A stretch of 50,628 nt of DNA from Patescibacteria group bacterium. Its GTDB lineage: Bacteria; Patescibacteriota; Minisyncoccia; Minisyncoccales; Staskawiczbacteraceae. Under the pieces are notes generated by a model. The model saw nothing but the letters and a program-made list of their open reading frames with translations, made no database searches and was not told where the DNA came from. Below, in pieces: positions 1 through 50,628 of the stretch. The position numbers were made by a program, and so were the translations under genes. The stretch is from assembly GCA_018895235.1 (NCBI GenBank), contig JAHIOM010000036.1, positions 1 through 50,628 of the forward strand, in the 5' to 3' direction. The stretch's first letter is position 1, and the number at the start of each line of letters is the position of its first letter.

Positions 1-286
1 CCTTCCAATCTACAAAAACATCATCATAGGTGTTGGCTTTTACAGAAATCGGCTGGGGATCGGTTATTTCCTTGCCGTTATTTAAAAATGAAACATAGCC
101 ATAAACGTCAGTATCTCCTATATTAAAAACCCGGGCAAAAATCCTGATGGTTTCGCCGTCAAATGGATTATCTTTAGAAAGAGTGATATCAGTATCGGCA
201 ATAGAGAGATCTGTCTTAGCAAAAACCCCAGTAGTCCCGCCCAAAAGGACCGCGAAAACAGCCAGAAATATGAATAACTTTTTCAT
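1..286 (-). CDS. Partial secreted protein (signal peptide plus CARDB/Ig-like domain), runs off the window start
   Basis: Manual translation from CAT at 284-286: MKKLFIFLAVFAVLLGGTTGVFAKTDLSIADTDITLSKDNPFDGETIRIFARVFNIGDTDV..., open to position 1. Confidence 0.7.
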   Translation of the reverse strand, partial: MKKLFIFLAVFAVLLGGTTGVFAKTDLSIADTDITLSKDNPFDGETIRIFARVFNIGDTDVYGYVSFLNNGKEITDPQPISVKANTYDDVFVDWK

Positions 287-415
287 TAATATATTTTACT
301 TGTTATTTAAGATTGAAGCAAGTCTCTCGGCAAGCCCAGAATAAGTAAAATAAGTTGAAATTTTCTTGAAAAAATATCTTCGAAATGATATTATTGAGAA
401 AATAATAATTGATTA

Positions 416-469
416 TTTACATGTTCGAACTACGATAGTATAATAAAATTAATAATAAACGTAGTTCGA
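416..469 (+). promoter_or_regulatory. Sigma70 promoter with overlapping inverted-repeat operator
   Basis: TTTACA(416-421)-17 bp-TATAAT(439-444); perfect 10-bp inverted repeat TCGAACTACG(425-434)/CGTAGTTCGA(460-469) just before ATG 471. Confidence 0.6.
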
Positions 470-470
470 T

Positions 471-1160
471 ATGTTATTAAAAACCGAAGAAAAAGAGAAA
501 GCAATAAACCTAAGGAAGAAAGGATTTTCTTATTCTGAAATTTTAAAACGAATTCCAGTTGCAAAATCAACCCTGTCTTTATGGTTACAGAGCGTAGGGT
601 TAAGCAAAAAACAAAAACAAAGATTAACAGAAAAGAAAATTGCCTCCGCATTAAGGGGGGCGAAAAAGAAAAAAGAAATTAGAATTGCGCTTACAGATGA
701 AATAAAAAACAAAGCAGAAAAGGAAATAGGTAAATTAACAAAGAGAGAATTGTGGTTAATTGGAGTAGCATTATATTGGGGGGAGGGTAGTAAAGAAAAA
801 GATAATCATCCTGGATCTCCTGTTAAATTTTCTAATTCAGATCTAAACATGATTAGGATTTTTCTTAAGTGGCTTTTAGAAATAATCAAAGTTCCCAGAG
901 AAAAAATTTATCCAGATATCTATATTCACGAAAGTCACAGAAGCAGGATAGACAAAGTAATAGATTATTGGGCCAGTAATACAGTTTTTTCTAAAAGTGA
1001 GTTTAAATATATTTATTTTAAAAAAAATAAAATAAATACAAAAAGAAAAAATATTGGAGATTCTTATTATGGTTTATTAAGAATTTGTGTGAAAACTAGC
1101 TCTACTCTAAATAGAACAATTGCTGGATGGATACAAGGTATTAATAAATGTAGTCGATAG
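471..1160 (+). CDS. N-terminal HTH plus LAGLIDADG-like domain protein, tRNA-adjacent
   Basis: HTH-like segment GFSYSEILKRIPVAKSTLSLW; LAGLIDADG-like helix IGVALYWGEGSK; ends 4 bp before tRNA-Gln. Confidence 0.6.
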   Translation: MLLKTEEKEKAINLRKKGFSYSEILKRIPVAKSTLSLWLQSVGLSKKQKQRLTEKKIASALRGAKKKKEIRIALTDEIKNKAEKEIGKLTKRELWLIGVALYWGEGSKEKDNHPGSPVKFSNSDLNMIRIFLKWLLEIIKVPREKIYPDIYIHESHRSRIDKVIDYWASNTVFSKSEFKYIYFKKNKINTKRKNIGDSYYGLLRICVKTSSTLNRTIAGWIQGINKCSR

Positions 1161-1164
1161 TTAT

Positions 1165-1235
1165 TCCGGGGTCGTCTAATGGTAGGACAACAGTTTTTGG
1201 AACTGTATATTTAGGTTCGAGTCCTAACCCCGGAA
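1165..1235 (+). tRNA. tRNA-Gln (TTG)
   Basis: Acceptor stem TCCGGGG/CCCCGGA, anticodon arm ACAGT-TTTTGGA-ACTGT, T-loop GGTTCGAGTCC; CCA not encoded. Confidence 0.95.
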
Positions 1236-1297
1236 CTAAACAAGCTAAAAGGTTTAATTTAAAAATAGGTGTTCTTTTAAAAGAAAGGAGACAAGAG

Positions 1298-1624
1298 ATG
1301 ACAAAAGAAAATCTTACACCCCTACAGATGGTAATTCTTGAAAAAATAGTGAAGAACTCGATAACTGCCATTAGCTACTATCATCCAAAAGAACAAATTG
1401 GCAAATTGACAAAAAGTTATGACGAAATACTAAGGGCCCTTGAATCTCTTAGCCGTGATTTTCAAATAATTAGACTAGATCCCGTATTGAAACTTAAGAG
1501 AAAGTTTTGGTTTAAAACAAGCTGCGGATACAGAGTGGATTTAGAAAAAGCAAAAGAGTTATACGATTCTTTGAAACCAGAAAACTCAGAACCAAAAAAA
1601 GAAAAAAAAGAAGGAGGTAGTTAA
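1298..1624 (+). CDS. Hypothetical protein (possible winged-helix)
   Basis: 108-aa ORF, no recognised motif. Confidence 0.55.
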   Translation: MTKENLTPLQMVILEKIVKNSITAISYYHPKEQIGKLTKSYDEILRALESLSRDFQIIRLDPVLKLKRKFWFKTSCGYRVDLEKAKELYDSLKPENSEPKKEKKEGGS

Positions 1625-1804
1625 ATGACCGAAGAAATAACTCCGCTCACACCAGAGCAAAAAGAAAAAATCTGGAGAGCAATTTCCGACCGCACGTTAC
1701 CGGATGATCGTGATCCTCAAGAAATTATTGCCGAAGATTATAATGGCGATGAGGATAGATATCTGCGCGTAATGGCAAATTGGCACAATATGAAACTTGA
1801 TTAA
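1625..1804 (+). CDS. Small hypothetical protein (59 aa, not in ORF track)
   Basis: MTEEITPLTPEQKEKIWRAISDRTLPDDRDPQEIIAEDYNGDEDRYLRVMANWHNMKLD; ATG abuts the previous stop and a terminator follows. Confidence 0.6.
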   Translation: MTEEITPLTPEQKEKIWRAISDRTLPDDRDPQEIIAEDYNGDEDRYLRVMANWHNMKLD

Positions 1805-1815
1805 AAACCACAAAC

Positions 1816-1846
1816 AGCCCCGAGATAACCTCAAGGGGCTTTTTTC
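1816..1846 (+). terminator. Intrinsic terminator
   Basis: AGCCCCGAG-ATAAC-CTCAAGGGGCT followed by a T-tract. Confidence 0.6.
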
Positions 1847-1982
1847 TATCTAGCCCAGTAGAGTATTTCGGCTTCTTTATGAACAGATTTTTCGGAGAAA
1901 AATGCTGCCAAAATTCTTCTACTGGGTTGAAAATCACCTGTTTTAGGGGTAAAGTGAAGATAATATTCAAAACAAACGAAGT

Positions 1983-2510
1983 ATGGCAGAAGTTAAAATT
2001 TTAGTTCAAGGTTATGCAACCTGCGCCACAATTACTCTGGTTCGAGATAAAAACATTGTAATGGTTTGCGACCCGGGTATTTTGGACAGTCAGCAGATTT
2101 TAGTTGATGCGCTGGCAAAAGAGGGGTTGACCATAAACGACGTTAACTATGTTTTTATAACCCACTCCCACATTGACCATTACCGAAATATCGGAATGTT
2201 TCCGAACGCCAAAACCTTGGAATACTATGGAATTTGGACCGGTGGTAAAGTAGAGGAATGGAAGGAGCAATTTACCGACGATATTAAAATTATAAAAACT
2301 CCGGGTCACAACTACGATGGCCTTACCCTTTTTGTCAAAACAAAAGAGGGGACAGTTGCTATTTGCGGCGATGTTTTTTGGAAAGAAAACTATCCGGAAA
2401 ACGACCAATATGCTTCTGACCCCGAAAAATTGCAAGAATCCCGCCAAAAAGTTTTACAACTCGCCGATTTTATCATCCCCGGCCACGCCGGAATGTATAA
2501 AGTTAAATAA
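1983..2510 (+). CDS. MBL-fold metallo-hydrolase
   Basis: THSHIDH motif, TPGH, CGD, IIPGH. Confidence 0.9.
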   Translation: MAEVKILVQGYATCATITLVRDKNIVMVCDPGILDSQQILVDALAKEGLTINDVNYVFITHSHIDHYRNIGMFPNAKTLEYYGIWTGGKVEEWKEQFTDDIKIIKTPGHNYDGLTLFVKTKEGTVAICGDVFWKENYPENDQYASDPEKLQESRQKVLQLADFIIPGHAGMYKVK

Positions 2511-2663
2511 TTATGAAAATAAAGGATTTGTAAAAATAGAAAAACCCCTAACAGAGTGAATGTAATATTAATAAACTTCTTGACTTTTTTAATCTTCTTT
2601 TGTATCATTTCAATATTGGGACATATAAGTCCCATAAATGAATCTATATTACGAATGAGGAAT

Positions 2664-2705
2664 AAAAGTAAAAATTTATTTTTACTTTTCGATCGAATAA
2701 AGTAA
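2664..2705. promoter_or_regulatory. Tandem inverted repeats upstream of the abiE operon (putative antitoxin operator)
   Basis: AAAAGTAAAAAT-TT-ATTTTTACTTTT (12-bp perfect IR) followed by an imperfect palindrome around TTCGATCGAA. Confidence 0.5.
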
Positions 2706-2731
2706 TATATAATTTATTTATAGATTCTATT

Positions 2732-3373
2732 ATGAAAAGAAAAAACGACCACAAACTTAATACTATCAATGTGCAAAGATTTATTAGAGAAAAATCAAAA
2801 CAGATTTTCTCGCCTTTAGATTTACAAAGATGTTTTAAGGTAAATTATGATACCGCTAGAAAATTCATCTTAAGAGGTGTTAATAAAAATATATATCTTA
2901 AATTAAAAAAGGGGCTTTATTCTTTAGCCGAGACGCCGCCGAATAATTATTTAATTGCTAATCGTCTATATGAACCATCTTATATTTCTTTTGACACAGC
3001 GCTTTCTTGTTATGGCATCATTCCCGAAACCATTTATTCAATTACTTCGGCAACCACTAAAGCAACTCGTCGCTTCATCGTTAAGGGAGTAGAGTATACC
3101 TATAAAAAGCTCAAAAAGGATTTTTTCACCGGTTATCGAGCCGTTAAATATCAAGGAGAAATAGTTTTATTGGCTGAGCCGGAAAAAGCTTTAGCCGACT
3201 ATTTATATTTTATTGAATTGAAAAAACGAAATCTCTCATATGAAAGATTAAACTTAAAAAAAATACAAAAAAGCAAATTGATAACTTATGTGAAATTATT
3301 CAAACGTCCAAAAATGAATAATTTAATTAAAAATATTTATGCTTACTCTCGAAAATCTCAAAGAATTTACTAA
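2732..3373 (+). CDS. abiEi: Type IV TA antitoxin, AbiEi family
   Basis: LYEPSYISFDTAL, PEKALADYLY motifs; directly upstream of and overlapping a nucleotidyltransferase toxin. Confidence 0.8.
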   Translation: MKRKNDHKLNTINVQRFIREKSKQIFSPLDLQRCFKVNYDTARKFILRGVNKNIYLKLKKGLYSLAETPPNNYLIANRLYEPSYISFDTALSCYGIIPETIYSITSATTKATRRFIVKGVEYTYKKLKKDFFTGYRAVKYQGEIVLLAEPEKALADYLYFIELKKRNLSYERLNLKKIQKSKLITYVKLFKRPKMNNLIKNIYAYSRKSQRIY

Positions 3374-4067
3374 TAAAAACCAAACAAGATTAGAAAATAT
3401 CATTCGTGAATATATTCAGCATTTGTTTTTATCGTCTCTTTATAAAATAAAGGGTTCGGAGAAATTGCTTTTTAAGGGCGGGACGGCCCTTAAAATTATT
3501 TACGGCAGCCCCCGTTTTTCTGAGGATTTGGATTTCGATGGGCAAAATATTTATCAATCTAAAGTAATTGACGATTTATTTTTGAAAACGATTTCAGAGC
3601 TCGAAAAAACTGGTATTGAAATTGGTCTAAAAGAAGCGAAAAAAACCACCGGCGGCTATTTAGGAATAATTAATTATCGTCTTTATGATATTTCAAAAGA
3701 AATGAAATTTGAAATTTCTTTGAGAAATGGAGGAAAAGCCGATTACGAGGTGACCACCATTGTTAGTGACTATCTGCCGTTATATTCCATTATCCATTCA
3801 CCTGGTAAAAAGATAGTTCAGGGAAAAATAAATGCCTTGTTAGACAGAGGAAAACCAAGAGATTACTATGATATTTATTTTATTCTACGTCATCCAGAAT
3901 TTCGCAGATTTATCAACAAAAATCAACTAAAAAGAATTGAAGAAAATTTAAAGAAAACAGAAATTAATTTTAAAAGAGAATTATCGGTTTTATTACCAGT
4001 AAGCCATCAGATGATTTTAAAAGATTTTGAAAAAACCCTGAGCCGAGAAATTAAAAAATATTTATAA
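3339..4067 (+). CDS. abiEii: Nucleotidyltransferase toxin, AbiEii/AbiGii family
   Basis: FKGGTALK...RFSEDLDF and RDYYD motifs. Confidence 0.9.
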   Translation: MLTLENLKEFTNKNQTRLENIIREYIQHLFLSSLYKIKGSEKLLFKGGTALKIIYGSPRFSEDLDFDGQNIYQSKVIDDLFLKTISELEKTGIEIGLKEAKKTTGGYLGIINYRLYDISKEMKFEISLRNGGKADYEVTTIVSDYLPLYSIIHSPGKKIVQGKINALLDRGKPRDYYDIYFILRHPEFRRFINKNQLKRIEENLKKTEINFKRELSVLLPVSHQMILKDFEKTLSREIKKYL

Positions 4068-4073
4068 AATTTT

Positions 4074-4742
4074 ATGAACCTAAAATCTTTGCCAAAAGCC
4101 GACCGCCCAAGAGAAAAACTAATTCAAAAAGGCCCTCAAAATTTAAAAGACGAGGAGCTTTTAGCGATTTTACTGGGTACGGGAGTTGAAGGCAAAAATG
4201 TGCTCGAAGTTGCCAAACAAATTTTAAGGAAATATTCTAAGAAAAGATTGTTAAAGATGCAATATAACGACCTGTCAAAAATTAAAGGAGTGGGACCAGC
4301 CAAGGCCTGTACTATTCTGGCAGCCCAAGAATTAATCAAAAGAGCTTTAGAAATAGGGGAGGAAACCCTACCCATTATCCGTTCAACTAAAGACGTCATC
4401 GCTCAATTTACTTATTTGCGAGATAAATCACGCGAACATTTAGCCGGGCTTTATCTTAACGCTCGAAATGAAATGGTTCACAAAAAACACCTTTTTGTCG
4501 GTACCTTAAATGCTAATTTAGTCCACCCGAGGGAAATTTTTGAGTATGCTCTTCTTGGAAACGCCGCTTCGGTGATTTTGGTTCATAATCACCCTTCCGG
4601 CGACCCCGAGCCGTCAGAAGATGATTTAGCAATTACCAAACGTATAATTGAAGCTGGCAAAATAATGGGAATTGACGTTTTAGACCACATAATAATCACC
4701 AAAACCAAAATTTTTAGTTTTAAAGAGAAAAAGTTAATATAA
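4074..4742 (+). CDS. radC: RadC family JAB-domain protein
   Basis: RPREKL, VHPREIF, HNHPSGDPEPSEDD, LDHIII. Confidence 0.95.
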   Translation: MNLKSLPKADRPREKLIQKGPQNLKDEELLAILLGTGVEGKNVLEVAKQILRKYSKKRLLKMQYNDLSKIKGVGPAKACTILAAQELIKRALEIGEETLPIIRSTKDVIAQFTYLRDKSREHLAGLYLNARNEMVHKKHLFVGTLNANLVHPREIFEYALLGNAASVILVHNHPSGDPEPSEDDLAITKRIIEAGKIMGIDVLDHIIITKTKIFSFKEKKLI

Positions 4743-4748
4743 AATAAT

Positions 4749-6737
4749 ATGCCACAAGATTTCTATTCTAAATTAGAGAAATTACTTAAAAAGGACTCTC
4801 GTTTTATAGACCAAGAGGGTGATTTATTAAAAAGTAATGTAATTGACGCGGCTTATAAGGCAGATAAAAAACTCGTTGAATTACTATTCTCTCAGAGAGA
4901 ATTTAAAAGCAAGTTCTTCAGTAAAATTAAAGACGTGCTAGTTTTTAATATTAATGATTTCGTAAATTATATTCAGGACAAAAATTTTCTGGCGGATTCT
5001 TATACTAAATATAGGAATAAAATTGGGTTGAATATTGATGGCAAGTTTTTGAACGAACGCAAAGAGGTGACACTTGTATGGCCTTTTAAAGATTGTATTT
5101 TAGAGGGTGGGATGACTAAAGAAGACGAAAAGCGAGAAGAAATATTTTTTAATGAAACTTTGGCCCAAGATGAAATTGATAAATTATTAGCGCCAAAGGT
5201 TTTAACTAATTGGAAAAGATATACTCAAAAAGGTGAAGAAAAAGTAAAAGAGTTAAAAAGAGATAAAGATGGGGTAACTCGGGAAAATTTAATTATCAAA
5301 GGCAATAATCTTCTGGCACTTCATTCCTTGAAACAACAATTTCAAGGAGAAATAAAGCTTATCTACATTGACCCACCGTATAATATCGGGGGAGATTTTC
5401 AATATAATGATAGTTTCAATCATTCTACTTGGCTGACTTTTATAAAAAATCGTTTAGAAATTGCAAGAGATTTATTGGCAGAAGATGGAGCAATTTTTGT
5501 CCAAATTGATCATCACGAAGTTTCTTATCTTAACGCATTAATGGACGAAGTTTTTGGTCCCGAAAATAAAGTTCAAATAATTTCATTAAAGGTATCTGCG
5601 GCATCGGGTTTTAAAGCGGTTAATCCTGGGCCAATTGACGTAACGGAATTTATTTTTTTCTATACAAAAAATAAAAATAATTTTATTTTCCAAAAAAATT
5701 ATATTGCCACCGGTTACCACGAAAATTACAATTTATATTTAGAAAAAGTAGGCAAAGTTGAAAATTGGAAATTAATTCCGCTTAAAGAAAAAGTTATTAA
5801 AGAAAATGGATATAAAAGCGAGAAAGAAATTAAACAAAAATATGGTGATGTTGCAGATATTATAATTAAAAAAATGATTTCTGATTTCGCTTTTACCCAT
5901 GCAGATAAAGTGGTAAGTATAAGAGATTTACACAAACCATCGGAAAAGACGAGACGCTTAAAAGAAGAATCTCGTAGGATTAGAGATAAAATTATTCCAT
6001 TGAAAAAAGCAGATGGCTCTTATACTTATTTGATAAATGGCGGAGTGATAGCTTTTTATTCTAATAAAATTAAAAACTTAGATGGAAAGCCAAGAGTTGT
6101 AGAACTGTTGACTAATTTTTGGAATCATATTTCTTGGGCAGGTATAGCTCGTGAAGGGGGAGTTAAACTTAGGAATGGCAAAAAGCCGGAAAAATTAATT
6201 AAGCAAATTATAGAAATTGCTGGGATTAAACAAGATGATGTGATTTTAGATTTTTTTCTAGGAAGTGGAACAACTTGTGCGGTCGCTCATAAATTAGGAA
6301 TACAATATATAGGAGTTGAACAGTTAGATTATAGCGATAATGATTCGATTGTTCGTTTAAAAAATGTTATCAATGGCGATCAATCCGGAATTTCGAAAGT
6401 CGTAAAATGGAAAAGCGGTGGAGATTTTGTTTATTGTGAGCTGATGAAATACAATGAGCTATTTGTAGAAGAAACCCAAAAAGCTAAAAATATAAAAGAG
6501 CTTTTGAAAATTTGGGAAGAGATGAAAGAAAAAAGTTTCTTGAATTATAACGTTGATATCAAAAAATTTGACGAGACAATTGATGAATTTAAAAAACTTT
6601 CTTTTGCGAGGCAAAAACATATCCTTTTTGAAATCCTCAACAAAAACCAACTTTATGTAAATTTTTCAGAAATTAATGACTCAGAATTTAAAGTTAATAA
6701 AGAGGATAAAGAGTTAAATAAAGAATTTTATGGATAA
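4749..6737 (+). CDS. mod: Type III restriction-modification methyltransferase (Mod)
   Basis: IYIDPPYN and DFFLGSGTT motifs, central TRD-like region. Confidence 0.9.
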   Translation: MPQDFYSKLEKLLKKDSRFIDQEGDLLKSNVIDAAYKADKKLVELLFSQREFKSKFFSKIKDVLVFNINDFVNYIQDKNFLADSYTKYRNKIGLNIDGKFLNERKEVTLVWPFKDCILEGGMTKEDEKREEIFFNETLAQDEIDKLLAPKVLTNWKRYTQKGEEKVKELKRDKDGVTRENLIIKGNNLLALHSLKQQFQGEIKLIYIDPPYNIGGDFQYNDSFNHSTWLTFIKNRLEIARDLLAEDGAIFVQIDHHEVSYLNALMDEVFGPENKVQIISLKVSAASGFKAVNPGPIDVTEFIFFYTKNKNNFIFQKNYIATGYHENYNLYLEKVGKVENWKLIPLKEKVIKENGYKSEKEIKQKYGDVADIIIKKMISDFAFTHADKVVSIRDLHKPSEKTRRLKEESRRIRDKIIPLKKADGSYTYLINGGVIAFYSNKIKNLDGKPRVVELLTNFWNHISWAGIAREGGVKLRNGKKPEKLIKQIIEIAGIKQDDVILDFFLGSGTTCAVAHKLGIQYIGVEQLDYSDNDSIVRLKNVINGDQSGISKVVKWKSGGDFVYCELMKYNELFVEETQKAKNIKELLKIWEEMKEKSFLNYNVDIKKFDETIDEFKKLSFARQKHILFEILNKNQLYVNFSEINDSEFKVNKEDKELNKEFYG

Positions 6738-7518
6738 TCAAACGGAAGAAGAAATTATAGAAAAAGTAAGTAAACACGAGTTTTATTTTGAAACTCCGCT
6801 TTACGATGTTATAGAAATTGGTAAATTGGATGATGATTTGTTCAAGGGTGATGTAGATGCGTATAACTCCGCTAGTGGTTTTGATACGACATACGAGATT
6901 GAAACAAGTCATATTGGTTATCACGATAATGATTATCAGGGTTTTTATACTGTAACTCTGACATGCAAAAGAAAAGGCGCTGATAAGCTAAGATTTTTTA
7001 TTTATAAAAACAAGGAAGTTGTTGTTAAACTTGGTCAGTACCCATCTCTGGTTGATATTCAATTTTCAGAAATTGGTAAAAAATATGACAGGTTCCTGTC
7101 TCAAGAAGCATTAAAAGAATTTAAGAGAGCAATAGGCCTTGTAACTCATGGTGTAGGTGTGGGTTCGTTTGTGTATTTACGAAGAATTTTTGAGAATTTG
7201 ATATATGAGGCATTTTATGAACATGAGAAAGAAACCGGTATTACCAAAGAAGAATTTTCTAAAAAAAGAATGGAGGATAAAGTTGATATTTTAAAGAAGT
7301 ATCTCCCAAGTCAGCTTGTCGCCATGAAGAGTATATATTCAATTCTAAGTAAGGGAATTCACGAATTGAACGAGCAAATATGTCTTAGATATTTTCCTGC
7401 ATTGAAATTGTCTATTGAATTGGTTTTGGAGCAAAAAATTGATATGGAAATTAAAGAAAAAAGAGATCGAGATGTAAAAAAGCAAATAGAAAGTATAAGC
7501 AAAGAAATTAGTAAATAA
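6730..7518 (+). CDS. Hypothetical protein with possible DUF4145/HEPN-like C-terminal domain, between mod and res
   Basis: 262 aa, overlaps the mod stop and ends 3 bp before res; segment FKRAIGL...VGSFVYLRRIFENLI...LSKGIHEL resembles DUF4145-type helical domains (from recall). Confidence 0.5.
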   Translation: MDNQTEEEIIEKVSKHEFYFETPLYDVIEIGKLDDDLFKGDVDAYNSASGFDTTYEIETSHIGYHDNDYQGFYTVTLTCKRKGADKLRFFIYKNKEVVVKLGQYPSLVDIQFSEIGKKYDRFLSQEALKEFKRAIGLVTHGVGVGSFVYLRRIFENLIYEAFYEHEKETGITKEEFSKKRMEDKVDILKKYLPSQLVAMKSIYSILSKGIHELNEQICLRYFPALKLSIELVLEQKIDMEIKEKRDRDVKKQIESISKEISK

Positions 7519-7521
7519 TTT

Positions 7522-10113
7522 ATGCCTCAGCAATTTCTCTACGAACAATTAGATGGTGCTTCAAAAATGGGGCTTCTTAAAAAGGAAGTTCCGGATTTTT
7601 TGGTTGAAAACTTGAATCCAAATTTTGAATTGAGAGGATATCAAAAAGAGGCATTCGCGAGATTTTTTCATTGCTATAATGGCGATTATGAGAATAAAGA
7701 ATATCCTCTACATTTTCTTTTTAATATGGCCACGGGTTCCGGAAAAACCTTAATAATGGCAGGGCTCATTTTATATTTATACGAGCAGGGCTATCGTAAT
7801 TTTTTATTTTTTGTTAATTCAACGAATATTATTGAAAAAACCAAAGACAATTTTTTGAATAATTTATCCAGTAAATATTTATTTAATGACAAGATATTTT
7901 TCGATAACAAACAGGTTCAAATTAAACAAGTTGACAATTTTGACGGAACGAGCAATCAAGATATCAATATTTGTTTTACTACTATCCAAAAGTTGCACGG
8001 TGATTTATACAACGAAAAAGAAAACTCTTTAACTTCGGAAGATTTTAAGAATAAAAAAATAGTTTTGCTTGCCGATGAGGCGCATCATAGCCAAGTACAA
8101 ACCAGAAATGGCCAAAGAGAAATATTTGAGAAGCCGAATTGGGAGAATACAGTTGAAAAGATTTTCAAACAAAATACCAGTAATCTACTTTTAGAATTTA
8201 CGGCCACACTTGATTTGTCTCAGAGAGAAATAAATGAAAAATATAGAAATAAGATTATTTATAAATACGATCTAAAAGAGTTTAGAAATGATGGCTATTC
8301 AAAAGACGTGGAATTGTTGCATACAGATACGGATAGGCGAGATAGGATAATTCAAGCCATAATCTTAAGTCAATACAGGCAGGAAGTTGCTGGTAAACAT
8401 GGAATTAATCTTAAACCGGTAATTCTATTTAAAGCCCAGAAAACAATAGCCCAATCGGAAGATAACAAGAAATTGTTTCATAAAATAATAGAAAGTCTGT
8501 CAGTAAAGGATATTGAGGGTACCAGAAAAAGAAGCAATATAGAAATTTTGCAAAAAGCGTTCAGTTTTTTTAAGGAGAATAAAATTAGTAATACTATTTT
8601 AGTTAAAAAGCTAAAAGATGGTTTTGCTGAAAACAAAACGTTAAGCGTTAACGAAGAACAAGAAAAGGAAAAATATCAATTACTTCTAAACTCTCTTGAA
8701 GATAAAAACAATCAAATTAGAGCAATTTTTGCGGTACAGAAGCTGAATGAAGGTTGGGATGTATTGAATTTATTTGATATTGTCCGGCTTTATGAAACAA
8801 GGGATGGTAAAAATAACAGGCCAGGGAAGACTACGATTTCCGAAGCTCAATTAATTGGCCGTGGCGCTCGTTATTTTCCATTTAAATTAAGTGAAACAGA
8901 TGATAAATTTAAACGCAAATATGATAAAGAATTACAAAATGAATTAAGAGTTCTGGAAGAGCTGCATTATCATAGCCATAATGAGTCAAGATATATATCA
9001 GAAATTAGGATAGCTTTAGTCGAAGAAGGGATGATTGATGAAAACGAATTGGAGGTCGAATTAAAAATGAAAGAAGAGTTCAAAAAAACACCTTTTTATA
9101 AATCTGGACTAATTTATGCAAACGAAAAAATAAAGAGAAGTTTTGAAAAAGTTAAATCCCTTGATGATTTGGGCGTGAAGAAAAAAAATATAGTGACTCG
9201 AATTATGTCTGGCGGCGGTATGACAACTGCATTATTTGAAAAAGGTTTAGTTATGAAAGAAGGAGTACAAAGAGTTAGGGAGGATTTTAAGATTAAAAAT
9301 TTTGAACCACATATTGTTAAAAATGCTTTAACTAGGAATGAATTTTTTAATTTTTCTTCGTTAAAGAATTACTTTCCGAAATTAACCTCGATTAGAGAGT
9401 TTATTGAAAGTGATAAATATCTAGCTAATTTTGGCATTACTTTCGAGATGGAAAGGTATGCGACTGCGATAGATAATTTAGAGAAATTCAAAGCCATTAT
9501 TAAGTTATTAGAGCAAATAGAAGGAGAAATAAAAGAAAATTTAACAGAATATATTGGGAGCGAAGAATTTACTCCGACTTTTATAAAAAATCACAGAATT
9601 TCTAAAGATAAGAAAATTAAAGTTAAAAAAGACAGCGAGAGATTAGATGGACAGGAAGAATTTTTAGAGGATAAAGATTGGTATGTCTTTAATGCGAACT
9701 ATGGCACTAGTCAGGAAAAAGATTTTGTTAAAATGTTTGCTAGCCAGATAAATGATTTGCGAAGGAAATTTAAGCAGATCTATTTATTCCGCAACGAAAA
9801 ACAATTGAAAATTTATAACTTTAGCAATGGCCAAGCATTTGAACCTGATTATCTTTTATTCCTAGTTAATAAAGTAGGAAATAGCATTACTTATCAGTTG
9901 TTTTTAGAGCCCAAGGGTAAGTATCTAGTCGAAGGCGAAAAATGGAAGAATCAATTTTTAGAGAACATTAGAGATAAATTCAAAGATAAAATTCTGGAAT
10001 TTTCAAAATCAAAAAAATATAAAATCACTGGGGTACCATTTTATCAGAGTGAAAATGAAAATGAGTTTAAGAGAAAATTATTGGAAACCATAGGAATAAA
10101 CTCGAAAAATTAA
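7522..10113 (+). CDS. res: Type III restriction endonuclease/helicase (Res)
   Basis: MATGSGKT, DEAHH, QLIGRGARY, C-terminal FEPDY...FLEPKG nuclease motif. Confidence 0.9.
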   Translation: MPQQFLYEQLDGASKMGLLKKEVPDFLVENLNPNFELRGYQKEAFARFFHCYNGDYENKEYPLHFLFNMATGSGKTLIMAGLILYLYEQGYRNFLFFVNSTNIIEKTKDNFLNNLSSKYLFNDKIFFDNKQVQIKQVDNFDGTSNQDINICFTTIQKLHGDLYNEKENSLTSEDFKNKKIVLLADEAHHSQVQTRNGQREIFEKPNWENTVEKIFKQNTSNLLLEFTATLDLSQREINEKYRNKIIYKYDLKEFRNDGYSKDVELLHTDTDRRDRIIQAIILSQYRQEVAGKHGINLKPVILFKAQKTIAQSEDNKKLFHKIIESLSVKDIEGTRKRSNIEILQKAFSFFKENKISNTILVKKLKDGFAENKTLSVNEEQEKEKYQLLLNSLEDKNNQIRAIFAVQKLNEGWDVLNLFDIVRLYETRDGKNNRPGKTTISEAQLIGRGARYFPFKLSETDDKFKRKYDKELQNELRVLEELHYHSHNESRYISEIRIALVEEGMIDENELEVELKMKEEFKKTPFYKSGLIYANEKIKRSFEKVKSLDDLGVKKKNIVTRIMSGGGMTTALFEKGLVMKEGVQRVREDFKIKNFEPHIVKNALTRNEFFNFSSLKNYFPKLTSIREFIESDKYLANFGITFEMERYATAIDNLEKFKAIIKLLEQIEGEIKENLTEYIGSEEFTPTFIKNHRISKDKKIKVKKDSERLDGQEEFLEDKDWYVFNANYGTSQEKDFVKMFASQINDLRRKFKQIYLFRNEKQLKIYNFSNGQAFEPDYLLFLVNKVGNSITYQLFLEPKGKYLVEGEKWKNQFLENIRDKFKDKILEFSKSKKYKITGVPFYQSENENEFKRKLLETIGINSKN

Positions 10114-10116
10114 TTG

Positions 10117-10155
10117 ACCCCAGTTAAATATTGGCTTTGCCAATTTAACGGGGCA
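10117..10155. repeat. Bulged-hairpin mini-element, family A, copy 1
   Basis: ACCCC-A-GTTAAATATTGGC-TTT-GCCAATTTAAC-GGGGCA; near-identical copy at 10962-11000. Confidence 0.8.
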
Positions 10156-10217
10156 AGGAATAAAAATTATGGGAAATTTGTTAAATTTTAACTCAAACAA
10201 ATTACAAACAAAAGGCC

Positions 10218-10298
10218 TTGACAGGGGTCCTGAGTTTGCTATAATTATAATAGTTAATCCCACCGCCCTCTCGGTTTACCGGGACGGCGGTTTTTTTT
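10218..10298 (+). promoter_or_regulatory. Promoter plus terminator-ended leader (putative sRNA) preceding an NYN gene
   Basis: TTGACA(10218)-16 bp-TATAAT(10240) with TGC extension; hairpin ACCGCC..GGCGGT 10262-10291, then a T-run directly before the ATG. Confidence 0.65.
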
Positions 10299-10859
10299 AT
10301 GAAAAGAGCATTCGTCTTTATTGACGGCGGTAATTTTTATTTTAAATTAAAAGATTTAACATCTAAATTAGATGGAAAATATAGTTTGCTTGATTTTGAA
10401 TTTAGAAAATTTGCCGAATGGTTAGTTACGCCAAACGAATTATTAGAAATTAGGTATTATCTCGGAGCGATTAAGCGCGAACGCAACAATCCAAAGAGCG
10501 AACAGTTATATGCAAATCAGCAAAAACTTATTGGAAAACTCCAGCAGCAGAATATTATTATCACCTTGGGTCATGTTATCCGCCACCCAGACAAAACCCA
10601 CCACGAGAAAGGTGTCGATGTCCGTTTAGCGGTAGAAATGATTAAATTTGCCAGAGAGAATAAGTATGATATTGCTTATTTGGTGAGTTCTGATACGGAT
10701 TTAGTAGCAGCGGTTGAAGAAGTCCGGGCCTTTGGCAAAAAAGTTCAATATGTAGGAATTCCTAAGGGCCAATCGTATGGTCTTTCAACTGTTGCTGACG
10801 ATGTTAGATTATTACGGCCGGAAGAAATAGAACAATTTTTACCTCCGTCGCTTATATAA
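10299..10859 (+). CDS. NYN domain (LabA/DUF88, PIN-like) putative RNase
   Basis: FIDGGNF, EKGVDVRLAVEM, SSDTDL acidic motifs. Confidence 0.9.
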   Translation: MKRAFVFIDGGNFYFKLKDLTSKLDGKYSLLDFEFRKFAEWLVTPNELLEIRYYLGAIKRERNNPKSEQLYANQQKLIGKLQQQNIIITLGHVIRHPDKTHHEKGVDVRLAVEMIKFARENKYDIAYLVSSDTDLVAAVEEVRAFGKKVQYVGIPKGQSYGLSTVADDVRLLRPEEIEQFLPPSLI

Positions 10860-10904
10860 AAATTAAGAAAAATAGCGTTAGCTCTATTTTTAACAAAAAC
10901 TCGA

Positions 10905-11041
10905 ACCCTTCGATGGTTCGACAGGCTCACCACAGACAAACTCAGGGCAAGAAATTAATTGACCCCAGTTAAATATTGGCTTCGTCAATTTAACAGGGCA
11001 AGGGAACCCTAGTAGAAGAAACGAAGTTTCTCTACGGGGTA
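10905..11041. repeat. Stack of four mini-elements at one junction
   Basis: ACCCTTCGA..CAAACTCAGGGCA (10905-10949) containing TGGTTCGACAGGCTCACCACA (10914-10934); family A copies at 10962-11000 and 11006-11041. Confidence 0.8.
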
Positions 11042-11084
11042 AGTAAAAATTATGGAAGATAAAATTTTTGGAGATAAATAATCC

Positions 11085-12926
11085 ATGAAAGAAAAAATTA
11101 GGAAAATAAAAAACAGAAAAAATTGGCATTTCGACAAATACTTGGAGAAAATTAAAGTCTTAGCGGTTTCACGTCGAACCGTTATTTTAGTAGTAATTAT
11201 TTCTTTTCTAACTGTTGCAGGAATTAGTTATGGCGCAATTGGCTACCATAAAATATCAAAAGCGATAGAACAAGCCAGACAATTTACAAAAGAAGAAAAA
11301 TTTGAGGAAGCGATTAATGAACTAGGTCTCGCTCAAATTAGCGGGGTTGTTAAAATAGGAATAAAAAAGCAGGAAATTAATAATGAAATAGAAAAAAATA
11401 AAAAGCTTATTGAAGAAAAATCAAAATATAATAATGCATTGAGCGAACTTAATGAAGAAAGTTATCAAAAGGCAATTAGTTCTTTTTCAAATATTACTGA
11501 AGACTCTCTTTATTATCAAAAAGCCCAAACCAAAATAGAAGAAGCAAAGAGGAAAATGGTAGAAGGGAAACTTTCTGAAGAACAAGTAGCTCGAAAATCA
11601 GCAGAAGTAAAAGCGAAACAAGAAGAATTTGAAAAAAATTTAAAAGAGAAGCAACTAGCGGATAAGGCTGCGGAAGAAAAAATGATGAATACTGACAATG
11701 ATGGCGATAGCCTAACTTATAGAAGAGAATTAGAGTTAGGAACTTCTGATTGGAATATTGATTCTGATGGTGATGGAATAATTGATAGTAAAGACACTCA
11801 TCCAGCTGGTGGAGGACGAAATATACCCCAAACATTTGCTTGGAATTATGGCGGATATAATTGGACTTTTACAACATCAATTGCCGAAGATTGGTACGAC
11901 TATTATAAGGCTAAACCTCGGCTTCCCGCGACTAGCGTAGAGTATATAACTTATAATGACCCATTTATACAAAGAATAAGTAATAAAATACTTGAAGAGT
12001 CTAAAAAAGATAATCTTTGCGAAGCTTGTTTGGCCGCCGCATTTATACAAAGTCTTCCATATATCGAGGATGTATATACCGGTTACGACGAATACCCGAA
12101 ATATCCAATTGAAACCTTTTTCGAAAAGAACGGAGATTGCGAGGACACTAGTTATCTTACAGCTTCTATTATTTTAGCAATGAATATAGATGCTGTTCTT
12201 ATTTTACTCCCAGGACATATGGCGGTTGGTGTTTGGGCAAATTGTGATAATCCTGGCACATATTATAAATTAGGGGATAAATGTTACTACTATATTGAAA
12301 CAACAGGAGATGGTTTTAAATTGGGTGATATACCAAATGAATATCGTTATACTGCCGCCACATTAGTAAAAATTCCTTCTGGAGAAAATATTGCCGTAGC
12401 TCCACAATATAAAAAGCCGTGTGACCCATCGCCGTACTTCATCGGATATTATTATAGCGGAGCTGATTTCTATTCAGATGCCCAATGCAATTATCAAACC
12501 AATTGCTTGCCATGGTCTAGTTATGTTTCAGCTTCTTCTCTTTCCGGATATTATTATAATTCTCAGTTAGAACAAACATATCATGACTCATCTTGTACTC
12601 AGATAGCAGTTAAGGGATGCTATAAATCAAAAACCTATTCAGGATATTTTTACAAATCAGGACTTGCCTGGTATTACGATTCTCAATGTACTCAAACATA
12701 TCAATCTATGACCTGTAGCTATCCCTATTCCTATGTTTATTCTTGTACAACTGAAAGCGGCTATAACTCTAAAAAAAGCAACTGTGATTATTATGCTTCG
12801 TCAGAGTATCTTAAGTCTTTAGCAGAAAGTTGTTATGCCGGACTCGATAAGTGTAGAAGTGATATAAATGAGTACCAAAGTAAGCTGAATGAATATAATG
12901 CGTGTACGGCCAGGAAAGAATATTAA
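11085..12926 (+). CDS. Membrane-anchored multidomain protein: helical/coiled-coil, Ca-binding TSP3-like repeat, transglutaminase-like domain, Cys/Tyr-rich repeats
   Basis: TM segment; DNDGDSL/DSDGDGIID; GDCEDTSYL..GHMAVG; three YY..D..C repeats near the C-terminus. Confidence 0.7.
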   Translation: MKEKIRKIKNRKNWHFDKYLEKIKVLAVSRRTVILVVIISFLTVAGISYGAIGYHKISKAIEQARQFTKEEKFEEAINELGLAQISGVVKIGIKKQEINNEIEKNKKLIEEKSKYNNALSELNEESYQKAISSFSNITEDSLYYQKAQTKIEEAKRKMVEGKLSEEQVARKSAEVKAKQEEFEKNLKEKQLADKAAEEKMMNTDNDGDSLTYRRELELGTSDWNIDSDGDGIIDSKDTHPAGGGRNIPQTFAWNYGGYNWTFTTSIAEDWYDYYKAKPRLPATSVEYITYNDPFIQRISNKILEESKKDNLCEACLAAAFIQSLPYIEDVYTGYDEYPKYPIETFFEKNGDCEDTSYLTASIILAMNIDAVLILLPGHMAVGVWANCDNPGTYYKLGDKCYYYIETTGDGFKLGDIPNEYRYTAATLVKIPSGENIAVAPQYKKPCDPSPYFIGYYYSGADFYSDAQCNYQTNCLPWSSYVSASSLSGYYYNSQLEQTYHDSSCTQIAVKGCYKSKTYSGYFYKSGLAWYYDSQCTQTYQSMTCSYPYSYVYSCTTESGYNSKKSNCDYYASSEYLKSLAESCYAGLDKCRSDINEYQSKLNEYNACTARKEY

Positions 12927-13135
12927 TTTCTCTGTTTCGTGTTTTTAAAATTAGAAAAATCATCAAGGAAGATTACGGAAAAGAAATTTCTGATAAAGAA
13001 GTTAGTAAAATAGGCAACGGCCTCATTAATTATTTTAAATTATCTTTGGGAAATTAACAGCAGGAGAAAATTTTATAAAAAATAGTGTTAACCATGGTTT
13101 TAGTTGGAAAAATTTTCTTTAAAATTTAAAAAGAA

Positions 13136-13645
13136 ATGAAATTAAAAATCATTCCGTATAATAAAAACGTTTCGGAAAGATTTAAAAAAGAGAAGAAAAA
13201 GATTTTAAGAGTTGTTAGAAGGTGCAAGGTTTGGCATATTGGAAGTACTGCGACACCAGGTTTAGGAGGCAAAGGAATTGTTGATATAATGCTTGGAATA
13301 AAAAATTGGAAATATCCGGAAAGTACAATTAAAAAATTAAAAAAGATAGGCTTTAAACACATTCATTCTAAAGAAAAGGGAAGAATTTTTTTGAGCAAAA
13401 ACAAGACGCTTTCTTTGGGTAATATCCACATTCATATTGTCAAAATAGGAAGCAAAACCCAAAAAGAGATTTTGTATTTTAGAGATTATTTAAGGAAAAA
13501 TAAAAAAGAGGCTGAAAGATATTTTAATTTTAAAAAGAAATGGCTAAAAGAATCTTGTAGAAATAGAAAAAAATACAAAAAACTAAAATCTAAATATATT
13601 AACAAGGTTTTATATGGCAAGAAATTAATTAAAAATAATAAATAA
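13136..13645 (+). CDS. GrpB family protein
   Basis: HIGSTATPG..GKGIVDIM, HIHIV, FRDYLR. Confidence 0.85.
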   Translation: MKLKIIPYNKNVSERFKKEKKKILRVVRRCKVWHIGSTATPGLGGKGIVDIMLGIKNWKYPESTIKKLKKIGFKHIHSKEKGRIFLSKNKTLSLGNIHIHIVKIGSKTQKEILYFRDYLRKNKKEAERYFNFKKKWLKESCRNRKKYKKLKSKYINKVLYGKKLIKNNK

Positions 13646-13646
13646 T

Positions 13647-13958
13647 ATGGAATTTAAAGAAATTCAAAAAAAGGTAATTGATAACGCCATCAATTATGGG
13701 AAAAAATACAACGTAAAAATTGATGAAGATTTTGCATTATTTAAATTATATGAAGAGGTGGGGGAATTGGCTCAAGATGTTTTAATTCATAGAAAAAAAT
13801 GCAGACCCGAAAAATATCTTCCGGAAGAAAAATCAAAAGAAGAATTAGCAAAAGAACTTGCAGACGTTTTAGGAATGATAATAGTAAATGCTCATCTTTT
13901 AGACATTGATTTAGAGGATGCAATAAATAAAAAGTGGATTAACAAAGAAAAAAGTTAA
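13647..13958 (+). CDS. MazG-like NTP pyrophosphohydrolase, copy 1
   Basis: KLYEEVGELAQ...ELADVL acidic motif. Confidence 0.8.
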   Translation: MEFKEIQKKVIDNAINYGKKYNVKIDEDFALFKLYEEVGELAQDVLIHRKKCRPEKYLPEEKSKEELAKELADVLGMIIVNAHLLDIDLEDAINKKWINKEKS

Positions 13959-14175
13959 AATAATCAAAATTTAGGCCGAAGTTGAATTATGAAGAAGTAT
14001 TCGTCAAATCGTGCGCAAAAAGGAAAAACTGCTTACCGGACGCCAAGCCGGTTTATTTATAAAATGACGCTTAAATCTATAAAAAATAAATGCAGAATTC
14101 CTCGATAAACTAAACAAAGTTAAACTTAATCAAATTAAGTACAAGTCGCCGAATTATAGAAAAGAGAATTAATTG

Positions 14176-14240
14176 ACCCATCACTGCCAACCCACCACTA
14201 CCAAAAATTGGTGTAGGGGTAAAAATTTGGTGTGAGGGCG
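14176..14240. repeat. Family A element with a sibling nested in its loop
   Basis: ACCCATCACTGCCA[ACCCACCACTACCAAAAATTGGTGTAGGGGTA 14190-14221]AAAATTTGGTGTGAGGGCG. Confidence 0.75.
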
Positions 14241-14317
14241 AGGTCGAAGTTTAAGAAATTTATGATAAAATTAAAGTAATGACTGCCCTTTTTCTAAAAA
14301 ATCAAATAACAACCAAC

Positions 14318-14866
14318 ATGATTTATGTTTTTATAGACGCATCAAATGTTTGGAACGCGGTCAAGTCGGTAAAAAAGTTTATTGAATACAAAACTCTTAA
14401 AGATTATTTTAGGAAAAATTTTAACGCAGACAAGGTTGAAATTTTTTATTACGACGCTTATCCAAAAGCCGGAACAAGAGATTATGACTTGGGTGGAAAG
14501 CATAAGTTCTTTACTTATCTTAAGAAAGGGCTTGGGTTTACCGTAAGAAAAAAAGAGTTAAAAAGAATCTCTGTTATTGGCGAGAGCGGAGAATCTATTA
14601 TAGAAAAAGGAAATATGGATGTGGAAATAACGATTGACGCAATGCATAACATTCATAAATATAACATAGCCATCTTTTTTAGCGGTGACGCTGATTTTCT
14701 TGCACTGGTGAATTATCTGAAAAATAACGGTAAAAAGGTCTATATTTTTTCGTCAAAAGACAATATTTCTCACGAACTAAAAACTGGCGGGGATGGTTAT
14801 TTTGATTTGAAAGATATACATGAATTTTGGGGTAAAGATTTAAAACACCGCGAAAAATTAGTATAA
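14318..14866 (+). CDS. NYN domain putative RNase, copy 2 (divergent; ORF track start 14279)
   Basis: FIDASN, KGNMDVEITID, SGDADF. Confidence 0.9.
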   Translation: MIYVFIDASNVWNAVKSVKKFIEYKTLKDYFRKNFNADKVEIFYYDAYPKAGTRDYDLGGKHKFFTYLKKGLGFTVRKKELKRISVIGESGESIIEKGNMDVEITIDAMHNIHKYNIAIFFSGDADFLALVNYLKNNGKKVYIFSSKDNISHELKTGGDGYFDLKDIHEFWGKDLKHREKLV

Positions 14867-14867
14867 A

Positions 14868-14975
14868 CGAAAACCACCCTCAATTAAGAGGGTGGCCCTA
14901 GGATGTATAACCCTAACGGTTCTATGGAAGAACCGAAAGACGATTTAAGTATAGCAAGCCATAAGGGTTTGTCAA
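14868..14975 (-). ncRNA. Putative small RNA transcription unit convergent with NYN copy 2
   Basis: Minus-strand TTGACA(14975-14970)-16 bp-TATACT(14953-14948) with TGC extension; internal hairpins; terminal hairpin CCACCCTC/GAGGGTGG plus T-rich tail. Confidence 0.55.
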
Positions 14976-14992
14976 GAGTTGAAAATAATCCA

Positions 14993-15032
14993 ACCCCAGT
15001 AGTAGTCCCGTTAAGCGGGACACTACGTGGCA
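14993..15032. repeat. Family A element
   Basis: ACCCC-A-GTAGTAGTCCCG-TTAAG-CGGGACACTAC-GTGGCA, followed by AGTAAAATTATG. Confidence 0.75.
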
Positions 15033-15041
15033 AGTAAAATT

Positions 15042-15371
15042 ATGGAAAAAGAAGGACAAAAAAACCAAATTATTCCAAAAATTGAAGAGTTTTTTAAAGT
15101 ACCAGAGCGAGTGGCTGATAAAATTAAAATTATTGCGGAAAAGGTTAGGGGTGGTTATGTTGTGATTGAAACTAGACCTCGTTGGGATGGAACTCCTGGG
15201 CCTTGGACAAGAAGTCCAGTTGCTAAATTTGTTTTTCATAATCCCTCTTTGTCATGGAGACTTTATTGGATGCGTGCTTCTGGGAAATGGTGGTTTTATG
15301 GAACTTATAAAACATTAGATAAAGTATTGAAAATAATAAAAGGAGATAAAGACGGCTGTTTTTGGGGTTAA
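15042..15371 (+). CDS. DUF3024-like protein
   Basis: PVAKFVF...WRLYWMRASGKW; start placed at the AAAATTATG context. Confidence 0.7.
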   Translation: MEKEGQKNQIIPKIEEFFKVPERVADKIKIIAEKVRGGYVVIETRPRWDGTPGPWTRSPVAKFVFHNPSLSWRLYWMRASGKWWFYGTYKTLDKVLKIIKGDKDGCFWG

Positions 15372-15384
15372 AAATAAAAAAATA

Positions 15385-16290
15385 ATGAAAAAGTTTTTTG
15401 AGAAAAATAAAATATTTTTGGCGATTGTGGTTGGAGCTTTAATTATTGGCGGAGCGATTTATTTATCCAGTATAAATAGGGGAGAGGTTGCTGAGAAATC
15501 ACCGGCGACAGGAGAAAATTGCCAGAATATCCCCGAACTTCCGGATAATACCTTAAAATTGGCGACGAAAATTATTGACGGCGATACTTTTTTGATTGAG
15601 GGCGGCGCTTCAGTAAGAATTTTGGGAATTGACGCTGACGAAAGGGGATATCCTTGTTATGATGCAGCGAAAAATAAATTGGAAGAACTTATTTTGAACA
15701 AAGAAGTAAAATTAGAAAAAGGTCCGGAAAATATCGACCAGTACTGCCGCTATCTAAGATATGTTATTTCTGATGGTCAGAATATCTCTTTGGAGCTGGT
15801 AAAAGAGGGGATGGCAGTGGCGAGATTTTCTCCAGAAGGCACAAAATACCGCGAAGAAATCACTCAAGCCGAAAAAGAAGCCAAAGAGAATAAAGTTGGC
15901 TGCAAGTGGTCTGCCTCCATTGTTCCAGACAGCGGAGTTATGGAGAATAAAGAATTTCAATGGGAAAAGTTAACCCCGGAATTAACGGGACTAAAGGTTA
16001 TTGGCGCCTGTAGCGCCGGTAATTATTACGGGAGGGAGGTAATTGTTGAGGGAAAAATTGCTGATGCTTATTGTTCAAAAACCAATACTGTATTTTTAAA
16101 TTTTGAAAAACCATATCCGAATCATTGCTTTGTCGGAGTGATTTTCAGTTCAGACCAGTATAAATTTGTCCAAAATCCTGAAAATTATTACTCAAATAAA
16201 AATGTTAGAATAAGAGGTGAAATTAAAGAATACCAAGGAAAGCCGGAAATTATTCTAAATGATCCGTCTCAAATCGAAATCGGCAAGTAA
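15385..16290 (+). CDS. Membrane-anchored thermonuclease (SNase) with C-terminal OB-like domain
   Basis: IIDGDTF, VRILGIDADE, DQYCRYLRYV; C-terminal IRGEIKEYQGKPEII. Confidence 0.85.
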   Translation: MKKFFEKNKIFLAIVVGALIIGGAIYLSSINRGEVAEKSPATGENCQNIPELPDNTLKLATKIIDGDTFLIEGGASVRILGIDADERGYPCYDAAKNKLEELILNKEVKLEKGPENIDQYCRYLRYVISDGQNISLELVKEGMAVARFSPEGTKYREEITQAEKEAKENKVGCKWSASIVPDSGVMENKEFQWEKLTPELTGLKVIGACSAGNYYGREVIVEGKIADAYCSKTNTVFLNFEKPYPNHCFVGVIFSSDQYKFVQNPENYYSNKNVRIRGEIKEYQGKPEIILNDPSQIEIGK

Positions 16291-16301
16291 AAATTAAAAA
16301 T

Positions 16302-16961
16302 ATGAAAAACCCAGAACAAGTTCCGAATCAAGAATTAGAGATTAATCCAAAGAAAGAAATAAGCCCAGAGTTAGTTAGGGCTATAGAACAAGAAGCTCTT
16401 CATGTAGATGATAAAGTTAATATACTTTTAACTAAAGCTGGCTTAAAACCAGCCTCGGAGATTACTCTAACTATAAGGACTTGGAACGAGGAAGAAAATA
16501 ACAAGCATATGGCAGAAGACGATATTCAAAGAGATGTTTGGATTATTAAAGAATTAGGGATACCGGTTCAATTCGGAAGCAGAGAAGTTGTTGAGATAGT
16601 GGAAGATAACAAAAAATATCATCGCGAAGAAATACGAATTTTAATAGGGAAAACCCAAAAAGATTTAGATTTTCTTATAGAAGCGCAGAAATCTAAAGAT
16701 AATGAACTATTGGGTAGGGCGTATGGATTTCCGTCCACCGCCGTAGATGCCTGGGTGGGGAAGGGGAAAAAACTTGACGTTAGAAGGTTGCCTAAAAAGA
16801 TTAGAGAGAGCGAAGCGATGCTTTTTTCTTCTCCAACGCTTTCGGCAGATAATTGGCGAAAGGAAATTGAACAGGGGCAACGAGACGCAGATTATATCAA
16901 GGGTATAAGCCCTTTTATTTATAAAGAATTGATAGAGATGATGAAAAGAAGCAGGAAATAA
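16302..16961 (+). CDS. Hypothetical protein
   Basis: 219-aa ORF containing GRAYGFPSTAV. Confidence 0.6.
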   Translation: MKNPEQVPNQELEINPKKEISPELVRAIEQEALHVDDKVNILLTKAGLKPASEITLTIRTWNEEENNKHMAEDDIQRDVWIIKELGIPVQFGSREVVEIVEDNKKYHREEIRILIGKTQKDLDFLIEAQKSKDNELLGRAYGFPSTAVDAWVGKGKKLDVRRLPKKIRESEAMLFSSPTLSADNWRKEIEQGQRDADYIKGISPFIYKELIEMMKRSRK

Positions 16962-17024
16962 CTTTTTGTACCATTGAAAAGTTGAAAAGGGGTCAGGAGC
17001 CTTTTCTTAATAAAAATTAATTAA

Positions 17025-17062
17025 GCCCCGCAAAATAGCAGTGATACTGCCATCGCGGGGCA
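17025..17062. repeat. Family A-like hairpin element
   Basis: GCCCCGC..GCAGT-GAT-ACTGC..GCGGGGCA, between AAAATTAATTAA and AGTAAAAATTATG. Confidence 0.65.
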
Positions 17063-17072
17063 AGTAAAAATT

Positions 17073-17744
17073 ATGGATGAAAAATTTCAAAAAATTAAAG
17101 AGGTAGTTGAGAAAGAACTTTCTTGTTCTGCTCATAGTATGGACCACGTTATGAGGGTCTATAACCTGTCTTTACATTTTGCTAAAAATGAAGACGTGGA
17201 TTCGGATGTATTAAAGGCGTCTGCCTTATTACATGATATCGCCAGAGTAAAAGAAGATAATGATTCTACGGGAAACACTGACCATGCAATTTTAAGCTCA
17301 AAAATGGCAGAGCCGATTTTAAGAGAGCTTGGATTTTCTGAAGAAAAAATTAAGCATATCCAAGATTGTATTATTTCACATAGATACAGAACGGGAAACA
17401 AGCCAAAAACAAAGGAAGCTCAGATTCTGTTTGACGCAGATAAATTAGATGTCGTAGGAGCCATTGGCATTGCCCGAAGTTTTGTTTGGGTTGGTAGAAA
17501 TAATGCTAAGATTTATGCCGATGTAAATATTGATGAATATATTAAAGATAATTTAGGAGGGAAAATCAATGGAAGAATACAGGACAAAACCAAACATAGT
17601 CCGCAAATAGAATTTGAAACAAAGTTGAAGTTTTTAACGGATAAATTATATACTGACAAAGCTAAAACAATAGGCAAAGAAAGATCAGGGTTCTATAAAA
17701 GTTTTTTAGATAGATTAGAAAAAGAAATCAATGGCGAATTGTAG
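17073..17744 (+). CDS. HD-domain phosphohydrolase
   Basis: HSMDHVMRV, LLHDIAR, SHRY, DADKLD. Confidence 0.9.
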   Translation: MDEKFQKIKEVVEKELSCSAHSMDHVMRVYNLSLHFAKNEDVDSDVLKASALLHDIARVKEDNDSTGNTDHAILSSKMAEPILRELGFSEEKIKHIQDCIISHRYRTGNKPKTKEAQILFDADKLDVVGAIGIARSFVWVGRNNAKIYADVNIDEYIKDNLGGKINGRIQDKTKHSPQIEFETKLKFLTDKLYTDKAKTIGKERSGFYKSFLDRLEKEINGEL

Positions 17745-17753
17745 TTTAAAAAT

Positions 17754-18161
17754 ATGATTATAACTATTTGTGGATCAATAAAATTCTTTGAACAAATGCT
17801 TGAGGTGAAGAGCAATCTTGAGAAAATTGGGCATACCGTCCTCATGCCTATAAAAGCAGACGGTGTTGACTACTGGTCAGAAGATAGTGCCGGCAGAGTT
17901 GAGGCAAAGAAAAAATTTGAATTTATTTCGGAACATATGAACAAGATAAAAAAGTCAGACGCAGTTCTAGTGGTAAATGTTACAAAAGGAGATATTAAAA
18001 ACTATATAGGAGCGAACACGTTTCTTGAGATTGGTTTTGCGCATTACATAAATAAAAAAATTTATCTGTTTAACGAAATTCCTAATCAAAAATATATTGA
18101 GGATGAAATTCTGACTATAGAGCCGATTGTACTAAATGGCGATTTAAGTAAAATAACCTGA
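17754..18161 (+). CDS. Hypothetical protein, possibly nucleoside 2-deoxyribosyltransferase-like fold
   Basis: ITICGS...SDAVLVVN...YIGANTFLEIGFA; family assignment from recall only. Confidence 0.45.
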   Translation: MIITICGSIKFFEQMLEVKSNLEKIGHTVLMPIKADGVDYWSEDSAGRVEAKKKFEFISEHMNKIKKSDAVLVVNVTKGDIKNYIGANTFLEIGFAHYINKKIYLFNEIPNQKYIEDEILTIEPIVLNGDLSKIT

Positions 18162-18204
18162 TAAAAAGAAAATATTGTTAGCTCTGGTTTTAATAAAAAC
18201 TCGG

Positions 18205-18226
18205 ACCCTTCGACAAGCTCAGGGCA
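18205..18226. repeat. REP-like element ACCCTTCGACAAGCTCAGGGCA (family B)
   Basis: Matches the outer element at 10905-10949 and the variant at 19252-19272. Confidence 0.75.
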
Positions 18227-18251
18227 AGAAATTAATTGAGGAATAAAATTT

Positions 18252-18998
18252 ATGATGATAGGCTATAATTTAGACAAAATAAAATTCGCTACGGACACAG
18301 CGACTTTTGAAAAGGCGGTTGAAATTTATGAATCGGACGGAGTAAAAAACTTTGAATTTGTCGGTTTGGGATTTTCCGCAAAGGTAAGGGGAAGCAAGGG
18401 GGATTTTTATAATGTTTTTGTATCTGCGAAACATTACGACAGGGGAAACTGCGATTGCTATCTCGGCCAAAATGAGACGCTTTGCAAACATTTAGTGGCC
18501 CTTGCGATTTACGTTGTTATGCGAGGCGATAAATTAAACGCGGAAGATAAAAAAACAATCAGCTCGCCCGAATGTAGCGAACGGTTGGGCGAATTAAGCA
18601 AAGAAGAATTGACTCGGATAAAAAAAGATATTGCGTTGGCAATGAAATACATAAAATCGTACACGGGGCCATCAAAGATTTGGTTTGCTTATCAGGATTC
18701 GCTTTGTGAAGGTTGCGCCCGTTTATCTAAAATAGTTTCAGAGTTGCCCGTGAGCGAGCAGATGGCAAAATTATTGGTTGATATGCTTTTGCGTCTTGAT
18801 AAAAAAATATCTTATGGTGTTGATGATTCAGACGGAACAGTGGGCGGATTTATTGAGGAAGTGGTTTTAATGCTTCAGGAATTTGTAAAAATTGATTCAA
18901 AATGTATCAGGGCGTTTAAAAAACTTTGCGGAAAAGAGACTATGTTTGGCTGGGAAGAACCGCTGGCAAAAATATTTGACGAGCAGGATATTGACTGA
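18252..18998 (+). CDS. SWIM zinc-finger protein
   Basis: CDCYLGQNETLCKHLVAL (CxC..CxH). Confidence 0.8.
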   Translation: MMIGYNLDKIKFATDTATFEKAVEIYESDGVKNFEFVGLGFSAKVRGSKGDFYNVFVSAKHYDRGNCDCYLGQNETLCKHLVALAIYVVMRGDKLNAEDKKTISSPECSERLGELSKEELTRIKKDIALAMKYIKSYTGPSKIWFAYQDSLCEGCARLSKIVSELPVSEQMAKLLVDMLLRLDKKISYGVDDSDGTVGGFIEEVVLMLQEFVKIDSKCIRAFKKLCGKETMFGWEEPLAKIFDEQDID

Positions 18999-19060
18999 CC
19001 GGGCAGGGCTAAACAGAGTTATGGAAAAATGGTGTCAACTCTGGTTTTTTACCCCGGTAG

Positions 19061-19165
19061 TTAAAAAAGGAGCTTAATATTGAGGAGGACGAGGAATCTG
19101 ATAGAGAGGATAAAGAAGAGGATAAAGAAGACGAATCAGTAAATCCTAAAGATATACCATTTTAA
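19061..19165 (+). pseudogene. 5'-truncated acidic tail remnant ending DIPF
   Basis: LKKELNIEEDEESDREDKEEDKEDESVNPKDIPF*; no start codon; begins right after a half family-A element (ACCCCGGTAG 19051-19060). Confidence 0.5.
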
Positions 19166-19251
19166 TTCCTGCCTCGCCTCAAAACAGACGGGTGAAAAAG
19201 TTTCTCCTACGTTGAAGATTCGGATGGACTACGGAAGGGCAGGGAAATTAA

Positions 19252-19310
19252 TCCCTCGATAAACTCGGGACAAGTTGACCCATCACTACTAAAATTTGGT
19301 ATTGAGGGCA
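19252..19310. repeat. Family B variant plus family A element
   Basis: TCCCTCGATAAACTCGGGACA (19252-19272); ACCCATCACTACTAAAATTTGGTATTGAGGGCA (19278-19310). Confidence 0.7.
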
Positions 19311-19342
19311 AGGAAATAAAATAAATTTTAATTTAGAATAAT

Positions 19343-20059
19343 ATGGAATTTGAAAAAGAAATTATTAGAGAAGAACAAGAAAGTTTAGATTTAGAAAAAG
19401 AGGTTGAAAAATTTGAAAAAAATTCAGAAAAATTAAAATTTTTAATTTCAACCATTGATAAATTAACATTTCCAGAAAACCCTCTGCCCGTGGAAGAAAA
19501 TGAAAATATTGGAGGGGTTCTTCCTGATGGCAAGATTTTTCCATTTAGAGCAAGATATAGTTTTTCTGAAAAAGATGGTCGAGTAATAAAAGAAAATTAT
19601 GAAGTTAATAATGTAGAACTAGATAAACGGCATTTAGAGTTTGGCATTTTTTTAAGTTTGGCAGTTCATGAGGTTAGGCATAGAGTGCAATGGACTAAAG
19701 AAAGAGAAAAAACTGAGTTTGAAATCTTTACCGAAAATGACCTTTCAGACTTTTTGGGGGAAACGTCGGAGATTCGGTCTTTAAAGAATTATTCAAAAAT
19801 ACAAAGATATTTAGAAATTAGAAAAGATCTTGCTGGAGATAGTGAAAGCTTTGACAAAGAAATAGATGCCATGATCATCGGTATTTTAGCTGAAATTTTA
19901 TTTAAAAAAAGAAAGGATATTTCAACTATTTCGGGGTTTGTTAAAAGTGATGATAAAGAAAAAATTTTAAAAGAAATTGGTGAGAATAAGAAAGAACTAT
20001 TAGAGGTAATTTCATCAAGGATAGAAGGTAATTTTTTGTATAAAAATGGTGAAAAATAG
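19343..20059 (+). CDS. Hypothetical protein with HExxH motif
   Basis: AVHEVRHRVQW and a downstream EIDA. Confidence 0.55.
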   Translation: MEFEKEIIREEQESLDLEKEVEKFEKNSEKLKFLISTIDKLTFPENPLPVEENENIGGVLPDGKIFPFRARYSFSEKDGRVIKENYEVNNVELDKRHLEFGIFLSLAVHEVRHRVQWTKEREKTEFEIFTENDLSDFLGETSEIRSLKNYSKIQRYLEIRKDLAGDSESFDKEIDAMIIGILAEILFKKRKDISTISGFVKSDDKEKILKEIGENKKELLEVISSRIEGNFLYKNGEK

Positions 20060-20094
20060 GAAAAAAATAATGTCAACTGTCGAAAAATTAATTG

Positions 20095-20128
20095 ACCCGT
20101 CACTACCAATTTTATTGGTGTGAGGGCA
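20095..20128. repeat. Family A element
   Basis: ACCC-G-TCACTACCAA-TTTTA-TTGGTGTGA-GGGCA after AAAAATTAATTG. Confidence 0.75.
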
Positions 20129-20150
20129 AGGGAATAAAAATTATAAAAAT

Positions 20151-20462
20151 ATGGAATTTAAAGAAATTCAAAAAAAGGTAATTAATAACGCCATCAATTA
20201 TGGGAAAAAATACAACGTAAAAATTGATGAAGATTTTGCATTATTTAAATTATATGAAGAGGTAGGCGAATTAGCGCAGTCTGTCTTAATACATAGGAAA
20301 AAGTGCAGACCCGAAAAATATCTTCCAGAAGAAAAATCAAAAGAAGAATTAGCAAAAGAGCTTGCAGATGTTTTAGGAATGATAATAGTAAATGCTTATC
20401 TTTTAGATATTGATTTAGAAGACGCAATAAATAGAAAGTGGATTAATAAAGAAAAGGGTTAG
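20151..20462 (+). CDS. MazG-like NTP pyrophosphohydrolase, copy 2
   Basis: Same length as 13647-13958; about 6 of 103 residues differ by visual comparison. Confidence 0.8.
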   Translation: MEFKEIQKKVINNAINYGKKYNVKIDEDFALFKLYEEVGELAQSVLIHRKKCRPEKYLPEEKSKEELAKELADVLGMIIVNAYLLDIDLEDAINRKWINKEKG

Positions 20463-20477
20463 ACCAAACAGGTTTTA

Positions 20478-20511
20478 ACCCCAGTAGAAGAACAAAGCTC
20501 TCTACGGGGCA
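20478..20511. repeat. Family A element
   Basis: ACCCC-A-GTAGAAGAACAAAGCTCTCTAC-GGGGCA; sibling of 11006-11041. Confidence 0.75.
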
Positions 20512-20521
20512 AATAAAAATT

Positions 20522-20959
20522 ATGGCGAAACAAAGATTTAAAATAATTCCTGCAGTATATTTAATCTTAATTAAGGATGATAAAATTCTTCTTTCTCGAA
20601 GATATAATACTGGTTTTTGCGATGGGGAGTATAGTTTCCCTGCAGGGCATTTAGAGGGAAATGAAACATTCGAAGAAGCTCTTGTTAGGGAAACAGAGGA
20701 AGAAATAGGAATAAAATTAAACCTGAAAGATTTAAAGTTGGTTCATGTTATAGATAGAAAACAACCAAAAGAGGAGAGGGTTGATTTCTTTTTTACAAGC
20801 AGAAAATGGAAGGGCGAACCAAAAATTATGGAGCCTCACAAATGCGATGATTTAGATTGGTTTTCACTCAGTAATCTTCCCGATAATGTAATACCTTATA
20901 TTAGGCAGGTAATTAAATGTGTTTTAACTAATAATTTTTATAGTGAATTTGGTTGGTAA
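20522..20959 (+). CDS. NUDIX hydrolase
   Basis: GHLEGNETFEEALVRETEEEIG Nudix box. Confidence 0.9.
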   Translation: MAKQRFKIIPAVYLILIKDDKILLSRRYNTGFCDGEYSFPAGHLEGNETFEEALVRETEEEIGIKLNLKDLKLVHVIDRKQPKEERVDFFFTSRKWKGEPKIMEPHKCDDLDWFSLSNLPDNVIPYIRQVIKCVLTNNFYSEFGW

Positions 20960-21654
20960 AATTAAAAAACAAAAATAAAATTATGCCAAAGTCTTTTAAT
21001 TATGTTTTTGTTGACGAATCAGGCGATCCCGGTAAACCATATAAAACAGACAAGGGCGGAAATAAAATTCCTACTGGCGCAAGTTTATTTTATATTTTAT
21101 CTGCTGTTTGTGTTGATTCAAAAAAACTATTTGCTATGGAAAATAGAATTATGGAAATAAAGGGTCATTATAGTTATCGTAGCGAATTAAAAGCTCAAAA
21201 TATACCATTAAAAATGTATAAAGATTTATTGGACATAATTAATGAATTGAAAATTAAAATTTATTATAGGCTTATAGATAAAACAAAATATAGAGGAACT
21301 TTTGCGGTTGATGGAAAAAAGAAGTTGCACAATGTTTTTGATGAATATAATTTAGTAAAGTTGGTATCTTTCGCAATTAAAAAATGCAGATTTGATAAGG
21401 CTGAGGTGATTATAGATAGAGCCGATCGCAGATTGTTAGACGGTAGGTTTGATAATTTCAATAATTACTTAATAAATAAAGTTAATACCAAAACAATAAA
21501 AATAGTAGAATTTATTACTCATGTGAACTCGGAATATGTAAATGTGATGCAGATGTCTGATTTAGTAAGTGGTGCTATAAAGGATGACTTTACGGGTAAA
21601 AATAAAGAACTTTTAAAAATTATTAATAAGCGATTTTTGGAAAAAATTTGGTAA
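20953..21654 (+). CDS. DUF3800 domain protein (start may be ATG 20983)
   Basis: YVFVDESGDPG at the N-terminus, QMSDLVSGAI at the C-terminus. Confidence 0.8.
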   Translation: MVKLKNKNKIMPKSFNYVFVDESGDPGKPYKTDKGGNKIPTGASLFYILSAVCVDSKKLFAMENRIMEIKGHYSYRSELKAQNIPLKMYKDLLDIINELKIKIYYRLIDKTKYRGTFAVDGKKKLHNVFDEYNLVKLVSFAIKKCRFDKAEVIIDRADRRLLDGRFDNFNNYLINKVNTKTIKIVEFITHVNSEYVNVMQMSDLVSGAIKDDFTGKNKELLKIINKRFLEKIW

Positions 21655-21662
21655 ATATAAAT

Positions 21663-21733
21663 AAAAAAAAGCGGGCACCCAGACCTGGGACACGCTTCAT
21701 GATTAATAATAGCAGACCTACGCCTATTGTCAA
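21663..21733 (-). ncRNA. Putative small RNA transcription unit convergent with the DUF3800 gene
   Basis: Minus-strand TTGACA(21733-21728)-16 bp-TATTAT(21711-21706) with TGC extension; GC-rich hairpin 21670-21696 followed by a U-tract. Confidence 0.55.
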
Positions 21734-21765
21734 TAGTTTCCAAGGAGTAAGAAATTAATTGAGGA

Positions 21766-21805
21766 ACCCCGGTAGTAGCCCGCCTCAGGCGGATACTACG
21801 GGGCA
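21766..21805. repeat. Family A element in the xseA leader
   Basis: ACCCC-G-GTAGTAGCCCGCC-TCA-GGCGGATACTAC-GGGGCA. Confidence 0.75.
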
Positions 21806-21815
21806 AGTAAAAATT

Positions 21816-23093
21816 ATGGCAAATAATACAGATAAAAAAGAGGATAAAATATTTTCTATTTCAGAATACATTGGATTTCTTAACTCAGAATTAAAAAAAT
21901 GTGCGGCAAAAATTATTGGAGAGGTTGGCAAAGTAGATATTTATCCGAGCGGCCATGTTTATTTTTCGTTAAGAGACGAAAAAGACAAAAGTGTGATTAG
22001 TTGTATAATTTGGAAATCACAATATAAATTATTTGGTATTGAAATAAAAGAGGGCGTTAAGATTATTGCAACTGGTCGTCCGGATATATATAAACAAACG
22101 GGACGACTTTCTTTTATAGCCGAAACAATTGAACTTGCAGGAGAGGGTATATTAAAGAAAGAATATGAAAAATTGAAGAAAAAATTAGGCGACGAAGGAA
22201 TTTTTGAAGAGAGTAAAAAAAGATCTATCCCAGCATATCCTCAAAAGATAGGAATAATTACTTCAAAACAGGGAGCAGTTCTATCAGATTTTCTAAGTAA
22301 TATTGGCAATTATGGTTTTAAAATTAAAATGGTTGATTCCAGAGTCGAGGGACAATCATCTATTACAGATTTACTATCAGCCATTAAGATCATTAAGAAA
22401 AAAGATATCGAAGTTTTGATTATTATGAGGGGTGGCGGTTCTTTCGAATCATTACAGCCGTTTAATAACGAATTATTGGTTAGAGAAGTTGCAAATTTTC
22501 CTGTTCCGGTAATTGCTGCTATCGGTCACGACAAAGATGTGCCGTTAGTTTCCTTAGCCGCAGATCTTGAAGTTTCTACTCCAAGTATTGCCGCCATTAC
22601 GCTCAGTAAATCATGGAAGGAAGCCATTATATTTTTAGAAAGATATGAAAGAAATATTATTGGCGGATATGAAAATATTTTGCAGGACGCCGTTTCTTTA
22701 ATTAATAAATCAATTGATATGGTCCGCGATTCTAAGAACCTGATTATTGACAAGTACAAAAGGGTTGAAAATAAAATGAGAGTTTCACTCCAAAATTTTA
22801 GCAATATCCTTAATAATATTAGTTTAAGGATAGATAATTTAATAGATAGATCTTTTTTTGGCTTAAAATATTTAATTTTAACGGCGCAACAAAATTTAAA
22901 ACACGCTGAGAGAATTATTTCAATTAACAGTCCAGAACGTCAACTTAATTTGGGCTATAGTATTGCCTTTTCTGATGGTAAAATAATCAGAAATACGGAA
23001 GATACTGAAATAGGAAAAAATATAGACCTTCGAGTTGTAGACGGAACAATTATTTCACAAGTAAAAAATATTAATAAAATTAACAAAAAATAA
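21816..23093 (+). CDS. xseA: Exodeoxyribonuclease VII large subunit
   Basis: SGHVYFSLRD, RGGGSFESL, IGHDKD; start placed at AAAATTATG. Confidence 0.95.
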   Translation: MANNTDKKEDKIFSISEYIGFLNSELKKCAAKIIGEVGKVDIYPSGHVYFSLRDEKDKSVISCIIWKSQYKLFGIEIKEGVKIIATGRPDIYKQTGRLSFIAETIELAGEGILKKEYEKLKKKLGDEGIFEESKKRSIPAYPQKIGIITSKQGAVLSDFLSNIGNYGFKIKMVDSRVEGQSSITDLLSAIKIIKKKDIEVLIIMRGGGSFESLQPFNNELLVREVANFPVPVIAAIGHDKDVPLVSLAADLEVSTPSIAAITLSKSWKEAIIFLERYERNIIGGYENILQDAVSLINKSIDMVRDSKNLIIDKYKRVENKMRVSLQNFSNILNNISLRIDNLIDRSFFGLKYLILTAQQNLKHAERIISINSPERQLNLGYSIAFSDGKIIRNTEDTEIGKNIDLRVVDGTIISQVKNINKINKK

Positions 23094-23094
23094 T

Positions 23095-23346
23095 ATGACC
23101 AAAGAAAAACCAGATATTAAAAACCTAAGCGATAATCTTAAGAAGTTGTCGGATATTGCCGATTGGTTTGACAACAGAGAGGATGCTGACATTGAACAAG
23201 GTTTAGAGAAAGTGAAAGAAGCCGTTGTGCTTATTAAGGCAAGCAAAGAACGCCTTAAAGAAATTGAGAACGAATTTGAAGAAATTAAAAAAGAAATAGA
23301 TATTGATGGCGAAAAGGAGGAAGATAATAGTAAACAAGATGTTTAA
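23095..23346 (+). CDS. xseB: Exodeoxyribonuclease VII small subunit
   Basis: Helical hairpin pattern; position directly after xseA. Confidence 0.8.
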   Translation: MTKEKPDIKNLSDNLKKLSDIADWFDNREDADIEQGLEKVKEAVVLIKASKERLKEIENEFEEIKKEIDIDGEKEEDNSKQDV

Positions 23347-23371
23347 CGCCCGATGTTAAACAATAAATTCT

Positions 23372-23587
23372 ATGCCAGCAAAAGATAATCCTAATCCACC
23401 GAAAAGAAACGAGATTAAAATTGGTGAAGCAGTGTGGATTATTGAAAAAGAACATTATGGTACGCAAAACTTCAAACAGGGGATTGTAAAGGAAATTTTA
23501 ACTTCCAAGAATGTCCATTCGCGCGGCATCAAAGTACGGCTTACTGATGGTTTGGTCGGCCGCGTGCAATGGATAATGGAAGATTGA
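23372..23587 (+). CDS. YwbE family protein
   Basis: GIVKEILTS..HSRGIKVRLTDGLVGRVQ. Confidence 0.85.
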   Translation: MPAKDNPNPPKRNEIKIGEAVWIIEKEHYGTQNFKQGIVKEILTSKNVHSRGIKVRLTDGLVGRVQWIMED

Positions 23588-23610
23588 TAAAAAAAAATGA
23601 AAGAGATGTT

Positions 23611-23671
23611 AAGAACCTCGCCTTCGGCGAGAACCTTGATTCGCTAATGTATAATCATATGATCTTAAATT
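23611..23671 (+). repeat. 61-bp hairpin-plus-promoter element (family C)
   Basis: AAGAACCTCGCCTTCGGCGAGAACCTTGATT-N16-TATGATCTTAAATT. Confidence 0.8.
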
Positions 23672-23922
23672 TAACAATACTTGCGACAGTTGCCGGGGTT
23701 CTAATGGCGTTAGCCAATTACCCTCAGGCGATTAAGATTATAAAAAGGAAAAGCTCAAAAGATGTTTCTTTGCTGACTTTTTCTATTATGTTGTTTGGAA
23801 CGATTGTCTGGTTTATTTACGGGATTAGCATTGGCAACCTGCCGGTGATTATTTCTTACGGTATTGGTTTAACCGGCTCTTCTTTTGTAATATTGGCATA
23901 TTTTATTTATAGGGGTAGGTAG
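23647..23922 (+). CDS. SemiSWEET/MtN3 (PQ-loop) sugar transporter; 5' end remodelled by the element
   Basis: YPQAIKIIKRKSSKDVS, three TM helices. Confidence 0.8.
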   Translation: MYNHMILNLTILATVAGVLMALANYPQAIKIIKRKSSKDVSLLTFSIMLFGTIVWFIYGISIGNLPVIISYGIGLTGSSFVILAYFIYRGR

Positions 23923-24012
23923 AAATTAAGGGGTTGAAAAAGAATAAGATTGTGTTAAAGTAGATATTCTTAACGGCCCTTTAACAAAACAAAAACTAGA
24001 AGGAGCGAAAGA

Positions 24013-24963
24013 ATGAATAAGAATGAATTTGAAGAGTTTTTTAAACGCTATGAAGGAAATCCGATTTTAACACCAGAAATTTGGCCCTATAAAGTATCAT
24101 CAGTTTTTAATCCGGGTGCAATAAAATTCAATAATGAAGTATTGCTTTTGGTACGGGTTGAAGATAGGGAAGGTCATTCGCATTTAACTATTGCTACGAG
24201 CAAAGATGGAAAAACAAATTGGCATATAAATCCCGAACCAGCGTTAGCAGCAGAACCAGAGTTTGGTGAAGCGATATTTGGGTTAGAGGATCCGAGGATT
24301 GTTTGGTCAGAAGAGCGACAAGAATATATGATTACCTGTGTTTCTTTCTTTGAAGGAGTGGCTGGAGAACCCCCTGGTATTTCTCTGATAACAACCAAAG
24401 ATTTCTCTGATTTTAAACGCTTGGGTCGTCAGTTAATACCCCCGAACAAAGATGCTTCTTTACTTCCTAAAACTATTAAAGGATACTATGCCCTTATACA
24501 CAGGCCGATTGTTGATGGTAGGACCGATATTTGGGTTTCTTTTTCCAAAGACCTGAATTTTTGGGGAAAAGAGAGGGTTTTAATTCCTGCTAGAAATAGA
24601 ACCTGGGATAATGCTAGGGTGGGATTAGGACCGCCGCCGATTGAAACGCCAGAGGGATGGTTGGTTATCTATCATGGAGCAAAAGATACAGCATCTGGCA
24701 CTATTTATCGAGTTGGCCTGGTTTTATTGGATTTAGAAACCCTTGAGGTGATTCGTCGGAGCAGAGATTGGGTCTTTGGTCCGAAAGAATATTATGAGAG
24801 AGTGGGCGATGTAGATGATATTGTTTTCCCTTGCGGTGCCATTGTTGATGAAAAAACAAATGAACTTTTAGTTTATTATGGGGCTGCGGATTCAGTGGTA
24901 GCGTTAGCCACTGCAAATTTAGACGATGTTTTGACTTATTTAAAAAAGTGCACCGAATATTAA
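24013..24963 (+). CDS. Glycoside hydrolase family 130 mannoside phosphorylase/glycosidase
   Basis: VFNPGA, EDPRI, NKDA, HRP, YERVGDVDDIVFPCG. Confidence 0.9.
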   Translation: MNKNEFEEFFKRYEGNPILTPEIWPYKVSSVFNPGAIKFNNEVLLLVRVEDREGHSHLTIATSKDGKTNWHINPEPALAAEPEFGEAIFGLEDPRIVWSEERQEYMITCVSFFEGVAGEPPGISLITTKDFSDFKRLGRQLIPPNKDASLLPKTIKGYYALIHRPIVDGRTDIWVSFSKDLNFWGKERVLIPARNRTWDNARVGLGPPPIETPEGWLVIYHGAKDTASGTIYRVGLVLLDLETLEVIRRSRDWVFGPKEYYERVGDVDDIVFPCGAIVDEKTNELLVYYGAADSVVALATANLDDVLTYLKKCTEY

Positions 24964-25040
24964 CGAATATTAATCAAAAATGCCTCGCTTTTGCGGGGCT
25001 TTTATTTTTAAGAAAAATAAAGTAAGATAAATAATTATTT

Positions 25041-25235
25041 ATGGAATGCAGACAAAAAGAAAATTTAAAAAGATGCCCTTGCACCTATCCCGATTGTCCG
25101 AGAAAGGGGATTTGTTGCGAATGTTTAAAATATCATTTAGCGAGCAAGGAATTACCTGCTTGCTATTTTTCAAAAGAAGCGGAAAAGACCTATGACCGTT
25201 CAGTTGAAAAATTTATTCAAAATAAAACAAAATGA
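25041..25235 (+). CDS. Small Cys-rich protein (DUF6485-like)
   Basis: CPCTYPDCPRKGICCECLKYH..LPACYF. Confidence 0.65.
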   Translation: MECRQKENLKRCPCTYPDCPRKGICCECLKYHLASKELPACYFSKEAEKTYDRSVEKFIQNKTK

Positions 25236-25855
25236 ATGTTTTTGAAAGATTATACAAAGAACTTAGAAAGAAATACGGGACGCCTAAGGGACAATGGAAA
25301 CTTTGGTGCAAAAGGCCAAAAACCAAAAGAGAAAGAGAAAAAGTGATAATCGGGGCAATTCTAACCCAGAGGACAAATTGGAAGAACGTAGAATTAGCCC
25401 TAAATAATTTAAAAAAGGCAAAAATAAATTCGTTAAGGGATATTTATCGATTAGGCGCAAAGAAATTAGCGCCCTTGATTAAACCATCGGGATTTTATAA
25501 AACCAAGGCGCAATATCTGCTTAATTTAACCAAGTTTGTTATCACAGAGGGGTGGTTAGATAATACTCGCCATACGATAAAAAAGGCGGAACTCGAAAAA
25601 TTAAGGGAAGAATTACTAGAATTGAAAGGCATTGGGCCAGAAACAGCAGATAGTATTTTGCTTTACGTCCTAGACAAACCAATTTTCGTGATAGACGAAT
25701 ATACCAGAAGATTAGTTAAAAATCATAATTTGGCAAGCAGAACTGATTATCAATTTTTACAAAAATTGTTTGAGGAAAATTTAAGAAAGGATTACCGCTT
25801 ATACCAAGATTTCCACGCTTTAATCGTTATTAACGCTAAAAATTCAATTAATTAA
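25232..25855 (+). CDS. Endonuclease III-like HhH-GPD glycosylase, lacking the C-terminal 4Fe-4S motif
   Basis: AILTQRTNW, LKGIGPETADSILLY, FVIDEY. Confidence 0.85.
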   Translation: MNVFERLYKELRKKYGTPKGQWKLWCKRPKTKREREKVIIGAILTQRTNWKNVELALNNLKKAKINSLRDIYRLGAKKLAPLIKPSGFYKTKAQYLLNLTKFVITEGWLDNTRHTIKKAELEKLREELLELKGIGPETADSILLYVLDKPIFVIDEYTRRLVKNHNLASRTDYQFLQKLFEENLRKDYRLYQDFHALIVINAKNSIN

Positions 25856-25859
25856 AAAA

Positions 25860-26459
25860 ATGACACTTATTTTAACTGATGAAAACTTTGAAAAAGAAAT
25901 ACAGAGCATAGATAAACCGGTTTTAGTTGATTTCTTTGCTACTTGGTGCGGACCCTGTACTACTTTAGATCCAATTTTAGAAAAAATAGCTGATGATCTA
26001 AAAGATGAAATTGTTTTGGTAAGGGTTGAGCTTGATAATATTCCTATTACTGCTCAAAAATTTGGAATTGATAGAATTCCAGCAGTTGTTCTTTTTAGGG
26101 GTGGAAAACCAATTAGCGGTTTTATCGGGTTAAGGACAGAGGAATTTATTAAAGAATGGCTGGAAAAAACAATAAAACAACCAGAAGACAATATCCAAGA
26201 AAAAGTTGAAGAATTAAATAGATGGTATGCTAATTACGCTAAAGAAAACGGATTTAACCTGAATCCCAATAAAGAGATGGTCCAAAGATTAATAAGGGGT
26301 TTGCTGGAAAACGAGAAAAAACACGGCCAACGATATTGTCCTTGCAGAAGAGTTACGGGAGATAAGGAAGCGGATGCAAAGAACATTTGTCCCTGTTATT
26401 ACCATCTTAATGAGATTAAAAAAAATGGGCAGTGTTTCTGCGGGTTGTTCTTAAATTAA
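25860..26459 (+). CDS. Thioredoxin fused to ferredoxin-thioredoxin reductase catalytic subunit
   Basis: WCGPC; then YCPCR, ICPCYYH, CFCGLF. Confidence 0.85.
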   Translation: MTLILTDENFEKEIQSIDKPVLVDFFATWCGPCTTLDPILEKIADDLKDEIVLVRVELDNIPITAQKFGIDRIPAVVLFRGGKPISGFIGLRTEEFIKEWLEKTIKQPEDNIQEKVEELNRWYANYAKENGFNLNPNKEMVQRLIRGLLENEKKHGQRYCPCRRVTGDKEADAKNICPCYYHLNEIKKNGQCFCGLFLN

Positions 26460-26588
26460 GAATGGCAAAGTAACTATTTTTTAACTTAACCTTATGATAA
26501 AATCACGAGGTTTTTGTTTTGACTTTTTTTTACTGTTTGGTATAGTAATAGAGGTATTTTTAAAAGTTCTTTAAAAAAGGAGAGTCTA

Positions 26589-27677
26589 ATGAAAAAACGA
26601 AAATGTGATATGATGGGCCGGGGTATTTTGCCGATTAATGCAAAACTTCTGGTTGAAAAAGTTTCTTTTAAGTTAATTATTGAAAGTTTTGGCAGAACTT
26701 GTTTTGAAGCGCGAAATGTTGCTGAGGGAGCAAAACTTTTTAAAAAAATGATTGAAGAAGGTGATACTATTTGGCTTGGCATCGCTGGAGCCGGAATAGT
26801 TGGGGGTTTAGGCGGATATGTTATTGAGCTTATTAAAAGGGGGTTTATAGATGCAATTTGCACCACTGGTGCTCAAGCATATCATGATCTACATTTTGCC
26901 TTTGGTTTGCCTGTAAAACAAGGCGATTCAAAAGCTAACGACAACAAACTCCACAAGCAAAGGATAGTAAGAATTTATGATATGTATATTGACGAAGAAA
27001 AAACACTTTTAGCGCAGGATGAATTAATTAGAGAATTTTGTTCGCACCAGTTGCTTCCACTACGTACACTTGAAAATTTATCAATGTCTAGCGCAGATTT
27101 TAATTTTCGGCTCGGGAATTATGTTCTTGAAACGGCGAAGTTTCCCGAACGATCATTTCTTGCTGCCGCAGCAGATAATGGCGTGCCAGTATATTTTGAT
27201 TCTGGCTCTAACCACTCGATTGGAATGAATCTTGCTGCCGAGTATCTTAATGGATTAAATGTGGAAATTTCATCAAGTTTAGACATTTTGGAAAGCGCGG
27301 CAATTGTTTATAACTCAAAGACAACTGGTTTTTTCGAACTTGGCGGCGGAGGACCCAAGAATTTTATCCAGCAAACAAGTCCAACAATAAAACAAATTCT
27401 AGGAATAGATTTTGAAGGAGCTGACCGAGGGTTACAGATAACAACTGCATTGGAACGGGACGGCGGATTATCAGGCTGTACTTTCAATGAGGGTGTTACT
27501 TGGGGCAAATATAAAAAACCTTCAAAAGATCTTGTTCAAATATTCTGCGAATATTCTATTGTTTTTCCATTGATTGCTGGTTATGTTTTGGAAAATTGTA
27601 AACCAAGAAAACCAAAACAGCTTGTTTTGCAAAATGATAGGATGTTGGAAAAACTTAAAAAAGATAGAAAAAATTAA
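26589..27677 (+). CDS. Deoxyhypusine synthase-like protein
   Basis: GGGGPKNF, DGGLSGCTFNEGVTWGK. Confidence 0.85.
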   Translation: MKKRKCDMMGRGILPINAKLLVEKVSFKLIIESFGRTCFEARNVAEGAKLFKKMIEEGDTIWLGIAGAGIVGGLGGYVIELIKRGFIDAICTTGAQAYHDLHFAFGLPVKQGDSKANDNKLHKQRIVRIYDMYIDEEKTLLAQDELIREFCSHQLLPLRTLENLSMSSADFNFRLGNYVLETAKFPERSFLAAAADNGVPVYFDSGSNHSIGMNLAAEYLNGLNVEISSSLDILESAAIVYNSKTTGFFELGGGGPKNFIQQTSPTIKQILGIDFEGADRGLQITTALERDGGLSGCTFNEGVTWGKYKKPSKDLVQIFCEYSIVFPLIAGYVLENCKPRKPKQLVLQNDRMLEKLKKDRKN

Positions 27678-27699
27678 ATAGAAAAATAAGCCCTTTATT

Positions 27700-27728
27700 T
27701 TGACATAAAGGGTTTTTTATTGTATAAT
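27700..27728 (+). promoter_or_regulatory. typA promoter, with its -35 in the loop of the upstream terminator hairpin
   Basis: TTGACA-17 bp-TATAAT; CCCTTTAT/ATAAAGGG stem. Confidence 0.65.
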
Positions 27729-27741
27729 TGGTTTTTATATT

Positions 27742-29568
27742 ATGAATAAGATAAGAAACATCGCTATAATTGCTCACGTTGACCACGGAAAAACCACATT
27801 GGTGGATGCGCTTTTGCGTCAATCAAAAACCAATTTAAGCAAAGAGGTTGCTAACCAGGAATGCATAATGGATAGCAATGAAATAGAAAGAGAAAGGGGG
27901 ATTACCATCTTTTCTAAAAATGCATCTGTTCTTTACAAGAATGTGAAGATTAATATTATTGATACTCCTGGCCACGCTGACTTTGGAGGAGAAGTAGAAA
28001 GGGTTTTAAATATGGCTGATGGTTGCTTGCTTTTAGTTGATGCAAAAGAGGGACCTATGCCTCAAACAAGATTTGTTTTGAAAAAGGCCTTAGAAATGGG
28101 CCATAAGATTATTTTGGTTATAAACAAAATAGACAAAGACGGAGCCAGACCAGATTTTGCCTTAGAAGCAACCATGGAATTATTTTTAGAATTGGGCGGA
28201 CATGATCAAACCTTAAGCTTTCCCGTGGTTTATGCTTCAGGAAAAGAGGGAAAGGCAGGTAAAACCCCTGATATTAATAAAATGAAAGATATTATTCCTC
28301 TTTTTGAAGAAATTATCCAACATATTCCTTCGCCAATTGGAGATTTTCAAAAACCTTTGCAGATTTTAGTTACTTCTATCAGCGGAGATGATTTTAAGGG
28401 AAGAATTGCTGTTGGTAGGGTATATAACGGTACGATAAAAGCCAATCAAGAGATAATCCATATAAATAGGAATGGCCAATTTAATAAATACAAACTAGTT
28501 TCTTTAATGACTTTTTCCGGGTTAAATAGAGTTGATGCTTCAGAGGTTTTAGCTGGAGATATTGTTGCCTTAGCCGGGATACCGGATGTAACAATCGGCG
28601 AGACAATAACAGACCCTGTAAATCCCCAAGTATTGCCCCTAATAAACATAGAAGAACCGACTGTGAAGATGACTTTTATGATTAACAATTCTCCTTTTGC
28701 CGGCAAAGAAGGCCAGTTTCCGACCTCAAGGCAGATAAGGGAAAGATTATACAAAGAACTGGAAACAGACGTGGCCCTGAAAGTAGAAGACACTAATGAT
28801 GGAAAATGGGTTGTTTCTGGCAGGGGAGAACTGCATTTGTCTATTTTGATAGAAAGAATGCGCAGAGGGGGTTATGAATTTCAAGTTTCAAGGCCTCAGG
28901 TTATTACGCGAGAAATAAATGGTAAAATGATGACTCCTTACGAAAAGGTTTTTATTGAAGTCCCAGAAAAATACCACGGCACAGTGATACAAAAGTTAGG
29001 CGCAAGAAAAGGTGAAATGGTGGAGATGAGAAGCGCCAACACCATAGTATTTTTGGAGTTTATAATCCCGACAAGAGGGCTTTTCGGATACAGAAGCGAA
29101 TTTTTAACTGATACAAAGGGTTTGGGGATAATAAATACTGCTTTTTACCAATACCAACCAGATCCTGGAAATTGGCAGGAAAGAGCCCAAGGGTCTTTGG
29201 TTTCTCATGAAACAGGAGGAACCAATCTTTATGGCTTGAGAAATGTTCAAGATAGAGGGGTATTATTCTTGGGTCCGGGAATTACGGTTTATGAGGGCCA
29301 GGTTGTTGGCCAAAATTCAAGACCTAATGATATAAGGGTGAATGTTTGTAAAGAAAAACAACTTTCAAATATGAGGTCAAGGGGCGAAGGAGTGACAGAA
29401 CATTTTAATGTCCCAAAAACAATGGGGCTAGAAGATGCTTTAGAATATATCGGGGACGATGAATTGGTTGAGATTACTCCAAAGAGTATTCGCATAAGAA
29501 AAATCTATTTAAGCGACAACGACCAAAGAAGAGCAAATAGGAAAGAAAGAGAAAATAGTGTAAAATAA
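27742..29568 (+). CDS. typA: Translational GTPase TypA/BipA
   Basis: [31 protein letters not shown]-terminal [20 protein letters not shown]. Confidence 0.97.
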
Positions 29569-29627
29569 AATAGATAAGATAAAGGTCGGAGATTTTAATT
29601 AACAAATGAAAACAAAAAATATTTAAT

Positions 29628-29903
29628 ATGGTACAAGATGTTATAAAAAAAGACGGGACAAAAGTACCGTTTGACGCAGAAAAAATAAAAAAAGCAATTA
29701 CAGCCGCTGCTGCAGCGACTGATCTTTCAGAGGAAAGAAAAAATGAAGTAGCAGAACAGGTATCGGATACGGTAGTTCAAACATTAGAAAGTAAGAACGA
29801 AGCAACGACAGGCGAAATTAAAACAAATGTTCTTGCTGAATTGGATAAAGTAGAACCTTCCGTATCTGCGGCTTGGAGAAAATACGACCAGGAAAATAAA
29901 TAA
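29628..29903 (+). CDS. Stand-alone ATP-cone domain protein
   Basis: VIKKDGTKVPFDAEKI. Confidence 0.85.
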   Translation: MVQDVIKKDGTKVPFDAEKIKKAITAAAAATDLSEERKNEVAEQVSDTVVQTLESKNEATTGEIKTNVLAELDKVEPSVSAAWRKYDQENK

Positions 29904-29921
29904 TTGTTTGTTTTAATGGAA

Positions 29922-29957
29922 AAAAGCGCCCTACACCTCGAAGTGTAGGGCGCTTTT
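29922..29957. terminator. Bidirectional intrinsic terminator
   Basis: AAAAGCGCCCTACAC-CTCGAA-GTGTAGGGCGCTTTT between convergent genes. Confidence 0.85.
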
Positions 29958-29985
29958 GAAATTTAGTGATGGAATGTCTTTCAAC

Positions 29986-31146
29986 TTAACTAATCGGCAG
30001 TTCTATAAAAAAGGTGCTTCCTTTACCGGGACCTTCAGATTCTACCCAGATTTTGCCGTTGTGGGCTTCAATAATTTTGCTTGATATATAAAGGCCTATT
30101 CCTCTTCCGGTCGTAAAAAGCTTTTTAGCCTCTTCTCCTCTTTCAAAAATTCCGCTAAACAAAGTTTTCATATCTTCTTTTGATATTCCTATTCCTGTAT
30201 CCTGACTTAATATTCGCAATTTTTTATCTGAAATTTGAAATTTTATAGTTATTCCTCCTTGGGCGGTATATTTTATACCGTTATCAAAAATATTAAATAG
30301 CGCTACTTTAAGTTTTTCCGGGTCAGCTTTAATGGGGGGTAATTTTTCCGCAGGCTTATCTAACTTAAGATAAATATTCTTAGTCTGGGCCGTGGGTTGG
30401 AGTTCTTCTACTACCTCTTCCAGAATAGACTTTATTTCAATATTTGGCTGTAAAGATACTACCTTTTTGTCCAATTGAAATTGGGAGATATCCAATAATT
30501 CATTGACTGTTTTAATTAATCTATTGGCAGATGTTTGAATTTTTGAAATTACTTCTTTGGTTTTAAGCTGAACTTTACCGTAGGCCCCTGTTAAAATAAG
30601 TTCCGCATATCCTTTCATTGATGTTAAAGGGGTTCTCAAATGATGTTGGCATGCCATAATAAACTGATTTTTTGATTCATCTAACTTTTCCAATTTTCCA
30701 TAAGCTTCTTTTAGTTCTTTGGTTCTTTGTTCGACTTGATTCTCAAGTCCTTTAGCTAGTTCTTCTAAGGCTTCTTTAGCTTTTCTTTGGGCAAAATAAG
30801 CTTCGATAATTTTCTCCGTACTCTTGTTAAAAAAACGGCCATAAACAATAACTAAAATAAAAACAGAAATAATTACTAATTTTGAAATCTTTCCTTCGAT
30901 TAGAAAAGAAAGAACGAAAATAGAAAAAGTTAAAATCAAGCTGGTTATTAGATACTGATAAAACAAGCAATCACGGAATTTCAATTCACAATATCGACAA
31001 CGCGGAGCTGGGAAATAATTAAGATTTCTGGTTAACCAGCAATTTTCGTTAATATATTCGGGTTTTCCTATTTCCGAATGAATCAAGGTTCTCGCCGAAG
31101 GCGAGGTTCTTATTTTTTCTTTTTGAAATTTTTCAACTTTTTCCAC
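29986..31146 (-). CDS. Sensor histidine kinase
   Basis: HHLRTPL H-box; DNGIKY, DTGIG, GIGL, GKGSTF. Confidence 0.92.
   Translation of the reverse strand: MEKVEKFQKEKIRTSPSARTLIHSEIGKPEYINENCWLTRNLNYFPAPRCRYCELKFRDCLFYQYLITSLILTFSIFVLSFLIEGKISKLVIISVFILVIVYGRFFNKSTEKIIEAYFAQRKAKEALEELAKGLENQVEQRTKELKEAYGKLEKLDESKNQFIMACQHHLRTPLTSMKGYAELILTGAYGKVQLKTKEVISKIQTSANRLIKTVNELLDISQFQLDKKVVSLQPNIEIKSILEEVVEELQPTAQTKNIYLKLDKPAEKLPPIKADPEKLKVALFNIFDNGIKYTAQGGITIKFQISDKKLRILSQDTGIGISKEDMKTLFSGIFERGEEAKKLFTTGRGIGLYISSKIIEAHNGKIWVESEGPGKGSTFFIELPIS
31080..31111 (-). repeat. Truncated family C element inside the histidine kinase coding sequence
   Basis: Encodes RTSPSARTLI. Confidence 0.75.
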
Positions 31147-31172
31147 TTTTTAATTCAAAATTAGAGGTTCTT

Positions 31173-31233
31173 AATTCAAGATTATATGATTTTACATTAG
31201 CGAATCAAGGTTCTCGCCGAAGGCGAGGTTCTT
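31173..31233 (-). repeat. Family C element facing the histidine kinase, followed by an internally deleted copy (31152-31172)
   Basis: TTGATT-N16-TATAAT on the minus strand. Confidence 0.8.
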
Positions 31234-31657
31234 ATCTCTTAAAAATCTTTTTAAAAACAGCGTACATTATAGAGGCTACGCAAACACCAGTGAAGCTAGC
31301 CAAAAGCATTAAAAAAGATACTATTAAAACTAAAATCCAGGCAAAATCAACAAATTTTCCAAAATAGGAAAATAAAAAACCAACGAAAAGAAAGGTTCCC
31401 GACACACTACAGGTAAAAGCCAATTCCCCCAATTCTCTTTTGATTGGTTCCGACTTATCCCCTAATAGTTTCCTTAAGATAAAAAAATGAAGATGATAAA
31501 GAAGATTATATTTTACTGAAAAAACCTCCAAGATCATTAATGTACCAAGTATCAAGACCAACCAAGGATTTCGAAGAAAAAAAGCAAGCAAGGCCAAAAG
31601 CCCATAAATGATTCTGGAAAATTTTAAAGAGCGATCATAGATTAAACATTGTTGCAT
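31232..31657 (-). CDS. DUF4395-like membrane protein
   Basis: Four TM segments, terminal GVCVASIMY. Confidence 0.6.
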   Translation of the reverse strand: MQQCLIYDRSLKFSRIIYGLLALLAFFLRNPWLVLILGTLMILEVFSVKYNLLYHLHFFILRKLLGDKSEPIKRELGELAFTCSVSGTFLFVGFLFSYFGKFVDFAWILVLIVSFLMLLASFTGVCVASIMYAVFKKIFKR

Positions 31658-31739
31658 AAAAGTATTAAAATTATTTTTTAAAATATTCTTTTATTTATTT
31701 TTACTTATTTACGACTTTTTTACAAACACAAAGAGGCAG

Positions 31740-33101
31740 TTACCATTGGCCTGAACATATCTTTTTTACAGCCAAGCATGCTTTTCTCACATCTTCAAGA
31801 TCGTTATATATGTAAAAACTTAATCTGCAACTTGCAGGAGGATTTAATTCAAAATAATGATGAGCTAAAGTTGCGCAATGGCAACCAGCACGCGATTCTA
31901 CGCCTAATTTAGTTAGTCCTTCAGCAATTTCAAAAGGATTTTTATCTCTATCTGTGAATGCAATTAAAGAAGTTCTGTCTTCGGGATTTTTTGGACCATA
32001 GATTTTTATTGATGGTATCTCGCCTAATATTTCTAGCGCTTCTCCTATTAAAATTTTCTGATGAAACTCTACGTTTTTCATGGCTTCCTCTATATCCTTT
32101 CTTTCCAATTTTTTATCAGTCATAAAATACTTATATTTAACAGGATTTAGGGAAAAATCTATCAATAACCTTATAGCCTGAGCAGAAAGAATTGTTCCTA
32201 AAATATTGGGGGTTCCTGCTGTAAATTTCCAGGGAAGAACGTTATATTCTACTTTTTCCGGGCTAACCTTTCCTTCCGCGATCATGTCTCCTCCATAAAG
32301 AAATGGCCTCATTCTTTCAAGTAATTCCTGCCTTGCGTATAAAGCTCCGACGCCAAAAGGAGCAAGCATTTTGTGAAATGACCAGACAAGAAAATCCGCA
32401 TCTAAGTCTTTGACATCAGTAAATATATTCGGCACAACCTGCGCGCCATCAATTAATAGATAAGATTTTTTTTCGCCATCCGGTTGTATATAACCACTTG
32501 AATCAGCGATTTCTCTAATTTTTTTTATTGGATTTTTTGTTCCCAAGAAGTTTGAGGCACCCGAGCAACATATAAGTTTAGTCCTTTGGTCTACTAAAGA
32601 TTTTAGATGAGTTAAATCAAGTTCGCCCGTTTCTTTGTTAAACTTTACTAGCCTGTATTCCACATTGACTCCAAACTTTGATAATATTTCTTTGCATAGC
32701 CCATACCAGGGCACATAGTTTGAATTGTGCTCCATAAACGTTGAAATTACGTTGTCTCCGTCCTTAAATTCGGTCATCAAAGAATACATTACTGAATTAA
32801 TCGCCTCGGTGGCATTTCTATATAAAACGATGTTTTTTCTTGATGGAGCATTGATAAACTGCGCGATAGTATCATAAGAAGATTCAAACCTTTCAGTAGT
32901 CAATAAAGAGGCAGCAGACTGCCCCCTATGAACATTGTCGTATTGTACAATAAGTTTTTCAAATAAGTTCAATAATTGAACTGGAACCTGCGTGCTCGCT
33001 GCATTATTTGAAATAGTTCTTCCGGCTTTTATTGCGGGAAAAAATTTTCTTATTTTTTTTGTATTAATCATAATTTTTAAATCCAACAAATCGTTGCACA
33101 C
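31740..33101 (-). CDS. Cysteine desulfurase-like class V aminotransferase (SufS type)
   Basis: NNAAST, EHNSN, DGAQ, SFHKM, RAGCHCA, RLSFYIYN. Confidence 0.9.
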   Translation of the reverse strand: MCNDLLDLKIMINTKKIRKFFPAIKAGRTISNNAASTQVPVQLLNLFEKLIVQYDNVHRGQSAASLLTTERFESSYDTIAQFINAPSRKNIVLYRNATEAINSVMYSLMTEFKDGDNVISTFMEHNSNYVPWYGLCKEILSKFGVNVEYRLVKFNKETGELDLTHLKSLVDQRTKLICCSGASNFLGTKNPIKKIREIADSSGYIQPDGEKKSYLLIDGAQVVPNIFTDVKDLDADFLVWSFHKMLAPFGVGALYARQELLERMRPFLYGGDMIAEGKVSPEKVEYNVLPWKFTAGTPNILGTILSAQAIRLLIDFSLNPVKYKYFMTDKKLERKDIEEAMKNVEFHQKILIGEALEILGEIPSIKIYGPKNPEDRTSLIAFTDRDKNPFEIAEGLTKLGVESRAGCHCATLAHHYFELNPPASCRLSFYIYNDLEDVRKACLAVKKICSGQW

Positions 33102-33153
33102 AATTTTCCAAACGCAGCAAAATTTAACCGCCAGTATCCAGTATGTAACAATC

Positions 33154-33603
33154 CTAGCCCAATTTCTCTTTAACTAACTTAACCAATTCCGAAGGAGGAC
33201 AATTTGTTTTAATAATATATTTTTCTATGCTAAGGTTCTCGCACTTTTTTTTCAGTTCGGGATTAATGTAGTTAGTAAAAACAAAAACGGGCACCTCTTT
33301 TGTCTTCGCGCTTTGTCTGATCTTTTCTAGAACCTGGGTACCGTCGATATCCGGCAAAATAATGTCTAATAAAATCAGACTGGGCGTTTTCGCGTCTCCC
33401 GCTTCTATTTTTTCAATACACTTTACCATATCTTGACCAAGAGTGAAAGCTTCAACCTTAAAACCGGCGTTTTCTAGGGCGGTTTTATAAACTTCAATTA
33501 TAAGCGTATCATCTTCGACTAAAAATATAAGAACCCCTCGCTTCGCTCGAGAACCTTGATTCGCTGATGTACGATTATATAATCTTGAATTTGTTTTTGG
33601 CAT
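33154..33603 (-). CDS. Single-domain response regulator with a 21-aa repeat-derived N-terminal insert
   Basis: MPKT-[21 aa]-IFLVEDD, LLDIILP, FTN, IK. Confidence 0.85.
   Translation of the reverse strand: MPKTNSRLYNRTSANQGSRAKRGVLIFLVEDDTLIIEVYKTALENAGFKVEAFTLGQDMVKCIEKIEAGDAKTPSLILLDIILPDIDGTQVLEKIRQSAKTKEVPVFVFTNYINPELKKKCENLSIEKYIIKTNCPPSELVKLVKEKLG
33529..33591 (+). repeat. 63-bp family C element, antisense within the response regulator gene
   Basis: AAGAAC..GAGAACCTTGATT-N16-TATAATCTTGAATT. Confidence 0.8.
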
Positions 33604-33794
33604 GTTTTTTTTTGGATATATTATTTTATGTGTTGTTGTTATTATTATTATATTACAATTGTCCAAAATTTTAAAGAAGGGAAGAGGGAATAACTCACAA
33701 TTCCAAAAATATGGTACAATTAGTGACAAAGTCACAATAATTACAAGTTTGCGCCTTTATAAAAATAGTATTAAAATATATTAAGATACAAAAT

Positions 33795-33934
33795 AAAAAC
33801 CTCGCCCTTGGCGAGAACCTTGATTCGCTAATGTATTGCAGCTCACGCTGCATAATTGTGCGTTCGGTTGAAATACAAAAATTTATTTTTGCATTTCTTC
33901 CTTGCTTACAATTATAATTATATAATCTTGAATT
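33795..33934 (+). repeat. Family C element split by a 79-bp insertion (33836-33914), ending at the gspE/pilB ATG
   Basis: 5' part to ..CGCTAATGTA, resumes at TAATTATATAATCTTGAATT. Confidence 0.7.
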
Positions 33935-35680
33935 ATGAAAGTTGATCTAAAACAGTTAAAATCGTCGATAATAGAAATGGGACTGCTTAATAAAAAGCAA
34001 TGTGAAGACGCTTCTAAAAGAGCGGAAAAAAACCATCAAAGCTTTGAAGACCTGCTTATTATTGAAGGCCTGATTTCGCAAAATAAACTTTCAAATTTAA
34101 AAGCGTTTATTTTGGGGGTGCCGTTTGTGAATCTAGAAGGGGTGATTATCCTTCCAGAAATTTTAAAAATTATTCCGGAACCGATAGCCAGGACTCACAA
34201 TATTATTGCTTTTAGAAAAGACAGCAACAACTTAGAGGTGGCGATGATTAATCCGGAAGATCTGGCGACAGTCGATTTTATTGGGAAAAAAGCAAACTTA
34301 AGAATATTGCCCCGTCTTACCACGCCCGATAGCATCAAAAACGCCCTAGGGCAATATCAAAAAACTCTTGAAAAAGAATTCGGCAATATTATTAAAAAAG
34401 AAACCGACGATATGTTGATCAAGACAGATGGAAAAAAAGGAGGGGATGAGGAATTGAAGAAGGTGGCCGAAGAGTTGCCGATAATCAAGATAGTGGATAC
34501 CTTGCTCAAACACGCCATATTGCAAGGGGCTTCGGATATTCATATTGAGCCGTCTGAAAAAGAAATGATAGTTCGTTACAGGATTGATGGTATTTTGCGG
34601 GACGTTATGGTTTTGCCGGTACTTATTAATTCCGGAATCGTAGCGAGAATTAAAGTATTATCTAATTTAAAACTGGATGAACACCGCCTTCCGCAAGACG
34701 GAAGGTTTAAATTCGAAAGCGGGGAAGATAATTATTCTGTTCGTGTTTCTATTTTGCCAATTTTTGATGGTGAGAAAATTGTAATGCGTCTTTTGTCAGA
34801 AAACACACAAGCAATTTCCCTAGAACAACTGGGCTTAAGCGGTGCGGCTTTGGATATGGTTGAGGGAAAATTAAGAAAGCCGGTCGGAATGACTTTGGTT
34901 ACGGGTCCAACCGGATCGGGCAAGACAACCACTCTTTATTCGGTGCTTGAAATTTTGAATACTTCCCAAGTGAATATTTCCACTATTGAAGACCCTGTTG
35001 AATACAGAATACCTAGAATCAATCAAACGCAAGTCAATTCTAAAATAGGTCTTACTTTTGCCTCAGGTCTTAGATCATTGGTCAGACAAGACCCGAATGT
35101 TATCATGGTCGGAGAAATACGCGACAACGAAACCGCTTCATTGGCGATTAATGCCAGTTTAACAGGCCACTTGGTTTTATCCACTCTTCACACAATTAGT
35201 GCCGCAGGAGCCATTCCCCGTTTAATTGATATGGAGGTTGAGCCTTTTTTGCTTTCTTCAACCCTAAACATTATTATCGCTCAAAGATTGGTAAGAAAAC
35301 TTTCTTCTAAAAAAGAAAAATACACATTAAAAAACGAGGATTTAAAAAATCTATCCAAATATTGCGATTTAGACAGGGTCTCGCGGGTTTTAAAAGAAGA
35401 AAAAGTAATAAAAACCAAAGACACCATAAAAGATGTTGTTTTTTATCATCCTCAACCCTCGCCAGAATCGCCTGATGGGTATAGCGGAAGAATTGGTATT
35501 TATGAGGTTTTAAATGTTACAGAAACAATAAAAGAGATGATCGTTAAACGCAACACCTCGGACGAAATCCAAGCTCAAGCGCAAAAGGAGGGAATGAAAA
35601 CGATGATTGAGGACGGGTTTGTTAAGGCTGCTCGAGGAATCACCACTATTGAAGAAGTGTTAAGAGTTATTATGGATTAA
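33935..35680 (+). CDS. pilB: Type IV pilus/T2SS assembly ATPase (PilB/GspE family)
   Basis: GPTGSGKTTT, TIEDPVE, LVRQDPNVIMVGEIRD, TGHLVLSTLH. Confidence 0.9.
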   Translation: MKVDLKQLKSSIIEMGLLNKKQCEDASKRAEKNHQSFEDLLIIEGLISQNKLSNLKAFILGVPFVNLEGVIILPEILKIIPEPIARTHNIIAFRKDSNNLEVAMINPEDLATVDFIGKKANLRILPRLTTPDSIKNALGQYQKTLEKEFGNIIKKETDDMLIKTDGKKGGDEELKKVAEELPIIKIVDTLLKHAILQGASDIHIEPSEKEMIVRYRIDGILRDVMVLPVLINSGIVARIKVLSNLKLDEHRLPQDGRFKFESGEDNYSVRVSILPIFDGEKIVMRLLSENTQAISLEQLGLSGAALDMVEGKLRKPVGMTLVTGPTGSGKTTTLYSVLEILNTSQVNISTIEDPVEYRIPRINQTQVNSKIGLTFASGLRSLVRQDPNVIMVGEIRDNETASLAINASLTGHLVLSTLHTISAAGAIPRLIDMEVEPFLLSSTLNIIIAQRLVRKLSSKKEKYTLKNEDLKNLSKYCDLDRVSRVLKEEKVIKTKDTIKDVVFYHPQPSPESPDGYSGRIGIYEVLNVTETIKEMIVKRNTSDEIQAQAQKEGMKTMIEDGFVKAARGITTIEEVLRVIMD

Positions 35681-35690
35681 TAAAGAATAT

Positions 35691-35751
35691 AAGAACATCG
35701 CCTTCGGCGAGAACCTTGATTCGCTAAGGTGTAATTATATAATCTTAAATT
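35691..35751 (+). repeat. Family C element upstream of pilC
   Basis: TTGATT-N16-TATAAT; ATAT on both flanks. Confidence 0.8.
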
Positions 35752-35756
35752 ATATT

Positions 35757-36971
35757 ATGCCGCGCTATTCCTATATCGCAAAAGATTTTAAAGGGAAAAT
35801 AAAATCAGGGATTTTAGAAGCTGAAAATGAATCGGCTCTTACCCAAATCCTCAAAGATAAAGGATATTTTTTGATTAAAACGGACACTGGGACAATTCCT
35901 AAAAAAAGATTTGAGATTCATTTGCCGTTTTTTAATCATATTTCTTTGGTTGAAAAATTAATGTTTACCAACAATCTTCAACTTATGGTTAGCGCTGGAG
36001 TGTCTTTGCCTCGCGCCATCCGTATTTTATCGGAACATACTGAAAACAAAAAATTTAAGAAGATTCTTTGGGAAATTTCAGAAAAAATCACTAAAGGGAA
36101 TAATCTTTCCGAATCTTTGCTGGACTACCCCAATGTCTTTCCTGAGATATTTTTCCGTATGATAGAAGTAGGTGAGGAATCGGGAACATTGGAAAAGGTT
36201 TTAGATATTTTGGCGAAACAAATGGAAAAAGATCACGAATTAAAATCTAGAGTAAGGGGCGCCATGATTTATCCTGCCGTAGTGTTTTCTTTTATGTTTG
36301 TTATTGGTATTGTGATGATGATTATGGTTGTGCCAAAATTTTCAGAAATGTTTAACAGCCTTGGAATTACACTTCCTCTTACTACGCAAATACTCATCTT
36401 TGTCGGAAATTTATTAGCAAATTATTGGTACACGCTTCCAATAATTTTTTGTCTTTTATTCCTATTTTTACGTTTTGCTCTAAAAACGAACTCGGGCAAA
36501 TTATTTTGGGACAAGTGGTCGCTGAAGATCCCCATCATAGGAGGGATTATTAAAAAAACCAACACCACTCAAACAGTAAGAACCCTTGGTTCGCTTATCG
36601 CTTCAGGGATGCCCATTGTTAGATCTTTAGAAATTGTTTCAAAAACCTTGGGAAATATTTATTATAAAAAAGCTATTGCTGAAACCGGGGAAAAGGTGAA
36701 AAAGGGTTCCAGTTTGGCTGCGGCCCTTCAACAATACAAAAATCTTTACCCTCAACTGGTTATTCAAATAACTGAAATTGGAGAAGAAACAGGTAAAACA
36801 TCAGTTGTTTTGGGAAAAATCGCTGAATTCTTTGAAAAAGATATTGACAACATTACTAAAAATTTCTCTTCTATTATAGAACCGTTTTTAATTATCTTTA
36901 TTGGTCTTGCCGTCGGATTTTTCGCTTTATCTATAATCCAACCTCTTTATAGTATGTTGGGTGCAGTATGA
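35757..36971 (+). CDS. pilC: Type IV pilus platform protein (PilC/GspF)
   Basis: GEESGTL, GAMIYP, GEETG, IIEP. Confidence 0.9.
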   Translation: MPRYSYIAKDFKGKIKSGILEAENESALTQILKDKGYFLIKTDTGTIPKKRFEIHLPFFNHISLVEKLMFTNNLQLMVSAGVSLPRAIRILSEHTENKKFKKILWEISEKITKGNNLSESLLDYPNVFPEIFFRMIEVGEESGTLEKVLDILAKQMEKDHELKSRVRGAMIYPAVVFSFMFVIGIVMMIMVVPKFSEMFNSLGITLPLTTQILIFVGNLLANYWYTLPIIFCLLFLFLRFALKTNSGKLFWDKWSLKIPIIGGIIKKTNTTQTVRTLGSLIASGMPIVRSLEIVSKTLGNIYYKKAIAETGEKVKKGSSLAAALQQYKNLYPQLVIQITEIGEETGKTSVVLGKIAEFFEKDIDNITKNFSSIIEPFLIIFIGLAVGFFALSIIQPLYSMLGAV

Positions 36972-37408
36972 AAAACACCAACGCTTTTTCTTTAATAGAA
37001 CTTTTAGTTACTCTAGCGGTTATTTGTATTATAATCGGCATCGCTATTCCTACTTATATAACTCTCAGGCCTGATATTCAGTTAAACGAATCGGCTAGGG
37101 ATTTTATAACCGACCTTCGTTACGCCCAACAAATGACAATAACAGAACAAATTGAATATTGCGCCAAGCTTTTTTTATTAGAAAGAAAATATCAGATACT
37201 TCAGTGCGACCAGAGTATTGTTGTCTTAGAGAAAAAGTTCCCAAACGAAATCATAGACGTCAGTGTTACTGGCTTCAGCAACAACGAAATAAGGTTTAAC
37301 CCTTACGGAGCGGTAAAGGAAAGTGGAAGTATATTTTTAAAAAACACCAAAGATAATATAAAAACCATTGAAGTCAAACCCTCTGGCTTTATAAAGATGG
37401 GGGATTGA
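36968..37408 (+). CDS. FimT/GspH-like minor pilin
   Basis: A|FSLIELL prepilin motif. Confidence 0.8.
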   Translation: MKNTNAFSLIELLVTLAVICIIIGIAIPTYITLRPDIQLNESARDFITDLRYAQQMTITEQIEYCAKLFLLERKYQILQCDQSIVVLEKKFPNEIIDVSVTGFSNNEIRFNPYGAVKESGSIFLKNTKDNIKTIEVKPSGFIKMGD

Positions 37409-37466
37409 CAAAAATGAAAAATTCCGGAAATGAAAAATAAAAAATCTTATCTTCACAACGGGTTTA

Positions 37467-37566
37467 CCCTTCACCTTTTATTTTTTATATGAACCTTAGA
37501 AAAAGTAAAATTAATAAACAATCAAAATATCGCTTTTTTCATAACGCCATTAAAAAAGGTGAAGGG
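37467..37566. mobile_element. MITE-like insertion in the pilin leader
   Basis: 13-bp terminal IR CCCTTCACCTTTT/AAAAGGTGAAGGG; GGGTTTAC duplicated, net 104 bp. Confidence 0.7.
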
Positions 37567-37956
37567 TTTACATTAATTGAATTGCTCGCAACAATTTTTG
37601 TTTTGACAGTTGGAATTTTAGCGATTCTGATTATGTTTCCCTTGGGAACAAAAATAATTAATTCTTCAAAAATGGCGGCAACGGGAATTCAATTAGGACA
37701 AGAAAAGATTGAGGAAATTATCTCTTTGTCTTACGAAGCGATTTCTGTGGAAGAAAATATTGAAGCCGAACTGCCTTCGCCATTCATTTATTATAGGCGT
37801 GAAACGCGAATAACTTATGTTGACCCATCATTAAATCTTCAGGAAATCAGCACTGATAAAGGGGTAAAAAAAGTGGAGGTTACGGTCTCTTGGCAGTCGT
37901 CTTTAGTAACAAGCAGAAAAAGCGTTGAATTAACGACCATCATCAGTAAAAAATAG
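37489..37956 (+). CDS. PilV-like minor pilin with leader rebuilt by an insertion
   Basis: G|FTLIELL; orphaned ancestral-looking leader MKNKKSYLHNGFT at 37430-37468. Confidence 0.8.
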   Translation: MNLRKSKINKQSKYRFFHNAIKKGEGFTLIELLATIFVLTVGILAILIMFPLGTKIINSSKMAATGIQLGQEKIEEIISLSYEAISVEENIEAELPSPFIYYRRETRITYVDPSLNLQEISTDKGVKKVEVTVSWQSSLVTSRKSVELTTIISKK

Positions 37957-37974
37957 AAATAACAAGCCATTTAT

Positions 37975-38028
37975 ATAATTACTTCATTCGGTCGTCCGCC
38001 CTAGGCGGGTTTCCTCATTCGTAATTAT
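37975..38028. repeat. Short element with terminal IR ATAATTAC/GTAATTAT
   Basis: Internal CCGCC-CTA-GGCGG hairpin and TCATTCG direct repeat; right end overlaps ATG 38027. Confidence 0.55.
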
Positions 38029-38911
38029 GAAAAAACTGCTTTTTGGGGAAAAATTAAATAAGGAATTTACCCCGGTTGAATGCCAGCGGGCAATTCCGCC
38101 AAAGCGGAATTATTCAACTGGGTTTACGCTCACAGAAATCATTATTGTCACCGCAATTTTTACGATAATTGCTGGAGTTATTTTTTCAGCTATTATTTAC
38201 AGCCAAAAATCCTATGCGCTCGGAGGGAACGTCGCCCAAAGCATCCAAAACGGCAGGGTAATTATAGAAAGAATATCAAGGGAAATCCGTCAGGCAAAAA
38301 AAATTATTACCCCTTTGCCGGAGGAAAGAATTAACCCTTCCGGTGAAATTAATTTCCAGGACGGCCACCTGTTAGAGATTTTGGAAGAAGACCAGGCACA
38401 AGGAGGAAGTAATAATACAATTACCCTGTCTTTAAACGCCCAGAATAGCAATGATTATTACAAAGATTTTTTTATTAAAATAATAAGCGGCTCTGGAAGC
38501 GAACAAATAAGAAAGATTACAAATTATGACGGGATTTCAAAAACAGCGCAGGTAGACCAAAATTGGACAATTACTCCGGATGTTACCTCGTTTTATAAAA
38601 TAGACAGTTCTTTTTATTACATCCATTACTATCGCGACGCAAATAATAATATTTTAAGGAAGGTGACTACCTGCTGTTTTTCAGAGGACTTTTTAACATG
38701 CGTTTCCCCCGAAACCTACGTTTCTTGTATTGCAACTCCGCCGGAGAACCAGACCCTTTTGGAAATAGCTTTGGAATCTCCCAGAATAATTGGCGAATAC
38801 GTCAGTAATTTGGAATTTTACGGCGCAAGAGTCATTAATATCTTTATGGAACTGAATATAAAAAACCAAACTATGCAATTAGAAACCAAAATATTCGGCA
38901 GAAATTTATGA
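38027..38911 (+). CDS. PilW-like minor pilin with in-frame palindrome in the leader
   Basis: EFT-PVECQRAIPPKRNYSTG-FTLTEII. Confidence 0.8.
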   Translation: MKKLLFGEKLNKEFTPVECQRAIPPKRNYSTGFTLTEIIIVTAIFTIIAGVIFSAIIYSQKSYALGGNVAQSIQNGRVIIERISREIRQAKKIITPLPEERINPSGEINFQDGHLLEILEEDQAQGGSNNTITLSLNAQNSNDYYKDFFIKIISGSGSEQIRKITNYDGISKTAQVDQNWTITPDVTSFYKIDSSFYYIHYYRDANNNILRKVTTCCFSEDFLTCVSPETYVSCIATPPENQTLLEIALESPRIIGEYVSNLEFYGARVINIFMELNIKNQTMQLETKIFGRNL

Positions 38912-40404
38912 TAAGAAACCAGCGGAAAAAAGGAACTATTCTAATTTCCGAGCGAAGCGAGAAAACAAGATTCTGCCAAATAGAGAGAGGCACGGCTCTT
39001 ATTATCGCTTTTTTGGCAATGAGTATACTTTTTATCTTGGGCTCGTATTTGCTGGTTTTTACTTTAACTGATTTTAAAATATCAAAAAGCCAGAAATCGG
39101 GAATTAAAACATATTACTTGGCAGAAGCCGGAATAAATGAGGCGATTTGGAAACTAAAAAATGATGACACCACATCCGACGGCGACAGCGCCTGGAAGCT
39201 CGACTTTATTGATTTAAATAAAAACCCTTATCCTGATGGAAGTTACTGGCAAGCATCTTTTTCCCGCGACTTCGGCGGCGGTTCTTATGCGATTACCATT
39301 AAAAATATTAGTCGGGGCAAAGGCGAAATAATTTCTACTGCCATCCTGTCTCTTCCTGAAAGTAAAACCAGCCGCAGAGTTGTAAAAACTACTGTTTTTA
39401 AGGCGCTTGCGAGCCCGGTAAAAGACAGCGCTGTTTTTACCGGCGGTCCCAGCGAGAATATTAACATTAACTTCAGCAATGTAAAAGTGGATAAGGGTAA
39501 TCTTTTTTCAAATAATAATTTAAATATTTTTTTCAGCACAATAGGGGTTTACGATGACCCTAAGACAGAGGATATTTTGGAGGGACAAATTTGGGCGGCT
39601 AATAATTATATTAATATTTCCAGCTCAATAACCGCCCAGGCAATATGCGCAAAAAACTCTTGTACTCTAAAGTGTCCCGATTATACTCTCGGTGAAACAA
39701 AATGCCCGCCAGCCTCTGTTTCTGTTCCTGTGGTTGATTTTGATTCTGCAAGCCCTCATTCTTTTAAAAGCAGGGCTCAGGCGGCTGAAAATTCCGGGCA
39801 ATGCCAGGCGCTTTGCAACGGAATCCCGTGTTCTAACCAGTGTGTTTATTCGACAAACGAATTTGAAGATATTTTGTGGCAAGCAGGACAGGGAGGAACC
39901 TTAACATTGAATAACGTTATTACTTATGTTACGGGTTTTGTTGATATAAAAGGAGGCCGTTATGTTATAGTTAATGGTTCTTTGGTAGTTGATGATAACG
40001 TTTATATCGGGGAAAGATATTCTTGGACGCGGCAGGGGAAAAAGGATAGCGGATTTTCCCAAATAACCGTAAATAGTCCTGGAGAAAACCTGCCCTCTGG
40101 AATTTTGACTAAAAGAAAAATAAATTTCGGATTGTATTGCGCCTTTCAGGAAATAAATATTACGGGCGTAATTTATGCTAATGACGAAATAAGAATAATC
40201 AGTGTTCCAACACCTTTTAACGTCGTAGGCGGAATAATCGGCAGAAAACTGTCCCTAACAAGTGTGTGGCAGTGGTTAAACATTGTTTTAAATAATGATA
40301 TAATTATATATGGTCTGGGCTATAAGATAGATGATGCTCCCGTCAGCCCGGACTCAACATTCTCTCCGGTAATCACAATAGATCATTGGGAGGAAAGTTA
40401 CTAA
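38908..40404 (+). CDS. PilX-like protein
   Basis: G(T)ALII start, TYYLAEAGINEA, HWEE end. Confidence 0.75.
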   Translation: MIRNQRKKGTILISERSEKTRFCQIERGTALIIAFLAMSILFILGSYLLVFTLTDFKISKSQKSGIKTYYLAEAGINEAIWKLKNDDTTSDGDSAWKLDFIDLNKNPYPDGSYWQASFSRDFGGGSYAITIKNISRGKGEIISTAILSLPESKTSRRVVKTTVFKALASPVKDSAVFTGGPSENININFSNVKVDKGNLFSNNNLNIFFSTIGVYDDPKTEDILEGQIWAANNYINISSSITAQAICAKNSCTLKCPDYTLGETKCPPASVSVPVVDFDSASPHSFKSRAQAAENSGQCQALCNGIPCSNQCVYSTNEFEDILWQAGQGGTLTLNNVITYVTGFVDIKGGRYVIVNGSLVVDDNVYIGERYSWTRQGKKDSGFSQITVNSPGENLPSGILTKRKINFGLYCAFQEINITGVIYANDEIRIISVPTPFNVVGGIIGRKLSLTSVWQWLNIVLNNDIIIYGLGYKIDDAPVSPDSTFSPVITIDHWEESY

Positions 40405-40422
40405 TTGCGGTTTCTTAAATTT

Positions 40423-41538
40423 ATGTTTAATTCTTTAAATATAAATCCAACGGCATTTGGCCTGGATGTCTCTAATTCATCTATAAAAATTATCCAACTT
40501 AAAAAAAGCGGGAAGCTTTTTAAATTAGTTTCCTGGGGGGAAACGCAAATAGAGCCAGGTGTGATTGAAAATGGAGAAATAAAAAACGAAGATAAATTTC
40601 TTGGACTTTTGAAGCAGGCAATAAGAAATGTCAAAGGGAAAAAAATAAAAACAAAGAACGCCGTTGTCTCCTTATTGGAGAAAAAAACATTCTTAGGGAT
40701 AATCCAACTGCCAATGATGACAAAAGAAGAACTGCGGTCCGCTATTACATTCCAAGCAGAGAACTATATTCCTTTACCTATAAATGAAGTATATTTTGAT
40801 TTTCAAGTTATCCCGCTTGATTCAAAAATTAAAGATCGCTGTGACGTTCTATTAATTGCTTTCCCTAAAAAAATCATAGATCAGTATCTGACAATTTTTA
40901 AAAAAGCCGGTATTTTACCCATAGCGCTTGAAACTGAATCTCAAGCGATAACCCGCGTTTTATCAAAAAACAATGCAGAGGGTTCTTCCTTTTTTGTGAT
41001 TAATTTTGGTAAAAGCAACACGATTTTTGCGGCATTTTCAGATCACTCGCTACACTTCAGTTCATCAATACCAATCTCTTCGCAAGACCTAACAAAAGCC
41101 ATCTCTCAGTCGCTTAAAGTTAAACTAGAAGAAGCGGAAAAATTAAAATTAAAATACGGCTTAAGGGCTTCTCAAGGTTCTAAAAAAGAGGGAGAAGAAG
41201 TTTCCAAAGCGATAGAGCCGATTTTTAACGATTTATGTAAGCAAGTAAAAAAATACATCAGTTATTATCGAACTTACGGTTATCCTGAATATTCGAATGC
41301 TGACGAAAATAATACAAAAAGCAAAAAAATAGAAAAAATTATTCTTTGCGGAGAAGGAGCAAACCTAAGGGGACTACACGATTTCTTCTCCTCGAGATTG
41401 GAAATACCGATAAAATTAGCGAATCCATGGTTAAATATTTTTAAAAAAGAAAGCGTTAGCCTGCCGTTAAAGGAGCCGCTGGGGTATGTTGTTGCTTTAG
41501 GGTTAGCCCTGAGAATAACGGAAAAAAATTATGATTAA
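40423..41538 (+). CDS. pilM: Type IV pilus assembly protein PilM
   Basis: FGLDVSNSSIK, EVYFDFQV, GEGANL, ALGLALR. Confidence 0.9.
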   Translation: MFNSLNINPTAFGLDVSNSSIKIIQLKKSGKLFKLVSWGETQIEPGVIENGEIKNEDKFLGLLKQAIRNVKGKKIKTKNAVVSLLEKKTFLGIIQLPMMTKEELRSAITFQAENYIPLPINEVYFDFQVIPLDSKIKDRCDVLLIAFPKKIIDQYLTIFKKAGILPIALETESQAITRVLSKNNAEGSSFFVINFGKSNTIFAAFSDHSLHFSSSIPISSQDLTKAISQSLKVKLEEAEKLKLKYGLRASQGSKKEGEEVSKAIEPIFNDLCKQVKKYISYYRTYGYPEYSNADENNTKSKKIEKIILCGEGANLRGLHDFFSSRLEIPIKLANPWLNIFKKESVSLPLKEPLGYVVALGLALRITEKNYD

Positions 41539-42109
41539 TCTTTTACCACCGAAAGCAAAAGAGGAAATTTTACTGGAAAGAAAAAAAAGAGTGGTTTTGT
41601 CAAATTGGATTTTAGTCCTGTTGTTTTTTGTATTTTTGCTTTCCGCGATGTTTTTAATAAAATTTTATTTGCAAATACAAACAACTTATTTAAAAGCGCA
41701 ATTAGTAACCAACAAGCAAATTTTAGAGAGAAATATGAATGAAGAAATTCTCAATAAGATTAATCTATTTGATTCCTCTTTTGAAGAATTAAACGCTTTT
41801 TATAGACAAAGAATATATATTTCTGAGGTTTTAGCAAAAATTTCCCGACTACTTCCTAATACGGTGTATCTGACAAATTTTTTTGTTTCTCCAAATTTGG
41901 TGCTTGAGAATAATGATGATGAATTAAACCAACTGGTTGGTTTTAATATCTATGTTGCCGGATTCTCGCCAACAAGGGAAGAAGTGCTTCAACTTAAGGC
42001 GAATATGGAGAAGGAGGAGGATTTTAAAGAGGTTTTCTTCCCCCTGACGAATTGGGTAAAAACAACGAACATTGACTTTTCTTTAAGTTTTAAAGTTATA
42101 AAGCCATGA
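41531..42109 (+). CDS. pilN: PilN-like protein
   Basis: MINLLP start, TM segment, operon position. Confidence 0.75.
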   Translation: MINLLPPKAKEEILLERKKRVVLSNWILVLLFFVFLLSAMFLIKFYLQIQTTYLKAQLVTNKQILERNMNEEILNKINLFDSSFEELNAFYRQRIYISEVLAKISRLLPNTVYLTNFFVSPNLVLENNDDELNQLVGFNIYVAGFSPTREEVLQLKANMEKEEDFKEVFFPLTNWVKTTNIDFSLSFKVIKP

Positions 42110-42651
42110 ATTTAAGAAAAAAGATATTTCTAATTTTTATAATCTTCGGAACGATAAGTATCGCTATTTTGGTTTTTATATTTTGGTATCTTTTCCCCGC
42201 CATAAAAGAAGCATCTAAAGAACTAACCTTGACAGAACTAAGTTTACTATCAACTAACAACGAACAATCAGAACAAATCAAGAATACCTATGAAAAAATG
42301 AAGCAAGACTATCAAAAAATTGGGGATCTTTTTTCAAATCCCACCACCCCTTTAAACTTAATCAGTTTTTGGGAGAAAATTACGGGAGAAGAAAAACTTA
42401 TTATGAAAATTTCTCCAATTACTATTAAAGAATACAAATATGACCTCTGGAAATTTTTAGGTTTTGAGATAACCCTTTCGGGGTATTTTGTTAACATTCA
42501 AAGATTTATAGAGAAAATAGAGAACAGCAAATATTTCTTTGAGATTAATAGTCTGGTTATTAAAAAGGATTCAACGGATCAAAAATTAGATGAAGTAACG
42601 GCTATTATACTATTAAAAACGTACACTAATCAAAATGAAGGACAAAACTAA
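42106..42651 (+). CDS. pilO: PilO-like protein
   Basis: TM segment, GYFVNIQRFIEKIEN, operon position. Confidence 0.65.
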   Translation: MNLRKKIFLIFIIFGTISIAILVFIFWYLFPAIKEASKELTLTELSLLSTNNEQSEQIKNTYEKMKQDYQKIGDLFSNPTTPLNLISFWEKITGEEKLIMKISPITIKEYKYDLWKFLGFEITLSGYFVNIQRFIEKIENSKYFFEINSLVIKKDSTDQKLDEVTAIILLKTYTNQNEGQN

Positions 42652-42928
42652 AAATATTTTAAGCCATCTTGGTAAAATCCCTGTTTTTCTGGCAGGACAT
42701 TTTCTTTTTTCTTTTTTTCTGGTCATTTTTTTCGTTATTTTTTTAGCGAATCTCTTATTTTATAAATATTATATTCTAAATCAAGAAATAACACCGAAAG
42801 CCGAGCAAGGACAAGTTGTCATTAATGAGAAAAGCCATAATGACCTTCTGAAGATATGGGAAGAACAGGATGAAAAATTCCAAAATTCCGATTCGAAAAA
42901 TTATTCAGATCTTTTTAAAGTAAGATAA
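42635..42928 (+). CDS. Small membrane protein ending the pil operon
   Basis: Single TM segment, overlaps pilO. Confidence 0.55.
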   Translation: MKDKTKNILSHLGKIPVFLAGHFLFSFFLVIFFVIFLANLLFYKYYILNQEITPKAEQGQVVINEKSHNDLLKIWEEQDEKFQNSDSKNYSDLFKVR

Positions 42929-42957
42929 TTGTTGGCCGTGGCGGGGCAGAAATACAG

Positions 42958-43152
42958 ATGGAAAAAAATATGACAGTAAACGAAAAAGAATTATTAGAAA
43001 ACCCAGAAGTTTTAGCATCAATTTCTTCTATCGGAAATTGCGGCATCTGCCAAAAACCAATAACCAATGAGCATCCCGACGAAGTAAGAATGGTCGACGG
43101 CAAGCCCGTTCATGAAGATTGCTATTTTAACTTTGAGATTGCCTGGATGTGA
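42958..43152 (+). CDS. Small putative Zn-binding protein
   Basis: CGIC...HEDC. Confidence 0.45.
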   Translation: MEKNMTVNEKELLENPEVLASISSIGNCGICQKPITNEHPDEVRMVDGKPVHEDCYFNFEIAWM

Positions 43153-43237
43153 TTGTTTTTTTCTTTTTCGCCTCGTGAATCGGGGCGATTTTTATTATGG
43201 TAGTTTTTTTATTTATGTGATAGGATAGAGAATAAAA

Positions 43238-43630
43238 ATGCAAAATAATAATTTGAGGAAAAAAAATATCTTTTTGAGCGCGCAAAATGCTTGGAAAGGT
43301 TTTTGGACAGCTCTTATCCAAGAACCGGCTTTTAAATATATGGTGTTTTCGGCCCTGCTGGTTGTTGGAGCAATGCTTTATTTCCCGACAAGCAGAACAG
43401 AAAAAGCAGTGCTTTTGGCAATGATTTTTTCCGTACTTGGATTAGAAATGATTAATTCTATTATGGAGCGCTTTCTAGACTTTTTGCAGCCAAATCACGA
43501 TCCGCGAGTTAAAATAATCAAAGATTTGCTTTCAGGTTTTGTTTTTTTGATTGTTATAGGTTCGGCAATTATCGGTCTTCTTATTTTTTGGCCGCACCTT
43601 AAAACGCTTGTCAGTTTTTCTTCGTATTAA
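43238..43630 (+). CDS. Diacylglycerol/undecaprenol kinase family (DgkA)
   Basis: LEMINSIMERFLD, KIIKDL. Confidence 0.85.
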   Translation: MQNNNLRKKNIFLSAQNAWKGFWTALIQEPAFKYMVFSALLVVGAMLYFPTSRTEKAVLLAMIFSVLGLEMINSIMERFLDFLQPNHDPRVKIIKDLLSGFVFLIVIGSAIIGLLIFWPHLKTLVSFSSY

Positions 43631-43654
43631 AAAGGTTCTCGCCTTTATTTTTAT

Positions 43655-44089
43655 ATGAATAAAATAATTTTAATTATAATTTTAATAATAATTGTGGTTT
43701 TGGTGGTTTATTTTCTTTTTCCCAAACCGAAAACAGCAAGTACGCCAAACCAATTTAACATTCAGGGTATGAAAGTAGAAATTTTAAAAGAGGGGAGTGG
43801 AGTAGAGGCTAAAGTCGGTGATACGGTTTCTGTTCACTATGTGGGAACCTTAGAGAACGGCACGAAATTTGATTCAAGTATTAGTAGAGGCCAACCATTC
43901 TCTTTTACTTTAGGACAAAACAGGGTAATACAGGGCTGGGAAAAAGGAGTTTTGGAAATGAAAGTAGGGGAGAAGCGAAAATTAACAATACCTCCGGAAT
44001 TGGCTTATGGAAACCAGGGGGCTGGTGACGTAATTCCTCCAAACGCGACCTTAATATTCGAAGTGGAGTTATTGGGAATCAATCAGTAG
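43655..44089 (+). CDS. FKBP-type peptidyl-prolyl isomerase
   Basis: VHYVGTLENGTKFDSS, VIQGWEKG, IPPNATLIFEVEL. Confidence 0.95.
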   Translation: MNKIILIIILIIIVVLVVYFLFPKPKTASTPNQFNIQGMKVEILKEGSGVEAKVGDTVSVHYVGTLENGTKFDSSISRGQPFSFTLGQNRVIQGWEKGVLEMKVGEKRKLTIPPELAYGNQGAGDVIPPNATLIFEVELLGINQ

Positions 44090-44183
44090 TTGACAAAATT
44101 ACTTTGTTGCGCAAATATTAAGTAATTTTAAAATACTAATTAATAACAGTTAACCTTAAAATAAAACAAGCTAACCATAAAAT

Positions 44184-44408
44184 ATGAATAAATTATCTTT
44201 TTCATCCGCAGTTTTAGCAGTTAGTGGTTTTTTTATCAGTGCTACGCAGGCATTGGCAGCAATTTCCGGAGAAGAGTTAACAGCGAATCTTGCCTTAGCT
44301 GATTTTTTGGCAATTGGCTCAAGATGGTTTAATTACCTCTTGGCAGCGTTTATTGTCTTTATCGTTATTTATGGTATTTATTATTTTATAAAGAGAAAAA
44401 AGAAGTAG
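44184..44408 (+). CDS. Small membrane protein with signal peptide
   Basis: Signal peptide, C-terminal TM segment, basic tail; terminator follows. Confidence 0.6.
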   Translation: MNKLSFSSAVLAVSGFFISATQALAAISGEELTANLALADFLAIGSRWFNYLLAAFIVFIVIYGIYYFIKRKKK

Positions 44409-44489
44409 GTCTAAAATACGGATAAAAACAATGTACAAAAAAGCGGTGTATATTGCGCCGTTTTTTTTTATTTAACTGGGTAAATTTGT

Positions 44490-44527
44490 TTATCACTCTT
44501 GACTTCTGCAATAATTTGCAATAGAAT
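44490..44527 (+). promoter_or_regulatory. Promoter with one CIRCE-like half-site, upstream of HNH-grpE-dnaK-dnaJ
   Basis: TTATCACTC (8/9 to TTAGCACTC), then TTGACT-17 bp-TAGAAT; the right CIRCE half is poorly matched. Confidence 0.5.
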
Positions 44528-44537
44528 ATAGCAAACT

Positions 44538-45011
44538 ATGAATAAAAAAAATAACAAAAATTATTTTAATAAAGAATGGCTTTTAATGCAATACTGTGAA
44601 AAACATTTGTCTGTTTCAAAAATTGCTGATGAGTGCGAAGTTGGGTTCACAACAATTTCAAGATGGCTAGAAAGATTCGAAATTAGAGAAAAAAGACCAT
44701 ATAATGCTGATAGAAAAGGGGTAAAAGCTCCATTTTGGAGAGGAGGAAGATATAAAGATAATCATTCTGGCTATGTTTGGGTTTATAATCCTGAACATCC
44801 TTTATGCAATAAAAGGGGATATGTTCTAGAACATAGATTAGCGATGGAAAAATTTATAGGTAGACATTTGAGAGGTAACGAAATTATACATCATAAAAAC
44901 AAGAAAAAAGATGATAACAGAATCAACAATTTAGAAATTATTTTTATTGGCGAACCCAACTGCGGTAAAATCATTTGCCCGTTTTGTAATAAAGAGTTTA
45001 AAATGGGATAA
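44538..45011 (+). CDS. Free-standing HNH endonuclease with N-terminal HTH/NUMOD-like region
   Basis: YVLEHRLAMEK..EIIHHKN..DDNRINNL. Confidence 0.85.
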   Translation: MNKKNNKNYFNKEWLLMQYCEKHLSVSKIADECEVGFTTISRWLERFEIREKRPYNADRKGVKAPFWRGGRYKDNHSGYVWVYNPEHPLCNKRGYVLEHRLAMEKFIGRHLRGNEIIHHKNKKKDDNRINNLEIIFIGEPNCGKIICPFCNKEFKMG

Positions 45012-45043
45012 TTAATAATTTATACAAATAAGCTATAAATAAA

Positions 45044-45565
45044 ATGGACGAAGAAAAAAATATAAATAGCGCAGATATAAAAAAACTGAAAAAAGAACTA
45101 GAAGATTGCAAAGCAAAATGCGAGGAATATTTAGATGGCTGGAAAAGAGAAAGAGCTGACTTCCTCAATTACAAAAAAGAGGAAATGGAGAGAATCGTAG
45201 AATTAATAAAATATGCCAATGAGGAATTAATTTTAAAGATGCTGCCGATTTTGGATAATTTCTTGATAGCAGAGAAAAATATTCCAGAAGATATAAAAAA
45301 AGACAAAAACGTGGCAGGCCTCCTGCAAATTCACCAGCAATTAAGAGATTTTTTGAAATTACAGGGCATTGAAGAAATTAAGGCAGTAGGGGAGAAGTTT
45401 GACCCAAATTTCCACGAAGCAGTCGGCGAAACAAAGGTTACAGAAAACGGGGATCCGACCCCCGGAGAATCTAAGGAGCCAGGCATTATTATAGAAGAGA
45501 CCCAAAAGGGTTATATCTTGCAGGGAAAAGTAATAAGACCATCAAAAGTTAAAATTAATAAATAA
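45044..45565 (+). CDS. grpE: Nucleotide exchange factor GrpE
   Basis: [30 protein letters not shown]. Confidence 0.95.
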
Positions 45566-45581
45566 TCTAAAGAGTAAAATT

Positions 45582-47465
45582 ATGAGCAAAATTATAGGTA
45601 TTGATCTAGGTACAACTTTTTCGGCAGTAGCTGTAATGGAACAAGGCCAGCCGAGAATCGTAGAAAACAAAGAGGGGGCAAGAACTACACCCTCTATGAT
45701 TGCTTTAACAAAAACTGGCGAAAGATTGGCCGGGGTTTTGGCAAGGCGCCAGCAAATTACCAATCCAAGAAATACAGTTTATTCCATTAAAAGGTTAATT
45801 GGCAGAAGGTTTTCTGATGCTGAAGTGCAAAAAGACAAAAAGCTCCTGCCTTATGAAATGAAAGAAGCCGGCGACGGCGGGGTTGAAATAAAGATTGGCG
45901 AGAAATGGCACAAACCAGCTGAAATATCAGCAATGATTTTGCAGAAGCTGAAACAAGACGCCGAAGAGAAATTAGGCGAGAAAATCACTGATGCCGTAAT
46001 CACTTGCCCTGCCTATTTTGATGATTCTCAAAGAAAAGCAACCAAGGTAGCAGGGGAAATAGCCGGGTTTAATGTAAAGATGGTTTTGAATGAACCGACC
46101 GCAGCTGCTTTGGCTTATGGCTTGAATAAGAAAAAAGGCGAACAGGTTTTGGTTTATGATTTTGGCGGAGGAACCTTTGATGTTTCTATTTTAGACATCA
46201 GAAAAGATCCTGATACCGTTGAAGTTATTGGTGTTGGCGGAGATACCCATTTGGGTGGTGATGATTTTGACCAAAGAGTAATGAGTTGGATTATTGATAA
46301 CTTTAAAAAAGACCAGGGTATTGATTTGTCAAAAGATATGTTGGCTTTGCAAAGAATTAAAGAAGCAGCTGAAAAGGCAAAAATTGAACTATCCACCGCA
46401 ATGGAAACAGAAATTAATCTGCCCTTTATTACTTCAGACGCTTCGGGGCCAAAACACTTGTATTTTAAAATGACAAGGGCTCAATTAGAGAACTTAGTTA
46501 AAGATTATCTTGATAAATCAATCGAGTTAGTTGATCAAGCCCTAAAAGACGCTAAATTAAAAGCAAAAGATATTGAAGAAATTGTTCTAGTTGGCGGGCA
46601 AACAAGAATGCCAGCAATGCAAGAAGCAGTTAAAAAGTACTTTGATAAAGAACCAAACAGGTCGATTAATCCTGACGAAGTGGTAGCGATTGGCGCTGCT
46701 ATCCAAGGTGGAATTATGAGCGGTGAGGCAAAAGAAGTTCTTTTGCTTGATGCCACGCCTTTATCTTTAGGGATTGAAACTTTAGGTTCAGTAAGCACTG
46801 TTTTAATTCCGAAAAACACCATTTATCCTGTTTCCAAATCCCAGATTTTCTCAACCGCAGCTGATAGCCAAACATCAGTAGAAGTGCATGTTTTACAAGG
46901 AGAAAGGCCAATAGCTCAAGACAATAAAACTTTAGGCAGATTTATACTGGACGGCATTCCTCCTGCCCCTCGAGGCATACCCCAAGTAGAAGTTTCTTTT
47001 GATATTGACTCAAACGGCATTTTAAATGTTTCTGCTAAAGATAAAGCAAGTGGCAAATCGCAGTCAATTAGAATTGAGGGTTCGATTGGAATATCCAAAG
47101 AAGAAATTGAGAAAATGAAAAAAGAGGCGGAAATACACGCCGAGGAAGATAAAAAGAAAAAAGAAGTTATTGAAGTAAAAAACTTGGCAGAAAACCTGAT
47201 TTATACCTGCGAAAAAACCATAAAAGAAGCGGGTGATAAGGCTAGTGCTGATCAGAAAAAAGAAGTAGAAGAGAAGATAGAAGCATTGAAAAAGGTCAAA
47301 GATAGTGATAACATAGATGAAATTAAATCAAAAACACAGGAATTATCCCAGGTTATTCAAAAACTGGGAGCTGATCTTTACAAGTCCCAGCCAGAGCAGC
47401 CAGAGAAAAAAGAAAAAAAGAATGATTCAGATGCAGAAGAAGGGGAGTATAAAGAAAAGAAATAA
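45582..47465 (+). CDS. dnaK: Chaperone DnaK
   Basis: [34 protein letters not shown]. Confidence 0.98.
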
Positions 47466-47495
47466 AAAACAGCAGGTTATTTATAACCCAATAAA

Positions 47496-48614
47496 ATGGC
47501 TAAAAATTATTACGAAGTTTTAGGAATAACAAAAGGCGCTTCTCAAGAAGAGATTAAAAAGGCGTTTCACCGACTTGCCCACAAGCATCATCCCAATAAA
47601 GGCGGAGAAGAAAAGAAGTTTAAAGAAATAAACGAGGCCTACCAGATTCTTTCCGATAAGGAAAAACGGGCTCAGTATGATCAGTTTGGCCAAGTTTTTG
47701 AAGGAGGAATGCCTGGCGGAGGAGCGGGTTTTGATCCGGGCTGGTTTTGGGGAAATAACAAGCCGGAAGGATTTAATGTTGAATTTGATTTGGGTGATTT
47801 GGGAGATATTTTCGGAGATTTATTCGGCTTTTCTTCCAAAAAAAGAGCAAAAGATATAAGGAAGGGAAGCGATATTAAGATTGAGATAGAAATTAATTTA
47901 GAGGAAACCTTAAAAGAAACGAAAAAAGTAATATCCTTAAAAAAGATGAGCGTTTGCAGCCGTTGCGAAGGCAGGGGAGCTGAACCGGGAACAAAAATTG
48001 ACGAATGTTTTTCTTGCAGAGGTATGGGACAGGTTCAGCAGATTAGAAGAACGGTTTTAGGTTCGTTTACTCACTTAACGCTTTGTCCTGAATGTGGAGG
48101 AGAAGGTCAAAAACCAGAAAAACCCTGTAATGTTTGCAAGGGAGAAGGGAGAATAAAAGATGAAGAAGATATTGCAATTTTTATCCCGGCTGGGGTAGAC
48201 ACAAACCAAATAATAAAGGTTTCTGGCAAGGGGAATACCGGCAGAAGAGGAGGAAAAACAGGAGATTTATATATTAGAGTTTTTGTAAAGCCGCACCCTG
48301 TTTTTGAAAGAAGAGGAGATGACCTATATCTCACAAAAGAGATATCCTTGACGCAGGCAGCTCTTGGTGATGAAATTGAAATGCCGATATTGGATGGTTC
48401 GGCAAGCTCACCACAAGGCAAAACCAAGATTTTACTGACTGTATCGGCTGGTACAGAATCAGGAAAAATATTAAAGATTTCCGATAAAGGAATCCCGCGT
48501 TTTGGCGGATATGGACGAGGCAATTTGTTTGTAGAACTTATTTTGAAAACACCAAAGAAATTAACAAAGAAACAGAGGGAATTGTTAGAAAAATTAAAAG
48601 AAGAAGGGCTTTAA
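47496..48614 (+). CDS. dnaJ: Chaperone DnaJ with a 7-aa repeat-derived insertion
   Basis: J-domain (HHPN), four CxxCxGxG repeats. Confidence 0.97.
   Translation: MAKNYYEVLGITKGASQEEIKKAFHRLAHKHHPNKGGEEKKFKEINEAYQILSDKEKRAQYDQFGQVFEGGMPGGGAGFDPGWFWGNNKPEGFNVEFDLGDLGDIFGDLFGFSSKKRAKDIRKGSDIKIEIEINLEETLKETKKVISLKKMSVCSRCEGRGAEPGTKIDECFSCRGMGQVQQIRRTVLGSFTHLTLCPECGGEGQKPEKPCNVCKGEGRIKDEEDIAIFIPAGVDTNQIIKVSGKGNTGRRGGKTGDLYIRVFVKPHPVFERRGDDLYLTKEISLTQAALGDEIEMPILDGSASSPQGKTKILLTVSAGTESGKILKISDKGIPRFGGYGRGNLFVELILKTPKKLTKKQRELLEKLKEEGL
48395..48415 (+). repeat. REP-like element inside dnaJ
   Basis: TGGTTCGGCAAGCTCACCACA vs intergenic TGGTTCGACAGGCTCACCACA (10914-10934), 19/21 identical. Confidence 0.75.
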
Positions 48615-48621
48615 AATACAG

Positions 48622-48697
48622 GCCCCTATAACTCAATTGGTAGAGTAACAGCCTTTTAAGCTGTGAGTTGCAGGTTCGAGTCCTGCTGGGGGCACCA
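48622..48697 (+). tRNA. tRNA-Lys (TTT)
   Basis: GCCCCTA/TGGGGGC acceptor stem, ACAGC-CTTTTAA-GCTGT anticodon arm, GGTTCGAGTCC, encoded CCA. Confidence 0.95.
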
Positions 48698-50215
48698 AAT
48701 TGGACTTCGTGATTTTTTGTGGGGGGAAGCAGAGGTTTGCTCGCCGCGCCTGCGGGCGCGGCTCGCAAGGAATTGGGCGGTAAAATCAAACGGCGGGACG
48801 AAATCCCAAGACACAATTTTTTCGGAAATGAGGCGGTTCGTTCCAATTTTTTGCGCAAAATGAGCAATCTCTTGCGGAGATTGCTCCGAGGCGATTATTC
48901 CCGCGTAAATTAAGGTGTTTATGTATTCCCGCAATGGTTCGTTCCACCCGCTCATTCGCTTTCGCAGAAGCGTATCCTGCTCGCCCTTCAAGGCGATTTT
49001 TTGTTGCACCAAATTTTCTTTTTTTCGTCTGTAAGTGTCCTCGTCAATAAGATTGTCTAAATATCCTTCAAGCAATTTATCCAGTTTTTCTTGAAGGGCG
49101 AGAATCTTTTTTCTGTTCGCTTCTGCGAAAGCGTCCGCTGATTGGATTTGCAATTTTTCTTCACGCTCCAATTTTTCCAACATTTCTTTTGACCAATCGG
49201 CAGGCAAAGCAATTGTTTGCGACTTTTCAATGATTTGCTTTTGCAGTTCGTTTTCTTGGATATACTTTTCGGCGCAAGCCCCGTGCTTTCTGGTGCAACG
49301 GTAATAGCGATATAAGCCCCCATTTCCTTTCGCGAATTGCGCCGTGAACATGGAACCGCACGAGCAATTGAAAAGTCCGACAAACGGAAAATCGTGTCGT
49401 TTCTTGCTCTTGCGGGGCTTGCGCCTGTTCGCCAAAACTTCCTGCACCTTCGCAAACAATTGCTTTGTTATGAGCGGGCGGTATTTGCCTTCGTGCGCTT
49501 CGCCGTTCCAGCGCATAATTCCGATATAGCGGTCATTGGTCAAAAGATTTTCAATAGAATAGTTGGAGCGTTCTTTTCCACCGCCAAGATCGGCGAGGCG
49601 AGCCGAAATTGATTTGAGTGTATGTCTGCCAGTCGCGAACTCCTCGTAGATTTTCTTTACGATTTTGGCCTCTTTCGGCTCTGGCACGATATTTCGCAAG
49701 CGATGGTCGTAAATGTAGCCGAAAGGTTTTTGTCCGGGCCATTCGCCTCGCCGCAGCTTGGCGCGGTTCCCTCGCCGAACATTTTCGGCCAGATTGTCCA
49801 CATAGTATTTGGCGTTTGATAATCCGATAGCTAAAAAGAATTTCCCTGACGGATTATTTTCAAAAGCGAAAGTTGGAAATTTCAAACCGCCAAGTTTTCC
49901 GGTATCCAAAAGGTATATCAAACGCCCGCCGTCTACGGAATTTCTGGACAATCTGTCCGGATGCCACGCCAAAATACCGATGAGATGAGGAAGACCGCCA
50001 TCAATTTTATTGAGCATGGAATTGAAAATTTCCCTGCCCGGAACTTTGGCGGTTTTCTTTTCAACAAATGTTTCTATGATTTCCAAACCTTCTTTTTCCG
50101 CATATTCTTTCAATTCCGTAAGTTGCGCTTCCAAACTTAAAACTTGGCGGTCTTCCTCATCGGTGCTTTTTCTGATGTAGAGAAAATATTTTGTTGGTTG
50201 TTGTGGTGTGTTCAT
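48656..50215 (-). CDS. Large serine recombinase whose C-terminus runs antisense through tRNA-Lys
   Basis: YIRKSTDEEDRQ, DRLSRN, recombinase domain, Zn-ribbon (CSCG..YYRC..C), coiled coil; ends WCPQQDSNLQLTA. Confidence 0.92.
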   Translation of the reverse strand: MNTPQQPTKYFLYIRKSTDEEDRQVLSLEAQLTELKEYAEKEGLEIIETFVEKKTAKVPGREIFNSMLNKIDGGLPHLIGILAWHPDRLSRNSVDGGRLIYLLDTGKLGGLKFPTFAFENNPSGKFFLAIGLSNAKYYVDNLAENVRRGNRAKLRRGEWPGQKPFGYIYDHRLRNIVPEPKEAKIVKKIYEEFATGRHTLKSISARLADLGGGKERSNYSIENLLTNDRYIGIMRWNGEAHEGKYRPLITKQLFAKVQEVLANRRKPRKSKKRHDFPFVGLFNCSCGSMFTAQFAKGNGGLYRYYRCTRKHGACAEKYIQENELQKQIIEKSQTIALPADWSKEMLEKLEREEKLQIQSADAFAEANRKKILALQEKLDKLLEGYLDNLIDEDTYRRKKENLVQQKIALKGEQDTLLRKRMSGWNEPLREYINTLIYAGIIASEQSPQEIAHFAQKIGTNRLISEKIVSWDFVPPFDFTAQFLASRARRRGEQTSASPHKKSRSPIWCPQQDSNLQLTA

Positions 50216-50340
50216 AATTTTATATTTTGGCGTGGCTTATGTTCGGCGAGGAAATGAAAAATCGCCTCAATCCCGCAAAGCGGGATATTTTGCGCAAAAA
50301 ATCGGAATAAAAATTTATTTTTATACATAACTTCGTTATG

Positions 50341-50532
50341 ACGAACCGCCTCATTTCCGAAAAAATTGTTTCTTGGAATTTCGTCCCGCCGTTTGATTTT
50401 ACCGCCCAATTCCTTGCGAGCCGCGCCCGCAGGCGCGGCGAGCAAACCTCTGCTTCCCCCCACAAAAAATCACGAAGTCCAATTTGGTGCCCTTTGTTTG
50501 AAAATGCGCGAACCTTCTTTGAACGAAACTGA
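50341..50532 (+). pseudogene. Inverted copy of the recombinase 3' end with an alternative, attP-like C-terminus
   Basis: 152-bp inverted repeat of 48690-48841 with 2 mismatches seen, continuing as WCPLFENARTFFERN*. Confidence 0.75.
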
Positions 50533-50628
50533 CGCTCCGCCCCGCCGCCGCTCGCTGACGCTCGCCACCCCGCAAAAAAGTTTTCTTCGCATTTTTTATT
50601 TTGCGCGCGCCCGATTTTTTCTTCTAAA

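Follow-up and report, generated by a model that had tools for sequence, protein, structure and literature searches.

How unrelated genes come to stand in one row on the same strand, separated again and again by the same junction, is the question raised by a stretch of 50,628 nucleotides (the window) from a Patescibacteria group bacterium. Between 10.1 and 21.8 kb it contains about 15 co-oriented accessory genes, with a type III restriction-modification locus on one side and xseA on the other (Table 1), and a composite junction recurs between them. An initial annotation saw here a cassette-like array with genes captured or reshuffled at one short site. The cassette-like organization and the exchange at the junction stand, whereas the single short site and an integron-like recombinase do not. 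We suggest a recombination-prone array of plug-in linkers that is integron-like in its logic and not in its mechanism, and we give this reading an even chance.

The surroundings of the array are a defence island with AbiEii, RadC and the type III restriction-modification locus upstream. The genes joined by the linker are unrelated and, as had been claimed, all of them lie on the + strand throughout the array. One gene is indeed present twice, namely a MazG-like ORF (13641-13940 versus 20145-20444, 93% nucleotide identity). Other expectations fared less well: xseA, taken for a core gene, is found in just 17 of 79 genomes of the family, and there is little to back the view that individual promoters drive several units, only one consensus promoter having been found on the + strand of the array; it is followed by a hairpin with T8 and then the NYN nuclease gene. 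Genes and junctions can overlap. The res stop codon TAA (10111-10113) falls within the first B2 block and the 3' end of GrpB reads through a degenerate junction; after junction 2 a 9-codon mini-ORF precedes the real start at 11085.

Table 1. Features of the array and its flanks (positions in the window; hp, hairpin unit)
Feature	Position	Strand	Details
Type III restriction-modification locus, overall (left flank)	4749..10113	+	Pfam N6_N4_Mtase, TypeIII_RM_meth and ResIII; sequence
Mod gene of this locus	4749-6737	+	
262-aa ORF between Mod and res		+	
res gene	7522-10113	+	
Junction 1	10096..10171	+	B1-like 10096-10106, B2 10107-10117, hpA1 10118-10157
Junction 1, B3-like end	ATG 10169	+	covariance score 65.2 bits
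Sole consensus + strand promoter of array	10218-10245	+	TTGACA-16-TATAAT, array head
First NYN nuclease gene	10299-10859	+	
Junction 2, fullest copy	10865..11054	+	T-rich block 10869-10894, B1 10895-10905
Junction 2, middle	10906-11002	+	long unit 10906-10951, B2 10952-10962, hpA2 10963-11002
Junction 2, end	ATG 11052	+	hpB1 11007-11043, B3
613-aa protein	11085-12926	+	no recognised family
GrpB	13136-13645	+	
Degenerate junction	13616-13649	+	GGCAAGAAATTAATTAAAAATAATAAATAAT-ATG, hairpin-less
MazG-like gene, copy 1	13647-13958	+	
Alternative linker block B0, after MazG-like copy 1	13962-13985	+	AATCAAAATTTAGGCCGAAGTTGA; sequence
Junction with nested hairpin	14166..14242	+	B2 (GAATTAATTGA), then nested hairpin
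Second NYN nuclease gene	14279-14866	+	
hpB2 and B3	14994-15034	+	B3 ATG 15042
DUF3024	15042-15371	+	
SNase	15385-16290	+	
Right arm	16283-16304	+	GGCAAGTAAAAATTAAAAAT-ATG, hairpin-less, contains SNase stop
219-aa protein	16302-16961	+	no recognised family
Junction with hpD and B3	from 17014	+	AAATTAATTAA, hpD 17026-17064, ATG 17073
HD phosphohydrolase	17073-17744	+	
Nucleoside 2-deoxyribosyltransferase-like gene	17754-18161	+	
Junction at 18166	18166..	+	T-rich block, B1-like 18195-18205, short unit 18206-18228
Junction at 18166, B2	18229-18239	+	fused directly to GGAATAAAATTT-ATG; second slot without hairpin
248-aa protein	within 18166..18998	+	weak SWIM, PDC-S62-like
Terminator-like hairpin and T-run	about 19024-19050	+	
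Split B2	19253-19274 (unit)	+	AAATTAAT, unit, TTGA, then hpC2 19279-19312
238-aa protein	19343-20059	+	no recognised family
Junction before MazG-like copy 2	20079..	+	GTCGAA, B2 20085-20095, hpC3 20096-20130, A/T-rich start region
MazG-like gene, copy 2	20151-20462	+	
hpB3 and B3	20479-20513	+	B3 ATG 20522
NUDIX gene	within 20479..20959	+	B3 ATG 20522
B3-only junction	20973-20985	+	ahead of DUF3800 gene
DUF3800 gene with conserved 3' UTR	unit 20973..21736	+	true start ATG 20983, end 21654
Last junction	21745..	+	GGAGTAAG, B2 21752-21762, GGAA, hpB4 21767-21807, B3 ATG 21816
xseA	21816-23093	+	after last junction
xseB	23095-23346	+	after xseA

The junction is built of two layers, a linear backbone and hairpin units put in at fixed backbone points. 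The backbone comprises the blocks B1 (AAAAAGTCGAA), B2 (AAATTAATTGA(G)) and B3 (AAATAAAATT-ATG), contains a stop codon in each of the three frames (-18, -14 and -7) and runs up to and including the start codon of the next gene. At all eight sites listed in the initial annotation the motif is present: B2 is exact at 10107, 10952, 18229, 20085 and 21752, has one mismatch at 14166 and 17014 and is interrupted by an inserted unit at 19244, with an identical split in metagenome copies. Also the described upstream similarity was recovered (10869-10913 versus 18169-18213, 87% over 45 nt). Further copies comprise hairpin and B3 at 14994-15044 and 20479-20524, degenerate junctions at 13616-13649 and 16283-16304 and B3 alone at 20973-20985, and block B0 is found again in other arrays. 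The junction is no single short site: it is a composite of three linear blocks and optional hairpins, with breakpoints at several positions.

What had been missed is that hairpins split the conserved "core". They measure 35-50 nt, have the form CCC...GGG-CAAG and occupy three insertion points (GTCGAA^AAATTAAT^TGA^GAAAT); their stem sequences vary and pairing is always kept. Pairing in the basal stem amounts to 97.7% over 43 copies taken from many genomes, with compensatory changes in six of nine pairs; the DNA of junction 1 folds with -12.9 kcal/mol (z -3.1). One hairpin is nested, its inner unit (14191-14219) lying within the loop of the outer hpC (14177-14242). In relatives single hairpins occur between nusG and rplK (within one genus, one genome out of 26 has it) and ahead of RNase J, PolX, UvrA and GyrA, and they are missing at orthologous sites in other genomes. 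The hairpins behave like separate mobile mini-elements. The arms of hpA (CCCCAGTTAAAT...ATTTAACGGGG) match those of a 282-nt element of the same genome (G000 C10:22938-23219) that lies directly against a start codon and codes for an 85-aa GIY-YIG protein, a tie of about 12 nt of common arm in one hairpin type only. No GIY-YIG gene was found inside any array, and the highest-ranking GIY-YIG genes in the family belong to a different, non-mobile-looking type.

Is the junction simply a signal for expression? The organism does not rely on Shine-Dalgarno sequences (15% SD-like starts) and its genome-wide start context is A-rich with T(-1). A generic start signal describes only B3, whose ATG-proximal TAAAAATTATG comes near this context, and the rest of the junction is confined to the array. 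With covariance model R1 six copies score about 57-65 bits (the last junction 65.5 bits), all within 10-22 kb of the contig, while the next best match in the whole 837-kb genome reaches 19.7 bits; AATTAATTGAC and GGCAAGTAAAAATTATG are found only in the array. Such recurrence exceeds coincidence. Instead of being equally dense genome-wide, the motif is missing from the rest of the genome. It is accordingly unlikely that we deal with an ordinary polycistronic defence or housekeeping operon, in which conserved 5' leaders play no role in recombination, an A/U-rich site loads ribosomes, hairpins serve RNA processing or stability, and linkers elsewhere result from selection for function and transfer of whole islands. 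Such an explanation would suit the start context of B3, linkers that always end in ATG and are strictly co-oriented with the genes, three-frame stops as expected for translational coupling, hairpins of conserved structure that stop 12 nt short of ATG, the one head promoter and the hairpins preceding core genes in relatives. However, B1, B2 and the hairpins are missing from every other operon of the genome and therefore dispensable for expression in general. The blocks mark exactly the accessory, reshuffled part, where units move singly and not as whole islands; a hairpin can be present or absent at the same junction between near-identical sequences and also between orthologous sites, and no match to an Rfam family was obtained.

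Beyond this genome, many ultra-small bacteria from groundwater carry the linker in gene arrays of their own, and the same junction grammar joins co-oriented accessory genes in genomes of other families. Among 401 genomes of the order, 25 from 22 genera contain the backbone 28-mer (<=3 mismatches allowed), with 0 control matches. The 18-mer GGGCAAGAAATTAATTGA was detected at 86 metagenome loci, 66 of them with further blocks, and about 66 metagenome contigs have the linker, again between small genes arrayed in one orientation (NYN, NUDIX and others); some of these arrays adjoin probable restriction-modification genes. Further arrays occur in the genomes G130, G107, G124 and G180, the last two next to genes that are type III restriction-modification-like by N-terminal sequence and without Pfam confirmation. 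In the arrays 222 copies of B2 lie on the array strand versus 31 on the opposite one, and 153 of these 222 are followed by an ATG ORF within the next 120 nt; ORFs cover 297 kb of the array strand versus 51 kb of the opposite strand. We regard the linker as portable and modular, and as common to an order of Patescibacteria.

In this cassette-like array the junction marks sites where gene content is exchanged; elsewhere the same genes have different neighbours. The DUF3800 unit has a counterpart of 91% identity in a metagenome contig (L096), where it stands between other genes, several contigs have cassette-sized segments in common with differing neighbours, and gene orders differ between related arrays. 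Homology ends in linker blocks in 43 of 87 non-redundant internal cases (expected 6.6 +/- 2.5 for random and 23.2 +/- 4.1 for random intergenic positions), an enrichment that is partly built in because an alignment between contigs continues to the limit of whatever block they share and breaks off there. Example breakpoints at the linker were seen between sequences of at least 97% identity; repeats of 40-130 nt can mislead metagenome assemblers into false joins, so that chimeras may be among the "reshuffled" contigs. Every other assembly with the locus is 100% identical to the window and no exchange event was seen in the population.

In the explanation that we prefer, the linker would let any ORF plug into a co-transcribed string through termination and re-initiation. 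Since it is the only sequence common to unrelated units, incoming or paralogous DNA would recombine there, depending on homology or microhomology and probably following DNA uptake. In this way genes could be captured, lost, duplicated and reshuffled as in an integron, with no integrase dedicated to the task. The hairpins may be gene-less derivatives of hairpin-bounded GIY-YIG (Ssn-like) nuclease elements, and nicking of single-stranded DNA by such nucleases may stimulate exchanges. What speaks against this explanation is that an AT-rich sequence of 24-28 nt, kept in different families, could equally well be a homology anchor or a site that a protein recognises.

True site-specific gene capture also appears improbable. 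Here the part of attC would be taken by the hairpin and the conserved sequence on either side of it (GTCGAA-CCC...GGG-CAAG-AAATTAATTGA); folded as single-stranded DNA, it would be acted on by an enzyme encoded in trans, with cassettes excised as circles and inserted at B1^B2. Candidates are an Xer-like tyrosine recombinase, a large serine recombinase, a Y1 HUH transposase or a GIY-YIG nuclease, and the genome encodes one tyrosine recombinase, six large serine recombinases and, as enzymes of single-stranded hairpins, Y1 (C11:68206-68568) and hairpin-bounded GIY-YIG genes. The layout with co-oriented, largely promoterless small genes behind one head promoter is integron- or CALIN-like, the hairpin base is conserved with variable tips and a bulged A (TTG-A-CCCC...GGGG-CAA), near-exact conservation of 18-28 nt across families suggests protein recognition, and between 99.8%-identical contigs a unit block is swapped exactly between ...GTCGAA and AAATTAATTGA... 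Nevertheless, homology ends on either side of B1, at or inside B2, at B3 and at B0/B4 and has no single point; depending on the pair, B1 moves with either the downstream or the upstream gene, and hairpins are optional, missing at 18229 and in many metagenome copies. No recombinase was found adjoining the array in the window or in 417 kb of related arrays, and an integron-like enzyme is not supported: no integron integrase (IntI) was found, and the sole tyrosine recombinase, which is Xer-like and scores as XerC/D, was rejected as one (108 bits versus a cut-off of 265). The junctions lack attC R''/R' boxes, as first stated. With no IntI, no such boxes and breakpoints at several positions the array is not an integron.

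Most improbable is that hairpin elements seeking start codons were repeatedly inserted and excised between immobile genes and left the junction behind as nothing more than a scar, with the mutually similar B1, B2 and B3 (AAAwwrTyGA) as decayed copies of a start-proximal target: B2 AAATTAATTGAG and B3 AAATAAAATTATG are alike by eye, xseA of genome G083 has a hairpin between two similar copies of its start region, and hairpins insert at stop/start junctions of core genes, one nested in another, but B1 and B2 keep a specific sequence across families ahead of unrelated genes, as target duplications of different genes would not, taking a hairpin out restores the backbone with no duplication left, and genes do change neighbours.

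Among known systems, Ssn proteins are GIY-YIG nucleases of single-stranded DNA that have dispersed hairpin repeats on their flanks, cleave at these repeats and modulate transformation (Chenal et al. 2025, PMC11893778). In common with their NTS/SRM repeats there is a small single-domain GIY-YIG gene between hairpin-forming arms (the 282-nt element), gene-less matching hairpins elsewhere (hpA at 10118 and 10963), repeats surrounding genes and a proposed influence on recombination of incoming DNA. This likeness is putative, and the sequence motif differs from NTS/SRM; moreover, hairpin copy number is low, with copies concentrated in one array at fixed linker points just upstream of start codons. 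REP/BIME, REPINs (RAYT, Y1 HUH) and Correia/ERIC-type MITEs are likewise short palindromes between genes, conserved at the base and variable at the tip; they are sporadic at orthologous sites, sometimes nested, and may affect mRNA stability as a by-product. This genome has a Y1 transposase gene too, but the hairpins at the ends of that gene (AAACCCCGCC...GGCGGGG) belong to another sequence type, the elements described here are strictly co-oriented with genes and confined to one locus of the genome, and neither MITE-type terminal inverted repeats nor a target duplication were seen for them. In pdif modules of Acinetobacter plasmids, too, accessory genes change places at short conserved sites and no integrase is dedicated to this; the genome studied here has a single Xer-like recombinase. 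In contrast with pdif, which are 28-bp XerC-spacer-XerD sites in alternating orientation, our junctions are all direct, and no dif-like 11-6-11 arrangement was seen in them by eye. Finally, integrons differ by their IntI (only an Xer-like tyrosine recombinase is present here), by RYYYAAC...GTTRRRY boxes and by a single attC crossover between G and TT, whereas here homology ends at several positions, the conserved parts are linear blocks with hairpins as optional insertions, and the junction ends in the start codon of the next gene. A CALIN is a cluster of attC sites lacking an integrase. With such clusters and sedentary chromosomal integrons the array has in common small, unrelated, mostly promoterless genes in one direction behind a strong head promoter, a conserved hairpin-containing junction, gene order that varies in related arrays, a duplicated cassette and the usual cassette cargo of NUDIX, MazG, GrpB and nucleases.

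The genes of the array are joined by a linear linker with optional hairpin units. Reading of every intergenic stretch yields a bare backbone of three blocks, namely (A)AAAAGTCGAA (B1), AAATTAATTGA(G) (B2) and (G)AAATAAAATT-ATG (B3), and an alternative block B0 (AATCAAAATTTAGGCCGAAGTTGA) is present at 13962 too. Hairpin units of 35-50 nt with the structure CCC(C)-variable stem and loop-(G)GGG-CAAG enter this backbone at fixed points (carets in GTCGAA^AAATTAAT^TGA^GAAAT), and once a unit is removed the backbone is restored exactly. The junction at 18229 is hairpin-free (AAATTAATTGA/GGAATAAAATTT-ATG) and identical flanks surround the hairpin hpB4 at 21752. Four stem types (hpA to hpD) are distinguished; as single strands the stems fold well (z about -3), and one hpC carries a second hairpin unit in its loop (14191-14219). 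All eight motif sites of the initial annotation are confirmed, the similarity that it reported upstream of two junctions extends over 45 nt (10869-10913 and 18169-18213, 87%), and the gene that it saw twice is the MazG-like one with 93% nucleotide identity between the copies. The hairpin units are not intrinsic terminators, since CAAG and A-rich sequence follow on their 3' side and a T-run is missing; separate hairpins with T-runs are found upstream of some linkers. A tRNA-like identity of TGGTTCGACAGGCTCACCA (10916-10934) is doubtful as no proper T-arm is visible by eye, and the Rfam 15 covariance models gave nothing relevant at E <= 1 over 9500-22500.

Features of the array, its flanks and related sites (window coordinates unless a genome or contig is named; G000 is the window's own genome)
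Feature	Location	Content
Type III restriction-modification, left flank	4749-6737; 7522-10113	mod; res
xseA/xseB, right flank	21816-23346
Array cargo, named		NYN nuclease (two), GrpB, MazG-like (two), DUF3024, SNase, HD phosphohydrolase, NUDIX, DUF3800
Array cargo, further		nucleoside-deoxyribosyltransferase-like; 248-aa protein with weak SWIM match
Array cargo without family		613-aa, 219-aa and 238-aa proteins
hpA	10118, 10963	hairpin
hpB	11007, 14994, 20479, 21767	hairpin
hpC	14177, 19279, 20096	hairpin
hpD	17026	hairpin
Hairpin sites in family genomes	nusG/rplK; upstream of RNase J, PolX, UvrA, GyrA, AddA-like helicase
Large serine recombinases	48656-50215 (-); G000 C22, C27, C6, C20 (starts), C28

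Between the type III restriction-modification locus and xseA/xseB there are 15 ORFs in at least 11 units, all on the + strand. AbiEii and RadC genes lie directly upstream of this region and several array genes show weak matches to candidate defence families, so that the setting is that of a defence island. The right border had been taken as a core gene, which does not hold: xseA occurs in only 17 of 79 family genomes and may itself be part of the exchangeable pool. Upstream of xseA in another genome (L192, G083 C13) the start region of the gene is found twice in similar form (ATGGAAATAGAGAAGGA ... ATGGATATTGATAAAAA), on either side of a CCCTCCTTCG...GGGCAAG unit, and it looks as if this hairpin insertion had duplicated or rebuilt the xseA start.

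Within the 837-kb genome (40 contigs) AATTAATTGAC and GGCAAGTAAAAATTATG are restricted to the 12-kb array stretch. The same is true for R1, a covariance model of hairpin and right arm, which scores six array copies at 57-65 bits and reaches at best 19.7 bits elsewhere in the genome. Chance or a generic signal can thus be dismissed, because both the exact halves and the covariance model are strictly confined to the array, and the earlier impression that the motif is not seen in the 27 kb to the right now extends to the whole genome. The 13-mer with two mismatches barely exceeds shuffled sequences and is a misleading measure.

Outside this genome the exact right arm GGGGYAARTAAAAATTATG gave only chance-level single matches in 185,579 species genomes and in viral contigs. 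R1 matches of the same hairpin types occur as singletons in 18 of 79 family genomes and in 32 of 401 genomes of the order; in family genomes with annotated flanks the hairpin lies between ordinary genes or directly 5' of one. Some of the order copies also carry ...GGGGCAAG-AAATTAATTGAG, and therefore a metagenome collection was scanned for GGGCAAGAAATTAATTGA. This middle block uncovered a wide family, by which a repeat specific for one genome is ruled out. The scan gave 86 loci, mostly from groundwater and sediment samples, and 66 of them have further linker blocks. On many of these contigs small genes follow one another in long arrays, with B1/B2/B3 or the alternative B0/B4 ahead of each gene. 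B2 was found 222 times on the array strand versus 31 times on the opposite one (ORF coverage 297 kb versus 51 kb), and in 153 of the 222 cases an ORF with ATG follows within 120 nt. The hairpin-less B2-B3 28-mer (at most 3 mismatches) is present in 25 of 401 order genomes from 22 genera, with no control matches. Four of the genomes bearing it belong to other families and contain like arrays, two of which (G124 and G180) adjoin a putative type III mod or res gene, as read from N-terminal sequence only. The same groundwater samples also contain Logan contigs in which the stretches 10914-10949 and 18205-18225 (...CTTCGACAAGCTCAGGGCAAG) are fused to unrelated sequence, at depths up to about 3x that of the contigs of the window genome; the unit is therefore common to other community members.

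There is evidence that genes are exchanged at the linker. When all loci are compared with one another, segments of cassette size (0.3-1.1 kb, 75-100% identity) recur in varied order and context, assembler mis-joins at repeats being possible in such contig orders. Two genes (A and B) that are neighbours in the metagenome locus L096 are found in reversed order and 3.5 kb apart in L138. The DUF3800 unit of the window (20971-21736), which begins at B3 and extends about 80 nt past the stop codon, has a counterpart of 91% identity in L096, where a full B1-hairpin-B2-hairpin-B3 linker precedes it and the linker of another gene follows, whereas in the window it lies between NUDIX and xseA. The 3' UTR of this unit contains on the - strand (21733-21675) a promoter TTGACA-16-TATTAT and a terminator, from which an antisense transcript some 35 nt long is predicted, and this stretch is 91% conserved in L096 (about 5010-5088). 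Strain variation is not visible at the array locus. An apparent cassette indel between L113 and L152 does not lie at the linker and arose when two genes recombined at their paralogous 3' ends.

Where contig pairs are 97-100% identical on one side, similarity ends after ...GTCGAA, after ...GAACCC, directly before AAATTAATTGA, inside B2 after AAATTAAT, between AAATAAAAT and TATG, or where B0 begins. Overall, ends occur at B0, on both sides of B1, at the start of and inside B2, and at B3. The linker blocks (+/-3 nt) hold 43 of 87 non-redundant internal homology ends, as compared with 6.6 +/- 2.5 for random positions and 23.2 +/- 4.1 for random intergenic positions (maximum 38 in 500 trials), and this enrichment has to be read with the fact that alignments traverse any shared block and end at its edge. 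In some cases B1 moves with the upstream gene, in others with the downstream one. A single crossover site is disfavoured because the breakpoints lie at several positions and B1 travels either way.

The search for a responsible enzyme concerned both the genome and the related arrays. Beside the array no recombinase is encoded within the window, the nearest one, of the large serine type, being 27 kb away. The genome set comprises one Xer-like tyrosine recombinase, one Y1 transposase and six large serine recombinases. A PF00589 search of the genome finds the tyrosine enzyme as the only one of its kind, on contig C9 away from the array contig; it is not of the IntI type, its best NCBIfam matches being XerD and XerC, and it reaches 108 bits with the integron-integrase model versus a cut-off of 265. 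In 417 kb of related arrays no tyrosine recombinase of the integron integrase type was found, and phmmer searches with all eight of these proteins against the same loci and the arrays of the four genomes gave no homologue. Five of the six serine recombinases are paralogous (40-76% amino acid identity), and all five are located some 300 nt from the end of a contig, behind GC-rich sequence, which suggests a repeated, assembly-breaking feature beside each of them. That the linker is the site of a dedicated site-specific gene-capture system would suit the integron-like organisation of the array, but with breakpoints in several blocks and no enzyme at the arrays we consider it unlikely.

The linker also has properties of an expression signal. 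On the + strand only one promoter with 12/12 consensus positions is found, at 10218 at the array head. Just behind it a GC hairpin with T8 abuts the start codon of NYN, and together (10218-10298) they form an arrangement that resembles an attenuator or a small RNA. A sigma-70 promoter in the linker itself was rejected, since no more than 1-2 nt separate TTGAGA from TAAAAT, hairpins alter the spacing and a scan matched no linker. The consensus backbone closes every reading frame with a stop codon (-18, -14 and -7 relative to the ATG), and in the window the stop codons of res, GrpB and SNase fall inside the junction sequence. Among 591 long ORFs of the organism a Shine-Dalgarno signal is absent (15% SD-like); their start context is A-rich at -3 to -6 and has T at -1 in 53%. 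At 11052-11084 the linker ATG opens a mini-ORF of nine codons (MEDKIFGDK) with its stop 3 nt ahead of the start of the 613-aa gene. Between the second NYN and DUF3024 a near-consensus promoter (TTGACA-16-TATACT with TG) lies on the - strand (14975-14870), and a strong 12-bp terminator follows about 45 nt past it; the pair could produce a small RNA, some 70 nt long and antisense to the array. A pure expression signal would account for the stops and the ATG; the likeness to the general start context of the organism is limited to the last 10-12 nt of the linker, and this explanation of the whole is doubtful.

The hairpins behave as separate mobile mini-elements. Their basal stem is 97.7% paired in 43 copies from many genomes (39-52% with the partner slid) with compensatory changes in six of nine pairs, figures that are biased towards pairing since the alignment was fitted to the model. 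At the nusG/rplK junction the hairpin is found in one of 26 genomes of one genus, the others being bare or having other palindromes. In genus g14 this site (L210-L235) contains different palindromic inserts by species and is rarely bare, a hot spot of small hairpin elements. On contig C10 of the window genome a 282-nt element (22938-23219) has arms CCCGGTTAAATAA...TTATTTAACTGGG matching hpA, which enclose an 85-aa GIY-YIG ORF (22983-23186, PF01541 55.8 bits, no NCBIfam match), and its 3' end lies directly on the ATG of the neighbouring gene. A second hairpin-bounded GIY-YIG gene is present on C8 (about 31760-32010, arms ACCCCGCCCCCTA / TAGGGGGCGGGGT); both ORFs have about 72-85 aa. Only hpA shares the core GTTAAAT/ATTTAAC and CCC/GGG with the C10 element (12 of 12 nt in the G093 copy), and for hpB, hpC and hpD no nuclease-bearing copy was found in the arrays or in the family GIY-YIG survey. 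The top family GIY-YIG matches are not such elements: they represent a conserved gene of about 84 aa (MWFVYIIKC...; L240-L259), present in many family genomes between conserved GC-rich sequence (...GCAGGCCCCCGTGCAATTCGGGGCGGCCC) and a putative tRNA gene with CAT anticodon (both by eye), and its location, other than that of the hairpin-bounded copies, is fixed. That the linker is a mere scar of hairpin transposition is highly improbable.

A composite reading, to which we give an even chance, combines a translation plug, a shared linker prone to recombination and hairpin parasites. The linker would be a plug that adds any ORF to a co-transcribed string, and ribosomes would translate the plugged ORF after terminating and re-initiating on an A/U-rich leader. 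Incoming or paralogous DNA would recombine at the linker, because it is the sole sequence common to otherwise unrelated units and arrays. The hairpin elements would be parasites of the plug which may stimulate exchange via nicking of single-stranded DNA and may secondarily affect mRNA processing. A bolder version, rather speculative at present, is that Patescibacteria of this order capture genes without an integrase, in a nuclease-driven and homology-docked functional analogue of the integron. Here one universal plug of 35 nt, made up of a three-frame stop, an A/U-rich leader and ATG, would express any ORF in a polycistron lacking Shine-Dalgarno sequences and would at the same time be the docking sequence for incoming DNA. 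The hairpin mini-elements inserted in it would be substrates of small GIY-YIG single-strand nucleases, and the nicks that these make while DNA is taken up or replicated would set off the exchange of cassettes.

In ultra-small CPR bacteria much horizontal transfer is seen despite the tiny genomes. To our knowledge, little is understood of the ways in which foreign genes are acquired and expressed in them. The shared linker delimits the variable part of defence islands, marks places of gene exchange and offers stop and restart signals for ribosomes that work without Shine-Dalgarno sequences. If confirmed, it would provide a concrete and searchable rule to locate accessory gene pools in CPR bacteria, and a second, mechanistically distinct answer to the problem that integrons solve.

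The array is not an integron. Canonical attC sites consist of R'' (RYYYAAC) and R' (GTTRRRY) around an imperfect hairpin. In agreement with the initial annotation the junctions differ from attC: the expression RYYYAAC-N35-130-GTTRRRY is absent from both strands of the 10-22 kb stretch, and the hairpins have CCC/GGG bases and GTCGAA / CAAG flanks. With integrons and CALIN the array shares co-oriented, mostly promoterless single-gene cassettes, but theirs is a single precise crossover per boundary, whereas homology in the array ends at several positions. In REP/RAYT systems the RAYT gene is flanked by dispersed REP hairpins; here the single Y1 gene (IS200/IS605-type, C11:68206-68568, -) is flanked by AAACCCCGCC...GGCGGGG hairpins of the CCCCGCC...GGCGGGG type, in contrast with hpA, hpB and hpC of the array. 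An additional GIY-YIG gene lies 4 kb from the Y1 gene beside a sequence that resembles a tRNA gene by eye. Ssn nucleases cut single-stranded DNA at hairpin repeats and modulate transformation (PMC11893778), and the C10 element shares with this Ssn/SRM arrangement a small single-domain GIY-YIG gene bracketed by hairpin arms. Neither arrays of this kind nor the linker were found described in a literature search. The organisation as a gene-cassette array is known; what is new is the junction, with no integrase, a translation logic built into the linker, and hairpin mini-elements.

Follow-up and report, generated by a model that had tools for sequence, protein, structure and literature searches.

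Bulged hairpins between accessory genes of a Patescibacteria group bacterium as probable gene-less relatives of hairpin units that carry a tiny GIY-YIG gene

Ssn nucleases are single-domain GIY-YIG proteins of ~94 amino acids that bind directional hairpin repeats on single-stranded DNA and cleave the strand beside them, and their genes are flanked by SRM/NTS hairpin repeats for which a mobile origin has been hypothesised only (Chenal et al., Nat Commun 2025, PMC11893778). This is the closest known system to the hairpins that we describe from a 50,628-nucleotide stretch of a Patescibacteria group bacterium (contig JAHIOM010000036.1; hereafter the window) and to the genes associated with them elsewhere. 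In both cases the protein is a single-domain GIY-YIG protein (about 70-95 amino acids here), inverted repeats flank the gene and recur as many gene-less intergenic copies, the direction of the repeat is set by a conserved non-palindromic flank, different protein clades go with different repeats, and the repeats cluster around accessory genes. In contrast to Ssn, whose gene lies between two complete hairpins, the gene here is enclosed by the arms of a single inverted repeat, at least four protein-repeat pairs occur in one genome of 0.84 Mb, copies number tens rather than hundreds, and insertion is demonstrated by empty sites. The Ssn clade corresponds to cd10448; the proteins considered here are likened to it and their activity is putative.

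Other described elements resemble these hairpins in part. REP/REPIN-RAYT systems, IS200/IS605 and PATEs share with them short imperfect hairpins with strand asymmetry, an intergenic location without target duplication, and a non-autonomous copy with a single-gene partner, but the partner here is a GIY-YIG nuclease and not an HUH tyrosine enzyme and, unlike REP/REPINs, the copies are single and co-oriented rather than inverted doublets. MITEs (Correia/NEMIS, RUP, ERIC) and Rickettsia palindromic elements are likewise miniatures that retain a longer element's terminal inverted repeats, form hairpins and are tolerated beside or inside genes, whereas the present hairpins are far smaller (24-45 nt), lack a target duplication and have a full-length partner that encodes no known transposase. 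Integron attC sites, a class read as folded single strands, are also bulged hairpins at same-strand cassette joints.

Between 10.1 and 21.8 kb of the window, 12 elements consisting of a CCC(C)-bulged stem, GGG(G) and a YAAG tail are found on the + strand, all of them in gene sense. The pattern ACCC-N18-45-GGGCA occurs 9 times where 3.4 occurrences are expected, a number reached in 0 of 100 shuffles. Genes of this array are unrelated, same-strand and accessory (NYN, GrpB, MazG, NUDIX, HD, SNase). Family A (GTTAAAT type) is represented by a hairpin ACCCCAGTTAAAT..TTTAACGGGG with a CAAG tail in the junction that leads from the res stop codon to the NYN cassette (10117-10157; -11.5 kcal/mol, z -4.4), by a second copy with 94% identity to it (10962-11002) and, beyond the array, by a copy in three-way-junction form (38071-38122). 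Family B (TCAC type) comprises a hairpin at 14176-14242 that carries a second family B hairpin in its loop (14190-14221), a weaker copy at 19278-19312 with a D-like motif in front of it (about 19253-19274), and CCCGTCACTACCAA..TTGGTGTGAGGG with a CAAG tail (20095-20130; -9.0 kcal/mol, z -5.2). Family C (GTAG type) includes CCCTAGTAGAAGAA..TCTCTACGGGG with TAAG (11006-11043), CCCCAGTAGTAG..CACTACGTGG with CAAG upstream of a DUF3024 gene (14993-15034; -11.5 kcal/mol, z -4.7), a copy upstream of the NUDIX gene (20478-20513) and one upstream of xseA (21766-21807; -13.9 kcal/mol, z -4.7), and another subfamily is seen after AAATTAATTAA at 17024-17064 (GCCCCGC..GCGGGGC with AAG; -12.3 kcal/mol, z -4.6). 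A preliminary description of this DNA had recognised filled and empty sites, all of which are present in the sequence; the copies at 14176-14242, 14993-15034, 17024-17064, 19278-19312 and 20478-20513 and the D-like motif had escaped it.

When the nine single elements of the A, B, C and 17024 types are folded as single-stranded DNA, eight reach -5.8 to -13.9 kcal/mol (z -2.7 to -5.2); a one-base 5' bulge after CCC(C) is present in every one of the nine. The family B copy at 19278 folds weakly (-3.9, z -1.4), and the nested pair at 14176 gives -10.0 with z -0.95. The sequences GTTAAAT, GTAG and TCAC, taken before for loops, belong to the stems, and the type D motif CCCTTCGACAAGCTCAGGGCAAG, which had been counted as the hairpin of a third slot, forms no stable hairpin (-1.7 kcal/mol, z -0.6). 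Among 32 copies of family A, the outer stem hardly varies (9 of 11 pairs are constant) and the two inner helices covary at every pair; paired cells amount to 94.8%, compared with 78.7% in shuffles, and the covariation score is 0.415, compared with 0.136 in shuffles and at most 0.09 with slid partners. The structure of family A is conserved through covariation. In view of the nested copy, part of the covariation of the inner helices could reflect the swapping of whole small palindromes rather than compensatory substitution. The commonest 3' tail is CAAG, and in cassette loci 40 copies lie in gene sense and 13 do not.

Copies in the window occupy the same two or three points of a conserved junction of 36 nt, AAAAAGTCGAA|GAATTAATTGA|GAAATAAAATTATG, which separates accessory-gene cassettes here and in related Patescibacteria. 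Slot 1 holds type D motifs, likewise on the + strand, at 18205-18228, where the motif is uninterrupted, and at 10905-10951, where CCCTTC..GACAAACTCAGGGCAAG aligns with the former apart from a 23-nt internal insertion (10912-10934); it is empty at 10098-10108, within the junction backbone AAACTCGA|AAAATTAATTG that overlaps the end of the res gene (10095-10116, + strand). The stretch 10916-10949 is also found at high depth in other organisms from the same samples. Slot 2 is occupied by the family A copies at 10117-10157 and 10962-11002 and by family B at 20095-20130, and slot 3 by family C at 11006-11043 and 21766-21807; both are vacant in the empty junction AAATTAATTGAGGAATAAAATTTATG at 18230-18254 (+ strand). 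The spacers 18160-18260 and 10862-11062 share a common backbone and differ by three whole units and one nested insert. Cutting out the family A hairpin at 10117 in silico regains the junction consensus, and 21745-21820 without its CCC...GGG-YAAG unit equals the empty junction at 18228 with one mismatch. The cleanly excised unit consists of CCC...GGG plus the 3' tail YAAG, so that the limits ACCC...GGGCA given before have to be shifted; no target duplication is seen. Without its inner copy, the outer family B hairpin at 14176 agrees with a family B copy of another contig (C8) at 30 of 35 positions. The fixed slots could result from gene conversion between junction copies rather than from site choice by an enzyme.

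The hairpins are true insertions, which related sequences lack at the corresponding sites. The NYN gene (10299-10859) is found with 79-95% identity and differing neighbours in dozens of metagenome contigs, and in about 30 metagenome versions of its cassette the junctions are either empty (L129, L138, L158, L164, L174) or hold units of the A, B, C or D type. Among these, the homologue of the 10117 site upstream of NYN is empty in L174 and that of the 10962 site downstream is empty in L164. A count by eye gives about 24 empty and about 11 filled junctions of type 2. Presence and absence are compared here between assembled contigs, which break at the repeats. At three core-genome sites, this genome carries copies of families A, C and F that its closest relatives lack: the rpsJ-rplC spacer holds families A and F here and is empty in G021, G012 and G011, the clpP-rny spacer has an A-like unit here only, missing in 11 of 11 readable relatives, and a long C unit at the rny stop codon has empty counterparts in G003 (83% identity), G011 and G021. 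These orthologous empty sites, together with the homologous ones and the nested copy, bear out the earlier proposal of discrete insertions.

No enzyme gene lies inside the window, as had been stated, and the view of the hairpins as non-autonomous is supported. In families A, B, C, E and F, the hairpin arms bracket genes for single-domain GIY-YIG proteins of 70-95 amino acids elsewhere in this and related ultra-small bacteria. This genome encodes four GIY-YIG ORFs of 79-95 amino acids, one between family A arms (a putative nuclease gene, C10:22983-23186), one between F arms, one starting after an E arm and a fourth that starts 6 nt after a D motif in reverse complement. Further A units with such a gene occur in G020 and one metagenome contig, and related genera possess genes between B arms (G015, G038, G011) or C arms (G007), while no B- or C-armed nuclease gene is found in the 40 contigs of this genome. 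The gene-flanking B arms CCCCCACACCA..TGGTGTGGGGG differ from the bulged B copies of the window by one base and two bulges; therefore, "cognate" holds at the family level only. In a tree of 60 proteins, arm types A, B, E and F form one clade each (support 100/99, 98/97, 100/99 and 99/89, respectively), and A-clade genes occur in 3 of the 9 genomes that have family A hairpins and in none of the 32 that lack them. Of the co-occurrences that the preliminary description had suggested looking for, it is the one with GIY-YIG genes that emerges, with arm type following protein clade. We consider it probable, at roughly 0.6, that the window hairpins are gene-less miniatures of families of selfish hairpin units, the full members of which carry one tiny GIY-YIG gene.

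Alternatively, though this seems unlikely, the hairpins are the older part and were invaded in their loops by the GIY-YIG genes, each a homing-endonuclease gene with its cognate hairpin, the gene-less copies being vacant targets and not deletion derivatives, with hairpins that spread otherwise. Free-standing GIY-YIG homing endonucleases are an established class, the gene is always positioned exactly between the arms, and several genomes possess many hairpins but lack the matching gene, as G036 with 14 family A copies and no A-clade gene, or G025 with 6 copies and no GIY-YIG match at all; the pairing of arm type with protein clade is expected under either view. However, gene-less family A copies are not simply empty, given their two conserved, covarying inner helices, and in the A unit the final codons and the stop codon of the nuclease gene are contributed by the 3' arm, which suggests that the unit is co-adapted. 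Homing would also leave the demonstrated insertions of hairpins without a mechanism.

It is very unlikely that the hairpins are REP- or PATE-like elements that an HUH Y1 transposase (IS200/IS605 TnpA or RAYT) mobilises in single-stranded form, the link drawn originally. IS200/IS605 elements typically insert without target duplication and have bulged, directional hairpins, and the genome has one intact IS200-like TnpA (C11:68206-68568). Yet the end hairpins of this only Y1 gene (CCCCGCC..GGCGGGG) are unrelated to the window families, an IS200 of a relative has yet another pair, and the arms match GIY-YIG units instead. Moreover, Y1 genes are not enriched, being present in 6 of 9 genomes that hold family A and in 25 of 41 related genomes overall, and no constant tetranucleotide is found 5' of the insertions.

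Even less can be said for immobile hairpins that function as RNA (as processing sites, 5' stabilisers or terminators) and either originated where they stand or were retained because the operon needs them for expression. All window copies have the orientation of the genes and precede a start codon by 15-25 nt, family A copies elsewhere precede starts by 6-150 nt and mostly share the orientation of the gene, and the CAAG tail followed by GAA creates an AAGGA Shine-Dalgarno-like string, but the same sequences recur at unrelated loci and in other genera while orthologous sites are empty, copies are nested or stand as several tandem units, the downstream genes are unrelated to one another, no T-run follows the stems and the hairpins have no match in Rfam. 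Least probable is an integron-like cassette system that assembled the array with the hairpins as attC-like recombination sites, as the run of unrelated same-strand accessory genes, the cassette-like behaviour of NYN in metagenomes and the extrahelical bases of hairpins at cassette joints might suggest, since about two-thirds of the homologous junctions hold no hairpin and others two or three, hairpins also occur outside arrays and in core operons, the order GTTAAAT...ATTTAAC is the reverse of that of attC (RYYYAAC...GTTRRRY), which removes the former link to IntI, and the conserved, non-folding junction motif is a better candidate for the cassette joint.

In the favoured explanation of gene-less miniatures, a full unit of about 300 bp consists of the gene between inverted arms of 12-25 nt, in a gene-less copy the same arms close a short hairpin or, in family A, a three-way junction, and the window copies were inserted at the junction points without target duplication. 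By analogy to Ssn, each nuclease may recognise its own folded hairpin on one strand, which would be defined by two asymmetries of the hairpin, its 5' bulge and its YAAG tail, and the nick of the nuclease, combined with host repair or with copying from a filled site, might then spread the hairpin in trans. Action on folded single-stranded DNA, the cutting site and the chemistry of insertion are inferred from this likeness, as is whether the nuclease would drive the spread or merely ride in the hairpin. GIY-YIG enzymes hydrolyse DNA and, to our knowledge, none joins strands, so that there is no known catalyst for the insertion step. As their stems recur as the arms around GIY-YIG genes, the hairpins resemble gene-less versions of a selfish element that is linked to a nuclease, and not of an HUH transposon; the host may make secondary use of them.

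The hairpins between 10.1 and 21.8 kb of the window belong to a cassette array in a small genome (G000; 837 kb in 40 contigs, approximately 36% G+C) obtained from groundwater metagenomes, the window being its contig C36. A type III restriction-modification pair (4.7-10.1 kb) is followed by unrelated accessory genes on the same strand (10.3-21.7 kb), i.e., those for NYN, an unknown protein of 613 aa, GrpB, MazG, a second NYN, DUF3024, SNase-like, HD, deoxyribosyltransferase-like, SWIM, a second MazG, NUDIX, and DUF3800 proteins, and the array ends at xseA-xseB. The two MazG-like genes (13647-13958 and 20151-20462) share 93% identity over 300 nt and represent a recent cassette duplication inside the array. 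The first NYN cassette (10156-10298 and 10299-10859) carries its own TTGACA-17-TATAAT promoter and a leader with a conserved terminator-like hairpin, the T-run of which abuts the start codon. That its gene (10299-10859) is a cassette is evident from a metagenome scan, which yielded 80 loci, 59 of them with 79-95% protein identity, in diverse neighborhoods; copies within this identity range (loci L129-L187) lie beside many different genes in groundwater metagenomes. Spacers of the array share an approximate backbone of three successive blocks, AAAAACTCG(A/G)A, AGAAATTAATTGA, and GGAATAAAA(A/T)TTATG. In G000, only this array has the complete, hairpin-bearing junction, and short pieces of it are found elsewhere. 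Two conserved non-folding motifs, AAAAAGTCGAAGAATTAATTGAGAAATAAAATTATG and AATCAAAATTTAGGCCGAAGTTGA, are located between the cassettes of this and related arrays (window 10095-10116, 13956-14000, and 18190-18254; metagenome loci L164:697-16060, L135, and L148). The first occurs nine times in 16 kb of L164 and provides stops for every reading frame, after which come a ribosome-binding-like string and an ATG. These motifs are better candidates for the cassette joint than the hairpins are, and gene conversion among copies of the conserved 36-nt junction may account for the repeated use of the same slots.

All sites quoted in the preliminary description are present in the sequence, and twelve discrete units, all on the + strand, lie within the junction backbone. 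The pattern ACCC-N18-45-GGGCA is found nine times where 3.4 occurrences are expected, a number reached in none of 100 shuffles. When single copies of the A, B, C, and 17024 types are folded as ssDNA, eight of nine give -5.8 to -13.9 kcal/mol (z -2.7 to -5.2), a B copy at 19278 folds weakly (-3.9 kcal/mol, z -1.4), and in all nine a single base following the CCC(C) clamp is left unpaired. Some details of the elements have to be revised: GTTAAAT, GTAG, and TCAC, which typify families A, C, and B and had been taken for loop sequences, are stems; the third-slot element of type D, CCCTTCGACAAGCTCAGGGCAAG, does not form a stable hairpin; and the limits are not ACCC..GGGCA, as the unit that excises cleanly consists of CCC...GGG plus a YAAG tail. 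Its removal from 21745-21820 restores, with one mismatch, the empty-junction sequence of 18228, and its removal from 10095-10175 restores the consensus junction known from metagenomes. Comparison of excised with empty sequences reveals no target-site duplication, the limits of insertion being uncertain by 1-2 bases owing to the recurrence of A or G at both junctions, and a search for an exact target rule found none. The window copies are made directional by their YAAG tail on the 3' side and a bulge on the 5' side; in family A, a TTCA..TAAA mismatch has this effect. No T-run as in intrinsic terminators follows the stems; CAAG, TAAG, or TAAA comes next. Rfam searches that covered all of the window at the gathering score, and 9.9-22 kb at E values up to 5, gave two tRNAs and otherwise only chance-level matches. 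The stretch GGTTCGACAGGCTCACCACAGACAAACTCAGGGCA (10916-10949), comprising the 3' part of the nested insert and the 3' half of D, is also encountered with unrelated flanks on contigs of the same samples at the much higher depth of about 260-480x, and D-type motifs are therefore common to other, more abundant organisms.

Within the window, the paralogous spacers at 18160-18260 and 10862-11062 align over the entire backbone; what sets them apart is an A unit, a C unit, and 23 nt inserted into the D motif. At 14176-14242, a B unit holds a second B unit in its loop, and once the inner one is subtracted, the outer one matches a B copy on contig C8 of G000 at 30 of 35 positions. Since promoter and leader of the NYN cassette are conserved, the junctions on both sides of it can be compared across metagenome loci. 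Upstream, where the window carries an A hairpin, L174 reads GAATTAATTGA joined directly to GAAATAAAATTATGG, and the junction is likewise empty in L129, L138, and L158; at the same or neighboring positions, B-type hairpins are present in L163, L182, and L147, a C-type hairpin in L149, and other hairpins in further loci. Downstream, L164 has the backbone of the window with all three slots empty. The junction motif is present about 35 times across the NYN loci, and judged by eye approximately 24 of these are empty and 11 filled. Assembled contigs from public runs end inside the repeated hairpins and revealed no variant with a unit left out or inserted.

Comparisons at orthologous sites, which were made between different genera of one family, give the same picture. 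As xseA is absent from the nearest relatives, the rplC and rny sites were used in place of the site upstream of it. The rpsJ-rplC spacer contains an A and an F unit in G000, and the same backbone without units is found in the relatives G021, G012, and G011. An A-like unit in the clpP-rny spacer is present in G000 only and absent from all 11 readable relatives. At the rny stop codon of G000, a long C unit starts within the last codons; it is absent from G003, the RNase Y of which is 83% identical, and from G011 and G021, and G007 and G004 have other C-like hairpins at exactly the same codon. In these three genera (G000 C7:77394-77462; L219 from G007; L221 from G004:C24) the hairpin arm itself provides ..GCC CGG TAG/TAA, and in G004 the old rny end TATGCGAGATAA persists directly after the hairpin, so that either the insert brings a replacement gene end or a 5-nt TATGC repeat is present. 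Window paralogs, NYN cassette loci, and core-genome orthologs are three independent comparisons, and their agreement argues clearly that the window hairpins are insertions, as had been proposed from filled and empty sites. A different kind of rpsJ-rplC spacer is seen in about 15 genera, in which a conserved element is located between S10 and L3, consisting of GTTAACTT, a variable hairpin, TAACAACATTGCC, and a GGGCAAT..GCCCAG hairpin with a T-run (L006, L007, L009, L010, L012, L014, L015, L018, L019, L022, L024, L026-L028, and L031). It resembles a leader or attenuator of ribosomal-protein genes, as yet undescribed, and the spacer of G000 and its nearest relatives is of another type.

By pattern search, family A is present in nine of 41 related genomes with up to 14 copies each. 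Its usual form is a three-way junction with a near-invariant outer stem (CCCNGTTAAAT/ATTTAACNGGG) and two variable inner helices. Among 32 copies, double changes affect every pair of both inner helices; 94.8% of cells are paired, compared with 78.7% for shuffled and 33-48% for slid partners, and the covariation score is 0.415, compared with 0.136 for shuffled and at most 0.09 for slid partners. As units nest readily, part of this covariation may consist in the swapping of whole small palindromes. The preliminary description had held that a lack of both orthologous empty sites and stem covariation would speak against insertion; both were found.

The best partner of the hairpins is a family of tiny nucleases of the GIY-YIG type, whose genes lie elsewhere in G000, and for this assignment the sequences flanking the genes are decisive. 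PF01541 matches cover four ORFs of 79-95 aa almost completely; NCBIfam assigns them to no other family, the closest solved structures are those of small UPF0213 proteins (1zg2 and 1ywl), and neither source allows a name beyond small GIY-YIG/UPF0213 protein. One gene (C10:22983-23186) lies between TTCA-CCCGGTTAAATAAT and TTATTTAACTGGG-TAAA, which are family A arms, the 3' arm encoding its last residues and its stop; this unit and at least 13 gene-less copies share terminal inverted repeats. The second (C8:31776-31946) is bracketed by CCCCGCCCCCTA and TAGGGGGCGGGG (family F), the third (C15:3888-4088), truncated at its 3' end by the contig border, starts directly after TTGACCCTTCACCC (family E), and the fourth (C11:72479-72694) is preceded at a distance of 6 nt by the reverse complement of a D motif. 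This last gene is squeezed between two tRNA genes, and its final codons run into the beginning of the downstream one. Among the relatives, 35 of 41 genomes have PF01541 matches, up to eight per genome with uvrC-sized ORFs counted, and the flanks of 74 of the GIY-YIG loci were fetched for inspection. Arm-flanked genes occur in G000 (A and F), in G020 and one metagenome contig (A), in G015, G038, and G011 (B, CCCCCACACCA..TGGTGTGGGGG), in G007 (C, one gene, CCGGTAGTAGAATTTCG..CGAAATTCACTACGGG), in G002 (E), in G024 (F), and in G029; gene-bearing partners of B, C, E, and F thus exist in relatives. A maximum-likelihood tree computed for 60 of the proteins assigns each of the arm types A, B, E, and F to a single well-supported clade. 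In G009 (L012/L091; C2:38339-38539), an E-clade gene followed by a CTTCACCTTAAGGTGAAG hairpin is located inside the rpsJ-rplC spacer, starting 5 nt past the S10 stop codon. Co-occurrence of hairpins and enzyme genes, a check suggested in the preliminary description, is seen for family A, as A-clade genes are found in three of nine genomes with A hairpins versus none of 32 others (Fisher p ~0.008, calculated by hand), G036 (14 copies) and G025 (6 copies) having A hairpins without an A-clade gene. It is not seen for Y1 genes, which are present in six of nine family A genomes versus 25 of 41 overall.

With units inserted and nested, arms shared between hairpins and genes, arm types paired with nuclease clades, and structure conserved, we consider it probable (about 0.6) that the hairpins of the window, which lack a gene, belong to hairpin families linked to nucleases. 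In this reading, each nuclease would recognize its own hairpin folded on one strand as ssDNA and would nick at a presumed cut site, and host repair or copying would then spread the unit. The joining step above all is inferred, as hydrolysis by GIY-YIG enzymes provides no chemistry for it. The main rival, which we regard as rather unlikely, reverses the roles, the GIY-YIG genes being homing genes that invaded pre-existing hairpins. Use of the hairpins by the host at the RNA level is possible as a secondary effect, since the tail often makes AAGGA before a start codon, but it cannot account for their distribution. A riboswitch or leader function of family A is rejected, as the genes downstream of its copies are unrelated; named from translations without a domain search, they are a long ORF that by eye resembles thyX, a NUDIX-like ORF, cysS, rny, rpsI, and genes for membrane proteins. 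Mobilization as ssDNA by HUH- or IntI-type enzymes, the mechanism initially suggested, finds no support: the single Y1 gene of G000, an intact IS200-like TnpA (about 143 aa), has within C11:68120-68680 CCCCGCC..GGCGGGG hairpins on both sides that are unlike families A-D, and the IS200 of G018 has yet another pair of ends; the stem order GTTAAAT...ATTTAAC is the reverse of attC (RYYYAAC...GTTRRRY), and junctions carry 0 to 3 hairpins with none at most homologous junctions. A domain scan of ORFs from 4.7 to 25.0 kb, which take in the array and the region 5' of it, gave no recombinase.

From genes and repeats, the system rather appears to be Ssn/SRM-like. A description of the Ssn nucleases together with their hairpin repeats appeared in 2025 (Chenal et al., PMC11893778). 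The Ssn proteins, about 94 aa long and made up of a GIY-YIG domain alone (CDD family cd10448), recognize their directional hairpin repeat (NTS/SRM, 20-50 nt) by binding it as ssDNA only, cut just upstream of it, and leave dsDNA and RNA uncut (PMC11893778). Most ssn genes have such repeats on their flanks and homologues each favor their own repeats; the authors likened the repeat-gene-repeat layout to an insertion sequence, mobility being a hypothesis only (PMC11893778). Similar here are protein size and domain, flanking repeats, and the pairing of clades with repeats, as well as directionality, provided by the YAAG tail, the bulge, and the TTCA/TAAA mismatch. In contrast, the gene is placed between two halves of one inverted repeat, several nuclease-repeat pairs coexist in the very small 0.84-Mb genome of G000, copy numbers are in the tens, and insertion is documented by comparative data. 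The hairpins resemble MITEs in sharing terminal inverted repeats with a longer gene-bearing unit, but they lack a target duplication and their partner encodes only a GIY-YIG nuclease and no transposase. A literature search for such repeats in Patescibacteria/CPR, or for the D-motif sequence, found nothing relevant.

A more far-reaching and clearly more tentative reading is that units of about 300 bp, with inverted arms of 12-25 nt around a GIY-YIG gene of 70-95 aa, are autonomous mobile elements with hairpins of 24-45 nt as MITE-like riders. A hydrolytic, hairpin-specific ssDNA nuclease would then take the place of a transposase, and insertion would take place precisely and with no duplication at sites partly like the element's own arm, such as the rny stop codon GCCNGGTAG.

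With nuclease-hairpin pairs side by side and comparative insertion data at hand, self-spreading, strand, and cut site become directly testable, and each new pair is a potential sequence-specific tool for cutting ssDNA. For the annotation of ultra-small bacteria, it matters that inserts are situated inside conserved ribosomal-protein operons as well as between promoters, ribosome-binding sites, and start codons, and that they break short-read assemblies exactly at the insertion points. If the gene-bearing units were indeed autonomous, they would be the smallest self-contained mobile DNA described and would point to a selfish, transposon-like origin for the Ssn/SRM systems of many bacteria.

What the first reader, a model, noticed from the sequence alone, without database searches (positions are those of the whole stretch)
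10218..10859. NYN RNase gene preceded by promoter, short RNA and terminator (type III TA-like layout)
Seen: a consensus promoter, then about 45 nt forming a long GC-rich hairpin and a T-run ending at the ATG. Known: type III TA loci (ToxIN, CptIN, TenpIN) place an RNA antitoxin and a terminator before an RNase toxin, usually as tandem repeats, and NYN is a PIN-like RNase fold. Inference: a single-unit RNA antitoxin or attenuator controlling an NYN nuclease. There are no tandem repeats, so this is not a classical type III locus.
Basis: partly seen in the sequence, partly recalled or inferred. Interest (0 to 1): 0.62.

Follow-up and report, generated by a model that had tools for sequence, protein, structure and literature searches.

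The report
Conserved hairpin RNA gating NYN nuclease
A strong promoter makes a conserved hairpin RNA of about 47 bases that stops at its own terminator right before a predicted RNA-cutting enzyme (NYN); this RNA-enzyme pair recurs as a movable unit across ultra-small Patescibacteria, I found no description of it, and it probably works as a nuclease kept in check by its own RNA.

Summary
It is one copy of a conserved two-part module.

- **Layout:** a 12/12 sigma-70 promoter (10218-10245) is followed by a 10-nt tail, a 12-pair GC-rich hairpin (10262-10291), U8 (10291-10298) and the NYN start codon (10299).
- **Conservation:** the same layout precedes every close homologue examined (68 loci, 45-95% protein identity). 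The promoter is kept, UAA and CAC are invariant in the tail, and the stem covaries strongly.
- **Distant homologues:** those at 36-50% identity carry variant versions of the RNA. In 12 of 19 the nuclease also has its own -10 box 6-9 nt before the start codon, so there the RNA is a separate gene.
- **Exclusivity:** the RNA occurs once per genome, and 14 of the 18 class-sample hits lie directly before this NYN gene; the rest are orphans or contig-end cases. Rfam has no such family, and I found no paper describing it.
- **Accessory and mobile:** about 5% of genomes in the class carry it. Synteny is absent, the unit is about 730 bp, and orphan RNAs and broken genes exist. Here it lies beside AbiE and type III restriction-modification genes.

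[quoted passage not shown] It is not a member of the ToxIN, CptIN or TenpIN families. Toxicity and RNA-protein binding are untested.

The parts
10107..10158 (+). Left copy of a 52-nt junction repeat (AAATTAATTGA + CCCC...GGGG hairpin + GCAAGG) that brackets the cassette
   Evidence: Direct-repeat family D4, 94% identical to 10952-11003. The junction word recurs at 10107, 10952, 18229, 20085 and 21752, and with one mismatch at 14166 and 17014. It occurs 12 times in the whole genome.
10160..10217 (+). 5' part of the transferable block, upstream of the -35 box. It is A/T-rich and starts with an ATG in the lineage's usual start context.
   Evidence: DNA homology to the closest loci (L004-L012) begins at 10155-10185, while the flanks are unrelated. 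A frame through promoter and hairpin is open in only 38 of 69 loci, so it is probably not a gene.
10218..10245 (+). Sigma-70-type promoter: TTGACA, 16 nt, TG-n-TATAAT
   Evidence: 12/12 match. In 69 loci, 59 score at least 10/12 and 51 have TGn. The -10 box ends 5-6 nt before RNA position 1 in 65 of 69.
10252..10261 (+). Single-stranded 5' tail of the RNA (AGUUAAUCCC), with invariant UAA. The start of transcription is inferred, not mapped.
   Evidence: T4, A5, A6, C10 and C12 are invariant in 68 leaders. The tail plus the first stem bases (10252-10264) are identical to 13 nt of this genome's own 16S rRNA helix 41 strand.
10262..10291 (+). Hairpin: 6-bp conserved base, Y.C mismatch, U-A and C-G pairs, variable tip, loop UUUA
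   Evidence: Fold. Covariation: pair 13/65 is UA in 48 and CG in 21 sequences; pair 16/62 is CG 45, UG 14, GC 7, UA 2; 98.1% of cells are paired. Median stability in 69 loci is -18.8 kcal/mol.
10291..10298 (+). U8 run. Together with the hairpin it forms an intrinsic-terminator signal that ends at the start codon.
   Evidence: Sequence. At least 5 T in the 8 nt after the stem in 67 of 69 loci. In L061 the conserved hairpin lacks the T-run and a second hairpin with a T-run follows it.
10299..10859 (+). NYN (LabA-like) nuclease gene, 186 aa
   Evidence: PF01936 E 1.7e-20. PADLOC HEC-09 E 1.7e-19 and NYN 4.9e-13. D9, N12, D107 and S130-D134 are invariant in 21 homologues. AlphaFold2 pLDDT is 86.6, and the best solved matches are 2qip and the MARF1 NYN domain 5yaa.
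10863..10893 (+). 3' end of the transferable block: a weak A/T-rich hairpin (AAAAATAG...CTATTTTT)
   Evidence: Homology to the closest loci ends at 10861-10893. It belongs to repeat family D6.
10952..11003 (+). Right copy of the 52-nt junction repeat
   Evidence: (family D4).

Best explanation
This is a self-contained accessory cassette of about 730 bp that encodes a nuclease together with its own small RNA.

**Proposed mechanism**
- A near-consensus promoter starts transcription at about 10252.
- The first 47 nt fold into a conserved RNA: a 10-nt single-stranded tail (UAA...CAC), a 12-13-bp hairpin with a conserved base and one conserved mismatch, and a U-run.
- Hairpin plus U-run form an intrinsic terminator. 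Most transcripts therefore end as the short RNA, and only read-through transcripts carry the NYN frame.
- The AUG lies 8 nt after the stem, in a genome that uses no Shine-Dalgarno sequence, so translation is throttled as well.
- The RNA, made in large excess, is the dedicated partner of the nuclease. It binds the protein and keeps it inactive, and it may also feed back on its synthesis. This is the logic of type III toxin-antitoxin systems and of AbiF/RCd22.
- When RNA supply fails, for example on transcription shut-off during phage infection or on loss of the cassette, the nuclease is freed.

**Shown here:** the sequence features; their conservation and covariation; the near-exclusive pairing with this NYN clade; an independent RNA transcription unit in distant relatives; the accessory and mobile character of the module.

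**Inferred:** the start site, termination efficiency, RNA excess, binding, inhibition and toxicity.
For: - **Conserved layout:** 68 loci at 45-95% protein identity share the layout. Twenty of 20 further homologues at 36-50% identity carry variants of it.
- **Covariation:** strong in the close set and in the broad set.
- **Exclusivity:** one copy in the own genome. One per locus in 602 kb, always before NYN. Present in 18 of 301 genomes of the class, 14 directly before the homologue. Four of the 5 strongest hits among the phylum-sample genomes checked lie beside an NYN gene.
- **Strong promoter kept in front of a strong terminator:** this makes sense only if the short RNA itself is wanted.
- **Recognition and termination are separable:** in L061 they sit on two different hairpins.
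- **Separate RNA gene in distant relatives:** 12 of 19 have a TATAAT box scoring at least 5/6 that ends 6-9 nt before the start codon (exactly 6 nt in 10 of the 12), downstream of the RNA's terminator. That implies a separate RNA gene plus a leaderless NYN mRNA.
- **Paralogues:** a second NYN in this genome (contig C10) has the same layout with a different RNA. A third (14279-14866) has a convergent, separately promoted RNA of about 75 nt. A purely cis role cannot explain that arrangement.
- **Asymmetry:** close homologues never lack the RNA, yet the RNA survives without the gene in G264, G160 and G166.
- **Accessory and mobile:** no synteny. The block is limited to about 10160-10893. NYN is 93-95% identical to L004 while flanking genes are 45-83% identical and lie elsewhere in the genome. 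Broken copies exist.
- **Context:** AbiEi/AbiEii, RadC and a type III restriction-modification system lie immediately upstream.
- **Precedent:** RCd22 with AbiF (PMC12373285).
Against: - No expression, toxicity or binding data exist.
- The protein is unusually well conserved (70-94% identity in hundreds of metagenome-assembled genomes). That is atypical for toxins and would fit a constrained housekeeping-type enzyme.
- Neighbours in 80 loci are mostly housekeeping genes, with only a few defence or mobile genes.
- The only tested relative by profile, HEC-09, gave no phage protection in E. coli.
- In the window's own subtype the RNA and the mRNA share one promoter, so a purely cis role is not excluded.
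- No copy was found on viral contigs.
Confidence: 0.45

Rival explanations
1. The element is purely a cis-acting autoregulatory leader. The NYN protein binds or cuts the 5' end of its own transcript, which favours termination or decay and blocks initiation. Known parallels are RNase III and RNase E acting on their own leaders, Regnase-1 acting on its own stem-loop, and ribosomal proteins binding leaders that mimic their rRNA site. On this view the short RNA is only a by-product.
For: In the window's subtype the RNA and the gene share one promoter, and the AUG abuts the terminator. The first 13 nt of the leader are identical to a stretch of the genome's own 16S rRNA, the 3' strand of helix 41, which recalls autoregulation by rRNA mimicry. 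The very high protein conservation fits an enzyme acting on a conserved cellular RNA.
Against: Distant relatives separate the RNA unit from the gene with a terminator and a second -10 box. A paralogue has its RNA convergent and downstream. Orphan RNAs keep an intact promoter after the gene is lost. A near-consensus promoter followed by a strong terminator is a wasteful way to obtain low expression. Leader variants do not track each genome's own 16S variants.
Confidence: 0.3
2. The RNA is a substrate or cofactor rather than an inhibitor. NYN would mature it, or use it as a specificity or scaffold element to act on other RNAs.
For: There is tight co-inheritance, and RNA subtypes are clade-specific. 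NYN enzymes are ssRNA endonucleases with an exposed active site and little sequence specificity of their own (PMC11346440; PMC5499597).
Against: Sites complementary to the 11-nt tail occur in the genome no more often than expected by chance: 13 found against 12.5 expected with at most one mismatch. The variable part of the RNA is paired with itself, so it cannot serve as a guide.
Confidence: 0.1
3. The element is a generic intrinsic terminator, an insulator or a stabilising 5' hairpin, with no specific recognition.
For: Its shape is that of an ordinary terminator. The weak Rfam hits (PyrR at 24 bits, PyrG leader at 21 bits) fall on the terminator part only.
Against: The invariant tail bases, the conserved mismatch and the U-A pair are kept across 45-95% protein identity. 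An insulator would lie upstream of the promoter, not downstream of it. In L061 the conserved hairpin is kept although another hairpin does the terminating. The layout occurs in 1 of 486 long genes here.
Confidence: 0.05
4. The element acts at the DNA level, as a folded single-strand recombination site of the attC or IS200/IS605 type that moves the cassette.
For: The cassette is mobile, encodes no recombinase, and lies in an array of cassettes separated by a shared junction.
Against: The hairpin lies inside the transferred block, at a fixed distance from a conserved promoter and before a T-run, which points to RNA. The block boundaries are at about 10160 and 10893, not at the hairpin. G-U pairs are tolerated (UG in 14 sequences at one pair and 8 at another), and these would be mismatches on the opposite DNA strand.
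Confidence: 0.03

Closest known systems
Type III toxin-antitoxin systems (ToxIN, CptIN, TenpIN, AbiQ/antiQ)
   Same: The order of parts is the same: constitutive promoter, antitoxin RNA, intrinsic terminator, nuclease gene expressed by read-through. The RNA is expected to be in excess. The unit is small, mobile and patchily distributed.
   Different: The RNA is a single hairpin unit bounded by the transcription start and the terminator. It is not a tandem array cut out by the toxin. The protein has an NYN (PIN-like) fold, not the ToxN/AbiQ fold. Toxicity and complex formation are unknown.
AbiF (Abi_2, HEPN) with its 5' non-coding RNA RCd22 / abiF motif in Clostridioides difficile (PMC12373285)
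   Same: A structured non-coding RNA with a terminator sits directly upstream of a nuclease-type toxin. It lowers the toxin's expression and neutralises it, in cis and in trans, by direct binding. It has no type III-style repeat array.
   Different: The protein fold differs (HEPN against NYN) and the RNA motif is unrelated. RCd22 carries two motif copies and is longer. The host lineage and the prophage context also differ.
DUF3800-associated RNA motifs, drum and skipping-rope (Weinberg et al. 2017, PMC5737381)
   Same: Protein families of nuclease type are each accompanied by small conserved RNAs. These often end in terminators, lie on either side and in either orientation, and have different structures for different protein clades. 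UAA is noted there as recurrent, and UAA is invariant here.
   Different: None of those motifs is linked to NYN, and none matches here. Their function is also unknown.
HEC-09, an NYN/MARF1-like candidate defence gene embedded in Hma systems (bioRxiv 10.1101/2024.01.29.577857; PADLOC PDLC04163)
   Same: It is the best profile match of the protein (E 1.7e-19). It is an NYN nuclease found inside or beside defence systems.
   Different: HEC-09 is described with an extra N-terminal helix-turn-helix-like region and without any RNA partner. It gave no protection against the phages tested. Here the gene lies beside a type III restriction-modification system, not inside an Hma system.
Autoregulatory leaders of RNases and ribosomal proteins (rnc, rne, Regnase-1; rRNA-mimic leaders)
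   Same: A structured 5' leader is recognised by the product of its own gene. Here there is a 13-nt identity to 16S rRNA.
   Different: Those leaders are not separate transcription units with consensus promoters, and they are not inherited as mobile cassettes.

Membership tests
NYN domain nucleases (Pfam PF01936, LabA-like / COG1432 group) | Profile match above the curated cut-off | tested here: met
   74.5 bits against a cut-off of 24.2; E 1.7e-20.
NYN domain nucleases (Pfam PF01936, LabA-like / COG1432 group) | Conserved acidic active-site residues | tested here: met
   D9, D107, D132 and D134 (plus N12, S130, S131) are invariant in 21 homologues.
NYN domain nucleases (Pfam PF01936, LabA-like / COG1432 group) | PIN-like alpha/beta fold | tested here: met
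   AlphaFold2 pLDDT 86.6 and pTM 0.85. Foldseek gives 2qip at E 3.4e-10 (TM 0.68/0.76) and the MARF1 NYN domain 5yaa at E 1.6e-7.
Type III toxin-antitoxin systems (ToxIN / CptIN / TenpIN) | Toxin of the ToxN/AbiQ-type endoribonuclease fold | tested here: not met
   The only Pfam family is NYN. The only PADLOC families are HEC-09 and NYN. The fold is NYN.
Type III toxin-antitoxin systems (ToxIN / CptIN / TenpIN) | Antitoxin encoded as tandem direct repeats upstream of the toxin | tested here: not met
   No tandem repeat in 10114-10298. There is one RNA unit per locus in 69 loci.
Type III toxin-antitoxin systems (ToxIN / CptIN / TenpIN) | Intrinsic terminator between the RNA and the toxin gene | tested here: met
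   The hairpin plus U8 ends at the ATG. The T-run is kept in 67 of 69 loci. This is a sequence signal only; termination was not measured.
Type III toxin-antitoxin systems (ToxIN / CptIN / TenpIN) | The toxin is toxic, is neutralised by binding the RNA, and processes the RNA | not testable with these tools
   This needs expression, rescue and binding assays.
HEC-09 (PADLOC candidate defence family) | Profile match and embedding in a defence system, with a defence phenotype | tested here: inconclusive
   The profile match is E 1.7e-19 over positions 1-171 of 203, and no curated cut-off exists. The gene lies next to a type III restriction-modification system and AbiE. The family itself showed no defence in tests.
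Any Rfam 15 RNA family | Covariance-model match at the gathering score | tested here: not met
   The window has only two tRNAs at gathering score. The best sub-threshold hit on the leader is PyrR at 24.4 bits against a gathering score of 54, and it covers the terminator part only.

The most novel reading that the evidence does not exclude
Patescibacteria carry a so far undescribed and widespread class of RNA-antidote nuclease modules. Each solitary NYN ribonuclease would be held in check by its own strongly transcribed hairpin RNA of about 40-75 nt. The RNA is encoded either as a terminated leader, as here and in the C10 paralogue, or as a convergent gene, as at 14279-14975. This would be a new branch of RNA-based toxin-antitoxin or abortive-infection systems that share no ancestry with ToxIN.

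A bolder sub-variant, at about 0.1 on its own, is that the 5' tail of the RNA is a decoy. It would copy the nuclease's cellular target, the helix-41 strand of 16S rRNA, to which it is identical over 13 nt in this genome.
Probability: 0.3. Interest if true: 0.85.

Novelty: new variant of a known kind. Interest (0 to 1): 0.72.

Why it matters
- **NYN function:** bacterial LabA-like NYN proteins are abundant, yet their function is listed as unknown (PMC5499597). A dedicated, covarying RNA partner gives a direct experimental handle on them: a 47-nt RNA and a 186-aa protein.
- **Toxin-antitoxin biology:** if the RNA restrains the nuclease, RNA-antidote systems would extend to a new toxin fold and to a single-hairpin antidote. 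It would also add a defence or addiction module to the Candidate Phyla Radiation, whose immunity is poorly known.
- **RNA biology:** the work adds an RNA family absent from Rfam.
- **A wider pattern:** together with the convergent RNAs next to paralogous NYN and DUF3800 genes, it points to a general rule of "nuclease plus private small RNA" in these reduced genomes.

Tried and rejected
- **Rfam:** the gathering-score and E-value modes gave only sub-threshold, terminator-type hits.
- **Literature:** no paper describing an RNA partner of an NYN nuclease turned up among the papers listed and read: NYN with Patescibacteria (0 papers), with DUF3800 (1 paper, not read) and with type III toxin-antitoxin. 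Weinberg et al. 2017 has no NYN motif, and its supplements are not held.
- **Conserved partner protein:** none. Neighbours in 80 loci are unrelated to one another. The 137 immediate neighbours are mostly housekeeping genes, with a few integrase, restriction-modification, HicA and AbiE genes. Enrichment in defence islands is therefore not shown beyond this window.
- **Upstream ORF through the promoter and hairpin:** open in only 38 of 69 loci, so probably a by-product.
- **Shine-Dalgarno sequestration by the stem:** rejected, because this genome does not use Shine-Dalgarno sequences (13% against 10% background).
- **Guide-RNA idea:** sites complementary to the tail occur at chance level.
- **16S mimicry:** there is an exact 13-mer in this genome, but only an 8-mer core in others, and no genome-by-genome covariation. 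I keep it only as a lead.
- **Phage carriage:** only two distant NYN hits on viral contigs.
- **Solved structures by sequence:** none.
- **Broad RNA model R2:** too unspecific below about 35 bits, where hits are generic terminators away from NYN genes.
Full report
**1.

The window is contig C36 of an 837-kb, 40-contig genome with about 36% G+C (33% around the finding). Its closest related locus is from a Gribaldobacteria (Patescibacteria/CPR) assembly.

- **Promoter.** TTGACA lies at 10218-10223. After 16 nt comes TGcTATAAT, with the -10 box at 10240-10245. This is a 12/12 match with an extended -10, the only perfect one in 9000-12000.
- **RNA.** From about 10252 it would read AGUUAAUCCC, followed by a hairpin at 10262-10291. 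The hairpin has 6 bp, a C.C mismatch and 6 bp, with loop UUUA. Then comes U8 (10291-10298), then ATG at 10299.
- **Gene.** The ORF 10299-10859 (186 aa) is an NYN domain protein (PF01936, E 1.7e-20).
- **No repeats.** There is no tandem repeat.
- **Statistics.** The fold statistic is modest on its own (z = -2.9). In this genome a strong hairpin abutting a T5+ run within 16 nt of a start codon is found in 1 of 486 long ORFs.

**2. The element is conserved, covaries and is tied to this gene**

The protein has hundreds of relatives at 70-94% identity in Parcubacteria-type assemblies. I fetched 80 loci from species-representative genomes.

- **Close relatives.** All 68 loci at 45-95% identity show the same layout upstream: promoter, nGTTAATCYCAC, a stem YGCC-Y-UC...GA-C-GGCR, a T-run and the start codon.
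- **Promoter.** It scores at least 10/12 in 59 of 69 loci. TGn is present in 51. The -10 box ends 5-6 nt before RNA position 1 in 65 of 69.
- **Invariant bases.** These are UAA and two C in the tail, GA after the tip, and one further G (G39, at the 3' foot of the stem).
- **Covariation.** In the basal stem, one pair is UA in 48 and CG in 21 sequences with none broken. Another pair is CG 45, UG 14, GC 7 and UA 2. Overall 98.1% of cells pair against 86.7% in shuffles. There are 81 double-change cells against 20.7. Sliding the partner columns by 1 to 3 positions lowers pairing to 25-65%.
- **Terminator signal.** Median hairpin stability is -18.8 kcal/mol, and 67 of 69 loci have at least 5 T in the next 8 nt.
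- **Uniqueness.** A covariance model (R1) finds exactly one copy in the own genome (65 bits; the next hit has E 1.4). It finds exactly one per locus in 602 kb of fetched DNA, always before the NYN gene.
- **Databases.** Rfam has no matching family. None of the papers I listed or read describes an RNA partner of NYN.

**3. The family is wider, and in distant members the RNA is a separate gene**

- **Variant RNAs.** Twenty of 20 further homologues at 36-50% identity also have a promoter followed by a variant RNA: YUAAC or UAUGA, then CAC, a bulged hairpin and a U-run. So do the 37-43% loci L073 and L078-L083. A joint alignment still pairs in 88% of cells against 69% in shuffles.
- **Separate units.** In these relatives 20-150 nt separate the terminator from the start codon. 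In 12 of 19 a TATAAT box scoring at least 5/6 ends 6-9 nt before the start codon, and in 10 of those 12 it ends exactly 6 nt before it. By my rough estimate chance would give about 1 in 12. This is the signature of a leaderless mRNA with its own promoter. It makes the small RNA an independent transcription unit.
- **Two hairpins in L061.** The conserved hairpin has no T-run there, and a second hairpin with a T-run follows it. Recognition and termination are therefore separable, and both are kept.

**4. Paralogues in the same genome**

The genome has five NYN genes.

- The one on C10 has the same layout with a different RNA: TTGACA, 17 nt, TATAAT, a tail, CCCCAGC...GCUGGGG, UUUUAUUUUU and GUG.
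- The one at 14279-14866 has a convergent promoter (14975 to 14948, 11/12 with TG). A terminator hairpin follows at 14899-14870, giving an RNA of about 75 nt that ends at the gene's stop codon.
- The one on C7 lies upstream of a polynucleotide-phosphorylase-like gene (my reading of the flanking sequence), has no such RNA, and looks like the housekeeping copy.
- In G160 an orphan copy of the present RNA is followed by another promoter, a different RNA, a terminator and a divergent NYN.

Different NYN clades thus carry different private RNAs, in different geometries. That is hard to explain by cis attenuation alone. It parallels the DUF3800, drum and skipping-rope RNAs (PMC5737381).

**5. The module is accessory and mobile**

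- **Prevalence.** In an even sample of 301 genomes of the class, R1 occurs in 18 (6%), once each. Fourteen of these lie directly before the homologue. One lies at a contig end, and three have lost the gene.
- **Orphans.** In G264 the promoter and RNA are intact (63 bits) while the ORF has an internal deletion of about 145 codons. In G160 only nine codons remain. In G166 a remnant precedes a gene I read as rmuC-like.
- **The reverse case is absent.** No close homologue lacks the RNA.
- **Broken copies.** Several copies carry in-frame stops or are split.
- **Phylum level.** Four of the 5 strongest hits to the broad model among the phylum-sample genomes I checked for NYN genes lie beside one. Weaker hits are generic terminators.
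- **No synteny.** Neighbours differ from locus to locus. In related gene clusters the cassette sits at different positions (L031, L033, L034, L056).
- **Block boundaries.** DNA homology to the closest loci is confined to about 10160-10893.
- **Discordant identity.** NYN is 93-95% identical to L004. L004's flanking genes match other contigs of this genome at 45-83%.
- **Local context.** The block is bracketed by a 52-nt repeat (10107-10158 and 10952-11003). The core of that repeat, AAATTAATTGA, punctuates a run of unrelated same-strand genes from 10.1 to 21.8 kb. Immediately upstream lie AbiEi/AbiEii, RadC and a type III restriction-modification system.
- **Elsewhere.** Neighbours in other genomes are mostly housekeeping genes, with only a few integrase, restriction-modification, HicA and AbiE genes. 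No copy was found on viral contigs.

**6. The protein**

The AlphaFold2 model is confident (pLDDT 86.6). It matches the LabA-like structure 2qip and the MARF1 NYN domain. The acidic active-site residues are invariant.

The best defence-library match is HEC-09, an NYN candidate that gave no protection against the coliphages tested. Characterised NYN enzymes are Mn-dependent ssRNA endonucleases with little sequence specificity (PMC11346440). The bacterial LabA-like group is listed as function unknown (PMC5499597).

**7. Mechanism**

The genome uses no Shine-Dalgarno sequences, and start regions are A/U-rich. A 12-bp GC-rich stem ending 8 nt before the AUG should therefore hinder initiation. NYN synthesis would be throttled twice, by termination and by an occluded start, behind a promoter kept near consensus. 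That design makes sense if the short RNA itself is the main product and is needed in excess over the protein.

Four further observations point the same way: the separate RNA units in distant relatives, the convergent RNA of a paralogue, the orphan RNAs, and the accessory, mobile character of the module. The best-supported reading is therefore an RNA-nuclease pair in which the RNA restrains the nuclease. [quoted passage not shown] I put this at 0.45.

The main rival, at 0.30, is a purely cis autoregulatory leader. The two are not exclusive. The other rivals are less likely, for the reasons given in their entries: RNA as substrate or cofactor, a generic terminator, and a DNA recombination site.

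**8. An unexplained lead**

The first 13 nt of the RNA (AGUUAAUCCCACC) are identical, in the same sense, to a stretch of this genome's own 16S rRNA. That stretch is the 3' strand of helix 41, which I place at about E. coli positions 1268-1282. It is the only other exact genomic hit of the 11-mer, where 0.34 are expected.

In eight other genomes that carry the module, only an 8-mer core (UAAUCCCA) is shared at best. Leader variants do not follow each genome's own 16S variants. Target mimicry, either as a decoy or as rRNA-mimic feedback, remains possible but is not supported by covariation.

**9. Comparison and novelty**

The locus works like a type III toxin-antitoxin or AbiF module but is not a member of ToxIN, CptIN or TenpIN. 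The toxin fold and the tandem repeats were both tested and not met. It is a member of the NYN (PF01936) family. The RNA is not in Rfam.

Earlier unchecked notes from this scan describe the same kind of pair in other genomes. I treat them as agreement, not as evidence. I class the finding as a new variant of a known kind: a nuclease with a private RNA and a terminator.

**10. Limits**

The transcription start is inferred from promoter geometry. Prevalence figures come from filtered searches that score few candidates per genome, so they are lower bounds.

Noticed in passing
window 14279-14975: A second NYN gene (195 aa) has a convergent promoter on the minus strand (14975 to 14948, TTGACA-16-TATACT with TG). 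A terminator hairpin follows at 14899-14870. This would give an RNA of about 75 nt ending at the NYN stop codon.
   Followed up: partly
G000 contig C10, NYN paralogue at about 4837-5427 (minus strand): A third NYN paralogue (196 aa, GTG start) has the same layout of promoter, tail, hairpin and U-run abutting the start codon, but with a different RNA sequence (CCCCAGC...GCUGGGG).
   Followed up: partly
window 10107-21762: The word (R)AAATTAATTGA carries stop codons in all three frames. It recurs in the same orientation (five exact, two one-mismatch copies) in this stretch, where I checked between unrelated same-strand genes (NYN x2, GrpB, MazG x2, SNase, HD and others). That is 5 of the 12 exact copies in the genome. 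It often comes with a CCCC...GGGG hairpin and a GGGGCAAGTAAAAATTATGG start context. The region looks like an array of gene cassettes.
   Followed up: partly
window 2732-10113: A defence island lies directly upstream: AbiEi (2732-3373), AbiEii (3339-4067), RadC (4074-4742), a type III Mod methylase (4749-6737), an unknown 262-aa ORF (6730-7518) and a type III Res subunit (7522-10113).
   Followed up: yes
window 10252-10264 and G000 contig C20 (16S rRNA gene, L118 965-977): The first 13 nt of the leader RNA are identical, in the same sense, to the helix-41 3' strand of the genome's own 16S rRNA. Other genomes share at most an 8-mer core, without covariation.
   Followed up: partly
L098-L117 (distant NYN homologues): After the small RNA's terminator, 12 of 19 loci have a TATAAT-like box ending 6-9 nt before the start codon (exactly 6 nt in 10 of them). 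This suggests leaderless NYN mRNAs.
   Followed up: yes
whole genome G000: There is no Shine-Dalgarno signal upstream of 486 long ORFs (13% against 10% background). Start regions are simply A-rich.
   Followed up: yes
window 23610-23671, 31173-31235, 33530-33591, 33794-33855, 35690-35751: A repeat of about 62 nt combines a CUCGCC-UUCG-GGCGAG hairpin with a TTGATT...TATAAT promoter-like part. It is present in both orientations.
   Followed up: no
window 13641-13940 and 20145-20444: Two copies of a MazG-like gene are 93% identical over 300 nt, lying within the cassette array.
   Followed up: no
window 48690-48841 and 50341-50492: 152-nt inverted repeats, 99% complementary, flank a 519-aa minus-strand ORF next to a tRNA gene (48622-48694). 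G+C rises to 45% here. This is probably an insertion sequence.
   Followed up: no
L018 (c41-c19-c42 on both sides), L038, L051: In some genomes the NYN cassette is flanked by duplicated gene blocks. This recalls the 52-nt flanking repeats in the window.
   Followed up: no

Follow-up and report, generated by a model that had tools for sequence, protein, structure and literature searches.

A 62-63-nt repeat that recurs around pilus and signalling genes is, at a probability that we put at roughly 60%, a mobile element of Paceibacteria-type Patescibacteria that is non-autonomous and also serves as a portable boundary between transcription units. The repeat is mobile, as comparison of filled and empty sites demonstrates, and we infer promoter activity from its sequence, orientation and position. 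After insertion, an outward promoter in the element would restart transcription 0-12 nt ahead of the following start codon, in a geometry that would reproduce that of the lineage's native leaderless promoters, so that insertions in tightly packed operons would be viable and the downstream gene would gain a promoter. Examples of such sites would be the pilB-pilC junction, the DUF4395-histidine kinase junction and, for pilB, the interval that separates its promoter from its ATG. The hairpin of the element may attenuate read-through or may serve the mobilising enzyme.

The repeat and its copies in the window

The window, i.e., the whole stretch of 50,628 nt that was analysed, contains five full copies of the repeat, one of which is interrupted by a nested insert, as well as two partial ones, with a unit of 62-63 nt. 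A first-pass annotation, made from the sequence alone, had listed this same set, which is borne out in two ways: a 25-nt repeat core (at most 3 mismatches) has five matches in the window where 100 shuffles give an expectation of 0.00, and independent assemblies from other samples cover the window copies with zero differences, so that these are not assembly artefacts. The unit consists of T-AAGAACC, a variable hairpin, AGAACC and TTGATT-N16-TATAAT-CTTGAATT, with T-AAGAACC as its left end and a strongly conserved right end (CTTGAATT). TTGATT-16-TATAAT is found in four of the window copies and the copy at 23610 has TATGAT; the copies at 23610, 31173 and 35690 are 92-95% identical to each other. 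The features are as follows.

23610..23671, + strand: full type A copy; hairpin 23617-23631, -35 TTGATT 23636-23641, -10 variant TATGAT 23658-23663
29986..31146, - strand: histidine kinase gene (HisKA and HATPase_c); GTG 31146 is the equivalent of the ancestral ATG
31080..31112, - strand: copy of the 5' module only (TAAGAACC, hairpin, AGAACCTTGATTC)
31152..31172, - strand: mini copy, AAGAACCTCTAATTTTGAATT, 21 nt; both element ends kept, interior deleted
31173..31234, - strand: full type A copy; -35 at 31208-31203, -10 at 31186-31181
33154..33603, - strand: response-regulator receiver gene with a 21-codon element insertion
33529..33591, + strand: full type A copy, 63 nt, with a different hairpin, within the response-regulator gene
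33794..33836, + strand: split copy, 5' part, with hairpin and -35 region, upstream of pilB
33837..33913, + strand: nested insert of ~77 nt that splits the copy upstream of pilB
about 33914..33934, + strand: split copy, 3' part, ATAATTATATAATCTTGAATT; TATAAT 8 nt before pilB ATG 33935
33935..35680, + strand: pilB (T2SSE ATPase); stop codon 35678-35680
35690..35751, + strand: full type A copy between pilB and pilC; -35 35716-35721, -10 35738-35743
35757..36971, + strand: pilC (T2SSF platform protein)

The distances to the start codons given in the annotation were reproduced: 0 nt for pilB (ATG 33935), 5 nt for pilC (ATG 35757) and, for the histidine kinase, 26 nt between the end of copy 31173..31234 and the start GTG 31146. 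The DUF4395 gene terminates at the first TAA of the latter copy, and the mini copy lies head to tail behind this copy; the histidine kinase gene has a remodelled 5' end, which contains the 5'-module-only copy in frame. Copy 33529..33591 is antisense to the response-regulator gene, in which it lies in frame after codon 4 and adds 21 residues. The copy at 23610 is in frame within an ORF (23569-23922), and the likely start of the PQ-loop gene, ATG 23659, falls within its -10 box. The nested insert matches, at 89% over 73 nt, another small element located between rplB and rpsS (C12:26763-26835), of which it is a copy.

Filled and empty sites

The first-pass annotation had taken the presence of copies in coding regions as a sign of mobility, a view upheld by the in-frame insertion in the response-regulator gene, and mobility is further established by empty sites in a congeneric contig, strain differences at one site and a patchy taxonomic distribution. 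The congeneric contig (L151/L154), which is syntenic and encodes a PilC that is 81% identical, is empty at every window copy. Its pilB-pilC gap is 12 nt versus 76 nt in the window, and its DUF4395-kinase gap is 3 nt versus about 85 nt. Its response regulator reads MPKT|IFLVEDD, and the window has an exact 63-nt in-frame insert at the position of the bar. The kinase gene of the window is remodelled downstream of its start codon relative to that of L151/L154, residue 26 of the window protein aligning with residue 4 of its relative, so that the former has 22 additional N-terminal residues. In 21 of the 23 other relatives whose fetched locus includes both genes, the pilB-pilC gap is 2-30 nt; the two longer gaps contain other, unrelated insertions, and other elements also insert at this junction, which is a hotspot. 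Related strains of another species (L037) differ at the rplB-rpsS site, where they have 0, 2 or probably 3 units in tandem: the exact empty site was seen in sequencing runs X20 and X37, and a 65-nt joint that "goes back" in X37, a DNA run, fits an extra unit. A copy with an identical hairpin was also found in another genus at a non-orthologous site.

The inserted unit is precise (62-64 nt), empty and filled sites differing by exactly one unit. Its left flank is A-W-A-T (119 copies), with T at -1 in 116 of these, and its right flank begins with AA. Terminal inverted repeats were not found, the left AAGAACC and the right CTTGAATT being non-complementary. Target-site duplication was absent at the response-regulator site, where the flanks AAATAT|TGTTTT leave at most 1 nt of ambiguity, and at the L037 site, where a 3-nt ambiguity (AAT) corresponds to the element's own end. 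The element is translated in either orientation at some sites, and this is tolerated.

These observations bear on two readings in which the repeat would not be a mobile element in its own right. It seems very improbable that the copies are cassette recombination sites (attC- or PeSL-like), i.e., conserved linkers for homologous or site-specific gene shuffling. It is true that the same window holds a linker-joined array of accessory genes (repeat families D4, D5 and D15), that the pilB-pilC junction attracts other insertions and that phage PeSLs, which join a promoter and a stem-loop, mediate shuffling (PMC2839356). However, at the window sites the element was inserted alone between conserved core genes, with no gene gained or lost, and the difference between a filled and an empty site is exactly one unit. 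Even more improbable is a vertically inherited promoter or operator of a pilus and signalling regulon under one transcription factor or alternative sigma factor, akin to the "regulon-like shared promoter" that the annotation had offered as an option. Five copies within a 12-kb locus with a two-component system and pilus genes, and AGAACC direct repeats as possible half-sites, would suit such a regulon, but the sites are empty in the congeneric genome and most other relatives examined, the downstream genes are unrelated across copies and genomes, the spacing between AGAACC and AGAACC varies from 9 to 22 nt and the family is also found in head-to-tail tandem arrays. The copies are lineage-specific insertions before unrelated genes, and the regulon claim is not supported.

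Distribution and variation of the family

The host is an ultra-small groundwater bacterium of the Staskawicz-/Nealsonbacteria type of Patescibacteria, with a genome of 837 kb. This genome contains 13 copies of type A and about 11 of type B, the latter keeping the left module but having a second hairpin in place of the promoter. In the order as a whole, the repeat is carried by 94 of 401 genomes, from 70 of the 246 genera, in a patchy pattern with 0-39 copies per genome; a reversed-pattern control for the scan of the 401 genomes gave 2 matches, and a scan of viral contigs gave 0. The family is widespread and, apparently, undescribed so far.

The annotation had regarded a TTCG-loop hairpin as a defining part of the unit. 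This hairpin is indeed present, but it is one of at least 97 in the family (97 distinct hairpins among 157 copies), and it is the flanking frame, AAGAACC ... AGAACC, rather than the hairpin sequence, that stays constant. Stem complementarity is nevertheless kept: the outer stem averages 3.0 base pairs versus 0.61 +/- 0.09 in shuffled sequences, and the 4-bp stems are of 18 different kinds. A hairpin within the spacer occurs in the C27 copy, the split window copy and the G025 copy.

Such compensatory variation could also point to a role at the RNA level, the repeat being a transcribed leader, a Shine-Dalgarno-independent module for translation initiation or a small-RNA gene. Copies abut start codons that lack a Shine-Dalgarno sequence, and the terminator hairpin that follows some copies could define a short transcript. 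We nonetheless consider this reading improbable. Of the Rfam 15 covariance models tRNAs alone match at the gathering threshold, and at E <= 1 no family matches in 31000-36000 or at four other copies. In addition, type A pairs at the left internal hairpin only, the 40-nt promoter module being unstructured, and both the variability of the hairpin sequence and the tolerated translation of the element in either orientation argue against it.

The candidate promoter

When compared with the sigma-70 consensus (a TTGACA-like -35 and a TATAAT-like -10 box, 16-18 nt apart), the TTGATT-16-TATAAT of four window copies scores 10/12. [quoted passage not shown] RNA sequencing runs were searched for the window, and none contained it. 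In this genome all 13 type A copies point into the next gene; family-wide, 82 of 112 copies are co-oriented. An ORF start lies 0-8 nt away on the sense side in 34 of 120 copies versus 3 of 120 in the antisense control, and a perfect TATAAT is found in 67% of the ATG-proximal copies versus 43% elsewhere (p = 0.012). The element-to-start distances match the leaderless promoter geometry of the lineage, native extended -10 boxes peaking 6-9 nt before the ATG in this genome and in pilB orthologues, although at the element copies the -10 box lies 8-12 nt from the ATG, slightly farther than the native one. For pilB, whose native promoter adjoins the ATG in L151/L154, the element separates the native leaderless promoter from the ATG, yet supplies a TATAAT at the native distance.

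The same data have to be weighed against a purely selfish or structural repeat (REP/BIME- or PATE-like) that has no promoter role and in which TTGATT...TATAAT...CTTGAATT would be the right-end sequence recognized by the mobilising enzyme. Start and stop codons would then lie close by because the target is AWAT|AA and intergenic spacers are tiny, and much of the docking at start codons and of the orientation bias could arise in this way without selection for a promoter. In 34 of 122 copies the upstream gene indeed ends on the TAA of the element, and the right flank begins with AA. Furthermore, CGCTAA, G19, A21, A27 and CTTGAATT are conserved at least as well as the hexamers, which indicates a constraint beyond RNA polymerase too; 30 of the 112 copies do not face a gene, about 13 have a terminator-like hairpin immediately after them, type B shares the left module without the promoter, and matches to the promoter consensus are common in such AT-rich DNA (54 versus 44 +/- 6 in shuffles, i.e., barely enriched). 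However, this reading accounts less readily for hexamers, spacing and -10 variation that fit sigma-70, for the strong asymmetry between sense and antisense sides (34 versus 3), for the enrichment of perfect TATAAT boxes beside ATGs and for the pilB copy, and we consider it rather unlikely. As for terminator features, when read in the direction of the promoter the hairpin precedes AGAACCTTGATT, which has no U-tract, and on the opposite strand the scan calls a hairpin with TTCTTATTTT.

Returning to the mobile element with a promoter, the first-pass claim of a complete outward promoter stands insofar as sequence, orientation and start-codon distance fit, although proximity to start codons is partly explicable by target preference and short spacers. 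A rewiring of the locus, as the annotation proposed, is a plausible outcome at pilB, at pilC and at the histidine kinase but not for the response-regulator copy, nor for the copy at 23610, since the likely start codon lies inside its -10 box.

Relation to known elements and the mobilising enzyme

The closest known kinds are the Correia elements and the PeSL cassettes of phages. The Correia elements (CREE/NEMIS) of Neisseria, which are promoter-bearing MITEs, are likewise short intergenic repeats, free of genes and present in many copies, and their mobility, too, was inferred from filled and empty sites (PMC3184786), and Delihas (2011, PMC3184786), citing Siddique et al. (2011), describes them as carrying outward promoters and lying often 5' of genes. 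They are, however, 104-157 bp long with terminal inverted repeats and TA flanks, whereas the patescibacterial element has 62-63 nt, no inverted termini or target duplication, one sub-terminal variable hairpin and head-to-tail arrays; the two have no sequence similarity. PeSLs (promoter-early stem-loops) of T4-type phages similarly place a composite intergenic unit of a strong sigma-70-type promoter and a stem-loop before many unrelated genes (PMC2839356), but they are phage-borne, with Shine-Dalgarno sites and conserved GGGG/CCCC stems, and spread with neighbouring ORFs by recombination (mini-circles), whereas the present element is chromosomal, inserts alone as an exact unit and abuts starts without a Shine-Dalgarno sequence. 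Other likenesses are with the Neisseria REP2 repeats, which bring a promoter, ribosome-binding site and start codon before genes, and with the modular pneumococcal BOX repeats, of which the middle module is tandemly repeated (PMC3184786). Neither is related in sequence, and REP2 supplies a ribosome-binding site, which the patescibacterial element does not have. We know of no promoter role for BOX repeats.

Like REP/BIME-RAYT and the IS200/IS605-derived PATEs, the element has neither inverted termini nor target duplications; it also resembles them in the conserved bases beside its sub-terminal hairpin, in being oriented and in its mosaic or tandem arrangements. IS200/IS605 elements insert after a target tetranucleotide, and the patescibacterial element does likewise after AWAT; its oriented insertion 3' of this short motif, without inverted termini or duplication, is as in elements derived from them. 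Of the sub-terminal hairpins that elements derived from IS200/IS605 have at both ends, type A has the left one only; type B has two hairpins. The link to a Y1 (HUH) transposase as the cognate enzyme is weak or absent: the one Y1_Tnp gene of the genome (C11:68206-68568, an IS200-like tnpA) has different ends, with GGAAACCCCGC hairpins on its flanks and nowhere else in the genome. Across the 401 genomes the association is weak, Y1_Tnp being present in 65% of the element-bearing genomes versus 49% of the rest (odds ratio 1.9), and five high-copy genomes have no Y1_Tnp gene. The Ssn nucleases, for which a small single-domain GIY-YIG gene flanked by its repeat (SRM) has been described (PMC11893778), likewise show a weak or absent link: none of the four GIY-YIG open frames (79-95 aa) in the genome is flanked by an AAGAACC hairpin, one being flanked by a different hairpin, CACCCGGTTAAATAAT.

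The insertion signature of the repeat comprises the AWAT target, the lack of duplication and inverted ends and the lack of a matching transposase. As Y1 HUH and Ssn proteins do not follow the repeat, its mover may be an enzyme that is not yet recognized as a transposase. We tentatively raise the possibility, which we regard as open to considerable doubt, that the repeat represents a new class of mobile elements: a frame-preserving "punctuation cassette" of 62-63 nt, site-specific after AWAT, without inverted termini or duplication, moved by such an enzyme and splitting operons. In one unit it would combine a TAA stop, a hairpin of conserved structure, a complete promoter and the distance that a leaderless start requires, and it would spread horizontally among Patescibacteria, splitting packed operons into separately transcribed genes.

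Implications

Most Patescibacteria (CPR) are unculturable and, to our knowledge, almost nothing is known experimentally of their transcription signals. Our literature search found no paper that joins Patescibacteria with leaderless promoters or small interspersed repeats. A 62-nt unit that lies before many unrelated genes in at least 94 genomes provides a candidate portable promoter for the CPR. Our results also show that streamlined genomes of 0.6-0.9 Mb tolerate bursts of small mobile repeats, with up to 39 copies, within operons and even within genes.

Copies of the Repeat in the Window

The repeat copies reported by the first-pass annotation were borne out by repeat finding, BLAST and profile search, with the boundaries listed here.

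Copies of the repeat in the window (all from repeat finding, BLAST and profile search)
23610-23671, + strand, full copy
31080-31112, - strand, copy of the 5' module only
31152-31172, - strand, internally deleted copy of 21 nt
31173-31234, - strand, full copy
33529-33591, + strand, full copy
33794-33836 plus ~33914-33934, + strand, split copy
35690-35751, + strand, full copy

A search with a 25-nt core, allowing ≤3 mismatches, gave five matches in the window versus 0.00 expected. Independently assembled contigs from other groundwater samples span the window copies with zero differences, and in the window's own population (DNA runs) every copy is fixed, with no polymorphism. A search for RNA sequencing runs covering the window gave no match. 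The neighbouring genes had also been named correctly, i.e., a PQ-loop protein, a histidine kinase, DUF4395, a class-V aminotransferase, a response-regulator receiver, PilB and PilC. The 60-aa ORF at 33602-33784, downstream of an embedded copy, was treated as spurious, since it has neither a Pfam match nor a counterpart in the congeneric relative used for comparison below. The likely start of the PQ-loop (SemiSWEET-like) gene (23569-23922), ATG 23659, arises from an A-to-G change in the −10 box of the element (TATAAT to TATGAT).

The insert at 33837-33913 that splits the pilB-proximal copy is a copy (89%, 73 nt) of another small element, found at C12:26763-26835 of the same genome between rplB and rpsS, where it ends ...CTTACAATTATAATT right on the rpsS ATG. 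Together they look like a second family of start-codon-docked repeats, nested in the first. Other repeat families occur at 10107-21837, including CCCCAGTTAAATA...TTTAACGGGGCAAG hairpins just upstream of start codons, which are similar to hairpins bounding a small GIY-YIG gene (C10:22983-23186) and to a hairpin within the spacer of a copy in G025, another carrier genome (L001:1524-1585). There is also a 300-nt duplication (13641-13940 and 20145-20444, 93%) and, directly 3' of tRNA-Lys (48622-48697), a 152-nt inverted repeat (48690-48841 and 50341-50492, 99% complementary) around 1499 nt, which may represent an insertion sequence or else an invertible segment.

A Modular Family

The window is one (C36) of the 40 contigs of an 837-kb assembly with 36% G+C (G000), whose DnaA and PilC relatives carry the labels Candidatus Staskawiczbacteria or Nealsonbacteria. 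Throughout this genome the repeat is modular. Module 1 consists of T-AAGAACC, a hairpin and AGAACCTTGAWT; in type A (13 copies) it is followed by a promoter-like module, CGCTAAKGTATAAT..TATAATCTTGAATT, and in type B (~11 copies) by a second hairpin, GTTTGCC-loop-GGCAAGCCATTGTC. Units may be joined head to tail, e.g., B-B-A at C7:85.9 kb and B-A at C7:17.5 kb. Type B sites lie on contigs C7, C9/C29, C10, C19, C27 and C40 (e.g., C7:31549-31672 and C19:15287-15353); on the opposite strand a T-rich tail follows both hairpins, which therefore look like terminators, and this is the orientation of two intergenic sites.

An exact pattern across module 1 and the −35 region, searched in species-representative genomes, matched >115 stretches, nearly all in Patescibacteria MAGs, and had no match in the viral contigs scanned. 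Of 401 genomes sampled evenly across the order, 94 were carriers (70 of 246 genera), with 0 to 39 copies per genome; a reversed pattern, used as control, gave two matches. Within the window's own family the element was found in three genomes only, G000 being an outlier with 20-22 copies. Tandem arrays of 3-5 whole units terminating on a start codon also occur. The hairpin is highly variable (97 distinct sequences among 157 copies), and its ends pair, with a mean of 3.0 outer pairs vs 0.61 ± 0.09 in shuffles and 18 different 4-bp stems. No Rfam family matched at gathering or E-value thresholds. Folded as DNA on both strands, the promoter module gave no structure besides the left hairpin.

Empty Sites and Movement

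The element is an insertion and it is mobile, as had been proposed. A contig of a congeneric relative has the same gene order (protein identities of 81% for PilC, 75% for the histidine kinase and 77% for the response regulator) and carries none of the window copies. The suggested comparison of orthologous loci thus found the sites empty in the relative at all window copies, with the qualification that for the 23610 copy an empty site was not obtainable, because the PQ-loop gene has an orthologue in 0 of 40 relatives. The spacer between pilB and pilC is 12 nt in the relative and 76 nt in the window, 62 of which are the element. Among 23 further relatives whose retrieved locus included both genes, 21 have a spacer of 2-30 nt, and the longer spacers of the remaining two are filled by insertions unrelated to the element. 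This spacer is an insertion hotspot: in a close relative it holds a different AT-rich repeat (L152:3928-4001), and at another such junction (L153:1140-1636) a PF05635 (23S_rRNA_IVP-type four-helix bundle) gene lies between heptamer-repeat arms.

Also within genes the insertions are precise. The response regulator of the relative begins MPKT-IFLVEDD. In the window T4 and I5 are separated by an insert of exactly 63 nt, or 21 codons, which is read from the element's antisense strand; its flanks, AAATAT|TGTTTT, indicate that there is no target duplication at this site (≤1 nt ambiguity). Between DUF4395 and the kinase, the 3-nt spacer of the relative is replaced by a full copy, which supplies the TAA that ends DUF4395, and a mini copy, followed by GTG 31146, the counterpart of the ancestral ATG. 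A module-1 copy comes next, within the 5' coding end, and kinase residue 26 is aligned to residue 4 of the relative. Upstream of pilB the relative has a native extended −10 box, TGTTAAAAT, 10 nt from the ATG. This sequence persists in the window ~150 nt upstream, with the split element between it and the ATG; the TATAAT of the split element lies 8 nt from the ATG, a distance matching that of the native TGnTATAAT boxes upstream of pilB in other relatives (6-12 nt).

Recent movement is supported by three comparisons. The rplB-rpsS junction of another species (L037:2349-2478) holds two units in tandem (128 nt). Contigs of related strains from two sequencing runs, one of unknown type and one of DNA, have the flanks joined exactly; the DNA run also contains a 65-nt "goes back" joint that would fit one more unit. 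Unit number varies among the strains: 0, 2 and probably 3. A copy with an identical hairpin occurs in another genus, at a non-orthologous site. Finally, the rnpA-yidC spacer holds a copy in G000, nothing in a relative with 83% DnaA identity and an apparently decayed copy in one with 90% (L157; alignment score 14 vs −2.7 ± 3.8 for shuffles). The TAA of the G000 copy, of type A and on contig C7, closes rnpA; dnaA and dnaN at C7:25764-28041 make this the likely origin region. Type A copies are found at the rplB-rpsS junction of other genomes too (L084).

Insertion Signature and Candidate Mobilisers

Of 119 copies, 116 have a T directly before AAGAACC, preceded in turn by A, W and A (reading away from the element), and the two bases 3' of the element are mostly AA. 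The element has no inverted termini. The upstream gene terminates in frame on the T+AA of the element itself in 34 of 122 array-leading copies. Each strand of the consensus unit has one open frame, and a length of 63 nt equals 21 codons, which explains how the response-regulator, kinase and PQ-loop genes can harbour copies in their 5' ends.

Candidate mobilisers were considered and rejected. The single IS200-like tnpA of G000 (149 aa, C11:68100-68700) has a GGAAACCCCGC...GGCGGGG hairpin at either end; these hairpins differ from that of the element and have no further copies in the genome. Across the order the association is weak: a Y1 domain is present in 65% of carriers vs 49% of non-carriers among the 401 genomes (odds ratio 1.9, p = 0.009, uncorrected for phylogeny) and in none of five high-copy genomes. 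None of the four small Ssn-type GIY-YIG nuclease genes of G000 is flanked by the repeat. A resemblance to dif/Xer sites, noted by eye, was dropped on account of the wrong central spacing and the 13 copies.

Does the Element Act as a Promoter?

The first-pass annotation took the element to carry a complete sigma-70 promoter. We consider such a role plausible, with a probability of about 0.6, judging from consensus, spacing, orientation and distance to the start codon. Consensus match and spacing fit sigma-70: of 161 distinct type A copies, 71% show a 16-nt spacing, and in the −10 hexamer T-12, A-11 and T-7 are conserved in 92-98% of the 114 copies of 41 nt, position −8 in only 61%. The proposed genome-wide check of orientation turned out favourably, since all 13 type A copies in G000 face the next gene; family-wide 82 of 112 do. 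As for replication-strand bias as a possible cause of orientation, local GC skew tracks the strand of the genes, and both orientations occur among the copies on each side of dnaA on its contig. In the promoter orientation the hairpin lacks a 3' U-tract; on the opposite strand a scan calls a terminator. The hairpin may serve as an attenuator, an insulator or a handle for an enzyme.

An insertion preference alone would, however, yield part of this pattern: where spacers measure a few bases, insertion into an oriented target (AWAT|AA, in many cases the stop codon) would leave the right end beside the next start codon, gene-oriented. Also speaking against a promoter, conservation of CGCTAA, three spacer positions and CTTGAATT equals or exceeds that of the hexamers, one copy in four does not point at a gene, ~13 have a terminator-like hairpin directly 3', and promoter-like matches are common in AT-rich DNA. 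In favour of a promoter, the right end lies ≤8 nt from an ORF start in 34 of 120 copies (the distance peaking at 0 and 3 nt, and a Shine-Dalgarno sequence being absent), versus 3 of 120 on the other side. A perfect TATAAT is found in 67% of ATG-proximal copies vs 43% of others (p = 0.012). Extended −10 boxes in G000 peak 6-9 nt upstream of ATGs, indicating that leaderless starts are native to this genome.

The alternative of a regulon-like shared promoter is rejected, as the copies are lineage-specific insertions before unrelated genes. Binding of the response regulator to the AGAACC direct repeats was likewise dropped, because their spacing varies.

Comparison with Known Repeats

Our literature search retrieved no description of such repeats, or of leaderless promoters, in Patescibacteria. 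The element is not a MITE, as it has no inverted termini and no duplication, and membership of the REP/PATE repeats is unproven, as there is no matching Y1 transposase. Nearest in design (promoter plus stem-loop) are the PeSL cassettes of T4-type phages; the element, however, travels without genes and is not phage-borne, and is therefore not a PeSL. In action it may work like the promoter-bearing small repeats, such as the Correia elements and REP2 of Neisseria (PMC3184786).

Follow-up and report, generated by a model that had tools for sequence, protein, structure and literature searches.

In the genome of an ultra-small groundwater bacterium of the Patescibacteria group, three adjoining pilus-subunit genes, similar to pilV, pilW and pilX, each carry a different small repeat element at the codons for leader cleavage. 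As a whole, these data are best explained by independent insertions of non-autonomous repeats that are tolerated at prepilin cleavage codons, a reading to which we give a probability of roughly 0.8. The Gly-Phe-Thr codons are a recurrent landing site; the motif that they encode is conserved in almost all type IV pilins.

The source genome (G000) is an 837-kb metagenome bin of 40 contigs, and the window is the stretch of 50,628 nt (contig JAHIOM010000036.1) that was analysed. The PF07963 profile (N-terminal methylation motif, G↓F-T-L-x-E plus a hydrophobic helix, the arrow marking the cleavage site) matched above cut-off the genes starting at 36968, 37489 and 38027. The pilW-like gene has 74 homologues, one of which is named PilW family protein by its source. 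For the pilX-like gene no Pfam match was obtained; its homologues read KG↓T/V-hydrophobic, two of them being named PilX by their sources and one carrying PF14341. A prepilin peptidase gene (Peptidase_A24) is encoded at C8:32995-33330 of the same genome. Searches with the Rfam covariance models returned, over the whole window, two tRNAs only at the gathering score and no family for any insert; over positions 37300-39100 at E <= 10, nothing credible emerged. The features referred to below are the following.

36968..37408, + strand: GspH-like prepilin (Pfam N_methyl and GspH; sequence)
37430..37492, + strand: old pilV leader, now a 20-codon mini-ORF, MKNKKSYLHNGFTLHLLFFI followed by a stop (sequence; homology to the leaders of empty orthologues)
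37463..37466, + strand: left TTTA copy, target duplication of insert (a) (sequence)
37467..37566, + strand: insert (a), family-A element of 100 nt with ends CCCTTCACCTTTT...AAAAGGTGAAGGG (sequence, family copies, fold)
37567..37570, + strand: right TTTA copy of insert (a), giving with the element's GGG the codons GGG TTT ACA, G↓FT (sequence)
37489..37956, + strand: pilV-like prepilin in its present coding form, a 26-aa leader and then FTLIELL (Pfam N_methyl; orthologues)
38027..38911, + strand: pilW-like prepilin, a 32-aa leader ending ..YSTG and then FTLTEIIIV (Pfam N_methyl; homologues)
38066..38069, + strand: TTTA left of insert (b), which may be a target duplication or else the canonical end of the element itself (sequence)
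38070..38122, + strand: insert (b), 53-nt nested hairpin (sequence, family, fold)
38123..38126, + strand: TTTA right of insert (b), in GGG TTT ACG, G↓FT (sequence)
38908..40404, + strand: pilX/GspK-like minor pilin, orthologues reading ..QKG↓TILLIAFL.. (homologues)
38943..38999, + strand: insert (c), 57-nt decayed family-C element, TTTCCGAGCGAAGCGAGAAAA-CAAGATTCT-GCC..GGCAC-GGCTCT (orthologue comparison, family alignment)

Specifically, insert (a) adds 104 nt to the pilV-like gene, namely the 100-nt element and the TTTA duplication, and GGGTTTAC is found twice around it, at 37460 and 37564. As the preliminary description had claimed, the element bears terminal inverted repeats, here measured at 13-15 nt, breaks the old reading frame, which now ends at TGA 37490-37492, and supplies a new ATG at 37489. 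This ATG overlaps the TGA of the old frame (ATGA), lies within a loop closed by a 14-bp stem and opens a new leader, MNLRKSKINKQSKYRFFHNAIKKGEG. The insert folds at -23 kcal/mol (z = -4.15 against shuffled sequences). The old leader is homologous to the intact leaders of P0076, which reads MKNKKSNLGNG↓FTLIEL (85% identity), and P0079 (MQNKKYYLYGG); empty pilV alleles are also present in P0081-83 and L014/L015. A second 100-nt copy, 88% identical to insert (a), lies at C8:34626-34725 in an unrelated pilin gene with dissimilar flanks, and the ATGA overlap is kept in both of the two 100-nt family-A copies. Further downstream, the spacer between the pilV- and pilW-like genes holds a hairpin slot (37987..38029, + strand), CATTCGGTCG-[TCCGCCCTAGGCGGG]-TTTCCTCATTCGTAATT, which is filled by another hairpin in L014 and L015.

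Insert (b) consists of an outer stem, CCCCGGTTGAAT/ATTCAACTGGG, enclosing two inner hairpins, and is translated as (T)PVECQRAIPPKRNYSTG. TTTA(C) stands at 38066 and 38123, and the gene is lengthened by 57 nt net, in frame. Length and frame agree with the preliminary description, but the hairpin is not family-A-like: it belongs to family B, whose consensus, CCCCG(G)TTAAAT...ATTTAAC(T/G)GGG, is found in many phyla. It folds at -28.5 kcal/mol (z = -5.04 against shuffled sequences), and the Gly codon upstream of it has turned, by decay, into GAA (Glu). Empty pilW alleles are seen in P0002-P0006, each of 275 aa (294-19), for example MRKMLFKEKLNKG↓FTLTEIIIV, and, as DNA, in L015 (AGAGGATTTACGCTCACA).

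The duplication around these inserts had been described as TTTAC; four nucleotides (TTYA) are certain, whereas C, in fifth position, is part of the Thr codon. A duplication of 5 to 8 nt, or an IS608-like TTAC target, is contradicted by the fifth base, which differs at non-pilin copies (C13, C40), and by TTCA co-varying on both sides in L003. Family-B copies are regularly bordered by TTYA/TNNA; at pilin sites they have TTYA on both sides, and typical copies read TTTA...TGAA, an extended inverted repeat. To judge from the sequence, the family-B TTYA repeat at pilin sites is indistinguishable from the element's canonical TTYA left terminus.

In the pilX-like gene, insert (c) adds 57 nt in frame, with boundaries uncertain by about 5 nt (38938-38994 or 38943-38999). 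It is missing from 119 of the 119 PilX homologues listed, their sequence here being ..KG[TV]-[IV]LLIAFL.., so that the insertion claimed previously stands; the claim that it is palindromic does not stand for the present sequence, which folds no better than shuffled (z = +0.56). An excess of folding over shuffled sequence is thus seen for (a) and (b) but not for (c). Its alignment to a two-hairpin repeat scores 52, where shuffled sequences average 16 +/- 3, which identifies insert (c) as a degenerate copy of that repeat. The right end of the insert codes for RG↓TAL, the codons GGC ACG GCT CTT rebuilding G↓TAL.

Comparison of the junctions shows that inserts (a) and (b) are placed at GGN TTY ACN, that the elements run CCC...GGG between TTYA flanks and that the downstream junction is always GGG TTY ACN. 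Since the elements end in this way, Gly(-1)↓Phe(+1)-Thr stays intact beside the hydrophobic helix, in agreement with the proposal that the right ends recreate the cleavage-site Gly; the right end of insert (c) likewise rebuilds the G↓T-A-L of GspK/PilX type. The GspH-like prepilin, the sole insert-free pilin of the operon, has A↓FSLIEL (GCT TTT TCT TTA) as its cleavage site, without TTYAC and with TTT TCT instead of TTT ACN.

The three inserts lie where the preliminary description had placed them, each is missing from the closest orthologues, and the comparison with orthologues that it had recommended (72-86% identity) yielded empty sites for all three genes. Among 54 PilW homologues placed in a tree, 43 are empty; the insertion alleles are scattered, and well-supported branches force at least seven independent state changes. 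Four insertion alleles have an empty sister (P0037/P0033, P0015/P0011, P0024/P0020 and P0047/P0053), and among closely related alleles (query, P0001, P0002) some are filled and others empty, and even the filling element is not always the same. The pilW site is occupied in about 10% of lineages, far above the per-site average for TTYA. Pilin junctions of other lineages hold family-A elements of 65 nt (L017 and L020) and family-B elements of 59, 35, 35 and 110 nt (L014, L019, L003 and L021, respectively), all in frame and TTYA-bordered save for single-base differences in L020 (TTTG/TTTA) and L014 (TTTA/TTTG); part of this agreement in frame comes from inheritance of element length within subfamilies, and to that extent the evidence is not fully independent. 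Identical insert alleles were recovered in contigs from four groundwater metagenome runs belonging to at least three studies, one run possibly being the source sample of the assembly.

The genome contains nine copies of family A, about 20 of family B and about 30 of family C, the last having also formed a BIME-like tandem array. In-frame copies of the three families are found in MnmA, between the HUP and PRC-barrel domains, in the C-terminal linker of FtsZ and at the N-termini of AckA and of a response regulator; moreover, the families give about six genes their stop codon and fill intergenic sites. Likewise, L135 has in-frame element copies in a glycosyltransferase and a membrane protein. The elements are therefore not pilin-specific devices but selfish DNA of the Rickettsia-palindromic-element type, and the idea that they survive only in the haven of a leader receives no support.

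As regards family A, the conserved part is limited to arms of 12-15 nt; interiors are unrelated between copies, and minimal copies consist of the two arms, 28 nt in all. Direct repeats of 4 bp, differing in sequence from site to site, flank it at 31 non-redundant metagenome sites and at most copies in G000, which indicates a fixed-length target duplication as in miniature inverted-repeat elements (MITEs). These 31 sites, all with perfect 4-bp duplications and collected by an unbiased metagenome scan, gave the target logo TT[G 23 / T 7]A[C 22]. Family A thus favours the -35-like TTGAC(A), TTTAC being a minority near-cognate, one base off, and shows no preference for the pilin sequence. Three of the 31 sites fall on the GFT codons of pilin genes, as does an additional site, in L057, whose repeat is imperfect. 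Human-gut metagenome matches to the arms (53 nt, without duplications) look like an unrelated hairpin and were set aside. Scanning of 301 species genomes of the order with the right junction of family A plus TTYAC gave a match in G000 only: the family is absent from the representative genomes of the order, and the informative relatives are metagenome-derived.

We propose that three small non-autonomous elements, from three multi-copy families, independently entered the 5' ends of the pilV-, pilW- and pilX-like genes, and would have done so after the split from relatives of about 80% identity. In (b) and (c), whose element and 4 extra nt add up to a length divisible by three, the insert would simply be translated as added leader. 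In (a), ribosomes finishing the old leader could restart at the ATGA overlap, producing a prepilin with a new, Lys-rich leader of 26 residues. Prepilin peptidase would then remove everything upstream of the rebuilt Gly, so that mature pilins are left unchanged and the inserts, being nearly neutral, may persist for this reason. Type IVb prepilins have leaders of 15-30 residues ending in Gly, which are processed by prepilin peptidases, and by analogy the 26- and 32-residue leaders described here would be plausible substrates; those of type IVb prepilins, however, are vertically inherited, whereas here the added length comes from recently inserted repeat DNA missing from close orthologues. Two factors may account for the repeated use of the site, namely the taste of family A for TTGAC with a 4-bp duplication together with the TTYA/TNNA borders of family B, and a gene-dense genome with few other tolerant positions, in which insertions at these codons would be the ones spared by purifying selection. 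The site is probably used repeatedly because the extra peptide is discarded by the cell.

Four inserts fall within about 12 leader windows of 60 nt in G000, against an expectation of 0.05 if insertion were uniform (P = 3e-7) and of 0.43 if confined to non-coding DNA (P = 1e-3). Half of the TTYA-flanked insertions of this genome are at pilin sites, as against thousands of non-coding TTYA sites. Target preference and simple tolerance together would not obviously produce so large an excess, and positive selection may be its cause. We regard it as possible, albeit doubtful, that some elements have become adapted to class III signal peptides instead of just being tolerated by them. The 100-nt family-A subfamily, present in two unrelated pilin genes, carries a stop codon for the frame that enters it, a restart codon overlapping this stop, a leader rich in Lys and a GGG end that restores the cleavage site, and on this view would act as a portable leader cassette. 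If so, the host prepilin peptidase would do for these elements what self-splicing does for inteins and introns, stripping the parasite's product from the host protein, and mobile DNA in streamlined genomes would have in the Gly-Phe-Thr motif a landing pad that is both dedicated and safe.

The inserts might instead be useful, as mRNA hairpins at minor-pilin cistron starts that set relative translation or transcript stability, with the stop-restart throttling PilV and longer leaders perhaps slowing processing. The strong folds of (a) and (b) (-23 and -28.5 kcal/mol; z = -4.2 and -5.0), the ATG within a stem-closed loop, the ATGA overlap of both 100-nt copies, the filling of three adjacent genes by three different families and the high occupancy of the pilW site all count in favour of a function. 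Nevertheless, we consider this improbable: most orthologues, the closest included, are insert-free, the family, length and interior of the inserts vary between lineages, the same families occupy unrelated genes and spacers, the fold of (c) is lost and the Gly codon upstream of (b) shows the kind of decay that neutral sequence undergoes.

Decay of (c) and of this Gly codon, which points to old, fixed inserts, also weighs against reversible switching, that is, precise excision and re-insertion at the duplicated TTYA turning minor pilins on and off, or altering them, within a population. Close alleles (query, P0001, P0002) do differ in state and filling element, and an insert could be lost cleanly through the direct repeats at its junctions; yet the frame is open in filled alleles, so insertion does not switch the gene off, and contigs of the four runs, which hide rare variants, show the filled form only, with no insert-skipping joints. 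A switch is accordingly very hard to credit. That the long leaders are ancestral and were deleted in relatives, or that the inserts are assembly artefacts, has the least credit of all and is already contradicted. Deletion could be mediated by the same direct repeats, and a 40-contig metagenome bin invites suspicion, but all three inserts come from families that also have copies at unrelated loci, the old short pilV leader is still recognisable upstream, 43 of 54 PilW and all 119 listed PilX homologues are empty, and the sequence is identical in contigs from several runs. Tolerated, independent insertion remains the preferred reading.

As far as they are described in PMC10969869, Rickettsia palindromic elements (RPEs; Ogata et al. 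2000) are of about 100-150 nt, inserted in frame in unrelated genes and translated. The present elements resemble what that source reports in being short palindromic repeats of a reduced genome, in frame in diverse ORFs at fold-tolerant places. Set against the same account, they differ in host (Patescibacteria) and in their unrelated sequence, the likeness being functional and drawn without RPE sequence comparison; they are shorter (26-110 nt), form three co-resident families, lie at a proteolytic processing site, where the peptide would be removed rather than retained, and in one subfamily bring their own start codon. Family A shares with MITEs such as Correia/NEMIS, ERIC and BOX (PMC10969869) terminal inverted repeats, a fixed 4-bp duplication, a target preference, multiple copies and the lack of transposase-coding capacity. 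It departs from them in arms-only conservation, 28-nt minimal copies and the -35-like TTGAC target, and no autonomous partner was found: draft G000 gave no match to the transposase profiles PF01609 and PF13359, no transposase with ends matching the elements, and no distant inverted pairs among the family-A arm matches.

The only transposase found, by PF01797, is one IS200-type Y1 TnpA (NF033573 IS200 TnpA, 111 bits; NF047646 RAYT, 28.6 bits, below the cut-off of 80). Short hairpin repeats, a single HUH Y1 transposase and the BIME-like array of family C recall REP/REPIN-RAYT and IS200/IS605-derived palindromes; however, the enzyme is flanked by CCCCGCC..GGCGGGG hairpins unlike families A-C, and family A makes target duplications, so that this TnpA was set aside as mobiliser. 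Y1 transposition makes no target duplications. On inspection of the sequence, family B was rejected as an integron attC site, its order, GTTAAAT...ATTTAAC, being opposite to that of attC (RYYYAAC at the 5' side pairing with GTTRRRY at the 3' side), and also as a dif/Xer site on motif order and orientation.

Landing at a processing site would represent a new route of persistence for selfish DNA, in which host machinery erases the product of the insert; a literature search on prepilin leader peptides and MITEs found no paper describing such persistence. For annotation, pilin leaders of Patescibacteria that are long or show a doubled GFT...GFT, together with short mini-ORFs upstream, are to be read as insertion scars and not as novel signal peptides, and start codons of insert-bearing pilin genes can be miscalled. 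Type IV pili are central to host attachment of these episymbionts, and filled versus empty alleles offer a natural experiment on the tolerance of prepilin peptidase for leader length and sequence. Finally, for an element family hitherto uncharacterised, the data provide clean filled/empty pairs as well as a target logo (TTGAC, 4-bp duplication), and they connect it with a hairpin family of many phyla that shares its arms.

The type IV pilus operon of the window (33935-42109) includes the following features:

33935-35680, PilB (T2SSE)
35757-36971, PilC (T2SSF)
36968-37408, GspH-like prepilin
37467-37566, insert (a), 100 nt, between two TTTA repeats
37489-37956, pilV-like prepilin
38027-38911, pilW-like prepilin
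38908-40404, pilX/GspK-like protein
40405-41538, PilM
41531-42109, further ORF after PilM

The genome (837 kb in 40 contigs, 36% G+C; the window is its contig C36, and coordinates prefixed C refer to its other contigs) encodes a Peptidase_A24 gene; groundwater metagenome runs contain the window sequence, and the source names of the pilin homologues include Parcubacteria, Patescibacteria and Nealsonbacteria. Inserts (a), (b) and (c), belonging to repeat families A, B and C, lie at the cleavage codons of the pilV-, pilW- and pilX-like genes, respectively. The GspH-like prepilin, with codons TTT TCT, not TTT ACN, is the sole uninserted pilin of the operon.

Specifically, insert (a) reads AAC GGG TTTA / CCCTTCACCTTTT...AAAAGGTGAAGGG / TTTA CA TTA ATT GAA at its junctions, and its fold has a z of -4.15. 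Removal of 104 nt restores the leader MKNKKSYLHNG/FTLIELL, to be compared with the closest orthologues, all of them empty: P0076 (MKNKKSNLGNG/FTLIEL, 85% identity, 140 aa), P0079 (MQNKKYYLYGG/FTLIES) and P0081-P0083, of the same kind; gene order around pilV on metagenome contigs L014 and L015 matches that of the window. The old pilV frame stops at TGA 37490-37492, overlapping ATG 37489, at which the present ORF starts with the leader MNLRKSKINKQSKYRFFHNAIKKGEG. Family A, with arms CCCTTCACCTTT/AAAGGTGAAGGG, has 9 copies in the genome, some of them 28 nt long and made of the two arms alone. On C8, another 100-nt copy (88% identity with (a)) has landed at the GFT codons in a pilin gene unrelated to pilV; it shares the ATGA stop-restart with (a), and the flanks show no similarity.

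Insert (b) reads AAG GAA TTTA / CCCCGGTTGAAT GCCAGCGGGC AATTCCGCCAAAGCGGAATT ATTCAACTGGG / TTTA CG CTC (fold z = -5.04). In five pilW orthologues, 19 aa shorter at 275 instead of 294 aa, the sequence is ..N[KRT]G/FTL[TV]E.., and the empty DNA in L015 is AGA GGA TTT ACG CTC ACA. The Gly codon upstream of (b) is now GAA, a decay expected once it no longer marks the cleavage site. About 20 family-B copies occur in the genome, built as TTTAC-CC(G/A)GTTAAAT-[1-2 variable hairpins]-ATTTAAC(T/C)GGG-TGAA (for example C11:25728-25777 and C19:13612-13665). Typical copies end in TGAA, while the pilin copies carry TTYA on both sides; this fits either a duplication or the element's own terminus, because the canonical left terminus is itself TTYA. 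In the pilV-pilW spacer (37987-38029), a conserved frame CATTCGGTCG...TTCCTCATTCGTAATT holds a hairpin that differs between the window, L014 and L015, and a look-alike with 4 mismatches is found on other contigs from the same metagenomes.

As for insert (c), its 19 residues ILISERSEKTRFCQIERGT are missing from all 119 listed PilX homologues, which have ..KG[TV][IV]LLI[AT]FL.. instead. Family C, [TTAGCGAATC]AAGGTTCT-[GC hairpin]-GGTTCTTA, is represented about 30 times in the genome, including the copies in the window at 23610, 31085, 31207, 33528-33557, 33794 and 35690. Aligned with the two-hairpin form at C19:15280-15365, insert (c) scores 52, against 16 +/- 3 for shuffles. Its fold z is +0.56, and it is therefore not a palindrome now. 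One window copy of the family occupies the pilB-pilC spacer, and a tandem array with a 66-nt period (C7:85876-86043) recalls BIME clusters. All together, the preliminary description of a net 104-bp insert breaking the pilV leader with a new ATG, and of an in-frame insert of net 57 nt in pilW, agrees with the present sequence and the empty alleles; for pilX the 19-aa insert stands and its palindromic nature does not. The empty orthologues that it called for were found for all three genes.

A scan of metagenome contigs for the family-A arms yielded 80 loci (L025-L104), a sample not picked by pilin homology. Perfect 4-bp direct repeats flank 31 non-redundant sites, from which the target is rebuilt as T-T-(G 23 / T 7)-A-(C 22), in many cases extended to a complete TTGACA; hence family A duplicates its target and prefers a -35-like pentamer. 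TTGAC(A) is the sigma70 -35 hexamer, and copies at such targets lie in this genome at C8:7631-7715, C10:62025-62109 and C13:1829-1926. The Phe-Thr codons TTT-ACN differ from the preferred pentamer by one base, and pilin GFT codons account for 3 of the 31 sites, a fourth pilin site (L057) having an imperfect repeat. Since GGG closes the arms and the TTYA duplicate comes next, the downstream junction is always GGG-TTY-ACN. Read in this way, the element rebuilds Gly/Phe-Thr irrespective of the original Gly codon, as had been proposed for the right ends; in L057 an old Ser(-1) has been turned to Gly by the element's GGG. After family-A insertion an intact TTGACA is left on one side of the element, so that promoters may survive, as the pilin cleavage site does. 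Hairpins of 53 nt with the same 12-nt arms on human-gut contigs (L027, L031, L032, L036 and others) lack target duplications, carry extra CCCTTCAC repeats outside the arms and are probably unrelated. L041 and L057 hold 65-nt family-A copies in frame at major-pilin-like cleavage sites (GFTLAEILIV.. and GFTLIELLVV..).

A maximum-likelihood tree of 54 PilW sequences, query included, shows recurrent use of this site. Long leaders are present in 11 sequences, in 9 of which the motif is doubled, as GFT-LHLF...KGEG-FT in family A or as GFT-PL...LTG-FT in family B. The DNA of six doubled-motif lineages contains CCC...GGG elements of 35-110 nt, all in frame and bordered by TTTA or TTCA, with single-base differences in two. 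Filled alleles are spread over the tree, whose well-supported branches require 7 changes or more, and in four cases the sister of a filled allele is empty. P0001, the nearest relative of the window, differs from it in which family-B element occupies the pilW site, and P0002 is empty; in a GTDB genome of the same order but a different family (locus L003), the site holds a 35-nt copy with TTCA on both sides. Within the genome under study, 3 of 8 Phe-Thr prepilin sites are filled; about 12 leader windows contain 4 inserts, where even placement would predict 0.05 and placement confined to non-coding DNA 0.43.

Gly(-1) is the main determinant of prepilin processing, and type IVb leaders of 15-30 residues are normal. 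The peptidase would cleave at the rebuilt Gly beside the hydrophobic helix, discarding the insert-encoded residues, and pilV translation would terminate at the overlapping TGA and restart at ATG 37489; inserts would then persist by being nearly neutral. A regulatory role of the hairpins or of the stop-restart arrangement is possible given the large excess at pilin sites, but most orthologues are empty, different lineages have different fillers, and (c) is decayed. For a reversible switch there is no support: contigs of four runs show the filled form only, although contigs hide rare variants. That the long leaders are ancestral, or the inserts an assembly error, is contradicted by their membership of repeat families, the survival of the old pilV leader and the agreement of independent assemblies.

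The suggestion that the elements survive only in pilin leaders is not supported, as in-frame copies also occur in MnmA, FtsZ, acetate kinase and a response regulator. In MnmA (C19:12940-14115), family B is translated as residues 225-242, exactly between the HUP domain (ending at 220) and the PRC-barrel domain (starting at 246), and in FtsZ (C16:1131-2648, minus strand) as residues 416-429 of the C-terminal linker; both use one common frame, IHPVKS...QFNR(V/I). Acetate kinase (C20:20663-21715, minus strand) carries translated family A, PSPLTKGEG, close to its N-terminus, and a family-C copy of the window is translated in the 5'-terminal part of a response-regulator ORF (..NQGSRAKRGVLI..). Six genes take their last codons and stop from a family-B copy (tails ..FTQLNKI*, ..KFSSS* and ..NSPS*), with the element in one orientation with respect to the gene in 6/6: C19:10658-12289 and, on the minus strand, C10:63972-65462, C12:8464-8856, C12:12153-13445, C38:15959-16570 and C11:25770-26399. 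Translation within unrelated genes likens families A-C to Rickettsia palindromic elements, described as in-frame palindromic DNA in coding genes (PMC10969869). The inserts are a variant of such selfish DNA; new are the repeated use of a proteolytic processing site for landing, element ends that automatically rebuild it, a subfamily carrying its own restart codon and leader, and the presence of three families in three adjacent genes.

A single IS200/IS605-type Y1 transposase gene (C11:68206-68568, minus strand) lies between GC-rich CCCCGCC..GGCGGGG hairpins, with CCTTAC ahead of it; no evidence ties this gene to families A-C. A family-B arm scan of species genomes gave at least 120 stretches, 80 of them taken as loci (L119-L198). 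Among the matches listed are Desulfobacterota, Gammaproteobacteria, Bacteroidota, Cloacimonadota, Bdellovibrionales and several Patescibacteria classes, the same arms, CCCCGTTAAAT...ATTTAACGGGG, occurring in at least 5 non-CPR phyla and several CPR classes around variable hairpins. None of the 80 loci, among the matches listed, is at a pilin site, which is therefore a small share of copies, yet a heavily used individual site. The architecture is constant, and TTTA...TGAA flanks often recur, including the conserved T.G position. In addition, a Parcubacteria contig (L135) carries two family-B copies in frame, ..HPVKSG.AGA.QFNGVN.., read as in MnmA and FtsZ.
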